Source: Mizuhopecten yessoensis
Lineage: Eukaryota
NCBI RefSeq assembly: GCF_002113885.1
Contig: NW_018408770.1
Span: 714,458 to 778,457 of the forward strand
Direction of reading: 5' to 3'
DNA: 64,000 nucleotides
Part shown: one piece after another, positions 1 through 64,000 of the stretch
How the letters are laid out: each line of letters begins with the position of its first letter
Numbering within the stretch: the stretch's first letter is position 1
Translations under genes and position numbers: made by a program
Notes under the pieces: generated by a model
What the model saw: only the letters and a program-made list of their open reading frames with translations
Told to the model about the DNA's origin: nothing
The model's database searches: none

Positions 1-1300
1 GTGACTTGTTCTGTAGGTAATCCTCCATGACCTTGTGATACAACACAGTGACTTGTTCTGTATGTAATCCTCCATGACCTTGTGATACAACACAGTGGCT
101 TGTTCTATAGGTAATCCGCCATGACCTTGTGATACGACACAGTGTCTTGTTCTCTAGGTAATCCTCATGACCTTGTGATACAACACAGTGACTTGTTCTC
201 TAGGTAATCCTCCATGACCTTGTGATACAACACGGTGACTTGTTCTGTAGGTAATCCTCCATGACCTTGTGATACAACACAGTGACTTGTTCTGTAGTTT
301 ATCCTCCATGACCTTGTGAAACAACATGGTGACTTGTTCTCTAGGTAATCCTCCATGACTTTGTGATAGGACACAGTGTCTTGTTCTCTAGGTAATCCTC
401 ATGACCTTGTGATACAACCCAGTGACTTGTTCTCTAGGTAGTCCTCCATGCCCTTGTGATACCCCACGGTGCCTTGTTCTCTAGGTAATCCTCTATGACC
501 TTGTGATACAACACGGTCACTTGTTCTCTAGGTAATCCTCATGACCTTGTGATACAACGCGGTGACTTGTTCTCTAGGTAGTCCTCCATGACCTTGTGAT
601 ACAGCACAGTGACTTGTTCTCTAGGGAATCCTCCATGACCTTGTGATTCAACACGGTGACTTTTTCTCTAGGTAATCCTCCATGGCCTTGTTATACAACA
701 CGGTGACTTGTTCCCTAGGTAATCCTCCATGACCTGGTGATACAACACGGTGACTTGTTCCCTAGGTAATCCTCCATGACCTAGTGATACAACACGGTGA
801 CTTGTGCTCTAGGTAATCCTCATGACCTTGTGATACCACACAGTGACTTATTTTGTAGGTAATCCTCCATGACCTGGTGATACAACACGGTGACTTGTTC
901 CCTAGGTAATCCTCCATGACCTTTTGATACAACACAGTGACTTGTTGTGTAGGTAATCCTCCATGACCTGGTGATACAACACGGTGACTTGTGCTCTAGG
1001 TAATCCTCATGACCTTGTGATACAACCCGGTGTCTTTTTCTCTAGGTAATCCTTCATGACCTTGTGATACAACACCGGGACTTGTTCTCTAGGTAAACCT
1101 CCATGACCTTGTGATACAGCACAGTGACTTGTTCTCTAGGGAATCCTCATCACCTTGTGATACCACACAGTGACTTGTTCTCTAGCTAATCCTCATGACC
1201 TTGTGATACCACACGGTGACTTGTTCTGTAGGTAATCCTCCATGACCTTGTGATACGACACAGTGTCTTATTCTGTAGGTAATCCTCCATGACCTTGTGA
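1..1300 (+). repeat. 47-bp (some 45-bp) minisatellite, at least 27 copies, built from the 3' splice site plus the first 22 nt of the PLAT exon at 1279
   Basis: Unit GTAATCCTCCATGACCTTGTGATACAACACAGTGACTTGTTCTCTAG. The last copy runs directly into the coding exon. The array continues upstream of the window. Confidence 0.95.
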
Positions 1301-4300
1301 AGGACGAGAAGTTACAGTTTGATGTAGACAGATGGCTGTCCTACGATGATAAGGGTGGTGATATAGTCGTGGAAGTCCCGGTCAAACACCCTAAACACGA
1401 TGCATGGCCAGGTAAGGCAACTTCATTTTCCTAGGAATGACTCAATATGTAATCTTTGCTTTGTGATGATGGGGCAAGCATTATGTTACATGTATCAGCA
1501 TTATCAATAGTTAAGTCTCTAAGACAAGTGTTTGGCTTGGCAGTGTTTGACTTTTTATATCCAAATCTATCTATATTAACAGCATGAAGTCAATATTACT
1601 GCTAGAATGAATATGTTTGATTGTTAATCACACACTCAAGTGTTTATGTAGTGTAATAAAACAATCACTTTTTTTGTGTAATTGTAATATTGCCCATTGT
1701 TATGTCATAAGGAACAATGATGAATCTAATTATGGTGGCATTTTTTTCTCTTTTTCTGGTCAAACTTTTGACAACACGTGCTAGTTTAGATTAAGTTGTA
1801 GTGCCAGTGATGATAACAATCTCTAGCTTCCACTCCTTTTGATGATGACGATACTCCATGAAGATTACTTTGTAAAAAAATCTTTGACATCAGACCTTGT
1901 TCAACAATGAAGAATGAAATAGTCCTTCAGTCAGTTTTAGTGTGGCTTTTCTCATCAAGTATTAATTTTTCTTTCTTGTTTTCTTGTGATTTTTGACTTC
2001 ATAGCGCCAGGTAAGATTGCTTGTGTTTAGTTGTGGCTTCCTTAAATATTTAATAATGGCTTTGTAATAGTAATATATATATATGTGCATGGTGGTGAAA
2101 CAACCTTCACTTGACTCAGACATCTTAATAAGCTTCTGACTTGTATTTGTACTGTAAACCAAAAAAAAAAAAAAAAAAAAACTAGAGCAGGATTTGTGTG
2201 GTACAAATGTGTACGTATTTATATTGGGGCATATCCATGTCTTAAGTCTTTCGAAACATAAGTAGAATGTAGCAAAGAGGAAAAGGTGCATATAAACTCC
2301 TTTATAACATAGAAAATTTACACCTTTAGGCCACAACAGATCATTTCTACTTAAAAAAGTATTTTTTGTAAACCCTGCCAGACTAAATTTTAGCAACAAG
2401 GTATCAGGGACTGATAGTCCACCAGTAACTACAAGGTAACGGCCAACTTCAGGGACTGATAGTCCACCAGTAACTACAAGGTAACGGCCAACTTCAGGGA
2501 CTGACAGTCCACCAGTAGCTACAAGGTAATGGCCAACTTCAGGGACTGACAGTCCACCAGTAACTACAAGGTAACAGCCAACTTCAGGGACTGATAGTCC
2601 ACAAGTAACAACAAGGTAACGGCCAACTTCAGGGACCGATAGTCCACCAGTAACTACAAGGTAACGGCCAACTTCAGGGACTGATAGTCCACCAGTAACT
2701 ATACAAGATAACGGCCAACTTCAGGGACTGATAGTCCACCAGTAACAACAAGGTAACGGCCAACTTCAGGGACCGATAGTCCTCCAGTAACTATACAAGA
2801 TAACGGCCAACTTCAGGGACTGATAGTCCACCAGTAGCTACAAGGTAACGGCCAACTTAAGGGACTGATAGTCCACCAGTAGCTACAAGGTAACAGCCAA
2901 CTTCAGGGACTGATAGTCCACCAGTAACAACAAGGTAACGGCCAACTTCAGGGACCGATAGTCCACCAGTAACTATACAAGATAACGGCCAACTTCAGGG
3001 ACTGATAGTCCACCAGTATCTACAAGGTAACGGCCAACTTCAGGGACTGATAGTCCCCCAGTAACTACAATGTAAAGGCCAATTTCAGGTACTGATAATC
3101 CACCAGTATCTACAAGGTAACGGCCAACTTCAGGGACTGACAGTCCACCAGTAGCTACAATGTAACGGCCAACTTCAGGGACTGATAGTCCACCAGTATC
3201 TACAAGGTAACGGCCAACTTCAGGGACTGATAGTCCACCAGTAACTACAATGTAAAGGCCAATTTCAGGGACTGATAATCCACCAGTATCTACAAGGTAA
3301 CGGCCAACTTCAGGGACTGATAGTCCACCAGTAGCTACAAGGCAACGGCCAACTTCAGGGACTGATTGTCTACCAGTAACTATACAAGGAAACGGCCAAC
3401 TTCAGGGACTGATAGTCCACCAGTAGCTACAAGGTAACGGCCAACTTCAGGGACTGATTGTCTACCAGTAACTATACAAGGTAACGGCCAACTTCAGGGA
3501 CTGATAGTCCACCAGTAGCTACAAGGTAACGGCCAACTTAAGGGACTGATAGTCCACCAGTAGCTACAAGGTAAAGGCCAACTTCAGGGACTGATAGTCC
3601 CTACAAGGTAACGGCCAACTTCAGGGACTGATAGTCCACCAGTAGCTACAAGGTAAAGGCAAACTTCAGGGACTGATAGTCCCTACAAGGTAACGGCCAA
3701 CTTCAGGGACTGATAGTCCCCCAGTAGCTACAATGTAACGGCCAACTTCAGGGACTGATAGTCCACCAGTAACTATACAAGGTAACGGCCAACTTCAGGG
3801 ACAGATAGTCCACCAGTAACTACAAGGTAAAGGCCAACTTCAGGGACTGATAGTCCACCAGTAGCTACAAGGTAACGACCAACTTCAGGGACTGATAGTC
3901 CCTACAAGGTAACGGCCAACTTCAGGGACAGATAGTCCACCAGTAGCTACAAGGTAAAGGCCAACTTCAGGGACTGATAGTCAACCAGTAGCTACAAGGT
4001 AACGGCCGACTTCAGGGACTGATAGTCCACCAGTAGCTACAATGTAACGGCCAACTTCAGGGACTGATAGTCCACCAGTAACTACAATATAACGGCCAAC
4101 TTCAGGGACTGATAGTCCACCAGCAAAGTCAACCACCTTGTTACAATGCAGTTGATAATTTATACTTACAATGCATAGCTAGAATCAGATTATTACAACT
4201 GATGCTAAATAGAGAAAAACTGTAGATATTATAATATTGATCGTAGAAATACACTTCGTAACCTATAGGATATTGGAGATTCATAGTATTTTGTTTTAAA

Positions 4301-7300
4301 GTGCACCTATTATAAAACATTGCATAAATCTTCTGTAAAACCATCTTATTTTAGAAATACAATTATTATATTTAAGCTAGCAGAGCTGCACTCAACAAAA
4401 AGTAAGAAAGACATAGGAAATTTGGCGAATTCTTTATTAAAATACATGTTTATTTTCATGGGAAAAAGGAAAAACACTTTTCCGTTTAGAGAATGTGTAG
4501 ATGTAATGTCTACACTTGTGTTGTGTCAAGTGAAATAGATGTTGTGGAAATGTAATTTGTAAATTTGTACTGTTGTGTATTTGTTTATACGTACTTGAAC
4601 CAGTGAGACATATGGCTCAAGGAATAATAAATAACTTAAAGTTGAAAAAACGGTTTATAACATCTTTCTGAATGAGTTAGGAGTCTCATTATAGTACTAC
4701 GAGAAAATTTTTGGTGGATCATTAGTTGCCACTTCGTCCGTCCTTCCGTCCGTCCTTTTCGTGTCCGGAGCATAACTTTACCCACATTTCAGCTAGGATC
4801 ATGAAACTTGGTGTGTACATCACTCATACAAAGACGATGTGCACTGGCCCAAATTAGGGGCCCACAGCCCCTTATTTACATAGTTGTTGCCCTTTGCTTA
4901 AATGTTGTGTCCGGGGCATAAATTTGCCTGCATTTAAGATAGGATCATGAAACTTTCACTTGTATGTACTTTAGTCATACTAAGGTGATGTGCACTGTGC
5001 ACAATTTAGGGCTCACAACCCCTTATTTACAGACGTATTGCCCTTTGTTGCCCTTTACTAAAATGTCGTGCCTGGAGCATAGCTTTGCCTGCATCAATTA
5101 AGGTTGGATCATGAAACTTGGTGTGTACATCAGTCATACTAAGGTGATGTGCACTGTACCAAATTAAGGGTCCACTACCCCATATTTACAGAGTTGTTGC
5201 CCTATGTTAAAACATTGTGTCGGGAGCATAACTTTTCCCGCAATTAAGATAGGATCATGAAACTTTCACTTGGTTTGTACATCAGTCATACTCAAGCAAT
5301 GTGCAGGGTACCAAATTCAGCACAGAGGTATTGCCCTTTTATAAAATATTGTGTCCTGAGCATAAGTCTTGAGTCCCTTTCGAAACAAAATTGAAATGCA
5401 CAGTGTAAAAAATTTAAAATTACCATTGAATTAATATTGGTACGTGTATATCATTGTAACACATATACAATACATGTAACAGTTAACAATTGTTTTTTCA
5501 TCAACAATGATATTTTCTTCTGATAATACATACAGAAACATAATACAAAATATTGTAATCTAATGACAGAAAAGGACAGTGACCGCATCTTTGTACAGAA
5601 CGGAAATTAGATCATTTTGTTTACTATTTTTAGCTACACTGTAATAGTAATCACTCTTTCTAAAAAATGTATGCTGGAGATCCATAATTTTATATTTGCT
5701 ACTCACTTCCTGTCTTCAGGTACCTGTAATATGAAACTACTGGAAATGGCACCAAATAGATTTTTTTGTATGATGCTTTTTTGATTTCGCACTTCCAATA
5801 TTTAATCTACTTTCTTTACCCGTGACCCTAACATCACAAATTTGACTCGTGTCCATAACTGGTGAATTCTGAACTCCTAACATTACATTAGTTGTTTTTT
5901 GGAGATAAATTGGGGAAAGTTATGTTACACTTTGACCTACTTCTAGACAGATTTTTGGATGAATCCATATGTTAAATATTTTACATAAATTTCTGTACAG
6001 TATATGAAGATCCATTTTACAGATTGAAATACCGGTATATATTTATTGAAAATAAGGAAATACAGTGGGTATTAATAAAGATTCTTTTAAGATATACAGC
6101 GGTATATCACAACATCGGGTAAATAAGTGCTGTATTATTGTACACTTCTGACTGACTTTGTGTTCTCTGCAGTGAACAAGTACGTTGTACAGACGACGAC
6201 CGGGAATGAGGCTGGGTCAGGGTCAGATGCTAATGTTTACATCAACCTGTTCGGCACACTGGGTGACTCCGGCAAACGTTACCTCAAAAACAACAGGGAA
6301 GGTGGGAACACCTTCGAGACAGGAAAGGTAAGGTGAAAGGCAAAGTAGGTTATAGTGATAACCTAACCTACTTAACCTACAAAATGATAGTCCATGGAGG
6401 TCATAGGTCAGGGAGGTCACCAAGACAGAGGTCTTTGAAAAAATGAGGTGTTGTCTGTTTAGCATTCATAGTATTTCATAACTTCACACTTTAATATCAA
6501 ATCATCCTGTAATTAAGTATTTTTTATAAAATAACTATTTTGATAATGATGCAACCTTGTGAATCATGGTCTCTTAAAGATGAAACCCCTTTTGGTTGTG
6601 GTCTGATAAAGATGCAACCTCTTGAGGTCAAGGTCTGATAGAGACGCACCCTTTTGAGGTCATGGTCTGATAAAAATGCAACCTCTTCAGATCATGGTCT
6701 GATAAAAATGCAACCTCTTCAGATCATGGTCTGATAAAAACGCACCCCTTTGAGGTCATTGTCTGATAAAAACGCACCCTTTTAAGGTCATGGTCTGATG
6801 AAGATGCACCCTTTTGAGGTCATGGTCTTATAAAGATGCAACCTATTCAGAATGGTCTGATAAAGATGCAACCTCTTGAGGTCATGATCTGATCAAAGTC
6901 ACAAAATGAAAGTTGAAATGGTCACTATCGAGATTCGAGCTCTTCCTGGCCACTCCAAATTGTTCATGATCTATGAAGATTGTATGCTAGTCCTCATTAT
7001 TACTTGTAGGTGGACACCTTTGTAGTGGAGGCTGTAGAACTTGGTCGCCTAGAGACCATCGTCATTGGTCATGATTCCTCAGGATCTGATCCTGCCTGGT
7101 TGGTGGAGAGGGTCACAGTTATGGAGTCTGACGATGCAGAAAAACGTTACTTGTTTCCATGTGGCAGGTAAGTTCTGAGTCCTATAGAATACATATAGAA
7201 GATAAATCAATCTTCGTTATTTATTAATTATTAGGCTCAACATTGTAGTGTATATATTCTATCAAACACAGACTTTAGGAAGTCATTGGCATAAGAAACA

Positions 7301-8211
7301 GCTGTGATTTGTGTTGCCTTTTTATCTGTACAGAGAAAAATATCTAAAGATCTTCTTTGTAACTTTGGTTTGAGTGGTAAATATTGAACAAGTCATTGAA
7401 ACAATTTGACACTGTGACAGGGTAAAATGAGGCCTTATAGCATATATTCAACATACAGAGCTATACAAAATTTTGGTTCTATTTTTACATTCCATTATGA
7501 TAGAAAAGTCTTTGGAGAGACCTACTCTTTTTAATGTGTCAAAAAATACATTGATGATAAGCTAAGGTAAAAAAATAATCAAAAATAAGATATTGATGCT
7601 TTAAGATAAATATTTGAAATATGATTTTCAGCTTATTTATAAGGTTTGGGGGTAATTTGTACAGAATGGGTGTATAGCAGGAAACTGATAATAAATGGGT
7701 GTTTTACAGTTGGCTGAAGGACGAGAACAACGTAGAACCGGTGGAATTGGAGCTGTACATGGATCGTATGGAAAAAGTGGAAATTGTCAGCTCTGACCTT
7801 AATGTCAACGGAAATCAAGGAGGGAGGAGCACACAGGAACAGAGCCAGCAACAAGAGACCGAAGAAGGAAAGCAGGAAGAGAAAGAAGGAGGTGAAGGAG
7901 AGACAGAGGGAGATACAGAAGGGGATCAAAAACTGACAGAAGGAGATCAGGGAGAGGCAGAAGGTGAAGAAGACACAGAAGGAGGACACGAGGATCAACA
8001 AACGGATGGAGAGAAAGGAGAAAATGATCAGGATGAAACAGAAACAAAAGAAGAGACAAATAATAAAGAAAGACAGGAGGAAGATGATGGAAAAACAGAG
8101 GATGAGGATAAAAAGGACGATGAGAATCAGGTGGAAAATAATGAAGGTAATGATGGAAAAACAGATGAAACAAAACCAGAAGATACTCCAAAGAAAGAGG
8201 AAAATGACTAA
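1279..8211 (+). CDS. 3' part of a multi-PLAT/LH2-domain protein (LOXHD1-like) with an acidic C-terminal tail; the 5' exons lie upstream of the window
   Basis: Exons 1279-1411, 6173-6327, 7010-7167 and 7710-8211(TAA), all GT-AG with matching phases. They translate to VILHDLVKDEKLQFDVDRWLSYDDKGGDIVVEVPV.../VNKYVVQTTTGNEAGSGSDANVYINLFGTLGDSGKRYL...FETGK/VDTFVVEAVELGRLETIVIGHDSSGSDPAWLVERVTV...YLFPCGSWL. This is the end of one PLAT repeat plus a full PLAT repeat, followed by an E/D/G-rich tail. Confidence 0.88.
2396..4123. repeat. 45-bp intronic minisatellite, ~38 copies
   Basis: Unit CAGGGACTGATAGTCCACCAGTAACTACAAGGTAACGGCCAACTT, with 47-bp and internally deleted variants. Confidence 0.95.
4688..5400 (+). 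mobile_element. Non-autonomous Helitron/Helentron-like element with internal ~135-160-bp tandem units
   Basis: A (CGTC)n microsatellite at ~4735-4755 is followed by 4-5 diverged units starting GTGTCCGGAGCATAAC (4761, 4907, 5068, 5217, 5351). The ends were not resolved. Confidence 0.6.
6548..6895. repeat. 32-bp diverged minisatellite, ~11 copies
   Basis: Unit approximately GATGCAACCTCTTGAGGTCATGGTCTGATAAA. Confidence 0.85.
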
Positions 8212-8619
8212 ACAGAGTATATACATGGACAAAGTGTGCTGATAATGAAATGTGTAAATCTGTTTTACAGAACCAATTGACACACTAGACTTGGAATACA
8301 TGAACATAAATGAAATACATGTATGAACAATATACCATAGAGAGTTTGGTAATGTTGTATATAGTGTTTGTGTGTATTGGTCGGAGAGCTTTAAGCCAGA
8401 TATTGATACAGAGGTTAGTTAAATGTTGGTGATGGAGGGATTTACTGTAACAATACTGTGTGCTGTTATATTAATCAGGGTACAAAACTGTGAGGTTTAC
8501 AATGTATTGGTAATGGGCCTTTATCAATATCTAAAACGCTGCCAAAATATTTATCATAAATGTCTCATGCAATATCTGTCTGTCTCACAGAATGTTAATC
8601 ATTGTTACTGTATTTCAAT

Positions 8620-8960
8620 GACCTTCTCAAACAACGACCCTCTAAAACATCGAACACACAGAACAGCTCTCATGCAATGACTTGCAAATGACGGACCTCG
8701 AATACAACGACCCTCTTCTGCAACTGTCCACTCACATGAAGACCCTCTTAAACAATAACTTTTACAAAATAACCCTCTCGGACAACAACCCTCTCTCTCA
8801 CAACAACCCTCTCATGCAACATTCGTCTCACACAACAACTCTCTCTTGCATGAACCCTCTCACACAACAACCCTGTCATGCAACAACCCTCTCATGCAAC
8901 AACCCTCTCATAAAACAACCCTCTCATGCAACAACCCTCTCATAAAACAACCCTCTCACT
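8620..8960. repeat. 16-bp diverged minisatellite downstream of the PLAT gene stop codon
   Basis: Unit approximately ACAACCCTCTCATGCA; copies become more regular towards 8960. Confidence 0.8.
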
Positions 8961-10124
8961 GTCTTGCACCTTCAAATTCCTCAGGATGATCACATTTACT
9001 CAGTGACATCTAACAGTCGGACACAACTATAATCTTGTATAAAACACACATTACAATTGACTCGCATGATGACCCTGCCATTATGACTCTCATATTAACT
9101 TATTGCATTGAATAAGATTTTTTTATTCTGTAATAAATGTTAATATCTATTAGTGCTAATGTCGACAACCCTTAGTAACAAGGCTGTAAGGATTTATTAT
9201 AGCAAACTATTACTGGGTTTGGATCTTTGTTCAAATATTTAATAAAAATGTAATTGATATTTATTACCAGTTTCCATACATACACATACTGTAACAACAG
9301 ATAATGTTGATACTTCATTTTCTGTCATGATTCTTGACATTCAAATTATAAGTTACATGTAATAATATCGGTGTAAATGGCGTTCTTTAATGTTTTCCTT
9401 CCCTGTTTATACATATATTGTACTAGTTTTGTTTTGGAAAATTGTAATAGTTGTCTTCTCTTGAAAAAACAGCACCAATTCCTTGTATCTAGGTAGTTAA
9501 ATATGAAAAAATCAGCTTTGTTGATCATACAGCTTTTTTTTTAAGTTGATAAGAATTTTGATGAACATGTTCTGGATTTACCTAGGTATTTTAACTGAAA
9601 TGAATTCCTCACCAGATTATTCTCTGTCGCAAGCTAGTATGTTTTTGTTAGATCAGCCACTGTCTTGTTTGACATCATCTGATTATGTAAGATTCATTAG
9701 AAACAGTGTTTATTTATTGTTGTCTTGAAGTGCTGAAATGTTTTCAAATGCATTTTTGTTGTAACCATTAGCCATAAATGATGTTTGTTTTGTTGTTGAT
9801 TGGATTGTGTATATTTATATAGATGTAGTTAGTAAGATGTATAGTGGTTGTAGTTCAGTATTATTTTTACATGTATAACTAGGTCACTCTTTATATGGAG
9901 AAATTTGAAAAGGAAAAATTGAGATTATGACCAGAAAATGGCAGAATATAGAATTACATAGGATTAGGTAGTATACAGTGTTGAAATCTATCCTTAATGG
10001 TCAGTGGATGAATAGATTAAAATATTATTGTTTTGTGGTTTTTGAGAATTCTCCTCTGACCTTGTCCTGCCCAATTATAGGATTAGCATTTGTGACAATG
10101 TCACACCATCTAAAATCTAAAATG

Positions 10125-10312
10125 TGTGATGTGTCAAAGTCATGTGACCATGGTACATCATCCAATGATTGTTATTTATTAAGGTCATGTGACCATGGTA
10201 CATCGTCCAATGATTGTGATGTGTCAAGGTCATGTGACCTGCAACACGTTCTAATATTTGTTTTTTTATGATGCTCATATAAACATGCAACTCCGTCCAA
10301 TGATTGTGATGT
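10125..10312. repeat. Short ~45-bp tandem repeat, 3-4 copies
   Basis: Recurrent GTCATGTGACCATGGTACATCRTCCAATGATTGT. Confidence 0.7.
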
Positions 10313-13300
10313 ATTTATGTTGTGTTACATCACATATCCTAACATCTGTCTTGTCTTTGCACGATTTGTCATATTAATCTGCTAAAGTGATCAGTGATTT
10401 ATAAACAAGATGTCTTCCAGCTGATTACCAAATACCGTATAAGAATCATCTGACTAATGAAAAGGTCAATCCGGGCCACGAAGGGTTCGGGTCCTGTTAT
10501 TTTTTGGAATTTGTATTGTAACTAATAAATAAATTGTGTAATATATTTAATTATGTATATTTTTCACACAGAGATACATATTTTCTTTCTTTTCAATTTA
10601 TTATGCATATGTTATTTACTGTATATAAGATATATTAATATATTTCCATGGTGTATTTAGCTGTCTTAAGATTACGAAGTTGCCACATAAGTACTGGAAT
10701 GTGTCGTCATCAATCAATGTTGCATCCTTTTTGTGTACATAGATGTCTGTTGACGAGACCTTTGACCCAGACCTTTACAGTGTTACAATCTGGCCACCTG
10801 AACAAATGCATGCTGGGAAATAAACCTTTGATAGTTTGTCTCTGTGTTTCATCACTAGGTTACCTAGAGACTAGGATGAGTTTAGGCTGTACATGGAAGT
10901 AAATTTTGTACATTTTTGTAACAGAAGCTTATAAGACTTGTCTAAAAAGACAGTGATCCCAGTTCTCGTTTGTTCATAATTTGTTGTATTGGAATCTTTT
11001 TACGAAGTCCACTTGTCAACAAAATTAAGGCACAGAGGTCAAATTACGTAAGTGCCTGTTGTCGTTTTTATTCGGCAATAAGCCCATTCATGTACCAACA
11101 TCATCCATATCTATCACAGTTTAGTAGAAGTGCCAACAAATGTAATTTCATTATCCTGTAATAAGCCGACACTGGACGTTTAGTCAGAGATTACCCGGTA
11201 TGTTGGTCCCCTGGGCATTTTGGATAAATATGGTATGAACATGTTTATTGTAAGTCAATATTTATGTAGCGACCTGTAGTTATTCCCTTGGACTAGAATT
11301 CAATGCAGTGAATTGTGATGTTCATTTAGTCGGTGAGTAAGAAAATCAGAAACTGAGTCATTAGAAATTAGCATAGATTCGGAAATTTTAGAGAATGACA
11401 ATACTTTTTCCAGGAGCATAAATTGTTTTTGTGAAAATATTTGTTATGAGAAATAACATTTTTATCAACTTGTCTAATACAGTGTATAAGGAATTAAGGT
11501 CAGTTTGGAGTTTGTTTTGTCTCCAAAATATTGGATGAAATATTTGTTCTTTTTCAGTTCGATTAACTGCAATATAATTGATGATCTACCTCAAGTAGTT
11601 CTGTATTGGTAAAATAAACATCTGGTAAATGTTTACAGTAACCATGAAAGGTTTCGGGAACAAAAACACTATTGTTTTAAAAAATAAAAAACTAGTCAAA
11701 TTGAGGGTGATCATTGTCAGGAGATTAGTTAAATCTGATGCTGCATGTTGAGCAGTAAGCAAAGTTAGTAGTAGAAGTCACAAACATGTTTTAAAAGTAT
11801 TAATTTCACAACTAAACCAGCATACACATATTAGTTAGATTGTGTCCTGATATTTTTTCCCAATATAGATTTTCTAGTTTAGTGATATTTTCTATAATTT
11901 ATTATCTTTAAAATGGAAAACCTAACTCAGTGCCTTATTATAATGTACAGAATTGACATCTGGAATGTTTTCCAGGTTTTTCCAATCCATAATAGGATTT
12001 AAAATATTTAACATATTTATATAATTAACATATTTATTGGAACCTGATGTAAGATGAACATGTACATGTTTATCTATCATATATATTTGTAAGAATTCAC
12101 TAGTTAATTATACACTTTGATTTTCTGAGGATGAAATTAGCCTTTAATTAATATACCTATTTATTGAACAGAATCTCTGGAATTTATCAAAATTTTGTAA
12201 TATGCCAATGATTTTAGTAGCATGTCTTTTTGTTTTATTTTTCAAATTTAGATGTGCCAACAAATCAGTCTTATGTAGATGTTTTTAAATCATTTTTGAA
12301 TTGTTCATTGCACTAAATAGTTGTATATCTGGTTCAGTGTACTTCTGTAAACCAGAAAGGTTGAATTAAGCTGGATAACTGACTGAACCAAACCCCTTCA
12401 GTCTCTGCTTTGAGTATGAACTCTTGTAACATCAGTTGAACAGGCTACCATTTTACATTTCTTGCCTCTTTTCTTTTCCTATTTTATGATTTTTACTTAT
12501 AATATATAGTATTACAATACTGAATCTCTGTCTGGGATGTTTTACAATGATATAATTTCCGTATGATTATATATGTATACCCTATGATTTTATATATAGT
12601 TCAATCTCGTAATGACTTTGTGTATCGTTTAGTTATGAAGACAAAACAAACCAACAAGGAAAAATAGTTTATCACTGCTAACGTTTTAGCAATGATCTAT
12701 ATTTGCCTTGTTGATTTTTCAGTCTGCATATTAATGATACATAAATGTAGTTGTGAAGTATTAGATATACAGACTAAGAAATATAAGGCCACAAGCTTAT
12801 AAGGCTAGAAAACAGTAGTGATGATCAACTATATTAGCCTTGTTGATGATTTTTTTAGTCTACATATACATGTATAACTTGTTACCTGTTTGATATAAAT
12901 TGTATACCTAAGTATTAATCTGTTTGGTTGAAGACATTGAAGCAGTGTTAACACTGTCCTTCAGATTTCCAATTACAGTGAATCTCAAAAATGTTTAAAA
13001 AATTACAAGTAACATGCTTATTTTGACGAAATGCCTCTTTTTAATACAGAAATCGAACTTGCAGATAGATCAAAGGGTGCCTATTTTTTCTGCTGTACTT
13101 GTGATATATACTGTGTTATCCTTGATGTAGGTAAATATGTAGGAAGAACTAGTATAGTCCAAAGCTCGTTTCTGTGATTATTTATCTGTCGTATTCCAGG
13201 TGGACGGTTTTTGTATTGTAATGATTTTTTTCTGTGTACCTAAGAATTATTTTAATATTTCGTTGACTAAAATACATATCCATTTTATTCAATATATTCA

Positions 13301-14212
13301 TTAACAAGCCATTCTGTTTTTGTTATGTTTTTTGCCCTTCTCTACCCCGACACGAACCACCAAGGTTATGTTCAGATCGTCGCGTCTTCAGTTGGTGCAT
13401 ATGACAGAAATACTTGGTAATATCCGTGTATTTATATCCATAACGGCAGCGTCACTGACAGTTACGTGGTCTTCAAACGTGATTTTGTGTCATCACAATG
13501 CTCTCATTACCAATTTATATCCTTTCATTCATTTCTGTATCTAAATTTTCTGAAATAAACTCTTAAAATAATACCTGTTCCTGACAATTTAAAGTCCAAA
13601 GTTCAGTAGGATTTTTCCTGTCGTAATCATCCCAATAACAGACAGATTTTATATACATATGTAGTTGTTGACATTAAAGTTTGCCTCAATTTTTCTGATT
13701 ATTGTTCAAAACATTACCATTTAAGAAGTCCTCATATTTCTGTTAAGTAGTTTCAGGATTGAGTTAGTAGTGGTTCTAGCGAGTTATACGACATCAATTA
13801 AAACCCTTTAAATTATAACCATGGTTACTTAAAAGAAAGCAAGCAAACTGGTAATATGTTTGTATAAATATTTTATTTTCTATTTGGTATTACATGTATA
13901 TAATTTCATATTCAAATACAGATAAAACTAGACATAAAATCACTGGGGTGTGTAGAACGTGCAATGTATGTATGGATTCCTCGCACACAGCTGTTTAATC
14001 TGACAGACGGAATATTGGAATCTGCAAGACTGGATTTGAAATTCAGCTAAAACCAATTCGGTTCAGACTGTACAAGTCTAATTTCAGATGTGAAAATCTA
14101 ACTCATAAAGTAGAAATTAATCCAGTTTGAGTTTTCATGACAACTGCTTGATTGTAACAGCTGATGAATTGATTTGAAAATTAATTTGAGTGATAAACAT
14201 ACAGTTAGTTAA

Positions 14213-14409
14213 GGGCTATTCCATAATTAATCATAAGGGGAGGTGGGAGGCACCTGTAGCAATATTATTAAGAATGGAGGGGTAAAACGCCAGTCTGCCT
14301 TCCATTCCTTATAATGAATTAGTTCTAGTATCCAATGACTGGCTCAGCCTCAGAAAAAATGCCTCTCATCTCTCCCATCCCTCCCATAAAGTTACTTCTG
14401 GAACAGCCC
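14213..14409. mobile_element. MITE-like element
   Basis: Terminal inverted repeats GGGCTATTCCA...TGGAACAGCCC, internal inverted GGGAGG/CCTCCC blocks, and TTAA on the left flank. Confidence 0.5.
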
Positions 14410-16244
14410 AGTACTAAATGGAGAAAACTTTTAACACAATTTCCCTTTAGAAAAATAACCATGTATATAACCTAACTAATGTTGAACGTCATTTACGTTA
14501 CATAAAAACAGCATCCAGTTATGTCGGGTAAAGTTCCCCAAACAACACATTTACTTCAGTAAACTGACCCCAACCAACATGTACACGGTACATCCTGGTC
14601 ATTTAATCATCAGGCTTCAGGTAAAAATCTGTAATAATTTTCCTCAAGTAACGAAACAGGATTCGTTGCTTCAACACCTAACCATTTCCTCACAACAACT
14701 GAATGGAATGCGAGTCTTTTGGGCAGAATACAATTGTAGGGCTAATGAGATTCTACCGTGAAAATATATGTGAAACTTAACAGAACAAAATATCTAGCTT
14801 AACTTGGTGCTGATGTATGCTGCAATGAATGCATCTATCCTTGGCAGGCAAATAAATAACTAACTGTGAAAAAATCTGTTACCAAGGAAACCCTGCTAAG
14901 TTAGTCTCTAACACTGACTACAACATAATACTGAATCACAGGTCGGGTCGGAATGGGCGGAGTATTGGTATCACTGAGGCTTTGCCTCATTCTATAATAA
15001 ATATATGGATATATTCCACGTAAGACAGCTCAAGTTAATATTTTCAATGTATTATTCTCGTTTACTTTCTGTATATTTTTATGAATAGATATTTGTAAAT
15101 CAGATGGATTTAACAAAGTAAACACTTTCCCTGCTGAAAACAATTTATTTTACAACATTGCATCTAACTGAACATTCACAACTTTTTCTCCTATATATAT
15201 ATATACTATTGTAAAAGGCTTATAAATTACCAGAAGGGAAAAAGGGCAAAGACTTTGAAGACAGCGAACTTCATGCAGATTTCTTTAAGTGGATATTTGG
15301 TACCTCGGGTATACAGAATAATAACATATTCTGATTTAAAAACTTTATTTTTTAATTTTCTTTCTTTTAATACCAATATTTTACAATACAGAAACAAGGA
15401 AACAACATAAAACTACGAAAAAATTCATTAAGAATAAAAAAGTTTAAAGAGCTGATACAGAGAAAAAAATAGTACATCAAGTATATGCAGAGAATAATAT
15501 TTTATGATTATTCTCTTTGAAAGTAAATATTTTTGATTTTAGCAGTTTCATAAAATATAATCATTTTTCAGACAAGGTACTGGTGTTTCTTTAATTTATA
15601 TACAAAATGTGTTTGATAATCTACATAAACGTGATCCTTGGTATACATACATACATATTCATAAAAAACTACTTTAATAAGGATTATTGACATTAGAAAC
15701 ATTGTCATGATGAAAAATGTCAGCACTTTCGGTTGAGGTAATGCATTTCTAGGCCTTTTTTTATCCTCCCTAGCTCAGCTGTGGAAAATTTGCAGTTTTT
15801 GCAAAGACTGAAACTCCTTTGTAGACATGATATCTAAAATCTTAAACTGCCTTCAACAAATTTCATAAAATGATACATAAAATAAATAACTATTTGATTA
15901 AATACCATAATTATCTAACATGAAGACCTAAAAATACAATTAAAAACAAATATTACCGTAGCCAGACAAAATTGGTGAGTTACTTAGTTTTGCAAAATCG
16001 TTTAATCTACTGAAATTACAGAAGACTTGTTTTGATAAGCTTTCTGAAATATTCCATTAATTTTTGAAATGATAAAGTGCATGTGTGTAATTTTAGTGGT
16101 TAATTTTTAAGAAAATTCTACAATAAATAAAGAGCTCACTAAAATTGTTGAGGTACAGTAAGTATATCACAGAGATTGGTTGACACTGGTCCCTAATGGC
16201 AGTATATGCTGACCACTGACACTAAATACAATTCTCTTCCCAAA

Positions 16245-16541
16245 TTAATATGCGTTCTTATACATTTTCTGGTATGATGTGCTCAGGGTATCGTTGAAAA
16301 CTTGTCGGTGAGACTTGGCTGTAAATTGAGCTGCTCTGTCTGTCCAATATTTCCCGTTGTCCAGGTGTACGGCGGCTCGCGGGCTGCAACATATAACACA
16401 ACATCAAAGTACTATATATAAAGTCATTATCAGGGTCCACTGTAATGCTTAGACCCATTTACTGGGTTTGTTTTTAACAGATTTGAATTATGATCATTTA
16501 AAGTTAATGTGTAGGCTATCTGCATATAGCAAGTTTCTAGC

Positions 16542-16589
<48 letters not shown>

Positions 16590-19500
16590 AGACCTGGCCT
16601 ATTTCCTTTGTGAAAGGTGGGGGAATAGTCCTGGTTAAGAGGAATCTGAATATATGATTATGTTTTAACATTTGGTCACATTATCCAAAAGTGTAATAAA
16701 AAAACAACCCTGTATATGTTTATTTACCAACAGATGAACTTTCATAGGATTCCTCGATATATGCTTTTCTTTTCAATTTAGTAATTTTGACCTAGACAGT
16801 ATTTTGACCCTGCCCTAGGTATGAATTATTTGGAGTCTTACTCAATTGTATATATACAAGATCTAATCTTGTAATTACACTTGTACCTTTATTATGCAGT
16901 GATGTATATATTTTTGCAAAAGTCTAACATGCCAACACTATGCAATGTACCATGCATATTTTATAAAACAAAATTAACATCTCCCCAACAAATATAGCAA
17001 ATAACATCTCAACGTAAGCAGCCACTAAAATTTTAAAGTCTAAATTCATGCGTATAGCTAAAATTCAAAATACAGAGAGGTAAAAAAAAATAATGTAAAT
17101 TAAACAAAAAAGTACAGAGAAGAATTTAACCAAGAGAGAAAAGCAGTTGTCCACTGAAACACAAAATTACAAGCTGTCACTGTATATTTTAATCCAAACT
17201 CATGTTTTTTGTTATAACTAAGCCTCCCCATTGCCAATACATGTAATCAGTTACATCAAATTGTTTATAAAGCTCAACGTTATCTGTGTTAATCATATAG
17301 TGGGTCATTTCCCATTGATAAGTTTTTACCATTGACAAGTTTTCAAACATTCAAAGAGTCAAATTGAAAAAAAATGTGAGTATTTAAGTCTTGACTTGCG
17401 TGTAATTAATAAAATTCTGCTCATTTCAAATTTCAAAGTATAAATTGTGATAAGAAAGTCCTATCTGCATATGTTCATTTTTTTTCACACAAGACATATT
17501 AGGAGACACTCTTTAATTTTGTTAGACACAAATAAGACAGCAGACAAAGGCTTTCTCCCCGAGACAGACAGACACAGAACAATACAAAGAGTGATATGTA
17601 CATGTAAACTAGGAGCATCCCACAGCTGGACGTCTAATAATACCTCCGACTCTTCACAATGCTGGTATCAATTTGTAAGTCATCCAACGAGTTCCTGGAA
17701 AGTGATATATATGGGGAGTACCTTCTGGGAGCCTGTTGGGACAGAAAAAGAAATGTAGATAAATGACTACCAACATGATTGTGTGCCATGGTGCACATCC
17801 CACAATTCACTCAAACAAATAATGACAAACATATTTTTTCCTTTAAATTTCTACATTTGAACACATTCTATTTTTGAGAGAATATTCTCTGCATTTTGTA
17901 CAGGAATTTACTTTGATAAATATAAGTGAGCAAAATGATCTTATCAGCTATAGTAAGAAATGTCAGTTTTACATGGTGTATGTAATTAACGTACAGGAGA
18001 CACACTCCTCAGGATCTCCCGACTCCGCCTTAGACTTTCCTGTACCCTCAGTTCAATCCTCTCAGCAGGGGTGAGGCCACCATACCTCTGTCGCAGGGTG
18101 GACCGATACAGTAGGGGGCTGGGGGAGCGGGACCTTGGAGGGATGTAAAGGTCATCTACTGAGCGGGTCAGGGCAGCGACCTCAGCATCTATCATTAAGC
18201 CATACAAGGAATTCATCAATAGATCTCCAAATATCACACAACTTTTCTTACATGTTATGTTGTTTGTGCACCTTGTACTGACCAGTACCTTAGATTTTCT
18301 GGGTTTTTTTTTTTTTAATTTTCTACTTCAGTAATATCTTGGATAATCAATGTTTAAATTAAAACTTCTGACTTCAGGAGAAACTATACTGTAAACATAC
18401 TGATATTCTAACCAATCCTATTTCAGTACATGTGTGTATAAACAAAACTGCAAGCATACTGATTCTAAATTATCTCACTTCATTATAAACTATACTGTAA
18501 ACAAACTAATATTTAATCTTTCTTCAATATAACAGTACTGTAGACATACTGATATACTAACTAATTAATGTCTGTTCAATATAACAATACTGTAAACATA
18601 TTGTTATACATGCATTCTAATTGTTATAAACATATATCAGCAAAATTTTGTTGATAGTCTGCATGCATTTCTGTCACATTTTATTACAGAAAGTTTTGAA
18701 GTTTTAACAGCAGATTTGTACAGGGATAGTTGCTTGTTTATATTATAATCTGCAGAGATACTGGACACCTACCTTCATCGTCGCTTGGAACAAATCGTGA
18801 CTGATAGACAGGAATTGGATCATCTCCAGCATCCCGCATCACCTTTCTTAGGCGGTATTTGTTGACATCAGGGTAGGAGGCGTAATCACTGTAATATTCT
18901 GGAACAAAATTTACATAGCAGTCTTTAAAATCGGAGGAGAATACTTTTCACTGCTATCTGACTTTTGTGTTTTTCCTCTGCAATGAAGGTGAATTTATGA
19001 TGACAGCGAATATTAGTACACGTGATACCTCATATACAGTAATAATAATATGTGTAGGGCAAAAATAAAACTGGGCAAATATGGATTCTAGTGGTGAAGG
19101 TTGAAGATTGGATTGGGCAAAAGTTTCCCAGTATACAGTATGAGCAGTGTCTTTTCATTCATCATTCATCAAAATGGAACTCATGTTTTGATATTCAAAA
19201 TCAAGATATTTAGAATAACATATTTTAAATTCCAAATTGATATTCATGACAGACACAAGAATTTAGCAGTGTCATGACCTCACCTGTATCTGACAAGGCA
19301 CTACGAGGTCTGCTGCTGGAACGCTTGGCCTTTTTCTTACTCTTTTTGGTTTTGGGTCCTCCGGTTCCTGGGATACGACCGATCAGGCTTTTCTCCAGCT
19401 GTATAATGTAAGGGGTCAAATATTCATATATAAGGAAGTTAATCTTAACTGAAGCATACTTGACAACTTTAAAAGATTTCATACGAGAGAAACTGTGGCA

Positions 19501-22500
19501 TCAACGAAAAATGTATGAAAATATCTAACAAATTAAAATTGTAAAAGTTTAAAAAATAGCACAGTCTGAATTGTTTATGCAATGAATTCAATTTCAGTTA
19601 AAAATATATGCTAGGAAATGCTGCTGAAATTAAAAACACAAAAAAAAAAAAAAAAAATCAGGATATTTGGCAAGGATGTGTTTAATAGGTTATCATAAGT
19701 ATATATTTAATTATGTAAATATGAGTAAAGAACTGCAATGAAACCATAACTATAATGAGATTATCAGCAAATATCAAATTATAAGTATCTTGACAAAACA
19801 ATACTTAGCTTAGAGCAAAACCTCACTTACAACTCAATTACATATTTATGTCCAACAAAAAGTAAAGTTTTCAAATTTTGCAGTTAAAATACAGTAAAAC
19901 CTTGTTATACTGCCACCATTTTCATGAGAAAAGTTGGCATTATAAGGGGGTTTGGCGACAAATTGAGGGAAAATGTATGAAGGCATTCTTATGAGAAAGA
20001 GAACAAATCATGGCAGTAAAGGAGGTCGCAAATTAAAAGGGGCATTATATCGAGGTTTTAATGTAGATAAACATTCATAGTGATAAATAGCTATTTGATG
20101 AACTGACAGGTCTGGTGAGTGTGGAGGAGTATTGAACAATGTTTAACAGTTGATGTACTGACAGGTCTGGTGAGTGTGGATCCGAAGGAGTATAGAACAA
20201 TGTTTAACAGTTGATGTACTGACAGGTCTGGTGAGTGTGGAGGAGTACAGAACAATGTTTAACAGTTGATGTACTGACAGGTCTGGTGAGTGTGGAGGAG
20301 TACAGAACAATGTTTAACAGTTGATGTACTGACAGGTCTGGTGAGTGTGGAGGAGTACAGAACAATGTTTAACAGTTGATGTACTGACAGGTCTGGTGAG
20401 TGTGGAGGAGTACAGAACAATGTTTAACAGTTGATGTACTGACAGGTCTGGTGAGTGTGGAGGAGTACAGAACAATGTTTAACAGTTGATGTACTGACAG
20501 GTCTGGTGAGTGTGGAGGAGTACAGAACAATGTTTAACAGTTGATGTACTGACAGGTCTGGTGAGTGTGGAGGAGTACAGAACAATGTTTAACAGTTGAT
20601 GTACTGACAGGTCTGGTGAGTGTGGAGGAGTACAGAACAATGTTTAACAGTTGATGTACTGACAGGTCTGGTGAGTGTGGAGGAGTACAGAACAATGTTT
20701 AACAGTTGATGTACTGACAGGTCTGGTGAGTGTGGAGGAGTACAGAACAATGTTTAACAGTTGATGTACTGACAGGTCTGGTGAGTGTGGAGGAGTACAG
20801 AACAATGTTTAACAGTTGATGTACTGACAGGTCTGGTGAGTGTGGAGGAGTACAGAACAATGTTTAACAGTTGATGTACTGACAGGTCTGGTGAGTGTGG
20901 AGGAGTACAGAACAATGTTTAACAGTTGATGTACTGACAGGTCTGGTGAGTGTGGAGGAGTACAGAACAATGTTTAACAGTTGATGTACTGACAGGTCTG
21001 GTGAGTGTGGAGGAGTACAGAACAATGTTTAACAGTTGATGTACTGACAGGTCTGGTGAGTGTGGAGGAGTACAGAACAATGTTTAACAGTTGATGTACT
21101 GACAGGTCTGGTGAGTGTGGAGGAGTACAGAACAATGTTTAACAGTTGATGTACTGACAGGTCTGGTGAGTGTGGAGGAGTACAGAACAATGTTTAACAG
21201 TTGATGTACTGACAGGTCTGGTGAGTGTGGAGGAGTACAGAACAATGTTTAACAGTTGATGTACTGACAGGTCTGGTGAGTGTGGAGGAGTACAGAACAA
21301 TGTTTAACAGTTGATGTACTGACAGGTCTGGTGAGTGTGGAGGAGTACAGAACAATGTTTAACAGTTGATGTACTGACAGGTCTGGTGAGTGTGGAGGAG
21401 TACAGAACAATGTTTAACAGTTGATGTACTGACAGGTCTGGTGAGTGTGGAGGAGTACAGAACAATGTTTAACAGTTGATGTACTGACAGGTCTGGTGAG
21501 TGTGGAGGAGTACAGAACAATGTTTAACAGTTGATGTACTGACAGGTCTGGTGAGTGTGGAGGAGTACAGAACAATGTTTAACAGTTGATGTACTGACAG
21601 GTCTGGTGAGTGTGGAGGAGTACAGAACAATGTTTAACAGTTGATGTACTGACAGGTCTGGTGAGTGTGGAGGAGTACAGAACAATGTTTAACAGTTGAT
21701 GTACTGACAGGTCTGGTGAGTGTGGAGGAGTACAGAACAATGTTTAACAGTTGATGTACTGACAGGTCTGGTGAGTGTGGAGGAGTACAGAACAATGTTT
21801 AACAGTTGATGTACTGACAGGTCTGGTGAGTGTGGAGGAGTATAGAACAATGTTTAACAGTTGATGTACTGACAGGTCTGGTGAGTGTGGAGGAGTACAG
21901 AACAATGTTTAACAGTTGATGTACTGACAGGTCTGGTGAGTGTGGAGGAGTATAGAACAATGTTTAACAGTTGATGTACTAACATGTCTGGTGAGTGTGA
22001 AGGAGTATAGAACAATGTTTAACAGTTGATGTACTGACAGGTCTGGAGAGTGTGGAGGAGTATAGAACAATGTTTAACAGTTGAGGTACTAACATGTCTG
22101 ACTAGATGTACTGACAGGTCTGGTGAGACTGTACACTATAATCTGAATGTTTAACAGTTGAGGTACTAACATGTCTGACTACAAATGGAGGTCGTCCGAC
22201 ACAGCTGGCACTGGATGGGCGCTTGCTTGTTCCTACTTGCTCTAGCTTCTTCCTGTACACTGGAGACGGAGACCTAGAACGAAAAACAGAGGCAACTGTT
22301 GGCTTGTGGTAGTTTTTCTGGTCCTCCTCAGCATCAACATCCACGTATGTCCTACAGGGAGGTAAAAAGAACAGCCCAGTCAGTTAGTTGAATGATGTAT
22401 ACAGGAAAGGAAAGCTGTATATCACCTCACAGAAGAAATACAGAAAAGAAAATGAAAGTGTATTTACATGCAGAAAATAATTACTATTTCTATTATCAGG

Positions 22501-25500
22501 TAAGTAGAGGTTGTAAAGGTATATATTAGCTGATAAGAATCATCAACCACGAGCAACTGTAACCCACCACCCACGGCAAATCTAAAAGTTGTTAGCGTAA
22601 ATGCAGGAGTAGCTAATATTTACAGTTTGAAGATCTTTGACAGATATTGCATTTGTTTTTTCAAACAAAATGTCTGTATTCTCCAATCAATGAAAATGAA
22701 TATAAATCCTTACAAGAAAATGATGAGAGAGTTTGCTACTTACCACTCAATGGTTAAGAAAGAGGTGCATATAGTCAGATATTAAGGAGGGTATGTATAC
22801 AATGTTATGTGAGGGAGAAGAGTGGATATTAACAAAAAATAAGGGAAAGGGAAGGTTGNATGATAGGAAATCCAAATTTCTTGTTCTTTCCCACGGTTTT
22901 ACATGGGAGAATTAGTAAGTTTTGTTATCATATATATATATTGAAAGCCAAATAGGTGTTCACGCTAGCACTCGACACAAATGGAACATCATGTGACAAG
23001 ACTTGGTCGATGAACATCACATATGACATGTTTTGTTATGACCAGGATCACGTGACAACATTACACTCGTCTTTTTTATGGTTGTTGGACGTCACATGAC
23101 AAGACTAGTAGGGCTGCAGCAAGCTCATCAAACAAGGAAAATATGTACAAAAACAAAGCAAAATATGCAAAAATCATGAAGAAAAGCAAAAGCTAAATAG
23201 CTTAGCTATACGAAAATATTGATAAATGGTGATAGAAAAGATAATTTGTGAAAATTAAGAATGTATTACACTGACTGAGCTGTTGATCTTTTTAACATTA
23301 TGTAACATAACTGTAATTCTTAAAAGGAATAAAGTATTTTATCACATTATACAAGTAATTTCATAAAATTTAATCAATAGCTTATCATATCATTGTAATT
23401 AGCCATTAAACATAATATCATGATCTTTTCACTGAACAAACAAGCAATCTGCTTCAATTCAATAAATTCATGTAGGTTTATTAATTCAATACTTTTCAAA
23501 ATATTATATACAATGCAATATTTATATACATGGAACTATTACAGAAAAACAACGTGAATGGATTGTTATTGTGGCCACACTCTCAGTACATGTAATATGA
23601 TTCAAAACAAACTGGTGCACAAGGAGATTCTTTATCACTCAGGTAATGAATCTTTTCCATAATTTGTTGATTTAGAACTGATACATATAACCATTATCAA
23701 CCAATAAATGAGCAATACAACTTTTAAAAAATCCTGTTTTAACCCAGATTAAGCCACATCTTTGATCAATATAAAGAAACTCCTTCTATATCAAAGTTAG
23801 CATACAAAGATACAAAGTTAAACCTGACAAGCAGAAAACTCAAGTATGGATGACAAACCTCATGGAGCTTCTTGATGATGGTCGTGATGTTGAGCGAGAT
23901 CGCCTTCTAGATTTCTGTGCAAAATAAATGATTATGAATGCAAATAAAAAATCTGAGATAAATAAATAAAAAAGTGTACGTCTAATCAGCAGATACCGGT
24001 AGTATTTATTTCATTAAAAAAATGTATAGGAGGTATGGATCTGTTGAACAGTTAATACACTTTACACTGTACATTTATCAATGCAATTTACAGAAAGTAC
24101 AGGTATATATCAATAATTTACATAGATCAAAGTAATGTCTCATCTAAACCTAGATCTAGGGGATAGAACTTAACTAGATAGAAGTATCTTACCCTCTCAT
24201 CTCTCAGAGCGTCCTCCAGAGCATCTAACTCAGGGGAAAGAGATTCACTGATGTTGGTAACAGTGAAAAACTCCAGCTTGGGTGCAATGCCCTGTGTAAC
24301 AAACAAAATAGAAATAAGTATACTAAATAGTACTCACTTTATTTAAGCTATGTTAATTGTTCGGTTATAACATTTGAAGGCTGTTTAATGACCTGTTATG
24401 AAGGTTAAGCTTAAATGAAGTTAATACTGTATTTCAAATACTACAAGTCACAATCCATACTGAGGATAGAGAACTAATAAATATATAGGTCATAAGTGTA
24501 TAGAATGTCAAAGACACATCAACTGAATTATAACTGAAACATTAAAAAAAAAAATTGATGTCATTTTAAATAATAAACGTTCATGAATAAAATTCTATTT
24601 ACAATGAGATAAAATTTTAAAAGGCCAGGGAAATCATGCGACCCTTTGTAAGAGTTTTTGCCAGTAATATAGGGAAGTTTCTACTCACAGGGAAGTCCAT
24701 AGTGCGAGCCAGAAGGAGTTCTCTTGTGTTGGAGGCATAGGCAGGAGCTAACGATGGGTATGGAAATAGGAAGTCACGAGCATTTGAAGAATAGGAAGCC
24801 AGACGAATAGCACCGTCACAGTCATCGCGCAATTGTAATAGTTCTACTATTACCAGCTCATCTGTAAGAAAAATGGTCTTAAAGTTTGAAATAACATTTA
24901 TTTTGTTTTTAGTATTGTAATTGTGTGTGTGATACAACAAAAAGGTTCAACAGACCAGTTTTTCGAAATGTATAACTTAGATATGACGGAGGTTCACATT
25001 AATTTGCTGAAGTCTTCCGTACTGTGGTCTATAAACTGACAAAGAAAACCAAGGACACCATTTGTTTCCTTAACAGTAACACCACGATGTGATTTTCTAA
25101 TGAGATGTTTTAACAATACATAACATTGTATCACAATCAAATATATGATAGTACGAGAAAAGGAGAAAGGATAGAAATGGAAAAGACAGAAGCATATAAA
25201 AGAAGGAAAAAATATATAGAAATTTATGTTTTTATTTGCAAAATAGTGGCATCTTAAGATAAATCAACCAACCAGTAATACTTGTTACACTCTAACTAAG
25301 TGTAACACTCTAACTAAGTATAACACTCTAACTAAGTGTAACACTCTAACTAAGTATAACACTCTAACTAAGTGTAACACTCTAACTAAGTGTAACACTC
25401 TAACTAAGTGTAACACTCTAACTAAGTGTAACACTCTAACTAAGTGTAACACTCTAACTAAGTGTAACACTCTAACTAAGTGTAACACTCTAACTAAGTG

Positions 25501-27018
25501 TAACACTCTAACTAAGTGTAACACTCTAACTAAGTGTAACACTCTAACTAAGTGTAACACTCTAACTAAGTGTAACACTCTAACTAAGTGTAACACTCTA
25601 ACTAAGTGTAACACTCTAACTAAGTGTAACACTCTAACTAAGTGTAACACTCTAACTAAGTGTAACACTCTAACTAAGTGTAACACTCTAACTAAGTGTA
25701 ACACTCTAACTAAGTGTAACACTCTAACTAAGTGTAACACTGTGATTTGTTTTCTTGTTTGGCTTAAGACGACAATTGAATATAATATATACATATATAT
25801 ATATTACATTTTTGTATCCAAGTAAACGTCAGAGCTCCAGAGGGTACTACATGTATTCCATTTATCCCATTCATTTTGAAATTTCCTAACTTAAATTTCA
25901 TTTTCCATACATGTATGATCATGCAATTGGATCAAGTGGTTCTCCCCATTTTTCTTTATCCTGTTGGAGTAATCTCATTTGTGAAAGTGTTGAATAAAAA
26001 TCTTTAGTCCTCTGAACCTCTACATTTATGAAATAACTGAATAGCTTAGATGAGATTACATCAAAAATAAGGTCTTACCTTCCAAGAAATCAGCCACTTG
26101 TGAAGGGTCTAATGCTGTGTAGTAGGTCTGCAAATGAATGAGTGAAATAGAAAATGCAAAGTTGTTGATCATTTTTAATAATGTAGAAAAAAAACTATAA
26201 CATTATATTTTTCCAACATTCAAAATAGAATAAATACATCAAGATGATATATTTATAAAAAAAATCAAGTTTATAATGCAAGATTTTGATAAATTACTTC
26301 AGGGTTAATTAATTAATTAAAATGTGATGATGATACTTACTTTATCAAAAACTAAATCTTCCTTTATAAATAAGGGGAAAATAGAAGGTACAAGGTTGGT
26401 GGTCCTGTATTCACCAAACATAGATATACTGAGGTAGACATCTTCCCGGCTAGATAACCAAACCCCAGGAGCTGTCACCTGAGTAAAGAAAAAAATACAT
26501 GTCTGTGCACTAAACACTTTACAAGTTATTAAACAGTTGAACAGATTGACTTTCATTTTCACTCTTTTCCATCCCTCAGACATTTAAATAAGTAACAATA
26601 TATATAGCTAGTATTATATATTTCTTTTAAACCTTTATTTGCATATTGATATGCATCAACCTGTTGCATACCAATTCTTCAAAGATGAAACTTTATTTCA
26701 TTACTGACCACAAACTAGTAAAACAGTAACATTTTACAAATTGTAAATGTTTTTAGGATCTATTTTTAGAAACAATATAATTAAATTTGATTCTTTCTTC
26801 AACTTAAATACTTCGAACGAACAACATACCAAAATATGTATTTAACTACTAGAAACGGTGGCACCGTTAAGCGGGTCCTTATATAAACAAGACACGACAT
26901 GCCCTACTGCAGTAGCCTATCACCTAATGTCATGGAAGGATATTTTTCATGAAAGATTATGTTTACTTACCGCTCTAATTTTCAGATCCACACAACATCT
27001 CATAGCCCTTCGTGGCAT
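16245..27018 (-). CDS. SPATA6: Spermatogenesis-associated protein 6 family, 12 coding exons, ~468 aa
   Basis: Exons (-): 27018-26971, 26478-26341, 26127-26079, 24861-24689, 24291-24193, 23914-23859, 22351-22171, 19398-19284, 18898-18773, 18188-17995, 17732-17644, 16383-16245(TAA); 1407 nt with consistent phases. The N-terminus MPRRAMRCCVDLKIRAVTAPGVWLSSREDVYLSISMFGEY...FPL, the motifs GIAPKLEF and RPPFVVRH, and the C-terminal VHLDNGKYWTDRAAQFTAKSHRQVF...YQKMYKNAY all match SPATA6-family motifs. Confidence 0.9.
16543..16588. repeat. C46 homopolymer (G46 on the SPATA6 sense strand) in the last SPATA6 intron
   Basis: Read directly; the run length may be inexact in the assembly. Confidence 0.9.
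18383..18630. repeat. Degenerate ~50-bp tandem repeat in a SPATA6 intron
   Basis: Recurrent TATACTGTAAACATACTGAT-like blocks. Confidence 0.55.
19892..20063. mobile_element. Tc1/mariner-type MITE
   Basis: TA|CAGTAAAACCTTGTTATACTGCC...GGCATTATATCGAGGTTTTAATG|TA: imperfect 23-bp TIRs with TA flanks. Confidence 0.65.
20096..22185 (-). repeat. 55-bp near-perfect minisatellite, ~37 copies, derived from the 5' splice site of SPATA6 exon 7
   Basis: Plus-strand unit GTACTGACAGGTCTGGTGAGTGTGGAGGAGTACAGAACAATGTTTAACAGTTGAT. On the sense strand it reads CAGACCT|GTCAGTACATCAACTGTTAAACATT, against the real junction CAGACAT|GTTAGTACCTCAACTGTTAAACATT at 22171/22170. Confidence 0.93.
25283..25741. repeat. 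18-bp near-perfect minisatellite, ~25 copies
   Basis: Unit TAACACTCTAACTAAGTG. Confidence 0.97.
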
Positions 27019-27403
27019 ATTTGAAAATTTAAGTACTTGGAAACGATTTCAAGTTCAAATAAACAACAGTAGAACTACACAAATTATGAACAACACCAAC
27101 CCCCTGCACAATGTTCCCCGATGTCAGGGACGCCTCACGTCAGCAACCAGGCAAGGGGAGATAATAAACAATATTGTCAATTATAATATAATACCACAAA
27201 AATACCTTCCTTAAAACTTAATACAAAATAGAAAAATAGAAAACTAATAAAGCATAAACCCCTGAAGAGGAAAGAATGTTTTGAAACGACAAATTAATAA
27301 TGTATATCAAAATAATTACTGGATGCTCCCTATCGTAAATCATCCACTCCACTAGGGGGCGCACTCATTCACTACTTCCTGTTTATATTTTTTGCGACCG
27401 ACG
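27019..27403. promoter_or_regulatory. Bidirectional promoter region between SPATA6 and FAM32A, with a CTCF-like motif and an ETS-like motif
   Basis: The divergent ATGs are separated by 385 bp. CCACTAGGGGGCGCAC lies at 27349-27364 and ACTTCCTG at 27374-27381. Confidence 0.7.
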
Positions 27404-30400
27404 ATGTCTGAGTACGATTCGGTATCTAGAAGTTCTCTGAACCTAAAAGGCGTATCGGATAAGAAAATTAATAAGTGAGGTTTAGTTATTTATTAATTTT
27501 ATGACTTAGTATTTAGGCGGACCGTTGTGCGACTCCAGGCATAGGGGACAGCAGTAAACAATCTGTAATCATTCCCTTCACAGATGTTTTATTTTGATAG
27601 AACAATACCAAATGAAATTTATCAATTTTTTTAGAGTGTCTAGATTTATATGTTTTATGTGTGACTTGGATTTGGTTGTTAACCATATTCATGATAACAG
27701 GCAATTTGCATACACACTCACTGACCAGAGGTAACCCATTTAACAATGTAGACCATAATGGACTAATCCAGATCAATGTATGGTAAAGTCTACTTAAGTT
27801 ACCTAGGGTTGAAAGGGTTAACATTAACAGTATTGTATATATCAGTGTGTCAAATCTGGGTTGTTTCGTCCTAAATCCTGTTTGCACTACATGTCGCTTC
27901 GCCCTAAATCCAGTTTGCCCAATAATGTTTCGCCCTCTATTGTAAATAAACATTTTCGAGTTATGACTTGGATATCATTCAAAATGTAACTTTAAAACCC
28001 TTACGTAACAATATAGTGTTGACAGAATCTATTTCAGATGGATTTTACGTGCAGATGATCTGATATGGTCGACCTCCTAGCTGCAATAATGTAGCAATGA
28101 CGACACATTTTTTTTATATGTTAGTACTATGGTCGACCATGTACGAATCATAAGAGTGTAATGACAAAAATGACTAAGAAAAATTTAGGAAAATTCAAAG
28201 GAGGCTGCAATTTTAGCCATACACAACTAAACTGGCTTGAAAAGTTTAACCATATAACTATTTAAGGGCGAAACAACCTAGTGCATAATGACACGGGGCA
28301 AACAGGATTGTGTGTCCAGCACCTGTGTTTAATTTGCATACTGTAATATATCAAACCACATCAACAGTAGTGTTATGTGACTAGTTCCTGAGACAGAAAT
28401 TACCAATAAATAGTAGAGTTATGAGTACACAACTAAAAAGTTGTTTACATGTCCAAAATAACATAGTCAGATATACCAGCTGACCATACATATTAAACAG
28501 TGACATGCCAAAGGTCTTTCCTGTAACATCATTTCATCATTGGATTCTGTGTTAATTAATTTTCTTTCAAAATGGTTTTTGTCACTTTGTTGGACATGTG
28601 CACCCAATTAGTATTATATGATGCCTGTCCATTAGATTTCGTAGACCATACTGTAAATTTTGTGATTTTCCTTTGGTATACCAATACATAATGGAAATGT
28701 ATTGGAGAAAAAACATGATTAAAAATTATATTTCAATTACCAGGTAATTTAAATAGATTTTATTTTACATGCGATACATGTAGTTTTGTTCACAGTAATA
28801 TTTTGCTATCAATAATTTCTAGGAAAAAGAAAAAGAAGGACAAAGAAAGGGAAGCTATGAAAATGTATGAACAGGTCTCTAACACAAAGTCTTCAGAGGA
28901 AGATGGAAAGAAGACAAAGCCGGTAGATAAACGGACAAAAGCAGAAAAAGCATTTGATGGAGCAAGAGAAAAAAGGGTAAATTTGCCTACCTTTATATTT
29001 TTATTTACAGTTTTAGATAACTGAAGTTTACTTATCACAAACAGATATGGTGTCCCAAATCTCTGCGGTTAAAATGGATGTTTCCATTGGGATCAGTCAA
29101 ACAGCTCAGCATTACCTGACTGCTTTACTGAAGACTTGACCAAATGTGTAAAATCCTAAATATTGTCATAAATGAGTCGTCTGCATGCAAAGCACCCTGT
29201 AAAAGATGAAGGAGAGCAGCCTGTGAATTATGATGTATGTCATCAATCCCTTTGTTTTACAATTTTGTAAGTTTATTTTGGTATAGTTATTTCTGTTCAT
29301 TGTTTACTACCTTCCTTTGCCTTTCATAATATAACCTACTAACAAAATTATGTTGGTGAATTTTATGATATATATTAATTTTAAAAAATGGTAAAATAAT
29401 TTTCATTCTTATTTTAGGAAGCAGAGCTCATCATAGATAAAGCCAGTAAAACTCACAAGGAACGTATCATGGTAAGTTTGACACACACAGGTGTGTATAG
29501 TTGTGTATCTAAACATTCAACCAGCACTTTCTTGAATTCTAACAACACCACTATATAACACAATATACCTTTTTTTCACTCACAGTATTCAAGTAAAGTA
29601 TATTGTTGTTAAAAAATCTAAGTTTTGAACACAAAAAATTCCAGCAATGTCAGAAATTGGTTTAACAACATTTTAGAAAAATAAATGGCGATGATAATAT
29701 CAAGTGATGACCTCATTACTGAAAATTTATAAAGGCAATGTCTGTTGTTCAAACAATTAATCTTTTATCAATAAAATTTGCTGAAAGACACACAGAAAAA
29801 TTAATCAACAAAACCATATATGATGGATGGAATGAGCAATACTTTCTGAATGAGGTAATTACACTATTATGTAACACTTCACATTATCTAATAATATAAA
29901 ACATGACAAACATGCATATCATCTGTTAAAATAACATTTTTAGGTCACCTGAGCTTTAGCTCAAGTGACCTATTGCTATCCGTTTTCGTCCGTCGTCGTC
30001 CGTCGTCCGTTAACATTTTACATTTCAAACTTAAAGTCAAGTTCTGCTGGGCCGATTGAACTGAAAGTTGGTAGGAATGATCGTCTCATGGTCCTGACAA
30101 AGTGTTGTTATTTTTCGGGTCGATCAGAAATCCAATATGGCCGCCACAGCCACCATTTTGAAAACCTATTTCAAACTTAAAGTCAAGTTCTGCTGGACCG
30201 ATTGAACTGAAAGTTGGTAGGAATGATCGCCTCATGGTCCTGACAAAGTGTTGTTATTTTTTGGGTCGATCAGAAATCCAATATGGCCACCACGGCCGCC
30301 ATTTTGAAAACCTATTTCAAACTTAAAGTCAAGTTCTGCTGGACCGATTGAACTTAAAGTTTGTAGGAATGATCGACTCATGGTCCTGACAAAGTGTTGT

Positions 30401-31097
30401 TATTTTTCAGGTCAATCATAAATCCAATATGGCCGCCACGGCCACCATTTTGAAAACATATTTCAAACTTAAAGTCAAGTTCTGCTAGGCCGATTGAACT
30501 GAAACTTTGTAGGAATGATTGACTCATGGTCCTGACAAAGTGTTGTTATTTTTCGGGTCGATCAGAAATCCAATATGGCCACCACGGCTGCCATTTTGGT
30601 AAACTATTTCAAACTTAAAGTAAAGATCTACTTGGCCGATTGAACTGAAACTTTGTAGGAATGATCGAATCATGGTCCTGACAAAGTGTTGTTATTTTTC
30701 GGGTCAATCAGAAATACAATTTGGCTGCCATGGCTGCTATTTTGCTACTAAGTTCTAATAGGCCGATCTCACTTAAAATTGGTCTAGGAATGATCAGCTC
30801 ATGGTCCTGACAAAGTTAAGTTAACATTATACTATTTTTTACTCAAATTGGTACATATTTCAACAACAAAAATAAATACTATAGACTCAGGTGACCGTTA
30901 AGGCCCATGAGCCTCTTGTTTTTTATAGTGCTATGAATATTTCTGTGTTTCTATTAGTGCTAAATCTTATGTGTAGTCTAGATATGATGTAGACGGCAAT
31001 CATTAAACTGTTCTTGTCTGTTTTCCAGTTATTCAACAGTCATTTGGATGCAATGACGGAACATTTTGATATTCCTAAAGTGAGTTGGACCAAGTGA
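27404..31097 (+). CDS. FAM32A: Protein FAM32A (spliceosome exon-ligation factor), 4 exons, 115 aa
   Basis: Exons 27404-27474, 28823-28976, 29418-29471 and 31029-31097(TGA). Translation MSEYDSVSRSSLNLKGV...KKKKKKDK...DKRTKAEKAF...KASKTHKERIM LFNSHLDAMTEHFDIPKVSWTK*, which has the diagnostic FAM32A C-terminus. Confidence 0.95.
27731..27821 (-). mobile_element. 91-bp TTAA-flanked miniature element (piggyBac-like ends), copy 1
   Basis: GTAA|CCC...GGG|TTAA. It is the reverse complement of 50516-50606; both copies give the spurious peptide SRLYHTxIWxSPLWST in the ORF track. Confidence 0.7.
27846..28323. mobile_element. Degenerate MITE-like element with inverted subterminal repeats
   Basis: Left GGTTGTTTCGTCCT...AATCCTGTTTGC versus right AGGGCGAAACAACC...GCAAACAGGATT. 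Confidence 0.45.
29937..30920 (+). mobile_element. Helentron-associated non-autonomous element (HINE-like) with ~5.5 x 146-bp internal repeats, in FAM32A intron 3
   Basis: 5' hairpin TAGGTCACCTGAGC-TTTA-GCTCAAGTGACCTA and a (CGTC)n tract. Units start at 30023, 30169, 30315, 30461 and 30607. The 3' end has the sub-TIR CTCAGGTGACC and the hairpin AGGCCCATGAGCCT followed by CTTGTT. Both flanks are T-runs. Confidence 0.85.
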
Positions 31098-32817
31098 CCT
31101 GTGTTTGGACCCAAAATCATTGTGACATGTACAGTTGTGGACCAGCATACACCTGAGACTGTATACCAATGGAACTGCATACATATGGATTCTGTACCAA
31201 TAATGTTTACATTATCATGTTGTGCTAGTGAAATTAAGACATATTATCACCTGGCTGTTGAAATTGTGTATAGGTCACATGCAGACCATGCTGTCATGAG
31301 GCTTGTAGGTGACAGAAAAACTATGGCAGATGATGAATAGGCAAACCATATGACAGGTGACATCTTACCAGTGACAAAGTGAAAAAATGTTTTCCATAAA
31401 TATTTTGAAATGTCATTTTTCTGATGAAACTTGTGAATTGACAGTAAAACTTACAGGATGATTTTTCACAAGATGAATTGACTTTTATATATAATTTTAG
31501 TAAAACAGAAAATGTCAAAGTGTTTTATTTCAATAAATGTGTTCTTTCCTAAACTTGGATTATCTAAGAAATACAAAAGATTTGATTATTGGGCTTCTCT
31601 CCATACTACATGTTTATTCATGGAAGGTAGTTATATTTTAAACAGTTCTCTTAAAGTTCTGTTCAATGTATCAATACATGTACATGGAAATATCAAAATT
31701 ATGAAATAAATGTTTTAATATGAGAGTAAATTTTGTACATTGTGCTATTTTCTTTGCTAGATATGGATCTTGAAAATGATGGCATCTTGCACTGTTTATC
31801 AATCTGAAGCTTTCTTATGTTTGTACTTCTGTTTGTTAACGTGAGAAAGTTAATGTATTAAAAATTATTGAAATGTAATTAATTAGAAAATAGCCTGTTA
31901 CAGTGCAGCCTGATGGTATATGTTACCAATCCTGATACAATGTGATGGCTTACACTACGTGTTGATTCATAGGGTGATGCTATAATTTACGTTATCAACC
32001 AAGGAAACCCTTTAGATATGTTAGAAAGCATACTTAGACATTTTTAAAATGCAGAATTTGTCAGTGATGTGTTACCTCAAACATTCTAATACAACTGATG
32101 ATTGCAATACACGTAACCTATTTGTGTGAACAGGAGGCAAATGAGTCAATTACAGAGAATCGTTGTGAAGTACCTTCAATAAATTATATTATCTATTTCA
32201 CTGGATCGCAAGCAGCTGTTTATATACAACAATGTATATTAGAGCTGGCCCCACCAAAATAGTGTTTCTTTTTACCACAATAGAAAAAAATCAGAGCTGG
32301 CCCCACCAAAATAGTGTTTCTATTTACCACAATTGATTTGTATGTCCGTTCGTCCATGCAACAACTGGTTAGACTCCTGCATTTAGTTCTATTACTCAAA
32401 TAAAAGTCCAGCTGTCATCCACTTAAAATGTAGAAACATCTTTAGAGGCTAAGGAAGACAATTTATATAACAAATTTGTAAACAGATAAAAGGATGCATT
32501 CACTTTCACTGTCGGAGCAATAAAGAGCAAATGTAGTTTTATAGCACTTCATTACACATCATTTGATATCTTTTTTTCCGCAAGAATGCATCAGAAGTAT
32601 GACATTTTGCTCCTGATTTGAAAAAGACATTCTCTGAAATTGAATTTGAAAGTGCTATTGTTAAAAGGTTTATATTTTACAAATACAGCAATCTTTTTAG
32701 TGACTGGTTACCTGTATTTCCATTTCAACAATAACACCTTTTGGACATACATTTTATATATTATGCTCTACTATGCAGTGATCTTATCAACTGAATAATG
32801 GAATTTTCAAGTTCTAG

Positions 32818-33722
32818 ATATGTCACCTGGCCTGAAGTTTATGCCAATGGTGCAGTGTCTGTCATCTGTCTTTCAACTCTTTTAAGTCACTGCTAGTTCT
32901 GATTGAATCAGTGTATTTTGTCTTTGATCAGGCCAAGGGCATGATGCTAAACAATAAAGTATTAATTTGGGGCATAGAGATGGGATCAAAAAGTAGAATT
33001 ATAATTCTTGCATTCTTAAATGACCTTAGCTGTTAATAGGATTTGTTAAACTAAATAAAACCAAACCAAAATTCTATCTTTGGGGCAGAGGAGTAGTGTT
33101 TAATAGGGGATACATCTTCAAACCTACTCTTTCAGTACCATTAAATGGCCTGGAGTAGCCTATAGGCCCAAGGGAGTTCAACCTATGAGTGGGGAGCATG
33201 CCCAGCTGGGAACAGTTGAGATCCTCAGTGTGTAGTGTGTAATCATATAACTGCGTGCTTGGCATGAAGATGCTACAAGCCTTAGCTCCATAGGGGGCCT
33301 GGTCATAGCCCTGGCAATATAATCATATGCACATATAATATATTGATGATAAACTGAAAGTATTTAACGTTGACCTTTGGGACCATGGAATTCATTGCTG
33401 CATATATATCAACAAAGATCACTAAATGGGGGTCCTCTAGATCATATTTTAGCCAAATTTGCTACAAAGAAACCTTGGAATCTGGGATTCAATTGTTTCA
33501 TAGCTGTTCCCCCTGGATGCTGAGAGGCCTGCATGACCCAAAATATGGAATTATAAGCAATATTACTTTTGATAGTGATGTTTTGCAATGATTGAATACA
33601 TATCCAGTGAGTGATACATGCCCTCTAGGCCTCTTGCTTTTTATTAAAGACATATTTATGTATTCACTTGTTACAAAAAGTATTTTACATTTTTTCATAC
33701 AGGCCCTCTGGGCCTCTTGCTT
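32818..33722 (+). mobile_element. Decayed HINE-like element with a duplicated 3' hairpin
   Basis: The 5' end TCACCTGGCC...ATGGTGCAGTGTCTGTCATCTGTC resembles the head of the 52993-54728 element. The 3' hairpin GCCCTCTRGGCCTCTTG occurs at ~33620 and ~33703. Confidence 0.5.
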
Positions 33723-34019
33723 GTAAAAAAATAATTTTCTGCATCAACATACTCCAAAAGTATGTGATATGTTTTCAAATGGGTCTTTTACAACTTCACT
33801 CTTTTTGCTTTGATGTCAATTTTCCGTTCATTTCTACTTTAAAATATCGACAAAAAAAGCAAGTAATGATAATATAAAAATGGTGGTGTGCTACCTTTTA
33901 ACCTTTCGGTATCTTCTATCTGAATTCTAAAAGTACGAGGTGTTCCGATGGTGTACAACGTGCTTGTGGATGCGAAATAAACACCATCGATATCTGTCAG
34001 CTGTTCTCCGAGAATCAGT

Positions 34020-37000
34020 ATGCCTAAAAAGTAAGTATGAAGCACAGTAATAATGTAAAGACACGTTTAAATGGTTTTGTCAACAATATCAGGGGTGGTT
34101 TGCTTATGAAATGTTGTAGGAGCATATTCTTCGTTGTCCAGCCGCCGGAGTGTCCGCTTGTTTTCATCTTTTCATTGGGGACACTAGGGTCTACTGAAGC
34201 GGGCCGACTTAACTCATGACTTAAACTGTCTTACCCTTTCATTTTCCGTACCGTGACTTTGGATTGGTGGGTCGTTGATAACGAAAGCATACCCGGTGCT
34301 CATTTGTCCCAATTCTCAGTGAAATACCTCAATCTATCAAAACGATAACCAGAGTGCAAGACCGGTTACTGGTGGATCAGCATTCAGTATAAGTTTAAGT
34401 GCACCATTTCCCTCATTAGCGGGTGGGATCTAAGGTGGATGCTAGAAGTAGGTAATCAATGACTTTATGAAATTAAAGCCTGGTTAACTCAATCTATATA
34501 TCAATGCCCAGTTCCACTTACGTGGCTTAGTATGTTAGTTTGTGTGGTCCATGTGATTTTTTCTTCCTGTTTAATATTGGATTAAAACATAATTTCAGAG
34601 GTAAAGGGAGGGTGCAGGTGGTAGAACCTGTGTATGGATCTGATGACGAGCGCCGCTATGAAAAGGATCCTGAGCCAGACCAAGATGATGATGACTACTT
34701 CTACGATGATGTTGACAAATTCCATATGCAAAAAGAAAAGGTAAAAAGGGATAAGTTAATTAACATGTTATGATAACACATTACCTGGTTGTTTCTTTAC
34801 ATCTGATTCATATGCAGTGAAGCATTTTACCTCATTATTGAGGATAGACCAAGTCACCATGTGATAGAGTCTGCTGTAATTTAAAATTGACAGTCTGAAT
34901 GACAAAATATGAGGAATTGCTTGTCAAATTTGATAGGTAAACGTCTAGATTGGATTATTTTTGTGTGGGTTTGATTGAGTGACAAGTGCTAGTATAGACC
35001 ACAATGTATTTTAATACTTAGGTAATTATACCAGTAATTTATTGATAGGTTTTGAAGTTTTACTTGAAACATTGTCTTTTAAAAAAACTAGCCATTTTTC
35101 ATCATCATTTGACATATTCCAACCCCATACCCACTAACTGGTGTTAAAATGTGTGCTGTTGATTTTCAGATGTTACTGGACCAAGGAGTGCAGGATGATG
35201 AAAACATGGACTCGGAGAGCGAGGTATTAAAAATAGATAACTTTTGACAGAGGACTGTCCTACTTGTTCTCATCTTCATGATCAGTTGCCCTGGTGATCA
35301 ACGGATAACATATCCATTTGTGCCATACAATAAATATAATACTGGGCATGCTGTCTAAACCGAACACCCCTGTGGCCACAAATAATTTGGCCAATTTGCG
35401 GAGAGTTCAAGATTGTAGAGAACCTACATGGTATACATTATCATTGTCTGAAATTTATTGGGCTAGTTTAATAAAAAAAAAAATCTGGCTTAGTTTAGAG
35501 AGAGAGTGTACTGTAGTCTACATTTAGACAATCCATTACATGGTAGATATGCAGCAGTCATTGACATTTCACAGTCAAAAATGTTTATTATAGTCCTTGC
35601 ATCTTTTTTGCAGTGGTATTGTAGTGAACTGTATGAATCTAATATTGTATGGAGGAGTTACACATGGTGTTGTAAGCAATAAATACACATTTTCTTGTTC
35701 CAATGTAATAGAACGAGGGTCTGTGGCATGTTAATTTAAAGAACAGTTACATATACTCCCTTGTGCCTATATAACCTAGCAAAGATATTTAATGTTATCA
35801 TTTGTGGAAGAGTTACAAGCTTCTAAGTCCTTGTGCTATAGGATGATTTTCCTTGGTGTTATAATTTACGGAATTACGGCAGAGTTCAATGTCCTTGTGC
35901 AATGGGCTACGGTTTTGTGATGTAGTGATTTTGGGAACAGTTAGATGTCTAGGTCCCTGTGTTTTGGGATTAAGTTCCGCAGATTAAAAGTTAGGGAATA
36001 ATTACTGATTTCTAAGTCCCTGTGTTATAGGGTGAGGTTCTCGGTGTTGGTGGTGACAGCGATGATGACCTCTTGAGTGATGATGACCTCAAAGCCTACA
36101 AGAAACAGTTGCGGAGGATAAAACTGAACCGTAAGAAGAGTGACATGGGCAGTGACCTGGAAGACCAGGATGAGGAAGGTAACTACAGGTCCATCAGTTT
36201 GTGGTGTGGATCATCATATACATGATACAGTATCTATTCCAGGTGACATTCCAGCTGAAACAGTTTAAGAATTGGCTTCAAGGAGATAGCAAGTTTTTAG
36301 TTCAGGTATATTTTCTAAGATGAAGTGGAGGAAAATAGGCGTGGTCAAGCAATAGTCCAACCCCAATTTCCATAAAACTTATCAAAAACTCTCTTTATAT
36401 ATTTTGAATAATGCATGCCTTGTCTTGTGTACGTAGCAATAAGAAGGCGTCGGGTCATGAGAACCTCACTTCTCACCAGATTTGCTCTGCCATTTCTTTG
36501 AAGGTGTTACAGAAACTGCTGAGGGAATTAGTTTTGTTTTCAGACCGACACAAGGCTTATAGAGGACCGGTTAAGTCGGGGCAAAAATGAGAATATAGCC
36601 AATTTAGGTTACTTTGAAAATAGAGTAGATACAGTTGAGGTGTAATATCTAATAGTAATCAGTGTGTGCCAATGGTATTAATAGATCTTCGATATACTTT
36701 ATTTTGTTGGAAAATATTTTTTAAGGTTCATTATTCAATCATTTAAACACTTGTTTTGTTACTTACAGGGGAGCCTGATCACACGACGTACGGCAAGAAG
36801 GTGCAAGACTATTACAACGCAGATTTCAGTGACGACAATGTTGGTAAGTAACCACTTTCTGTATCTATTGTTAACATAGATGAGGATGAACATACAGATG
36901 ACCAGGTCTCATTTAATTCAAGAATCATTAGCTCAATGCCATGTTAATGGTGTATCTAAATCACTGATATTGTGATTTATCTTTTTAATTCAGTAACCAA

Positions 37001-40000
37001 AATAACTTTATAACCTATTTTGTAGACCTCTCTGGGTCCGAGGATGAGGAAGGAGCGGCCGCCTTGGAGGAAAAAGAGGCATTAGCTCTACAGAAACGTA
37101 TCAACGCTGAACTGGATGATCAGGACTTTGGACTTGATATGTTCAAGGTATGTAGGGTGATAATAGTGTGACATGGTTGTACACTGTACTATAAACAGGT
37201 CCTTCACTGGCCCATCAATGGTGTACACTCTCATCATAAGTATGACCTTATCTTGTGCGAAGACCTCAACCTAACTAACACACCCATGTAGACATGCAGA
37301 AAGACAACTGAGTTTTGAATTATTTTGAAATAAGAATGTAATACTGAAATTAAAATGGGTGCTCTGGACACCCTTATTATAAGCATGACATTAATTTCTG
37401 GAATAACAGACTTATATGTACATTATATAAACGCATACAGATAATTGGTTATAAATTGTTTAGAATTCATAATTTAATACTGAAGTATAAGGGTGCTACA
37501 TGTTAAATAGGAGCCTTAAATTCAATGCGTCTGTTATGTATATTCAAAGACAGAAAGTGGAGTTTGTATTTCTTGCTGTTACAGGAAAAGAAGCTTGTGG
37601 AAGCTGAAAATGAGGAGGAAAAGATCACACAAGACTTGACAAAGCTGTCCAGGAAGGAGAAATTACAGGTATGTAATTTACTATACATTAAAGGTACATT
37701 AGAACTATTGAAGTATACAGGAAGATGGTTATATTTCTGTGTATGAACATTTTCTTCATCAAGCTGATCAGTAAACACTACATCAAATATTTGTTTTACA
37801 GCTTTTGAAGAAGGAGTCGCCAGAAATGCTGACTTTGATTGATGACTATAAATCCAAGGTATGTACTTCCTGTGAAAACACTCAGTGACGAGATCTCCTA
37901 ATTAGATATCCAAATTGTTTTCACCTTTAATCTTGAAAGATGTGTTTGATTATTTTTTGGCAAGATTTTGCTGTTGAATATATATATGCAAGTGTTATTG
38001 GTATATTTCCAGTATCATAGACATTCTCTAAACTTTACATGCAGTATCACCTGCGATACAGATTTCAATAAAGTGGACATTTTTGTAAAGCGTTAAAGAA
38101 AGAAATATATGTCAATGAAAATGTATTGTTTATCTGGACTTGATGACCCTGATGTTTTATTCAGGAACAGTAGTGTCACGATTTACAAGGTTTGACAGTT
38201 GTATGTGTATGTAACCTTCAGTAGATGGCAGAGATGAGAGACATGTTCATGTCACTGTTGACACTTCAGTAATCTGTGCATGCTACCCTTATATATATAT
38301 ATAGCAGGAGTGAGTGATGTCCTTATTCCACTGTTGAGACTGTATAAAGTTTTTTTACTCTTGGGTAGATGACTGAGGTGAGGGACATCTTTATGTCACT
38401 GTTGAGACTGTACACTATAATCTGTGTATGTTACTCCTGGGTAGATGACTGAGGCGAGGGACATCTTTATGTCACTGTTGAGACTGTACACTATAATCTG
38501 TGTATGTTACTCCTGGGTAGATGACTGAGGTGAGGGACATCTTTATGTCGCTGTTGAGACTATACTATAATCTGTGTATGTTACTCCTGTGTAGATGACG
38601 GAGGTGAGGGACATCTTTATGTCGCTGTTGAGACTATACTATAATCTGTGTATGTTACTCCTGTGTAGATGACTGAGGGGAGGGACATCTTTATGTCACT
38701 GTTGAGACTATACTATAATCTGTGTATGTTACTCCTGTGTAGATGACTGAGGCGAGGGACATCTTTATGTCACTGTTGAGACTGTACACTATAATCTGTG
38801 TATGTTACTCCTGGGTAGATGACTGAGGTGAGGGACATATTTATGTCACTGTTGAGACTGTATACTATAATCTGTGTATGTTACTCCTGGGTAGATGACT
38901 GAGGTGAGGGACATCTTTATGTCACAGTTGAGACTGTATACTGTAATCTGTGTATGTTACTCCTGTGTAGATGACCGAGGTGAGGGACATCTTTATGTCA
39001 CTGTTGAGACTGTATAATGTAATCTGTGTATGTTACTCCTGTGTAGATGACTGAGGCGAGGGACATCTTTATGTCACTGTTGAGACTGTACACTATAATC
39101 TGTGTATGTTACTCCTGGGTAGATGACTGAGGTGAGGGACATCTTTATGTCGCTGTTGAGACTATACTATAATCTGTGTATGTTACTCCTGTGTAGATGG
39201 CTGAGGTGAGGGACATCTTTATGTCACTGTTGAGACTATATACTATAATCTGTGTATGTTACTCCTGTGTAGATGTCTGAGGTGAGGGACATCTTTATGT
39301 CACTGTTCAGACTGTATACTATAATCTGTGTATGTTACTCCTGGGTAGATGACTGAGGTGAGGGACATGTTTATGTCACTGTTGAGACTCTATACTGAAA
39401 TCTGTGTATGTTACTCCTGTGTAGATGACTGAGGTGAGGGACATCTTTATGCCACTGTTGAGACTGGTGAGAGAGGGAAAGATCCAGGGAAAAGCTGGAG
39501 ACTATGTGGAGACTAAAACCAAACTTCACCTAAAGTAAGCTTTATTAATATTTAGAAATATATAAAACAATTTGTCGTAATCTATTCTTCTTTAAAATTT
39601 CATTTTTGTGTATATATCCATATATAAGGGACAAAGCAATTTGTAACTGATTGGTTGTTCTATGTACATATAATTATAGGCTGAATTAGTCTATAAAATA
39701 TACAATCAATGTAAGTAAAATATTCAGATCTTAAAGAAATTACTCTGGACACAAAAAGGTATTCAGCCTTTCTTATTATTATATAGCTATATAAAAGTAA
39801 TGATAGAATACATTCAGCGTATTGTGTTTGAAGGTGATTAACAGCCATACTGTGTGTACACAAATTCATTGATTTCACAAGTACAATACTTGTCACAACA
39901 GTGTGATAGTTTCATAAATATTGTTAAATTAGTACATTTGTGCCTACTTCCAGTGAGCAGTAACAGAGGTTTGAGTCTGAAAAGGAATAGTTCTAATCTG

Positions 40001-43000
40001 TTAATTTTCTCTCTCCACAGTTATTGTACCAATATCAGTTTCTACATGATGATGAAATCAAAACAAATTGCAGTTCATAACCATCCGGTGATCAAGCGCC
40101 TCGTACAGTACCGCAATGTAAGTTACCATATGAAAAACTGAATGATTAAATTGTTTTTTAACTGTTTGATTTAGTTTGTGTGAGCAGTTTGTTTTTTAGT
40201 TAAATGAGAACAATTTGATTAAAGCTATTTATGAGCAGATTGATGCAGTTATCTAAGTGAACTGTTTTATTCAATTTTGTTAGAACAGTTTAAATTTAAA
40301 TGTGTGAACAATATGATTAAGTTTTGTATAGAAAGTTTGATTTAGTTGTATATAAGCATTAACACATACCATAAGTAAATGTGTAAGTGAACTGAATTGC
40401 TCAACAGAGACCAAATATCCTAGCAGGTAGAATCTCCATAAAGAGTTCAGATGGGTCTGTGTATGGTTCTGGTTTGACTTGTCAAATTTTGCCTGTCCAT
40501 TTACAGAAAAATTGATAAATAGGAGTATTGCTGAAGTGTTACTGGTGGAGTTCAATAATTAACTGTCAACGCATTGCACAGAGTCCAACAGTCATACCCA
40601 TATTATAGTCCAGACATTGATGTTAGTGTCAAACAGTTGTACCAAATATGCACATTCTTATCATTCAAGCATTTGACAGTTATTAAGTCCCAAATTAATT
40701 ATCCAGGCTTATTTAACCATTATCTTTCTGTCGACAGTTGATGAAGGAGCTGGAGCCATTAGACAACCAATTGAAGGAAGAAATGACAGACATTTTGGAT
40801 CGGTTGAAGAAAGGAGAGGAAGTAGAATTTTCCTCGGGGGAGGAGAAGAAGCAGGGCTTTGTCAGGTACTTTATTAAAACTAGAAAACATAATACCATAT
40901 ACTAGGTATATCAAGTAATCAGAAATGCATTGATTTCACAAAAGTTTGAAAAACCCCCACAATACACAAAGTTGTGTTTATGTTGACATCTGTAAAAGTT
41001 AGGCCAGTAAATGCACAGTTTTTTAGAGAAGTGTTAAACTGGAGCAAACCTGGAAAATTTGCTGTAATTCTGTAAAATTTAAAAACCTCCTACATTTTGC
41101 TCAGACCACCAAGTTAGTGCTTTCTGAATACATTCTGTCCCAAGAAACAAAAAGGCCTGATATTTAACAATGATAATGAATTCACATACTTTAAATTTCT
41201 TGTATTACAGGCGTAAATCTGTCAAATCCTCCAGACAGAGAGTGGAAAATAAAAAACTGAGTCAGCTGGTGTCAGAATCCGATGACGACGAGGAGGACGA
41301 TGATGTTGAACCGAAAGCAAAGGTTTGTTGTGGTGCAGAACTTGTTGTTCCTTACGTGCAATAACTAATTATAACACCACCACAAAAGTTTTTGGTATCT
41401 GACATGTGATATTACTCATTGTGATGCCGTTTTGATGATGTCCCAGATTCATGGGTGGAGTTTTCCTGTCTAAGCACTCAGATAATGTGTAATTCAAAAT
41501 GCCTGGGATGAGTTTATGATTAAAACAATATCTTAACCTTTCTTTTCTGAAATTTCAAGCTCATTATTAATACATGTATATAACTTTTATGTATTAAAAT
41601 GGGAAATTGTTTGAGATTGTTAGAGCATTGTGTAATATTTAAACCCGGCAAATAAACAAAATGGTGAAGTTTTGACATCTTGAAATTAATTGGTTTAGAT
41701 TATATATTAGAATCAAATGTCATGTAACCAAACAAATGTCTGAAGATAAATGGCATTCAAGATATCCGAGTTGTAAACGCTCTACATACCAGCACTGGTT
41801 ATTGCACTGTAACTGTATATTGTGATCTTGTTTCCCTAGAATTCTGGGAGTGGAAGGTACGAGACAGAGGAGGAGAAGGCTGCCCTAGAGTACTACAGGA
41901 TGATGAAGGGAGCAGGGTCCAAGGATAACGAGGAAATGGACAGGTATGCACAGGTGTACAGGTATATGATCAGGACATTTGTTAGGATAAGTAAATCATT
42001 TGATGACAATTGTGAGCAAATGTTATACGAGAGGAAATATTATTTGAACTAAGGAAAATAGCAATTTTAGTTAACACTGTCCACCTTTCTTTAATGTAAG
42101 CTAAAACTTAGTCAAATAATCTTAATCCTGCATTTGTGTGGTTCCAGTGGTGCTGAGGAGAGGGAAGAGGCTCCAGAGGTAGACAATGAAATGGAGGAAG
42201 GAGAGGAGGAGGAGGAAGGCAAACGAGCCATCACTTTTCAGGTACATGTTTCATAAATTACTCTCCCTAAATTATCACAAACAAATTTAAATCAAACAAG
42301 TGTTTTGTGGAAAAGAACACTATAATATATTCTTTTTGAACAGTTCAAATAATTTTTTAAATGTTTTATTAAAGTTGTTGGCAGAGAAATATTTTCAAAT
42401 TCAGTTTAAATTATAGTTACCTGGGAAAAGTTGACTGTTAGATAACGACGACAACAATTTAATGGGTTCTGTATACATTAATATTGATTTAAGAAAAGGA
42501 GACATTGTTGAAAAGTTAAAAAAAACTTTCATGCATTTATATGATTGATTTGTGTTTAAGATTGCTAAGAACAAGGGCATGACTCCCAAGAGAAAGAAGG
42601 AGCAGAGGAATCCACGTGTGAAAAACAAGCTGAAGTACAGGAAGGCTAAGATCAGGAGGAAAGGACAGGTAAGTTGTGAAACAAGACACAGATCAACACT
42701 TGTGAATATCACATGACCATTCAGACAGGGTGAATCAGTTATTGATACGTGTTGAAATTTAATTTTACAATTCTATCATTAATTTAATTAATTACCTTCT
42801 TTCTAATGGTCCATTTAGACATTTAAATCTGTTGTCAAGACAATATCAGTCTCGGTAAACAAATGTATTTTTTGACAAATTTACCCGACATGCTGAATAC
42901 AAACTTTGATATGTAGTTCAATCTAGATTTAATGGTGTCAATCTCCACAGAGGTACAACTTATTCTATACGGGACATATGTTAATACTTACATTACTGTC

Positions 43001-43101
43001 TGTTTCAGGTCCGTGAGGCCAGGACAGAGATGGCCCGGTACGGAGGAGAGATCTCGGGGATCAGGGCTGGTGTGAAGAGAGGCATCAAGATGAAAGTCTA
43101 A
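34020..43101 (+). CDS. UTP3: Something about silencing protein 10 (SAS10/UTP3, SSU processome), 16 exons, ~512 aa
   Basis: Exons 34020-34030, 34599-34740, 35170-35223, 36031-36178, 36769-36843, 37026-37147, 37585-37668, 37802-37858, 39425-39534, 40021-40117, 40738-40865, 41211-41322, 41840-41943, 42148-42241, 42561-42668 and 43009-43101(TAA); 1539 nt. Motifs: LKKESPEMLTLIDD, NYCTNISFYMMMK, HNHPVIKRLVQYR, and the Sas10 C-terminus KRAITFQIAKNKGMTPKRKKEQRNPRVK...YGGEISGIRAGVKRGIK. The 11-nt first exon is the least certain. Confidence 0.93.
35745..36050 (+). repeat. Highly decayed ~63-bp tandem array overlapping the acceptor of UTP3 exon 4
   Basis: TCTAAGTCCTTGTGCTATAGGATGATTTTCCTTGGTGTT (35822) versus the real TCTAAGTCCCTGTGTTATAG|GGTGAGGTTCTCGGTGTT (36011). 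Intermediate copies lie at ~35887 and ~35948, with a trace at ~35755. Confidence 0.7.
38200..39466 (+). repeat. 76-bp (some 74-bp) minisatellite built from the acceptor plus the first 42 nt of UTP3 exon 9; 14 well-preserved decoy copies, 2 decayed copies, then the real exon
   Basis: Unit ATGACTGAGGTGAGGGACATCTTTATGTCACTGTTGAGACTGTACACTATAATCTGTGTATGTTACTCCTGKGTAG. Copies start at 38369, 38445, 38521, 38595, 38669, 38743, 38819, 38895, 38971, 39047, 39123, 39197, 39273 and 39349; the true exon starts at 39425. Confidence 0.96.
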
Positions 43102-43478
43102 ATTTACATATCAGTAGTCAAACATTGTCTTCATTGTTGTTTATTTAAGGTATCCTTATAAAGAACTGCTGTTTATTCTTACACGAATATCTATATGTGG
43201 GATGCATTGATAAAGTTTGGAAAGATTATCTTGAATTTAGGTATATTTTACCCTATACATTTACACCAAGACATGGCGAGTGTCATCTGAGACAATACAC
43301 CAGAGGTGGTATGCAGATTATTAGAAGAAGAATCCATTTACAAGTCATTGTGCATGTTTCAGATGTGTCATCAAATTATTAACCATGTCAAAATATCGAT
43401 TTGTTGGGGATATGAAAAGCTTTTAGAAAGAAGGATTTACAAAAAGGTAGCATTTACATCAGGAATTTCTGTTATATG

Positions 43479-43484
43479 AATAAA
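43479..43484 (+). terminator. Candidate poly(A) signal of UTP3
   Basis: AATAAA ~380 nt after the stop codon, followed by T/GT-rich sequence. Confidence 0.45.
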
Positions 43485-43908
43485 TATACATGTACATGTT
43501 CAGATTTTGATTGGATTATTATACAAGATTGTGTCATGTACTACACTTCCAAAAGGTCAAAATCCTATGGGGGGGGGTAATGTCTTATCACTGCGATCGT
43601 TTTTATGCATCATGTCCACCTATGGGCCAGCACGCATGGTGTCTGCTTGATATCGGAAGTGAATTTCAATAGATTCACTTCAAACTAAATAGGAAGGTTA
43701 ATACTATGAAAACACAGACAAGTTCAATAACCAAATCTATTGTATCATGACTGCGTGAGTTGTGGCCTTTGATAGAATTGCCGAAATGTCTGCTCAATAC
43801 TCCAGACAAGTTCATTTAGCACCATTATCTGACTAATTTATAAAGTTATGGCACCTTATGGACTTAAAATATATATATATTCCTTCAGCTCACTTTATTC
43901 AAGTACAG

Positions 43909-44243
43909 TGTGGCAGAACTGGAATGGGTCGATCGTAGGCAACCAGATAGCTCAATTGATAGAGCGTCCGTCTAGAGTTCGGAGAGTCCTTTGTTCAAGC
44001 CCCGGTCTGGCCATGCTTTTTTTCACCTCCTGTTACAGTGGTGCCTGTGACTAACCATTGTTTCAAGCAGTTGGTGTATGCTTGGCTAGGAGATACCCAA
44101 ACCTGGCCATGGGTTGTAAATAGTTGTAGGGTGAAGACTTGGAAAAAGGACTGGGTCGATCACTGGCGACCAGGCAGCTCAATTAGTAGAGTGTCCGTCT
44201 AGAGTTAGGAGAGTCCCAGGTCATTTGTCCATCTCCTGTTACC
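43909..44243 (+). mobile_element. Miniature non-autonomous LTR retrotransposon (TRIM) with tRNA-like LTRs
   Basis: TACAG target-site duplication at 43904-43908 and 44244-44248. LTR1 is 43909-44037 (TGTGGCAG...CTGTTACA). PBS TGGTGCC(T)GTGACT at 44039-44052. Purine tract GGAAAAAGGA at 44141-44150. A partly deleted LTR2 ends CTCCTGTTACC. Confidence 0.8.
43941..44013 (+). pseudogene. tRNA-like sequence inside LTR1; not a functional tRNA
   Basis: 73-nt cloverleaf with an A-box (TAGCTCAATTGATAGAGC), a B-box (GTTCAAGCC), anticodon loop CTAGAGT and a T7 run at 44017-44023. The acceptor, anticodon and T stems are mismatched. A truncated second copy lies at ~44168-44222. Confidence 0.7.
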
Positions 44244-47200
44244 TACAGTTTGCTTTTTCTTTCACCGCATTAAAGAAATAATTATCAACTATATTAGTAA
44301 AACAGTCGATTGTAGTTTCTTCTCCCTATATTTCCATGTACCATAATGCATTTAGATACAAAAATACATTAGAACCATTTTAAGTATGTCAATTTGGCAT
44401 GGGACAGACCTGTATTGTTCTGCCCTGCAGTACTCGTTTATATTGTAAATTTCAAATAACTAAACATTGTTTAATGAAACATATTAATGTGTATTATAAA
44501 GACTAGATTGTTTGTACAACAAACACATGGTCAGATTCACAACCAACAGGGCAAAGGTCAAGTGACTATTATTTTTTTTGACAAAATTTTGAACTACTTA
44601 TCTTCATAGATATATGATGTTTTTAATGAATAGACAAGTCACATGGTATTTGTCTCGACTATCACTTCTGAATAGCTGAACAGTGTTTATCAAAGTTTCA
44701 AAGACGTGTATTATGACAAAATGATGTTGTATACACTCAAGTTCACTCCACCAATGTCAAGGTCAACGGTAACAGGCTTGTAGTGTTCAAGTAAACTCCA
44801 TATTGTGTGGCAGTCTGTATTGTTAAGGTCAAGGTCACTACAATGGTTTAAAGGTAAACTACCCTATGCACAGCAAGGTCACAACCACAGAATGTTATAT
44901 TCAGTGGAACTTAATTTATCTCGACTACTATATCTGACTTAATTTGTACCCGAGGCAATTCAGAAAATCGTGGAACAGGTGAAAAGCGCTAAAAAGATCA
45001 ATTTCAAGCGAGTGCTTTTGTCATTTTCTTCAAGCATTAACAAAAGTTTATCCTGTGGAGCATTTCTTCTACAGGTAACCAATATGATAGATCCATAGTT
45101 GAAAATGAACTCTGCCCTTTTTTATGGAAACAAGATTAGTTGACAGTTTTTAATCGCTGAACAAATGCGAGAAATGAGGAGGCGACACTTTTCAAAACAT
45201 AGACGTAAGTTAGGCCAGATAGGGTGGTTGTTATGTTGTATACGTTTTAAAATAAAACAAGAACAAGGAAATCTTTTATAAGTTTAATGTAAGATGATTT
45301 CTTGACAGAGATTGTGAGTTACACACAAAGATATTGACAATACAACATGAACGACAGAAGGAAGTGGAGGACACACAAGTCTCTGACGTACAATAATACA
45401 TGTGGGATACATATAGTTATAGTTATACCTCTGTAGTCATATATAGATTGCACTCGGCCTCCTGACAGAAACGTTTCCTCCAGACTCTTAGCTAATTCAA
45501 ATGTCCAATATATACACTGTATGTATATCATAGGAACCAATTTGTTCCATATAAATGTGAATAGTATACAGATATCTGGAACATTATATATTAAACCAAT
45601 TTGTAATCATTTGGCATACACCTAAAAAGCTTACAAAAAATAGATATCAACCTTTTTTAAGAGATGCTTATATTAATGACTGGATACAAATTCTAACATG
45701 TTTACAGACAATTTAGTATCCAGGTACGGTAGGTTATTCCTTCATAATAAACAAAGAATTGTTACATACTGAGTATCTCCTCTATCTTCTTTCTATTCAT
45801 AATTTGTTTTACAACGGTACCATATTTTAAACTTCTCCAAATACATGTTAACTGCATTACCTATAGACATTCATACAATTAAAAGCATCAAATGTCTCCA
45901 ATTTCGTTTTACAGTGCAAGTTAATTGTACATCTAACATAAATCTTGCATATCTAAGTTTTGGTCGTATGATCAGGAACAGAGATCTTCATACTTTCAGC
46001 ATGAAAATACACACACATGATATTGTATCCTACATACAATATGCTCTTGGTTCCAGCTATACATATGGAGAACCCAGAAGCTTCAGTATTTGAACAACAT
46101 TATGATATCGAGCGCTAAAAGTGTCATCTCATTCTTGTAGGAGGTGGAAAAATTAAGCTAAGAAAATAAACAAATTAGAGAAAAATGCATCAAGTCAAAT
46201 ATTTTGGTACAGGCATGATCTTTTCTCCATTCACTTTAAGCCTTTTTATTTACAGCCACCAACAAATGTGAGCTATTTTGAAATTTCAGGATTTGAGTCA
46301 AATGAATTTATCTGTTGTCAACACAAGTATGGGACTACTACAACACAGTGACTAGCGGTTTATCAGGAATATGTCCTTACTGGACACACACCAGTAGAAG
46401 TGTTGACGTCATACACCTCTGTCACAATCCTCTCCTGACGCCCAATGACCTACATACATTATCCCAAGGGTGTTCTGTTCCCCAAAATCATACAAGGCAT
46501 ATCCTCCTTTAGCAAGTCAGTCATTTTTTTTTTTTGTAAGAGAATCTGTTCTGGCATTCATTTCCAACAAATCGAGAGAAAAATAAGCAGCCTGGATGAA
46601 AAGGAAATCAGATTTAATACATCCAGAAATATTGTTGATAACTGAAGGATAAACCAAGGAGTAGTGAATTCAGTCGACCAGGTAGAGCAGAGAATGCTAA
46701 AGAACTATAACGAATTTTAGCAGGATAATCTAATTCCATTGACCTATACAACCTATACAGCGGAATTTGCCATCCTTGTAAAGTAATGGCTAAACAATAT
46801 TTCATGTTTTAAATGGGTGTAATATTTGAATACAATGACTATGAAATCACAAATGCATAAAAATATAAAGAAATTACTGTATGAAACTACAAAGATACGA
46901 CACTGTCCTTGGATATAATAACGACATTGATGAGTTTTGTATAAAATTGTAGTTCTAATCACAGAAACCAATGGGGCACCAAGAATGCATATAATTTTAT
47001 ATTTTGTATATGTGTAGTACTGTATACATGCACATTGAAAATGCTTATCTGAAAAACAATTTTCAAAATTTCAACAAACGGTCAACTTCTATCGAGTGTT
47101 ACATACCCGTACTGTACTTAACACATTTGTCAAGTTTGGGAGATTCTTATGCATTAGTTCAAATTCCAATCTTCTATATTTTTTTGTTCTTGTATTTTGG

Positions 47201-48489
47201 TTTAGTTAAGAATTTCTCTATCACAATTTTACATGTGTGACCCTGTATTATTGTCCTCACTGCACAAGCAAGTCAGTGACACCATGTACACAAACAGCCT
47301 TTTGGCAAAATCATAGTAGAGAATTTCTACGAGGTAACATTCGAACTACAAAATGGAGAAATTCTAATCAACAGCTACTTGGTCTCAGTTTTACAAATCT
47401 CACCGTTAGTTCTTACATAAACAGTATTTATTAATGCCACTTTACTCTAAAACATCCTGCAAATAACCAAGTGAAGCAAAGAAATATCTATAACTGTGAA
47501 GCGCTGTTGTATAGGAGTAAAACTGGATACTGTTGACATTTTAAAATGTCCCTCTTTTCACATAAAAATCAAATTACATGTACTGAAAAATAATTAAAAC
47601 AGATCATGACATTACACTCCTAAAATCCATGCATGAATTTTGTTAATCAGTTGAACTGTTACACTAGGAGTATAATCCAGCAGAGAATTGCACTCCTTTT
47701 TATGTGAAGCACCCGATCATCAGGATGGACATGAATTTAGTCAAAGCTCGACAACAAACACAGTTCTTCCAAAATTATGAGCAATGATTGGTCAGCTACA
47801 GGTAACCATGGTGATTCACCCTCTATATTTGACATGAAAATGTTGGCAAATGGATGTTGCTGCAATATATTGTAGTAAATAAAACCAAAGTGAATAATGC
47901 ATTAATGACATGTTAATTACAGCTTTGTGAATCAAGAAAGCACATATATTGTCACTCTGTGATATACATACATACATCGTAACCCTCGTCACATCACCCT
48001 GTCACTCTGTGATATACATACATCGTAACCCTCGTCACATCACCCTGTCACTCTCATCATCACATATGAGTCACCTTATCAACCGACACATCCTTACTCT
48101 CCAAACACACAACATCCTAACACACTCTGGGATAGCCGGTGTAATATTGACCAGAAAGATTCTTAATATTTTTTGGAGATGAAATCTTATGGAATCAATG
48201 TCATGAACAAAACTTTACTTTTATCTGAAATTACTGTATTAATTTATGAACATTTAAAAAAAGTCTCAAGTACAAATGTACTATAATTATCCACAAGCTA
48301 GCAGCTGTAACTGTAATATGTTTTAATATTGTTGACTCATCACTTAAGGCTGGTACAACACACCTTATATAATCATCATTTGAATTTGAGTAAATATATG
48401 TTGGTCACTTCAATTCATCATCCTAGGATCTGGAAAATCTCCACATCACCAATCGACATGTTCACATTGTCAAAGCAACACAAGTAATC

Positions 48490-49115
48490 AGCCCAGCAAC
48501 ATGTCCACATCAACCTAGTAACATGTCTACATCAACCTAGTAACATGTCACTTCAACCTAGTAACCTGTCCACATCAACCTAGTAACATGTCACTTCAAC
48601 CTAGTAACATGTCCACATCAACCTCTTAACATGTCACTTCAACCTAGTAACATGTCCACATCAACCTAGTAACATGTCACGTCAACCCAGCAACATGTCC
48701 AATTCAACCTAGTAACATGTCAATTCAACCTAGTAACATGTCACTTCAACCTAGCAACATGTCCACATCAACCTAGCAACATGTCCACATCAACCTAGTA
48801 ACATGTCACTTCAACCTAGCAACATGCTTGCATCAACCTAGCAACATGTCCACATCAACCTAGCAACATGTCCACATCAACCTAGCAATATGCCTGCATC
48901 AACCTAACAATATGCCTGCATCACCCTAGCAACATGTCCACATCAACCTAGCAATATACCTGCATCACCCTAGCAACATGTCAACATCAACCTAGCAATA
49001 TGCCCACATCAGTATAGTGATATGTCTGCATCAACCTGGCAACATGTCAGCATCAATATAGCAACATGTCAACATCACCCTAGCAACATGTCCACATCAA
49101 CCTAGCAACATGTAC
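48490..49115. repeat. 20-22-bp minisatellite, ~28 copies
   Basis: Unit AACATGTCCACATCAACCTAG(T/C). Confidence 0.92.
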
Positions 49116-50515
49116 TATTAGACATCTAGTCACATTCTCACATCACCATATCAAACTACATTACCCTTAGCCTAGCACGATGTCATGTGACATTTCACAT
49201 CACGACATTCTCACATTATCCCGGCATCCTTATGCTCACATTGTCACAAGCTAATTTTCCTCTCAGCACTGTATTTCAACAAAATTTACTTTCATTTCCA
49301 GTTAATACATTTAGCAACAACCAAACATGTTCTCATATCCAATTCTTACATAGTTTACAACCATCTGTTCCAGGAAAACTGTCTACAGTAATGTTATGAA
49401 ACTTTGAATTAGTGACAAATCATGTTATGTGTATGTACATCACTATGACAACGGTTTCTGTTTACCAGACAATGAAGGCTCATGGGGACATGACTTACAT
49501 ACAAGAATGTTCCAAATATGAAAGGCGACTTTGTCTACACACGATTAGCTTTGTAGATTGCATTATCTAGCAGTCTACAACACTGTGACACCCAAGCTGA
49601 AGCAGACACAAATATATAAATCTATTAAAACGGTTGATAAAAATGTGTGCAATATTATGTATGAAGAGAAATACAAATATAAAACTTGTGTTACGATGTA
49701 CAATACTGTGCCACCTAAGTAACCACACCAACGGTAACCATGGATATGTGACAGCGTACTTCCGTCCACTCATCTGGTACAACAGTACGGAGGCTGATAT
49801 CTGTATTAAGCATGACATCTGCATGTATTACTTATACAGCCTTTGGTCCAAACAGGAATTTATACAAAAAAACATGGATTATGAATACTAGAAAGAGCAT
49901 TAATGATTGCATTTTAAATACAAGTGTGACTACCAGTACCTAGATTTCTATTCATGTATTCTCCATGTGAAATGTCAGCCAAACAAAACCCAAAACATTT
50001 TGAATTCTGATATTATGAAGTTCACTTTGTAATTCCAAATTAACTCAATTTATATCAGCAGAAGTGCTTGTTCTGCTTCTGTCAGGAATATGAAAAAGTT
50101 ACAAGAGATTTATAAAACTAACATATCTTAAGTATCATAATACTTACATAATATTTATTGTAGATATATATATGTTTCAATGTGATATTTCCCCTTTTAA
50201 ATTCAAAACCTGCAGCTATATAAATGTTTGTATCGTATATATATTCATATGTAGCTTTGATCTGTAGCCAAACAAGACTGTAACAAAATGGTGGGTAGAT
50301 TGTGACGTAGGGGTGATAGTACATTGTACCCTTGTAGGATAGTATATATGATAAAGGCAAAGCATTGACAATCCATTCTATCAATATAAAGATTTAGCAC
50401 TGTATGAATGCATTTTGTGATAACGAACCAATGGAGGCATATAAAAGGGAGTTCTATCACATTGTCCTTACAGTGTGAATTACACCCTGTATGTATAACA
50501 GTTAACAGTCACTAT

Positions 50516-50606
50516 TTAACCATTTCACCCCTAAGTAACTTTAGTAGACTCTACCATACATTTATCTGGGCGAGTCCATTATGGTCTACGGTGGTAAAAG
50601 AGTTAA
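50516..50606 (+). mobile_element. 91-bp TTAA-flanked miniature element, copy 2
   Basis: TTAA|CCATTTCACCCCTAAG...GGTAAAAGAG|TTAA; homologous to 27731-27821 in the opposite orientation. Confidence 0.7.
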
Positions 50607-51440
50607 TGTAAAACTCATTCCCAAATTTATTTTATGATAATGCATTCAAAAATCAATCTTGATTTCATCAGACAATCAGATTTGTGAATTATATAAATGC
50701 AAAATATTTTCAATAGGAAACATAATTTAGTGACAGCTGTAAGTTTGTAAATGAAATATGATCATTTCATTCTAACAAGTTTAGAGACAAACCAAAGTTT
50801 GACTTGGATTTTGGGGGTACAAATGTATTAACATGGTATATTTCATTTCTTCACAACTGAAGTAATGTGACCTTAGGAATATGCGTTTGTGTTTTACGTT
50901 ATATCCTGTGTTAGTTCTAGACAGTGACTAGTAAATTTGAATAACCGGTATACCTAACCTCCAACCAATCAGAACACATTACAATTCAAAATGAGTGTTC
51001 TGTCTTCAAAGATACTGTACACAGTCTATACAATACACAACTCATTGAATGTATACACATCAACTTTACCAATTAATTAATACATATGAAATTTATGCAG
51101 ATCCAAGCTAAGACCATTCTTGTTTGAAATCAAAGACATGAATGTGCAGTCAATTACACTTTAAACCTATAATATTTTTTTCACCGATTCAAAGCACATT
51201 TTTTCCAAACACTAATCAAATCGTAGAATGTCATTTAAAAGCAACAAGGCATCCACACGACAAAAGAACTGTGGACTTAGAAACAAGATTCAATGGTAAT
51301 TTTTCCTTCTTCATATGTGATCCTGAACACCAATATTAGCTGGATCCAAGTAATTTTTGTGACAACATGTAATGTAAGTATATGTACCTCAGTACTGTTC
51401 ACTGCGATCGTCACCAGTATCCATGTATCTACCATTGAAG

Positions 51441-51600
51441 TATATCCACCTACAGAAGGCTGGAGCTGATGTGCCATTTCTATAGAGGCACATATATCCA
51501 CCCTACAGAAGTCTGGAGCTGATGTGCCATTTCTCTAGAGGCACATATATCCACCTACAGAAGGCTGGAGCTGATGCGCCATTTCTCTAGAGGCACATAT
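51441..51600. repeat. ~52-bp tandem repeat x3 in the presumed Src42A 3' UTR
   Basis: Unit ATATCCACCTACAGAAGGCTGGAGCTGATGTGCCATTTCTCTAGAGGCACAT. Confidence 0.85.
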
Positions 51601-52008
51601 TAAATGTTGAACCATGCCAAGAAAAGCAGGGCAGATAATGACTGGCCATTCATATTTTAGCCTCCCACCACACAACAATGCACTTGACAGTACGTCTCCA
51701 GGTATTCTGGGTGTAAATACATCCAATTATACTTTGTTACATCTATGCATGCCATCTTGAGAAAAAGACATCTCCAATTTGTTAAAATAAATAAAAAAAA
51801 TACTTGTTTTGTAAAACATTTAAAACCACTTGTGGACAGCAAGATGGTTAGAGTCCTCCATATAAAACAGCTGTCAATCTGACGTAGCTGTCCACAGTAG
51901 GTCCGGGTAGTCCAGTCTGGTACAGCCAGACATGTAGCAGCTTCTCATGACAGCAAGGCAGTGTTTATATCCTGTTTACTGGTAGACACTAGAGTTATCC
52001 CCCTTGTC

Positions 52009-57222
<5,214 letters not shown>

Positions 57223-58239
57223 CTGGAACACAGACATGGGACTATACAGTGAATTGAACATTTTATGAGACATCCTCAGTCTTGACAGAGATCATAATTA
57301 TGTAATGGCGGGCGGGGTAGTTTTACAAGATATTAGGTACTACAATGTACTGTGCAAATAACTCTTAAAAGTTATAACAGCTGGTGGCAAAGTTTCCTAT
57401 CTGTGTCTTTCAAGGATAGAAATCTGAAACAGGGTGAAAATAAAGCAGAGATGTTTGGCTTTGAACATTTCCGACCTTGTAAACAAAACAAGGTCAATTA
57501 GATATATTGTGATACCACAAGGACAATCTTTGTAAAACATGTAATGGGTTGTATTGGTCATGAGTTTCCCTCTCAGAACACAAATACATCATTTCAAACG
57601 AGGTTTGAAAGATCTCCCAGAACTTGTTAATGATGTGTCCGTTGTAACTGGGATACACACACAAACTGTTATCATTGTAGTCTGTTATGTGATCCTGTAA
57701 TAGTGATACCTTACATAGTGTCAACTCTTAATACAAGACTTCAACCTTCAAAAGATCAATCTCAATCAGAACATACAACTTCCTATCATCTTTTTTTGTG
57801 AGTAAATATTAACAGAAGAAACTTCAGCTCACTCGTAGAGAACTGAAGTAGATGTTTTTCTGACACATCATTGCCGAGATCAGATGACCGCTTGCCATTA
57901 ATGTAGTATACCTGATCCCTGGTCATGTACCTTACTTCTATTGGTGTCCTTGATATTCGATATTATTGAAAACAAAAATACCAGTATTACATACAGCTGT
58001 AACCATGGTAATAAGTCTTGGAGATCTAGTCTGATAATATCAAAAGGCTTCAAGTTACAGTAACTATTTCTTTTTTCAAGTAAATGCTACATACACGAAT
58101 CATTGACATACATGATGTCATCGTATAGCATGACACTGCCATTATATCTAGAGGCATAACAGGGATTCACCTTGAACTATATTAGCATTCAGTAAACAAG
58201 AATTCATTATCATTGACTAAATTGTGTCGGGTCCAGGAG

Positions 58240-60190
58240 TACAGTGTCAGATAGGACAGGTTTTGCTGTAACATATATGTACCTATAAATGTGTATGGTA
58301 CAGGTGTCAGATAGAACAGGTTTTGCTGTAATTTATATGTACCTATAAATGTGTGTGGTACAGGTGTCAGATCGGACAGGTTTTGCTGTAATTTATATGT
58401 ACTAATAAATGTGTGTGGTACAGGTGTCAGATAGGACAGGTGTGTGGTATACAGATTTCAGACATACCAGTTTTTGTTGTAATTGATATATACATATAAA
58501 TGTGTTGTACAGGTGTCAGATAGGGCAGGTTTTGTAATAATTTATAAATTTATATGTACCTATATATGTGTTGTACATGTTTCGGATAGAACAGGTTTTG
58601 TAGTTACTTATATGTACCTATATATGTGTGATACAGGTGTCAGATAGGACATGTTTTGTAGTAGTTTATATGTATCTATTGTGGTACAGGTGTCAGATAG
58701 GACATGTTTTGTAGTAGTTTATATGTACTCACATGTTTATAGTACAGGTGTCAGATAGGACATGTTTTGTAGTAGTTTATATGTATCTATTGTGGTACAG
58801 GTGTCAGATAGGACATGTTTTGTAGTAGTTTATATGTACTCACATGTTTATAGTACAGGTGTCAGATAGGACATGTTTTGTAGTAGTTTATATGTACTCA
58901 CATGTTTATAGTACAGGTGTCAGATAGGACATGTTTTGTAGTTACTTATATGTACCTATAGATAGAACAGGTTTTGCTGTAATTTATATCTACCTATAAA
59001 TGTGTGTGGTACAGGTGTCAGATATGACAGGTTTTGCTGTAATTTATATGTACCTATTCATGTGTGTGGTTCAGGTGTCAGAAAGGACAGGTTTTGCTGT
59101 AATTTATATGTATCTATACATGTATGTGGTACAGGTGTCAGATAGGACAGGGGTGTGGGATACAGATTTCAGACATACCAGTTTTTGTTGTAATTGATAT
59201 ATACCTATAAATGTGTTGTACAGGTGTCAGATAGGGCAGGTTTTGTAATAATTTATAAATTTATATGTACCTATATATGTGTTGTACATGTTTCGGATAG
59301 AACAGGTTTTGTAGTTACTTATATTTACCTATATATGTGTGATACAGGTGTCAGATAGGACATGTTTTGTAGTTACTTATATGTACCTATAGATAGAACA
59401 GGTTTTGCTGTAATTTATATCTACCTATAAATGTGTGTGGTACAGGTGTCAGAAAGGACAGGTTTTTCTGTAATTTATATGTACCTATACATGTTTGTGG
59501 TACAGGTGTCAGAAAGGACAGGTTTTGCTGTAATTTATATGTACCTATACATGTATGTGGTACAGGTGTCAGATAGGACAGGTGTGTGGTATACAGATTT
59601 CAGACATACCAGTTTTTGTTGTAATTGATATATACCTATAAATGTGTTGTACAGGTGTCAGATAGGACAGGTTTTGTAATAATTTATAAATTTATATGTA
59701 CCTATATATGTGTTGTACATGTTTCGGATAGAACAGGTTTTGTAGTTACTTATATGTACCTATATATGTGTGATACAGGTGTCAGATAGGACATGTTTTG
59801 TAGTAGTTTATATGTACTCACATGTTTATAGTACAGGTGTCAGATAGGACATGTTTTGTAGTAGTTTATATGTATCTATTGTGGTACAGGTGTCAGATAG
59901 GACATGTTTTGTAGTTACTTATATGTACCTATATATGTGTGATACAGGTGTCAGATAGGACATGTTTTGTAGTAGTTTATATGTATCTATTGTGGTACAG
60001 GTGTCAGATTGGAAAGGTTGTGTAGTAGTTTATATGTACTCACATGTTTATAGTACAGGTGTCAGATAGGACAGGTTTTGTAGTAGTTTTCATGTACCCA
60101 TATGTTTATAGTACAGTTGTCAGATAGGACAGGTTTTATATTAATTTATATGTATCTATTGTGGTACAGGTGTCAGATGGGACAGGTTCT
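58240..60190. repeat. ~55-70-bp minisatellite (~30 units) with ~431-bp higher-order duplications, in a Src42A intron
   Basis: Core TACAGGTGTCAGATAGGACAGGTTTTG. Near-identical blocks are offset by 431 bp (compare the twin ORFs at 59000 and 59431). Confidence 0.92.
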
Positions 60191-63118
60191 GTTTATATTG
60201 ATCTGTTTCTATGTCTACAAAGGTGACACATCTCCCAGTCAGACTGATCCATAACCAACTCTGACTCAGCACCAGACCTAACACATGAGTAAGACCATTA
60301 TATGTATACCGATTTGTATTGATCTTAGTTTCCAAAAGGGTTTACATCTTACTGACCAATTACACATTCATTATGAAGCCTATATTTATAGCTATTTGAT
60401 GAATTTCTTGATTGCCAATATGTAACAAGATATTAACACTCCATCTACAGGGTCAGCCCAGGGTCTTTATTGTAGAATGGAAGTGTATGTATCAAGTAGT
60501 TCCTTGATTCAACAGCCTTTTATTTACAGACCAGACTCAATCAATTGTTCTAACACTGTCGTCAACCAATCACTTCAAGGAAATAAAAAATGTTTTATAT
60601 CTTTTGATAAAAAAAATACCTCAATCATCACCACAAAACGTAATCCAGTAAGAATGTATGCATTTGGATTTTTTTGTGTTTTAGCTCTTTTGAAAAAAGA
60701 CCCAACTTCCTTTGGTGGTTCAAGCCTAGTTGCTATTAAAATGACATCTTCAAAGAAAAGCTTAACTTCCTGTACTGGTTCAAGTCTAGATTTTTTTTAA
60801 TAACATTTTATAGCAGCTCTAAAAAATGTCCTACTGCTAAGACAATTTAGGGCAGCACAAAGCATATAAGTACCTACAAAGTTGTTCTACTAATTGGTCT
60901 GAACCATGCCGACTAATTGTTAGCCACTGGTTTTAGAATCCTGAAAAAAAATCCCATTTCACTCTCAAGGTAGTTTCAGTCCATTTTTAACTGTACAAAT
61001 AGACACCTGAAATGTTGGCAAGGAATGACATCTTTCCAGGAGCGAGACAATAGCTCTTCACTCTACAAAAATCAGGTGAAGAGCTATAGGTAGGCCCCTA
61101 GAATAACAAATCCTTCTGTTAACAGTGGAGCTAACTAATCCTAGGCGAGTAAGTGCACTAATTATAAAAAAGATCATTTATCTTTGATCCACCAGAAATA
61201 CATATTCTAATATAATTTTAAGCATTTAAATAGGATAAAATATTTCCTTTTATTTAGAGATACCTGTTTAGAAAGTTAATCTGATACACCTTTATATTGT
61301 GGTGAGGTAAGGATGGTAAAGCTTTAATTACAGTATCAGATGATCAGATAGGAGAAGAACAAGTGGTGTTGGTGGCCGCCTGTTCCTGTAGACCCATTCA
61401 TAAGGGTGTGGGGGCCAAACAGAGTTTCATCCAAATACAACAATGATTTATCCTTTTTAGAGATTAAAAATGTTCAATGATTGTGTAGATGTTGTATGAA
61501 ATTTAATTTTTAATATGCATTTTTTGGAGGGACATGGATATTTTAGTCCTGAACTCATGCTTTTCCTATGGGACTCACCCAAATTTTCAGAATCAACTAT
61601 ATCTCCTACTTATGGGATTAATTGAAAATGTTGTTGAAGACCCTAAAACAAATCCTACTCAAATGACTGAATATAATTGTAAACACCTTATTTCATATCT
61701 TTTTTAAGAAAATAAAATCTGCTAAGGGCTTTTCATGTTCTTTTAACATTGATGGATATGTTACAGCTTATTACTTCACAGAGAGAAGAAAACCTTCATT
61801 TAATGGTATTTTAATATTCCTTACTTTCTTACCCTAAATACTATCACTTTTCAATATTAATGACCTCCAAAAGCCTTGACTGCAGGAGTATTGTAATCAA
61901 GGGCTAAGACAGGTCTCTACAGTTTTGAATTATTTAGAAAAAAACATACCCGTACGTAACCTCTAATGATTTTGATCACTTAAATGTCTGATTCTAGATT
62001 TTGGATCACTTAAATGTCTGATTCTAGATTTTGGTTCCTAAGTTCTCAAACTAAGGGGAGATAAGCTAGCTTGGAAATCCTTCATAAAAGCATCAGGGCT
62101 GGTAGCCAGTCTATCGAGGGCATTATAATGAATAGTTCTAATCCAAACCCTAGCATAATTACCGTAGCATTAGAGCAGACTGTCTTCTAACTGATAAATC
62201 AATTTGTGACATTTTCCAGTGGAACACTGCAGCCTCACAGCCACTTTAAACATAAAGTGTGGATGACTAATACAATAACACACACAATTGGGCCATTCTA
62301 CAGTAACAATAATACAAGACCCAAATTGAAGATTGAAATATTCATGAAAATTTGAATTTGACCTTTCTGAATGTACAAACTTGTAAACAGTAATGAAGTA
62401 AATGTGATTGGATTTTGATATGCCTTTGCATCTGTGTAATGAAGTTTATGAATATTGAATTCAACAAAAAAAAAATTATATATAAATATTGAACTTCATA
62501 AATATTCAATTCTATGAAATAACATTTCTTCATATCTGTTTTCTAATCCTACATTATCCTTGCTACATATTTAAAAATGTGTGTCATGTCATTAATAGGT
62601 TTACTGTATATACAAATTATTTATTTCATGTTTTGCTTAAACATACCAACTGACAAAGTTTTGTACTTAAAGCCAAACTGATCTAACTGACAGTGAATAA
62701 CAACAAGATTGTAGGCAGTAGATTTAATTCCTACTGTTGAAAAATAATGCAGTAAATATAACTCTTTGTATTCCATTTTTACCATTGAAATATGAAATAT
62801 TATCAGTATGACAAAAGTGATATATTCCCTGCATTGAACATATTTTTGAAATAAAAATTGTGCTGCACCTTCACTAACGTTTATTGAAAGTTGCGATGTC
62901 GCAATACAAATGTAACATGCGATCAACTGAGACATCCATTCAAATCTTTGCCCCTATGCATGTTTTGAAAAAGTAATTAAACAAAAATTCAACATTTTCC
63001 CTTCATACTCATCAGAATATCATAACATAGTCATCTTCATGAAATATAAGATTTTCAAAAAATTGGCATCACAAAGACAACCTTAGTTCTGGTCAGTTTA
63101 ACATAACAATCTTTCTTA

Positions 63119-63212
63119 TTTACGACATTTACCGATGTTTATATTTTATGACATTTACCGATGTTTATATTTTACGACATTTACCGATGTTTATATTTTA
63201 TGACATTTACCG
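63119..63212. repeat. 26-bp tandem repeat x3.5
   Basis: Unit TTTAYGACATTTACCGATGTTTATAT. Confidence 0.85.
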
Positions 63213-64000
63213 TACCTACTTGTATTATGTGCTGCAACTGGGATGATGATATCTATGGTTACACAACAATCATGTAACCTTCTAAAGGGATACGTGAACT
63301 TCCTTTCCTGCACATAATGGTACAAGTAAATACCATCTCAATCATAATGTAGCTACTACGTATACGCCAACATCTGCGCGAAAACTTACTACTGACTTCA
63401 GACATGAATGATTTGGCATCCAGTCCATGCACTATGCAATTCTTAGGGCCAGAAGTTAGATTTTTTTATGTTAGCATCTTCTTCAGATTCACTTTTGATT
63501 TAGTGTGTACATGTACTTTTGTGCCAGTTAAATGTCCATGAATTGTCCATGAACTGTTATGAGCATTTCAAGAACAGCTTATCAGCATTCATTCACTGTT
63601 CATGACAATTTTACAGGATAAGAAAATAAGAACAAAATTAATATCTTAACCTTCCAATCAAAACCCGATACAAAATATGATACCTTTGGTTTTATGTACC
63701 AGTAACTTGAATACAGATAGATAAACTAAAAATTACTTGTGTACAGGTTTATATACCAAAAACTTTAACTGGTGTATAATTTCATGTGTCAGTATCTTGG
63801 CTACAATCATGTTCATGTGTCTGAAAAATTCTGCTACATCACTTTTAAACTTGTCCGATCTTGACCATAAACAGAGGACACCACAGAACTCTTGACCCTC
63901 ATTACACCAAGTTTGATGACAATCTATTACTGATTAGGGTTGACCTTGGCCTCTGGGAGGCCTACTGATTATATATACAATTAGGGTAACCGTGCCCAAT

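What the first reader, a model, noticed from the sequence alone, without database searches (positions are those of the whole stretch)
1..1300. Array of ~27 AG|GT units: each copy is an acceptor followed immediately by a donor (recursive-splice-like ladder)
Seen: the exon begins GTAATC, so most units read (Y-rich)TAG|GTAATC and each 47-nt unit is itself a GT...AG segment. Using an upstream AG without re-splicing gives a stop: ...TCT AGG TAA in 47-nt units and TTG TGA in 45-nt units. Established: AG|GT zero-length exons are the substrate of recursive splicing, and tandem duplication of AGGT-containing sequence is a proposed route to intron gain. Inference: mis-splicing to a decoy could be rescued by re-splicing from the regenerated donor, which would explain why the array is tolerated.
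Basis: partly seen in the sequence, partly recalled or inferred. Interest (0 to 1): 0.7.

Follow-up and report, generated by a model that had tools for sequence, protein, structure and literature searches.

The report
Repeated splice acceptor, last copy used
A 47-base piece covering the end of an intron and the start of the next exon is copied at least 37 extra times in an animal gene, yet the assembled transcripts join only to the last copy, so it is likely a tolerated repeat of a kind already known from lancelets and likely does not depend on recursive splicing.

Summary
The array is real. It holds 27 decoy copies of an intron/exon boundary (25 intron + 22 exon bases) before the true acceptor at 1279, and at least 10 more beyond an N run upstream. 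It lies in a LOXHD1-like PLAT-repeat gene. Of the 27, 22 read AG|GT, 4 have AG without GT, and short units are 46 nt, not 45. Contigs from 4 of 4 RNA-type runs join the upstream exon straight to 1279. This is a splice-site-spanning minisatellite ('mirage', known from amphioxus; donor versions in human F7). AG|GT looks incidental: 19 of 67 exons of this gene start with GT; decoy GT is no better kept than other positions; two of the three nearest decoys lack it; 0 of 5 other acceptor arrays on the scaffold have an exon starting GT. The intron position is shared by 10 of 11 paralogous repeats, so it is no intron gain. Likely mechanism: neutral expansion, exon definition picks the last acceptor, and NMD clears errors (inferred). 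Some re-splicing is not excluded: the regenerated donor is usable and no raw reads or lariats were available. The scan noted donor versions elsewhere in this genome.

The parts
1..1278 (+). 27 decoy units of the 47/46-nt minisatellite in the 3' end of the intron (each = first 22 nt of the exon + last 25 nt of the intron); continues upstream of the window past an N run
1254..1278 (+). true 3' splice site (pyrimidine tract and TAG), inside the last repeat unit
   Evidence: contigs of 4 of 4 runs join the upstream exon here
1279..1300 (+). exonic part of the repeat unit (22 nt, starts GTAATC, Val codon); regenerates AAG|GTAATC after splicing
1279..1411 (+). 133-nt coding exon (phase 0 to 1) of a LOXHD1-like PLAT-repeat gene, ending in a strong donor CAG|GTAAGG
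   Evidence: single copy in the genome; gene identity
1140..1232 (+). three decoys nearest the exon: 1140 (AG|GG), 1186 (AG|CT), 1232 (AG|GT, only 47 nt from the true acceptor)
6173..6327 (+). next coding exon
   Evidence: its first bases follow 1411 in the contigs; model
7010..7167 (+). further coding exon (predicted by homology)
7710..8211 (+). predicted last coding exon, stop at 8209-8211; puts any decoy-derived stop three junctions before the end of the gene
   Evidence: prediction, not RNA-checked

Best explanation
This is a minisatellite whose 47-base unit copies an old intron/exon boundary; it likely expanded neutrally, the assembled transcripts use the last acceptor, likely because exon definition favours it, and rare use of a decoy would give a stop that nonsense-mediated decay likely removes. 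Steps: (1) a local duplication of 25 intron + 22 exon bases (anatomy shown) expanded by slippage or unequal exchange (inferred). (2) Only the last copy is followed by the rest of the exon and lies nearest its strong donor, and it is the one joined (use shown at contig level; the reason is inferred). (3) Every decoy gives a premature stop (shown) three junctions before the predicted gene end, so errors are NMD substrates (inferred). (4) AG|GT is present because the exon begins with a valine codon; the donor it regenerates is likely held silent as at ordinary exons, by the stronger exon donor and the exon junction complex (inferred from human data).
For: Contigs of 4 of 4 runs (4 studies) join the upstream exon to 1279 and 1411 to the next exon. 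In 3 of 4 further runs the joint into the first unit matches only 24 letters, which is what the true exon gives; the fourth run's contig stops earlier. 19 of 67 exons start with GT and 10 of 66 junctions regenerate a donor above the 10th percentile of real donors. GT carries 6 non-majority letters in 36 full units; 72% of other position pairs carry fewer. 5 of 31 arrays in the gene span a splice site, against 4.1 expected from random placement. Five other acceptor arrays on the scaffold have exons starting AC, TG, TT, GA and GC, including about 58 AG|AC decoys before an eIF3I exon (Pfam E 1.2e-8). The intron is 288 nt without the array, against a median of 326. Amphioxus mirages, including an acceptor type in BflGb6, are reported not to disturb splicing (PMC3087553, passages; PMC3902484, one passage).
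Against: 10 of 34 scored decoys match the gene's acceptor matrix as well as or better than the true site, including 1232 (9.2 against 7.2), and folding does not make the true site more open (unpaired 0.20, the lowest of 26 junctions), so why 1279 beats 1232 is not shown. Donor ranking fits the re-splicing model (see rival). 0 of 5 exons starting GT is weak on its own (P 0.19 at the gene's base rate); I chose the five by hand; two carry only 2-3 exon bases per unit; two lack a convincing family hit. In one of the five, 4 of 6 decoys read AG|GT although the exon starts GC. Contigs drop rare forms, the output tables were cut, and 7 of the 8 runs are only guessed to be RNA. All 8 runs hold short contigs of repeat units whose origin is unresolved. 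Units are related, so letter counts are not independent events.
Confidence: 0.78

Rival explanations
1. Recursive-splice ladder: decoy acceptors are used often, each unit acts as a 47-nt cryptic RS-exon, and the regenerated donor re-splices to 1279, so the array is proofread and correct mRNA depends partly on it.
For: 22 of 27 window decoys are AG|GT. Donor scores rank as donor competition would need: regenerated AAG|GTAATC 6.3, next unit's TAG|GTAATC 3.3, true exon donor 12.6, so re-splicing would win at decoys and lose at the true exon. Drosophila cryptic RS-exons are about 50 nt and are governed by donor competition (PMC8605326, passages). The mature junction is the same under both models, so cannot separate them.
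Against: No sign of GT being kept; 6 of 35 AG-bearing decoys lack GT, two of them next to the exon; 1232 would need a 47-nt intron (shortest in gene 98). Acceptor arrays without GT are tolerated. Ratchet points are described as conserved sites in long introns; this intron was about 0.3 kb before the array and is about 7.4 kb now. In human cells the EJC blocks regenerated donors at most exons (PMC6224609, passages), and would block rescue too.
Confidence: 0.1
2. Leaky array: decoys, above all 1232, take a sizeable share of splicing, the products are destroyed by NMD, and allele length tunes the amount of mRNA.
For: 10 of 34 decoys score at least as well as the true acceptor; all give stops; repeat-unit contigs are in all 8 runs. 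Donor-side minisatellites in human 6-16 and CBS use nearby pseudo-sites (PMC1557585, introduction passages).
Against: No listed contig joins the upstream exon to a decoy (tables cut, rare forms dropped). Repeat contigs are as well explained by pre-mRNA or DNA from about 150 collapsed copies; intron contigs are present in 2 of 4 runs.
Confidence: 0.1
3. The intron, or part of it, is being gained by tandem duplication of AGGT-containing sequence.
For: Each unit is formally GT...AG; AGGT duplication is a described route (PMC3443670, passages), and mirages were proposed as seeds of new introns (PMC3087553).
Against: That route duplicates an exonic segment; here the unit includes 25 intron bases of an existing intron whose donor and first 288 nt are not repeat. 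The same phase-0 intron position is present in 10 of 11 paralogous PLAT repeats of the gene.
Confidence: 0.02

Closest known systems
Amphioxus 'mirages' (Adh3, globins BflGb6/BflGb9, PGBD5, troponin C); Ebner et al. 2010 PMC3087553 (passages read), PMC3902484 (one passage); Canestro et al. 2002 not held, cited second-hand
   Same: Minisatellite whose unit spans an intron/exon boundary; BflGb6 has the same polarity (3' end of intron + 5' part of exon); many units keep AG/GT signals; normal splicing; degenerate edge units.
   Different: Far more copies here (37 decoys seen, perhaps about 150, against 3-6 in BflGb6); a different animal group (bivalve-like by homologue and by unchecked earlier notes); length variation between alleles not tested here.
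Human F7 intron 7 37-bp VNTR, and CBS, 6-16, lamin B2, PDGF minisatellites; Borensztajn et al. 2006 PMC1557585 (abstract and passages read)
   Same: Identical pseudo-sites repeated into the intron; the exon-proximal site is chosen although the others are functional.
   Different: Those are donor arrays with a tested selection rule; this is an acceptor array, and the rule is untested.
Recursive splice sites: Drosophila ratchet points and vertebrate RS-exons (PMC8605326, PMC6224609; passages read)
   Same: AG|GT juxtaposition, a usable regenerated donor, and a downstream donor about 50 nt away.
   Different: Those are single, conserved sites in long introns with intermediates shown; here a mutable tandem array in a formerly 0.3-kb intron, with no GT conservation and no intermediates seen. 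The true exon fits the common class of constitutive 'putative RS-exons' (3.6% of human exons, 93.8% of them constitutive).
Intron gain by tandem genomic duplication (PMC3443670, passages read)
   Same: Tandem duplication of AGGT-containing sequence.
   Different: The duplicated segment is not purely exonic and the intron predates it.

Membership tests
Splice-site-spanning minisatellite (mirage) | Tandem unit contains an authentic intron/exon boundary | tested here: met
   25 intron + 22 exon bases; last unit runs into the RNA-supported exon
Splice-site-spanning minisatellite (mirage) | Locally derived, not a dispersed family | tested here: met
   All 7 exact matches of a 27-nt unit motif in the genome lie in this intron (a lower bound); the exon is single copy
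Splice-site-spanning minisatellite (mirage) | Mature mRNA is spliced at the authentic site | tested here: met
   4 of 4 runs; consistent in 3 of 4 more; contigs only
Splice-site-spanning minisatellite (mirage) | Copy number varies between alleles or cells | not testable with these tools
   One assembly with an N run inside the array; no long reads offered
Recursive splice site (ratchet point / RS-exon) | Acceptor immediately followed by GT | tested here: met
   22 of 27 window decoys, 7 of 10 upstream
Recursive splice site (ratchet point / RS-exon) | Regenerated donor is of usable strength | tested here: met
   24th percentile of 66 real donors on a matrix built from this gene; MaxEntScan not available
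Recursive splice site (ratchet point / RS-exon) | AG|GT motif is conserved by selection | tested here: not met
   Within the array GT is no better kept than other positions; no related genome was available for a cross-species test
Recursive splice site (ratchet point / RS-exon) | Lies deep in a long intron | tested here: not met
   Array abuts the exon; intron 7.4 kb with the array, 288 nt without
Recursive splice site (ratchet point / RS-exon) | Splicing intermediates or lariats at the site | not testable with these tools
   All 23 runs listed are kept as contigs; no listed contig joins the upstream exon to a decoy, which does not show absence
Intron gained by AGGT tandem duplication | Intron derived wholly from a duplicated exonic segment, at a new position | tested here: not met
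   Non-repeat donor and 5' part; position shared by 10 of 11 paralogous repeats

The most novel reading that the evidence does not exclude
A natural ladder of up to about 150 cryptic RS-exons: each 47-nt unit is an acceptor, a regenerated donor and a weaker downstream donor, so the spliceosome ratchets along the array and stops only at the true exon, whose own donor is stronger. A selfish minisatellite would then be made harmless by recursive splicing.
Probability: 0.1. Interest if true: 0.65.

Novelty: new member of a known kind. Interest (0 to 1): 0.22.

Why it matters
As it stands it extends mirages to an acceptor array with an unusually high copy number in another animal group, and shows they are common here: about 6 acceptor and at least 10 donor arrays in 1.28 Mb. 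The locus is a ready-made test of how the spliceosome picks one 3' splice site out of dozens of near-identical ones, which has been dissected for donors (F7) but, in the papers I found, not for acceptor arrays. If re-splicing were shown, it would link recursive splicing to tolerance of repeat expansion.

Tried and rejected
RNA structure as the silencer of decoys: the true acceptor is not more accessible than the 25 decoys folded; rejected. Intron gain: rejected. Dispersed satellite or transposon origin: no match outside the intron. Pfam on the 44-aa exon alone: 0 families; identity came from the neighbouring exon and tblastn. The laminin-region exon behind the 65-bp array had no Pfam or PDB hit; I kept it on score and position only. 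Acceptor candidates dropped from the survey: window 20095-22181 and the 45-bp array in L060 (better read as donor arrays on the other strand), window 38355-39466 and others with no family support (8 of the 12 acceptor candidates sent to Pfam had no hit). Depth of repeat contigs in RNA-type runs was not used as evidence. Literature: 'mirages'+minisatellite+exon gave 4 papers, 2 relevant; bivalve and scallop searches gave 0 and 3 papers, none on this by title or abstract; the search pairing recursive splicing with tandem repeats listed 20 of 1,948 papers, none on such arrays by title or abstract, and the one I opened did not link them. The library lacks most subscription papers, and no supplements were read.

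Full report
Observation. The window opens in a 47-nt tandem array (1-1300; 27.8 copies, 88% matches). Parsing gives 27 decoy junctions and the true one at 1279. Of the decoys, 22 are AG|GT, 4 are AG without GT and 1 has lost the AG; units are 47 nt (20) or 46 nt (7). All 26 AG-bearing decoys lead to a stop in the frame set by the upstream exon. The array continues upstream: after a 5,396-base run of N there are 10 more junctions, with degenerate units at the 5' edge. If the N run is all repeat, the array has about 150 units. Such runs are common on this scaffold: 9 of 19 have arrays on both sides.

Host gene. The unit is the last 25 bases of an intron plus the first 22 of a 133-nt exon. An upstream exon matches LOXHD1-like and PLAT-domain proteins (7 hits among 9 candidates, including a sponge and a bivalve protein), and tblastn maps PLAT exons over about 70 kb. 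I curated 67 internal exons from a scripted model, dropping 17 predicted exons and re-entering 12 corrected ones; a few exons remain missing. The exon is single copy, and all 7 exact matches of a unit motif lie in this intron.

RNA. All 23 runs offered are contigs, so lariats and rare junctions cannot be seen. On window 1140-2400, one long contig in each of 4 of 4 runs (4 studies; RNA status guessed) joins the upstream exon to 1279 and 1411 to the next exon. On the upstream stretch, 3 of 4 further runs show a joint from the donor into the first unit with only 24 matching letters, AG plus the 22 shared bases, as expected for the true exon; the fourth contig stops earlier. No listed row joins the upstream exon to a decoy, but both outputs were cut and contigs drop rare forms. 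All 8 runs also hold short contigs of repeat units; these may be pre-mRNA, DNA or intermediates.

Is AG|GT special? The exon starts with GT because its first codon is valine. The equivalent exons in nine other PLAT repeats start with V, M, I or L codons at the same phase-0 intron; an eleventh repeat lacks the intron. So the intron is old, and intron gain is rejected. 19 of 67 exons start with GT and 10 of 66 junctions regenerate a donor above the 10th percentile of real donors; this one is at the 24th. In humans 3.6% of exons are such putative RS-exons, 93.8% of them constitutive, held by the EJC (PMC6224609, passages). Within the array GT carries 6 non-majority letters in 36 full units, more than 72% of other position pairs; units are related, so this is a rough test. 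Two of the three nearest decoys lack GT and the nearest would need a 47-nt intron, against a minimum of 98 among 66 introns. Loss of G at +1 also weakens those two acceptors (scores 5.8 and 3.1), which may itself reflect selection against decoy use.

Is the array special? Without the array the intron is 288 nt (median 326). Of 31 arrays in the gene, 5 span a splice site (2 acceptors, 3 donors), against 4.1 expected from random placement. I scanned 1.28 Mb of the scaffold, about 21% of it tandem arrays, testing both ends of 261 arrays. Twelve acceptor and 12 donor candidates scored above 20, where 0.34% and 0.19% of 2,610 shuffled ends do. Pfam hit 4 of 12 acceptor and 8 of 17 donor candidates sent. 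I accepted five other acceptor arrays by hand: eIF3I (58 AG|AC decoys; score 19.7, Pfam E 1.2e-8), a PLAT exon of this gene (34 AG|TG), two laminin-region exons (AG|TT; 9 AG|GA and 1 AG|GT) and a 52-bp array whose exon starts GC while 4 of 6 decoys read AG|GT. None of the five exons starts GT. That is weak as a statistic (P 0.19), but it shows long acceptor ladders being tolerated without a regenerated donor.

Mechanism. Shown: the anatomy, use of the last acceptor in the main transcript, and stops after decoy use. Inferred: expansion by slippage or unequal exchange; choice of 1279 by exon definition and proximity to the strong donor (95th percentile), with a more purine-rich exon body (0.59 against 0.43); and NMD of errors, since three predicted junctions follow. 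Not explained: 10 of 34 scored decoys match the acceptor matrix at least as well as the true site, and folding gives the true site no advantage. The recursive model keeps one real point in its favour: donor scores rank exon donor 12.6 > regenerated 6.3 > next-unit donor 3.3, as donor competition at about 50-nt RS-exons would need (PMC8605326, passages). The mature junction cannot tell the models apart.

Known kinds. Boundary-spanning minisatellites were named mirages in amphioxus; BflGb6 has the same polarity and normal splicing (PMC3087553, passages; PMC3902484, one passage; the original Adh paper was not held). Human F7 shows the donor version, with the exon-proximal site always chosen (PMC1557585, abstract and passages). 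My searches found no paper on such arrays in bivalves or linking them to recursive splicing, within a library that lacks most subscription journals. Two earlier unchecked notes of this scan describe donor arrays elsewhere in this genome and call it a scallop; I had reached my reading before seeing them and did not test them.

Verdict. A real, ordinary member of a known class, with a large copy number. The recursive-splicing reading is possible but unsupported (about 0.1). Interest 0.22.

Noticed in passing
window:2005-2010 (+): Six bases between a long pyrimidine tract with AG and a GTAAGA donor: a candidate frame-keeping microexon. It is not in the four spliced contigs.
   Followed up: partly
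window:20095-22181, exon window:22171-22350 (-): The 55-bp array (about 38 copies) is a donor-spanning array of a predicted minus-strand exon; 36 decoy donors read GTCAGT. No Pfam hit for the exon.
   Followed up: partly
L002:627-1100 and L004:7524-8573: Two long donor-spanning arrays (40 bp x 10-12; 42 bp x 25) in the same PLAT gene; the second keeps an open frame for over 130 codons and fooled the gene model.
   Followed up: partly
L010:296-2611: 38-bp array of about 61 copies ending on the acceptor of an eIF3I exon (AG|AC): a long acceptor ladder in a housekeeping gene.
   Followed up: partly
L113:1180-1563: 52-bp acceptor array in which 4 of 6 decoys read AG|GT while the predicted true exon starts AG|GC.
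   Followed up: partly
L056, L058, L060, L061 (laminin-like gene); L037-L038 (bicarbonate transporter); L040-L041 (MTR4-like): Several splice-site-spanning arrays per gene: 3 donor and 2 acceptor arrays in the laminin region, 3 donor arrays in the transporter, 2 in MTR4-like.
   Followed up: partly
L008:7810: A 133-nt PLAT exon appears to end at a GC donor (GC-AG intron), inferred from phase.
   Followed up: no
L008:1439-4508: Six predicted exons inside the PLAT gene span encode a non-PLAT segment; whether it belongs to this gene is unchecked.
   Followed up: no
window:38355-39466: 76-bp array whose 3' end scores as an acceptor-spanning candidate (27.3) without family support; unresolved.
   Followed up: partly
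window:1140-1300 and L002:4145-4300: All 8 RNA-type runs hold many short contigs of the repeat unit; origin (pre-mRNA, DNA, intermediates) unresolved.
   Followed up: no
window:2404-4123: A second, 45-bp array (38.5 copies) in the next intron that touches no splice site.
   Followed up: no

What the first reader, a model, noticed from the sequence alone, without database searches (positions are those of the whole stretch)
1..39466. Recurrent splice-junction minisatellites: intronic arrays made of tandem copies of the exon-intron boundary in three unrelated genes
Seen in sequence: of about nine sizeable intronic tandem arrays in the window, four have a unit that straddles a real splice site, with the terminal copy being the functional junction. 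These are the PLAT-gene acceptor (1-1300, 47 bp), the SPATA6 donor (20096-22185, 55 bp), and two UTP3 acceptors (35745-36050, ~63 bp, decayed; 38200-39466, 76 bp). The units are otherwise unrelated, so these are independent births, ranging from near-perfect to almost erased. Each array extends only into the intron, leaving the CDS intact while stacking decoy splice sites. In the three intact arrays, the decoys I translated give a frameshift or premature stop. Inference: this genome has an ongoing process that seeds or tolerates tandem amplification at splice junctions (e.g. co-transcriptional R-loop or repair slippage), plus a way to pick the terminal site. Copy number could tune productive splicing versus NMD. 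I do not know of this being described as a genome-wide system.
Basis: partly seen in the sequence, partly recalled or inferred. Interest (0 to 1): 0.9.

Follow-up and report, generated by a model that had tools for sequence, protein, structure and literature searches.

The report
Splice-junction minisatellites ("mirages") in scallop genes
Four intron repeats in this Yesso scallop locus really are tandem copies of the genes' own exon-intron boundaries, a kind already named "mirages" in amphioxus; their number is about what frequent random local duplication predicts, and the one tested spare splice site was not used in RNA.

Summary
Real, but a known kind. The window is Mizuhopecten yessoensis. 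All four arrays straddle true junctions: an RP1-like DCX-PLAT acceptor (1279), the SPATA6 donor (22171, 84 RNA reads) and UTP3 acceptors 36031 and 39425 (RefSeq model; same positions in three other scallops). Such repeats are published as amphioxus "mirages" and human F7 IVS7; this scan noted them on other windows. Enrichment was tested on 49 scallop arrays collapsed to one unit: 9 straddle a junction against 5.7 expected (1.6x, CI 0.7-3.0), 6 against 4.8 outside the discovery genes, 8.7 expected after GC weighting. A targeted process is therefore not needed; up to about 2-3x is not excluded. No read used the nearest SPATA6 decoy, and most SPATA6 "decoys" are degenerate. The decayed UTP3 array predates the split from Pecten, and junction arrays occur in amphioxus, abalone and mussel UTP3, so this is not genome-specific. 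One oddity remains: a 22-nt patch of the UTP3 unit sits in the SPATA6 array 16.3 kb away and nowhere else in the genome search; a template switch is likely but unverified by independent DNA.

The parts
1..1300 (+). 47-bp array; unit = last ~25 nt of intron + first 22 nt of a PLAT exon of an RP1-like (DCX + many PLAT) gene; each unit holds AG|GTAATC. The array continues upstream of the window across an N stretch
1279..1411 (+). PLAT exon whose acceptor is the terminal copy
   Evidence: frame and homology to the gene's other PLAT exons; no RNA test
20095..22181 (-). SPATA6 donor array, 55-bp unit with 7 nt of exon-like sequence (11-12 nt in the 77-bp terminal variant); only two exact decoy donors, 77 and 187 nt downstream
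22171..22273 (-). SPATA6 exon ending at the real donor 22171 (minor longer form starts at about 22351)
   Evidence: RNA reads; donor conserved in four scallops
22124..22145 (+). 22-nt patch identical to the exon/intron seam of the UTP3 76-bp unit, replacing 18 nt of the standard 55-bp unit
   Evidence: not covered by the independent DNA run
35745..36050 (+). decayed ~63-bp array on UTP3 acceptor 36031; penultimate copy shared with Pecten; one strong decoy AG left (35842)
38200..39466 (+). 76-bp array on UTP3 acceptor 39425 (about 34 nt intron + 42 nt exon): two decayed head copies and 14 decoys with intact AG
39395..39400 (+). branch-point-like motif at -27, present only before the real acceptor
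   Evidence: motif scan; use not tested
39425..39534 (+). UTP3 exon using the terminal acceptor
   Evidence: RefSeq protein P0168 and three orthologues

Best explanation
These are 'mirage' minisatellites, by-products of a high rate of local tandem duplication. Shown: tandem arrays fill about 20% of this 264-kb region; the junction units are locus-specific copies of the adjacent exon edge; the exon-proximal site is used; their number matches random placement of seeds once arrays are collapsed to one unit. Inferred: a 30-90-bp segment is duplicated by slippage or microhomology-mediated repair anywhere in a gene, then expands and homogenises by further slippage, unequal exchange and conversion. 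Seeds inside exons are purged. Seeds across a junction always leave one intact junction next to the exon and survive if ordinary splice-site choice (first-donor scanning, exon definition, branch point) picks it. Inner copies decay or lose signals, as in SPATA6 and in the UTP3 branch-point motif. The decoys have no function.
For: 104 TRF arrays cover 20% of 264 kb. Collapsed-array null: 6 of 37 against 4.8 outside the discovery genes; 2 of 19 against 2.3 in the unseen 69 upstream exons of the RP1-like gene; 9 of 49 against 5.7 for all scallops, against 8.7 with GC weighting (non-junction arrays are 39% GC, introns 33%); an uncollapsed null gives 3.3 and a false 2.7x excess. Unit motifs are locus-specific. 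0 of 84 reads at the nearest SPATA6 decoy. Same kind of array in Branchiostoma, Haliotis, Mytilus. Different junctions carry arrays in different scallops. Published mirages do not disturb splicing (PMC3087553, PMC3902484); first-donor scanning silences identical decoys in F7 (PMC1557585).
Against: Small sample: CI of the ratio reaches 2.7-3.0. Pooled with outgroups 13 of 57 against 6.7 (p 0.02 unweighted, 0.20 GC-weighted). The null assumes no selection against straddlers, so parity could hide some mutational excess. Arrays ending 1-45 nt inside the intron are in excess (11 against 5.4, p 0.016, post hoc). The acceptor at 39425 carries a different array in Ylistrum too (49 bp x 69).
Confidence: 0.65

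Rival explanations
1. Exon edges are mild mutational hotspots (about 2x) for tandem duplication or expansion, for chromatin, replication or recombination reasons that do not depend on the splice site itself; still non-functional.
For: Pooled ratio 1.9 (CI 1.0-3.3); outgroups 4 of 8 against 1.0; excess of near-miss arrays within 45 nt of junctions; the same acceptor hit in Mizuhopecten and Ylistrum; repeated expansions at the UTP3 intron-2 acceptor in three genera.
Against: Independent test set shows ratio 0.9-1.2; GC weighting or a same-intron null removes most of the excess; Pinctada adds none.
Confidence: 0.25
2. A splicing- or transcription-coupled process (R-loop, RNA-templated repair) specifically amplifies splice junctions.
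For: 33 of 49 arrays are G-skewed on the sense strand; two arrays end within 2-3 nt of an acceptor.
Against: No significant excess; SPATA6 array is strongly C-rich on the sense strand and the PLAT array slightly so; units copy unspliced genomic boundaries, never spliced exon-exon joints; exon parts range from 2 to 88 nt with no fixed register.
Confidence: 0.05
3. The arrays are regulatory: copy number tunes productive splicing against NMD.
For: Decoys in PLAT and UTP3 keep AG and score like the real site (18 of 27 and 7 of 14); all lead to frameshift or stop.
Against: Frameshift or stop is the default for any retained intron piece; 0 of 84 reads at the SPATA6 decoy; arrays are not conserved at orthologous junctions; SPATA6 decoys have decayed.
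Confidence: 0.03
4. The arrays are assembly artefacts.
For: The PLAT array is broken by an N stretch; copy numbers in this fragmented assembly (82,659 contigs) are unreliable; the SPATA6 array is nearly perfect.
Against: Copies differ by many substitutions and indels; four RNA reads of another animal run through consecutive 55-bp units; like arrays occur in eight other assemblies, and one duplicate is shared with Pecten.
Confidence: 0.02

Closest known systems
Amphioxus 'mirages' (Adh3, globins BflGb6/BflGb9, troponin C, PGBD5; PMC3087553, PMC3902484)
   Same: Minisatellite-like tandem copies of donor or acceptor boundaries, 10-160-bp units, many with AG/GT, normal splicing, boundary copy excluded from homogenisation; recurrent in unrelated genes.
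   Different: Here in a bivalve; some arrays are longer (at least 37 copies); tested here against a null; length instability between haplotypes not tested.
Human F7 IVS7 37-bp VNTR (PMC1557585)
   Same: First unit spans the exon-intron boundary and is followed by identical donor pseudo-sites that stay silent.
   Different: Single gene; donor only. In SPATA6 most copies have a degenerate donor; three of the four arrays here are acceptors, for which that scanning result does not apply directly.
Intron gain by tandem duplication of an AGGT segment (Rogers model; PMC4974935)
   Same: The PLAT unit contains AG|GT.
   Different: The intron's donor lies 288 nt before the array; the unit is part intronic; UTP3 and SPATA6 intron positions are conserved in other scallops. 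No intron was created.
Dual-specificity splice-site array of UBC (PMC10809524)
   Same: Tandem AGGT sites that could act as acceptor or donor (PLAT array; regenerated donor scores 8.1).
   Different: UBC sites delimit coding repeats and are used; here they are intronic and use is untested.

Membership tests
mirage minisatellite | tandem unit spans an exon-intron boundary of the host gene | tested here: met
mirage minisatellite | many units keep AG or GT signals | tested here: met
   26 of 27 PLAT and 14 of 14 UTP3 decoys keep AG; SPATA6 units keep GT but in a weak context
mirage minisatellite | normal splicing at the authentic site | tested here: met
   SPATA6: 84 reads at 22171, none at the decoy 77 nt downstream; UTP3 from the RefSeq model only; PLAT not tested with RNA
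mirage minisatellite | copy-number instability between haplotypes or cells | not testable with these tools
   the reads tool does not take long repeats; the DNA run did not cover the array
intron gain by tandem duplication | array boundaries form the donor and acceptor of a new intron absent in relatives | tested here: not met
   donor 288 nt outside the PLAT array; UTP3 and SPATA6 introns conserved in four scallops
dual-specificity / recursive splice-site array | AG|GT motif in each unit with plausible scores as both sites | tested here: met
   acceptor 3.8-8.1, donor 5.7 native and 8.1 regenerated
dual-specificity / recursive splice-site array | sites are used in splicing intermediates | not testable with these tools
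   needs nascent RNA or lariat reads across the array
dispersed or transposon-borne satellite | unit occurs at other loci | tested here: not met
   PLAT and SPATA6 motifs only at this locus; contrast the 2404-4123 unit, found on three other contigs

The most novel reading that the evidence does not exclude
Exon edges in scallops and other marine invertebrates are real hotspots (2x or more) of tandem duplication, and expanding arrays can switch template to an unrelated array tens of kilobases away in cis, as the 22-nt UTP3-derived patch in the SPATA6 array suggests. That would tie minisatellite birth to gene architecture and give a footprint of the repair pathway.
Probability: 0.2. Interest if true: 0.6.

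Novelty: new member of a known kind. Interest (0 to 1): 0.3.

Why it matters
It extends 'mirages' to bivalves and shows, with a proper null, that their apparent clustering at junctions is largely an effect of array length, small introns and GC. Practically, such arrays trap gene predictors and break assemblies. The acceptor arrays, with 14-35 near-identical decoys, are ready natural substrates for asking how a 3' splice site is chosen among identical competitors. The shared patch, if confirmed, is a rare trace of sequence exchange between unrelated minisatellites.

Tried and rejected
Intron gain was rejected (donor outside the array). Dispersed-satellite origin was rejected for two junction units. 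Overall homology of the SPATA6 and UTP3 units was rejected (p about 0.1 without the patch). The patch was not found in orthologous loci of three scallops. An uncollapsed null was rejected because array growth dilutes junction density. The original mirage paper (PMC117041) and Zhuo et al. 2007 (PMC1783408) were not held, so they are cited only through PMC3087553. No paper on scallop junction minisatellites was found. The intact arrays were not sent to the reads tool because it turns away long repeats. N stretches were not filled.

Full report
Source. The window is G000:C5443:714458-778457. A UTP3 search returned the Mizuhopecten yessoensis RefSeq protein P0168 on a contig of the same length, 1,342,288 b, and it matches the window exactly in 15 exons. 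The genes are an RP1-like gene (DCX plus many PLAT domains), SPATA6 (minus), FAM32A, UTP3/SAS10 and a Src-family kinase (minus).

Observation. The three intact arrays are found by TRF at the stated places; the decayed one is significant by alignment and periodicity. UTP3 acceptors 36031 and 39425 are used by the RefSeq model and conserved in Pecten, Argopecten and Ylistrum. RNA reads from two studies put the SPATA6 donor at 22171 (61 and 23 reads, loose ends matching the next exon). The PLAT acceptor at 1279 is supported by frame and by homology to the gene's other PLAT exons, not by RNA. The 47-bp array resumes upstream of a 5.4-kb N stretch and begins 288 nt after the intron's donor; the N stretch was left unfilled. 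All decoys give a frameshift or a stop, which is the default for retained intron sequence.

In SPATA6 only two decoys equal the real donor; the others score -2.3 against 4.9 on a matrix trained on 68 scallop introns. The decayed UTP3 array is not a birth of this genome: its penultimate copy shares a 17-nt exact stretch, with derived changes, with Pecten, and Argopecten carries 34-bp and 63-bp arrays built on the same acceptor region. The units are unrelated overall, but a 22-nt patch is shared (below).

Is there an excess at junctions? These maps other than UTP3 and FAM32A are my own and may miss a few exons. Each array was collapsed to one unit and placed at random in the collapsed gene, excluding wholly exonic placements. 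For arrays of at least 3 copies and period up to 125: discovery genes 3 of 12 against 0.9 (p 0.07; Src followed 22 kb past the window; the decayed array is below TRF detection and not counted); RP1 upstream 2 of 19 against 2.3; other scallops 4 of 18 against 2.5; all scallops 9 of 49 against 5.7 (ratio 1.6, CI 0.7-3.0). Arrays away from junctions are GC-richer than introns (0.39 against 0.33); weighting the null for this raises the expectation to 8.7. Without collapsing, the expectation is 3.3, which gives a false 2.7x excess. UTP3 of amphioxus, oyster, mussel and abalone gave 4 of 8 against 1.0 and Pinctada none; pooled, 13 of 57 against 6.7 (p 0.02; 0.20 with GC weighting). Arrays that end 1-45 nt inside the intron were in excess in the test set (11 against 5.4, p 0.016, post hoc). 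So a directed process is not needed, and a weak exon-edge effect is not excluded.

How the real site is chosen. For SPATA6 no read was spliced at the intact decoy 77 nt downstream (0 of 84; upper bound about 3.5%, before NMD; the animals' alleles are unknown). This agrees with first-donor scanning in F7 (PMC1557585). For UTP3 a branch-point-like motif at -27 is present only before the real acceptor. In several other arrays decoys score as well as the real site, so exon definition or enhancers in the unique exon part are inferred. Each PLAT unit reads AG|GT, so a wrong acceptor would regenerate a donor (score 8.1) and might be re-spliced; this is untested.

The shared patch. The donor-proximal SPATA6 unit holds 22 nt (22124-22145) identical to the exon/intron seam of the UTP3 unit, in the same orientation, 16.3 kb away. 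A genome pattern search found it only at these two places (a lower bound). Among 61 arrays in 264 kb it is the only such match between unrelated, distant arrays; chance matches stop at 16-17 nt. It replaces 18 nt by 18 nt, flanked by short matches on both sides. Part of it is conserved UTP3 coding sequence, so UTP3 to SPATA6 is the likelier direction (inference). A microhomology-mediated template switch in cis is the best reading; a gap-filling artefact is not excluded, since the independent DNA run did not cover 22040-22859 and a closed gap (one N) lies at 22859.

What is known. Tandem copies of exon-intron boundaries are described in amphioxus Adh3, globin, troponin C and PGBD5 genes as 'mirages', with normal splicing and unclear origin (PMC3087553, PMC3902484), and in human F7. 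The arrays here meet the testable defining features. They are not intron gains. I found no genome-wide treatment in the library searched. Earlier notes of this scan report the same pattern on other pieces of this genome; my count agrees with the note that found random duplication sufficient and gives weaker enrichment than the note that found 2-4x.

Verdict. Observation confirmed; interpretation partly supported; new member of a known kind; interest 0.3. Spliced models were searched exon by exon by reference; the joined step was left out of all search tools (exons were joined only inside local scripts to check frame).

Noticed in passing
window 22124-22145 and 38403-39102: 22-nt patch shared by the SPATA6 and UTP3 arrays, found nowhere else in the genome search.
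   Followed up: partly
window 22273 and 22351: SPATA6 exon has two in-frame acceptors 78 nt apart; RNA reads favour the short form about 62 to 11.
   Followed up: partly
window 39425-39440 and each 76-bp unit: Each UTP3 unit has a donor-like site 9 nt after its acceptor (score 5.0), a possible in-frame three-codon microexon.
   Followed up: no
L002-L008 (upstream to 66.5 kb before the window): The 'PLAT gene' is an RP1-like gene with DCX domains and about 20 PLAT repeats in over 70 exons; it has two more donor arrays (42 and 39-40 bp) and one 31-bp acceptor array.
   Followed up: yes
L010, about 87.4-89.7 kb upstream: 38-bp x 65 array ending 2 nt inside an eIF3i-like exon; another 55-bp array nearby may start at a gene end.
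   Followed up: partly
   Followed up: yes
window 53186-54608, 30022-30734, 4884-5317: 146-159-bp arrays; the 53-kb one has dispersed relatives in the flanks and looks transposon-borne.
   Followed up: partly
window 2404-4123: 45-bp array whose unit also occurs on three other contigs, so seeded from a dispersed repeat.
   Followed up: partly
L024 16971-20278; L022 18198-18723; L023 21820-22763; L025 3823-4205; L028 6933-7766 and 11186-11551: Junction arrays in Ylistrum, Pecten, Argopecten and Branchiostoma orthologues; the Ylistrum one sits on the same UTP3 acceptor as the 76-bp array but has a different unit.
   Followed up: yes
window 43904-44248: Short element with a direct repeat of about 60 nt at both ends; ARAGORN finds no tRNA in the window.
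   Followed up: no
window 16543-16588: Run of 46 C in the last SPATA6 intron; Pecten has a C run in a different SPATA6 intron.
   Followed up: no

What the first reader, a model, noticed from the sequence alone, without database searches (positions are those of the whole stretch)
38200..39534. Fourteen intact decoy acceptors in front of an essential UTP3 exon, and a private branch-point-like variant only before the real one
Seen: every unit ends ...TTACTCCTGKGTAG|ATG, nearly identical to the true acceptor. Use of a 76-nt decoy gives MTEVRDIFMSLLRL...VDD* (premature TGA). Only the unit feeding the real exon has TACTGAAAT (CTGA at 39395-39398, A at -27) instead of the ACTATAAT/ACTGTAAT-type sequence in the decoys. 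Most units also contain GAG|GTGAGG nine bases after the AG, so a decoy could splice as a 9-nt in-frame micro-exon (MTE) followed by a 65-67-nt GT-AG intron. The most distal copies (38225, ~38305) are the most decayed. Inference: the correct site is chosen by exon definition and/or this branch point, with micro-exon splicing as a frame-preserving escape.
Basis: partly seen in the sequence, partly recalled or inferred. Interest (0 to 1): 0.7.

Follow-up and report, generated by a model that had tools for sequence, protein, structure and literature searches.

The report
Splice-acceptor "mirage" repeat in scallop UTP3
In a scallop ribosome-assembly gene, a 76-base piece spanning an intron end and the next exon's start is repeated 14 extra times, yet every RNA read examined is spliced to the last, correct copy, so it is likely a tolerated example of a repeat type already known from lancelets.

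Summary
The array is real: 14 near-intact copies (74-76 nt: 42 nt exon start, 32-34 nt intron end) precede exon 9 of Yesso scallop UTP3/SAS10, and each would give a premature stop. RNA from 6 runs in 4 studies uses only the true exon: 28 of 28 reads carry its private base, 47 of 47 junction ends join the upstream exon directly with no extra MTE, and decoy-only sequence had zero depth. The micro-exon escape is not supported; NMD could hide some decoy use. The private TACTGAA is real and the best branch-like match in the array, but such matches are as common in background, and another animal's contigs showed only the decoy type (weak hint). It is a 'mirage' minisatellite (PMC3087553), the acceptor-side mirror of human F7; the scan noted the same kind in other genomes and twice in this one. 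Likely mechanism: cross-exon pairing with the one true donor. Side results: such arrays straddle 14 of 147 kinase donors but 2 of 140 acceptors, and a 22-nt piece of this array recurs only in the neighbouring SPATA6 intron array.

The parts
34020..43101 (+). UTP3/SAS10 gene, 16 coding exons
   Evidence: Exon model identical to P0001 at 512 of 512 residues, all introns GT-AG; Pfam PF04000 and PF09368
37802..37858 (+). Upstream exon 8 and its donor (phase 0)
   Evidence: RNA joints and loose ends
38225..38368 (+). Two old, decayed copies of the unit (38225 keeps AG|ATG; ~38301-38368 does not)
   Evidence: 33 of 76 differences; genome search 72-81% identity; RNA depth 0 over 37880-38351
38369..39424 (+). 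14 near-intact units of 74-76 nt: 42 (or 40) nt exon start plus 34 nt intron end; decoy acceptors at 38369, 38445, 38521, 38595, 38669, 38743, 38819, 38895, 38971, 39047, 39123, 39197, 39273, 39349
   Evidence: each leads to a stop at codon 26-41; RNA depth 0 on the decoy-only parts laid, 38411-38444 and 39330-39382
39393..39399 (+). Branch-point-like TACTGAA, A at -27, only in the unit feeding the true exon
   Evidence: 6 of 7 match, decoys 4-5 of 7; only intronic singleton of that unit; use as branch point untested
39425..39534 (+). True exon 9 (110 nt): first 42 nt shared with the decoys, private C at 39452, purine-rich unique 3' part (0.69), donor at 39534
   Evidence: 28 of 28 reads read C; 47 upstream junction ends and 45 downstream joints; 36 of 36 residues match P0001; purine share
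39434..39439 (+). Internal GT at +10 of the true exon (the proposed micro-exon donor), unused in the reads laid
   Evidence: Scores at the 52nd percentile of called scallop donors; no joint listed from it
22124..22145 (+). 22-nt piece identical to the unit-to-unit junction of the UTP3 array, inside the last unit of the 55-bp array in the SPATA6-like gene's intron
   Evidence: 5 exact matches in the whole genome: 4 in the UTP3 array and this one

Best explanation
This is a minisatellite made of the intron 8/exon 9 boundary of scallop UTP3, repeated 14 extra times, and the RNA examined is spliced only to the last copy, likely because that acceptor lies nearest the exon's single true donor and next to its unique purine-rich half (exon definition). 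Shown: the anatomy, the premature stops, the exclusive use of the last copy in steady-state RNA. Inferred: the array arose by a local tandem duplication across the boundary and grew by slippage or unequal exchange, with older copies decaying at the far edge; the decoys are likely weak (acceptor score 3rd-13th percentile) and followed by intron-type sequence, so they fail to be defined as exons; a 9-nt exon and 65-67-nt introns are likely too short here; the few errors would be removed by NMD. The TACTGAA variant may add a bias but is likely not the deciding element. The array is likely tolerated, not adaptive.
For: Unit = 42 nt exon + 34 nt intron, edge copies most decayed. 28 of 28 reads over unit position +28 carry the true exon's C; joint from 37858 in 27 reads with no inserted letters listed; depth 0 on the decoy intron part and on the decayed copies. 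47 of 47 loose ends before the true exon are the upstream exon, agreement 1; 45 joints 39534-40021 and none listed from internal GTs. 7 decoys are identical to the true acceptor from -20 to +3, so the acceptor sequence itself cannot choose. First-come scanning from the upstream donor would pick the first decoy, which is not seen. GA-type triplets 0.24 per nt in the unique exon half against 0.03-0.06 in the matching decoy sequence. Same repeat type at 16 of 287 called kinase splice sites in this genome and before another exon in this window (1-1300). Lancelet mirages are reported not to disturb splicing (PMC3087553, PMC3902484, passages). Cross-exon proximity is reported for human long introns (PMC9225289, abstract and section 9).
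Against: Exon definition was not tested. PMC9225289 section 9 finds only a reduced, not reversed, upstream preference for human 3' sites under exon definition, so proximity alone may not explain complete exclusion of 14 upstream copies. The +9 GT of the next unit scores better (52nd percentile) than the true donor (26th), so 85-nt pseudo-exons look possible on paper and yet are unseen. The true unit's one private intronic change is the 1 of 96 single changes that lifts a GT-type unit to a 6 of 7 branch match, which favours a role for the branch point. Read depth is modest: 0 of 57 distinct junction reads gives an upper bound near 5%, and stop-carrying products would be depleted by NMD. Acceptor-side arrays are rarer than donor-side ones (2 of 140 vs 14 of 147; none vs 8 with 5 or more copies), so they may not be fully harmless.
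Confidence: 0.72

Rival explanations
1. The private TACTGAA branch point is what marks the true acceptor; the array could expand only because its copies lack it (or the true unit gained it as compensation).
For: Only unit with a 6 of 7 match, A at -27; the unit's only intronic singleton, and 1 of 96 possible single changes does this (a post-hoc test).
Against: Matches of 6 or more occur at 48 of 140 called acceptors and 44 of 140 background windows, and 92 of 140 acceptors have less. The decoys carry TAAT at -25, which fits the T-R-A-Y motif (99 vs 82 of 140) that the true unit does not. 9 of 14 units compared carry singletons. In run X15 the only array contig is one 76-word loop of decoy type at depth 7.58 beside flanks of 9.06 and 10, and no contig with the variant was laid; this hints at a short allele without it, but the tool warns that depth is no copy number and holes prove nothing.
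Confidence: 0.17
2. The array is an unproductive-splicing (poison acceptor) control: a regulated share of transcripts uses decoys and is destroyed by NMD, tuning UTP3 dose.
For: All 15 upstream copies give a stop far upstream of later junctions; NMD would hide the products; a ribosome-biogenesis gene is a plausible target (general knowledge).
Against: No decoy read in 6 runs of 4 studies; frameshifts and stops are expected from any intron-containing unit; copies decay and carry scattered singletons; the array seems to differ between animals.
Confidence: 0.07
3. Decoys are rescued as 9-nt in-frame micro-exons (extra MTE).
For: 10 of 14 decoys offer an open 9-nt AG-GT cassette with a donor of median strength.
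Against: 0 of 47 junction ends (agreement 1) and no inserted letters listed among 27 joints, though the product should be stable; none of the 9 full-length homologs aligned has an insertion at this place; apart from one 29-nt miscall, the shortest of 93 called intron gaps is 103 nt; the GT comes from the coding sequence and 4 of 14 copies lost it.
Confidence: 0.04

Closest known systems
Amphioxus 'mirage' minisatellites (Adh3, globins BflGb6 and BflGb9, troponin C, PGBD5); PMC3087553 and PMC3902484, passages read; the original Adh3 paper (Canestro et al. 2002) is cited there but was not held
   Same: Tandem copies of an intron/exon boundary, many with intact splice signals; BflGb6 has the same intron-end plus exon-start unit; normal splicing reported undisturbed; edge units differ from inner ones.
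   Different: A bivalve, not a cephalochordate; 14 copies of 74-76 nt against 3-6 copies of 150-160 nt in BflGb6; a housekeeping gene; a branch-like variant confined to the used copy; length instability here only hinted.
Human F7 intron 7 37-bp VNTR (PMC1557585, abstract and outline read)
   Same: Identical splice sites in tandem, only the one abutting the unique exon is used, the others stay silent.
   Different: F7 repeats a donor and the first copy is used, explained by 5'-3' scanning; here an acceptor is repeated and the last copy is used, which scanning from the upstream donor would not give.
Cross-exon proximity rule of exon definition (PMC9225289, abstract and section 9 read)
   Same: With long flanking introns (1566 and 486 nt here) the sites closest across the exon are favoured.
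   Different: A statistical tendency in human alternative sites, weak for 3' sites; here the choice looks all-or-none among near-identical copies.

Membership tests
Mirage minisatellite (PMC3087553) | Tandem unit spans an intron/exon boundary of the host gene | tested here: met
   42 nt exon + 34 nt intron per unit; boundary confirmed by RNA
Mirage minisatellite (PMC3087553) | Minisatellite-size unit (10-160 bp reported) | tested here: met
   74-76 bp
Mirage minisatellite (PMC3087553) | Many copies keep the splice signal | tested here: met
   14 of 14 intact copies keep AG; 13 of 14 keep the 14-nt acceptor motif
Mirage minisatellite (PMC3087553) | Regular splicing is not disturbed | tested here: met
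   28 of 28 and 47 of 47 reads use the true exon; steady-state RNA only, NMD not blocked
Mirage minisatellite (PMC3087553) | Homogenised inner copies, divergent edge copies | tested here: met
   Inner units differ from the true unit at 3-7 of 76 places, edge units at 18 and 33
Mirage minisatellite (PMC3087553) | Length differs between haplotypes | tested here: inconclusive
   X15 loop contig at near single-copy depth and matching no window segment at the same 4 differences; contig depth is not a copy number
Mirage minisatellite (PMC3087553) | Somatic instability | not testable with these tools
   Needs single-molecule PCR or long reads from tissues of one animal
F7-type donor VNTR (PMC1557585) | Repeated site is a 5' splice site and the first copy is used | tested here: not met
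   Repeated site is an acceptor and the last copy is used; works like its mirror image
Functional micro-exon | Spliced-in 3-27 nt exon seen in RNA (size range recalled) | tested here: not met
   0 of 47 junction ends; no inserted letters listed; tissues of the runs unknown
Poison (NMD-coupled) splice choice | Alternative site gives a premature stop | tested here: met
   15 of 15 copies
Poison (NMD-coupled) splice choice | Product accumulates when NMD is blocked | not testable with these tools
   No NMD-blocked run was identifiable among the 24 listed

The most novel reading that the evidence does not exclude
Acceptor-side mirages are purged in scallops while donor-side ones are tolerated (2 of 140 vs 14 of 147), and a long acceptor array survives in a housekeeping gene only because the used copy gained a compensating branch point by one base change; the locus would then be a natural allelic series (array length by branch-point state) for how a spliceosome picks one of 15 near-identical 3' splice sites, in a genome where short pieces are also copied between neighbouring genes' arrays.
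Probability: 0.15. Interest if true: 0.55.

Novelty: new member of a known kind. Interest (0 to 1): 0.24.

Why it matters
As it stands it is an ordinary, tolerated repeat of a described kind, and shows that a scallop splices accurately past 14 look-alike acceptors. It is a convenient test bed for 3' splice-site choice, the side for which the human F7 work gives no answer, and the donor/acceptor asymmetry seen in a small survey is a testable sign of selection on such arrays. No paper describing these arrays in scallops or other molluscs turned up in six searches (listings and abstract starts only).

Tried and rejected
Mobile-element origin of the unit: the 186-nt query finds only this locus. 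Other haplotypes in metagenome contigs: 0 matches. No indexed holder was on record as RNA ('no RNA holder listed'); raw-read runs of the same species label were laid instead. Reads were laid on the two flanks (each with one to one-and-a-half units), not on the whole array, so which decoy a rare read would use, and the array length in other animals, stay open. In-frame read-through of any decoy to the true donor, or of multi-unit pseudo-exons: none is open except the 9-nt cassettes. Survey limits: splice sites were called by my own simple scores around HMM hits, not by RNA; 60 loci were taken from the 135 kinase rows (exon-sized hits; rows at contig edges, near-duplicates and second hits at one locus were left out); the control positions include unlabelled exons, which may raise the 4% control; 6 of the 14 donor cases have fewer than 5 copies and some are loose. 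The exon behind the 47-bp array (1279-1410) got no Pfam hit itself; a later exon (7010-7165) hit PLAT. The original Adh3 mirage paper could not be read. No supplements were read; those of PMC3087553 show the BflGb6 unit alignment and may bear on whether branch-like variants are confined to the used copy there.

Full report
What is there. The window is G000:C5443:714458-778457 of a 988-Mb genome. A 16-exon model at 34020-43101 (+) has GT-AG introns throughout and translates to a protein identical at 512 of 512 residues to P0001, which its source names SAS10-like of Mizuhopecten yessoensis. P0001's longest contig has the same length as C5443, so it is probably the annotation of this same DNA and not independent support. 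Pfam Sas10_Utp3 and Sas10 hit neighbouring exons. That UTP3/SAS10 is an essential small-subunit processome protein is recalled knowledge from yeast, not tested here.

The array. TRF reports period 76, 14.7 copies, 94% matches at 38355-39466. Each unit is the first 42 nt of exon 9 followed by the last 34 nt of intron 8; four units are 2 nt shorter. There are 14 intact AG|ATG decoys, the true acceptor at 39425, a decayed AG|ATG copy at 38225 and a second decayed copy near 38301-38368. Inner units differ from the true unit at 3-7 of 76 places, the edge units at 18 and 33. Seven decoys equal the true acceptor from -20 to +3. All 15 upstream copies would end in a stop at codon 16-41; the only open in-frame cassettes are ten 9-nt ones. 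The unit occurs nowhere else in the genome.

RNA test. Of 24 runs listed, six raw RNA runs from four studies and one contig set were laid, 18-24% of each raw run being read. One search used 36700-38444 (upstream exons plus one unit), so that every read leaving exon 8 lands on that unit and one base tells its origin: 28 of 28 reads (5, 18, 1, 4) read C, the true exon's private base, and none T; 27 reads made the joint with no inserted or in-between letters listed (listing needs 3 reads per run); depth was 0 on the unit's intron part and on both decayed copies; 18 loose ends in X22 went on into the true exon. One search used 39330-40900: 47 loose ends (21, 8, 18) before the true exon were all the end of exon 8, agreement 1, which leaves no room for an extra 9 nt; depth on the last decoy was 0; 45 reads joined 39534 to 40021 and no joint was listed from the GTs after 39433 or 39466. 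Counting X22 once, 57 junction reads give a 95% upper bound of about 5% for other products, optimistic because reads are not fully independent. This bound is fair for the micro-exon, which should be stable, but not for stop-carrying decoy products, which NMD would deplete. Tissues of the runs are not known to me.

Branch point. TACTGAA with A at -27 is confirmed and is the only 6 of 7 match to the recalled consensus TACTRAY among the 16 acceptors; decoys reach 4-5. Only the A is private: states at -28/-27 are AT 11, GT 2, GA 1, and the older decayed copy reads GTAAT at the same place, which suggests that the A is a derived single change (inference). For it: this is the 1 of 96 single changes that lifts a GT-type unit to 6 (post-hoc). 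Against it: 48 of 140 called scallop acceptors and 44 of 140 background windows reach 6 or more, so the score barely separates real sites; the decoys' TAAT at -25 fits T-R-A-Y (99 vs 82 of 140) while the true unit does not; 9 of 14 units have singletons. In contig set X15, which covers the introns evenly and so is DNA-like, the only array contig is a 106-nt loop (exactly one unit of 31-letter words) with the decoy-type bases, at depth 7.58 beside flanks of 9.06 and 10, and no contig with the variant was laid. Decoy-type paths in the window's array have mean word multiplicity 1.3-4.2, and none matches that loop at the same 4 differences. This hints at a much shorter allele whose true acceptor lacks the variant, but there is a hole at 39467-39510, contigs drop variants, and the tool says depth is no copy number. 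I count it as a weak hint only.

Micro-exon. The +9 GT scores at the 52nd percentile of 147 called donors, above the true donor (26th), but it is part of the E-V-R codons, is present in the true exon, and was not used. Four of 14 decoys have lost it. None of 9 full-length homologs (P0001 and 8 others; P0002 is a fragment misaligned here) has an insertion at this place. Apart from one 29-nt miscall, the shortest of 93 gaps between called exons is 103 nt, above the 65-67 nt needed.

How common. In 60 loci around exon-sized kinase hits (588 kb, 15% in tandem repeats) I called 140 acceptors and 147 donors on 153 exon hits. An array starting just inside the exon lies at 14 of 147 donors (control 4.2%, p = 0.004); an array ending just inside the exon lies at 2 of 140 acceptors (control 4.4%, no excess); donor vs acceptor Fisher p = 0.003; with 5 or more copies 8 vs 0. 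So boundary-spanning arrays are common here on the donor side, and a 14-copy acceptor array is in the rarer class, though not unique: the 47-bp array at 1-1300 has 20 matching acceptor copies in the window before a 44-codon open exon-like stretch ending in a GT donor, and continues upstream across an assembly gap. The sample is one gene family and the sites are my own calls.

Mechanism. Shown: near-identical acceptors, exclusive use of the last. Inferred: first-come scanning from the upstream donor is excluded, since it would take a decoy. The last copy is the one nearest the only donor used, and is followed by a purine-rich exon half (purines 0.69; GA-type triplets 0.24 per nt) where decoys are followed by intron sequence (0.44; 0.03-0.06). 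All copies are weak acceptors (3rd-13th percentile), so they likely need help from across the exon. PMC9225289 (abstract, section 9) reports that human sites flanked by long introns pair by cross-exon proximity, though for 3' sites the upstream preference is only reduced. I put exon definition at about 0.7, a deciding branch point at about 0.17, regulated poison use at 0.07 and micro-exon rescue at 0.04.

What is known. [quoted passage not shown] PMC1557585 (abstract and outline) is the donor-side human F7 case. The array meets five of the seven mirage features listed, one is inconclusive and one untestable. The name mirage reached me through earlier AI notes of this scan, which record the same kind in eight other findings, and one search lists two donor-side cases in this genome; I checked the papers but not those loci. 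Six literature searches listed no paper on such arrays in scallops or other molluscs; subscription journals are mostly not covered.

Side finding. A 22-nt word spanning the unit-to-unit junction of this array occurs five times in the genome: four in the array and once 16 kb away at 22124-22145, where it replaces an equal-length stretch in the last unit of the 55-bp array beside a donor of the SPATA6-like gene. Because the word includes UTP3 coding sequence joined to UTP3 intron, the copy likely went from UTP3 to the neighbour, by template switching at short shared ends, unless it is an assembly error. Short isolated exact patches of 20-44 nt were found within 8 of 60 survey loci against 54 of 1770 locus pairs, so local copying of this size may be a habit of this genome.

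Verdict. Observation confirmed; interpretation partly supported; a new member of a known kind; interest 0.24.

Noticed in passing
window 22124-22145 and 38403-39102: A 22-nt piece of the UTP3 array's unit junction sits in the last unit of the 55-bp array of the neighbouring SPATA6-like intron and nowhere else in the genome: local template switching between two genes' arrays, or an assembly error.
   Followed up: partly
window 1-1300 (and L104 4003-4462): 47-bp array of the same acceptor-side anatomy, 20 matching acceptor copies in the window, before an exon-like stretch at 1279-1410 of a PLAT/LH2-domain gene; it continues upstream across a 5.4-kb N gap. Not tested with RNA.
   Followed up: partly
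window 20095-22181 (-): 55/77-bp array, 36 copies at 98% match, behind a likely donor of a SPATA6-like exon (22102-22383 frame); copies carry a donor-like GTCAGT where the edge has GTTAGT.
   Followed up: partly
window 51441-51600 (-) and 63119-63212 (-): Short arrays (52 bp x 3, 26 bp x 3.6) whose ends look like an acceptor and a donor on the minus strand; exons not confirmed.
   Followed up: no
L044-L103: Arrays straddle 14 of 147 called kinase donors but 2 of 140 acceptors; L084 has two donor arrays of about 28 copies each. Possible stronger purging of acceptor-side arrays.
   Followed up: partly
window 40770-40836: Run X22 differs from the window at five places in exon 11 in all its reads, while X20, X21 and X15 do not: a divergent allele or population.
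   Followed up: no
window 30022-30734 and 53215-54608: Two unrelated-looking 146-bp arrays, of a size typical of bivalve satellite or transposon-internal repeats (recalled).
   Followed up: no
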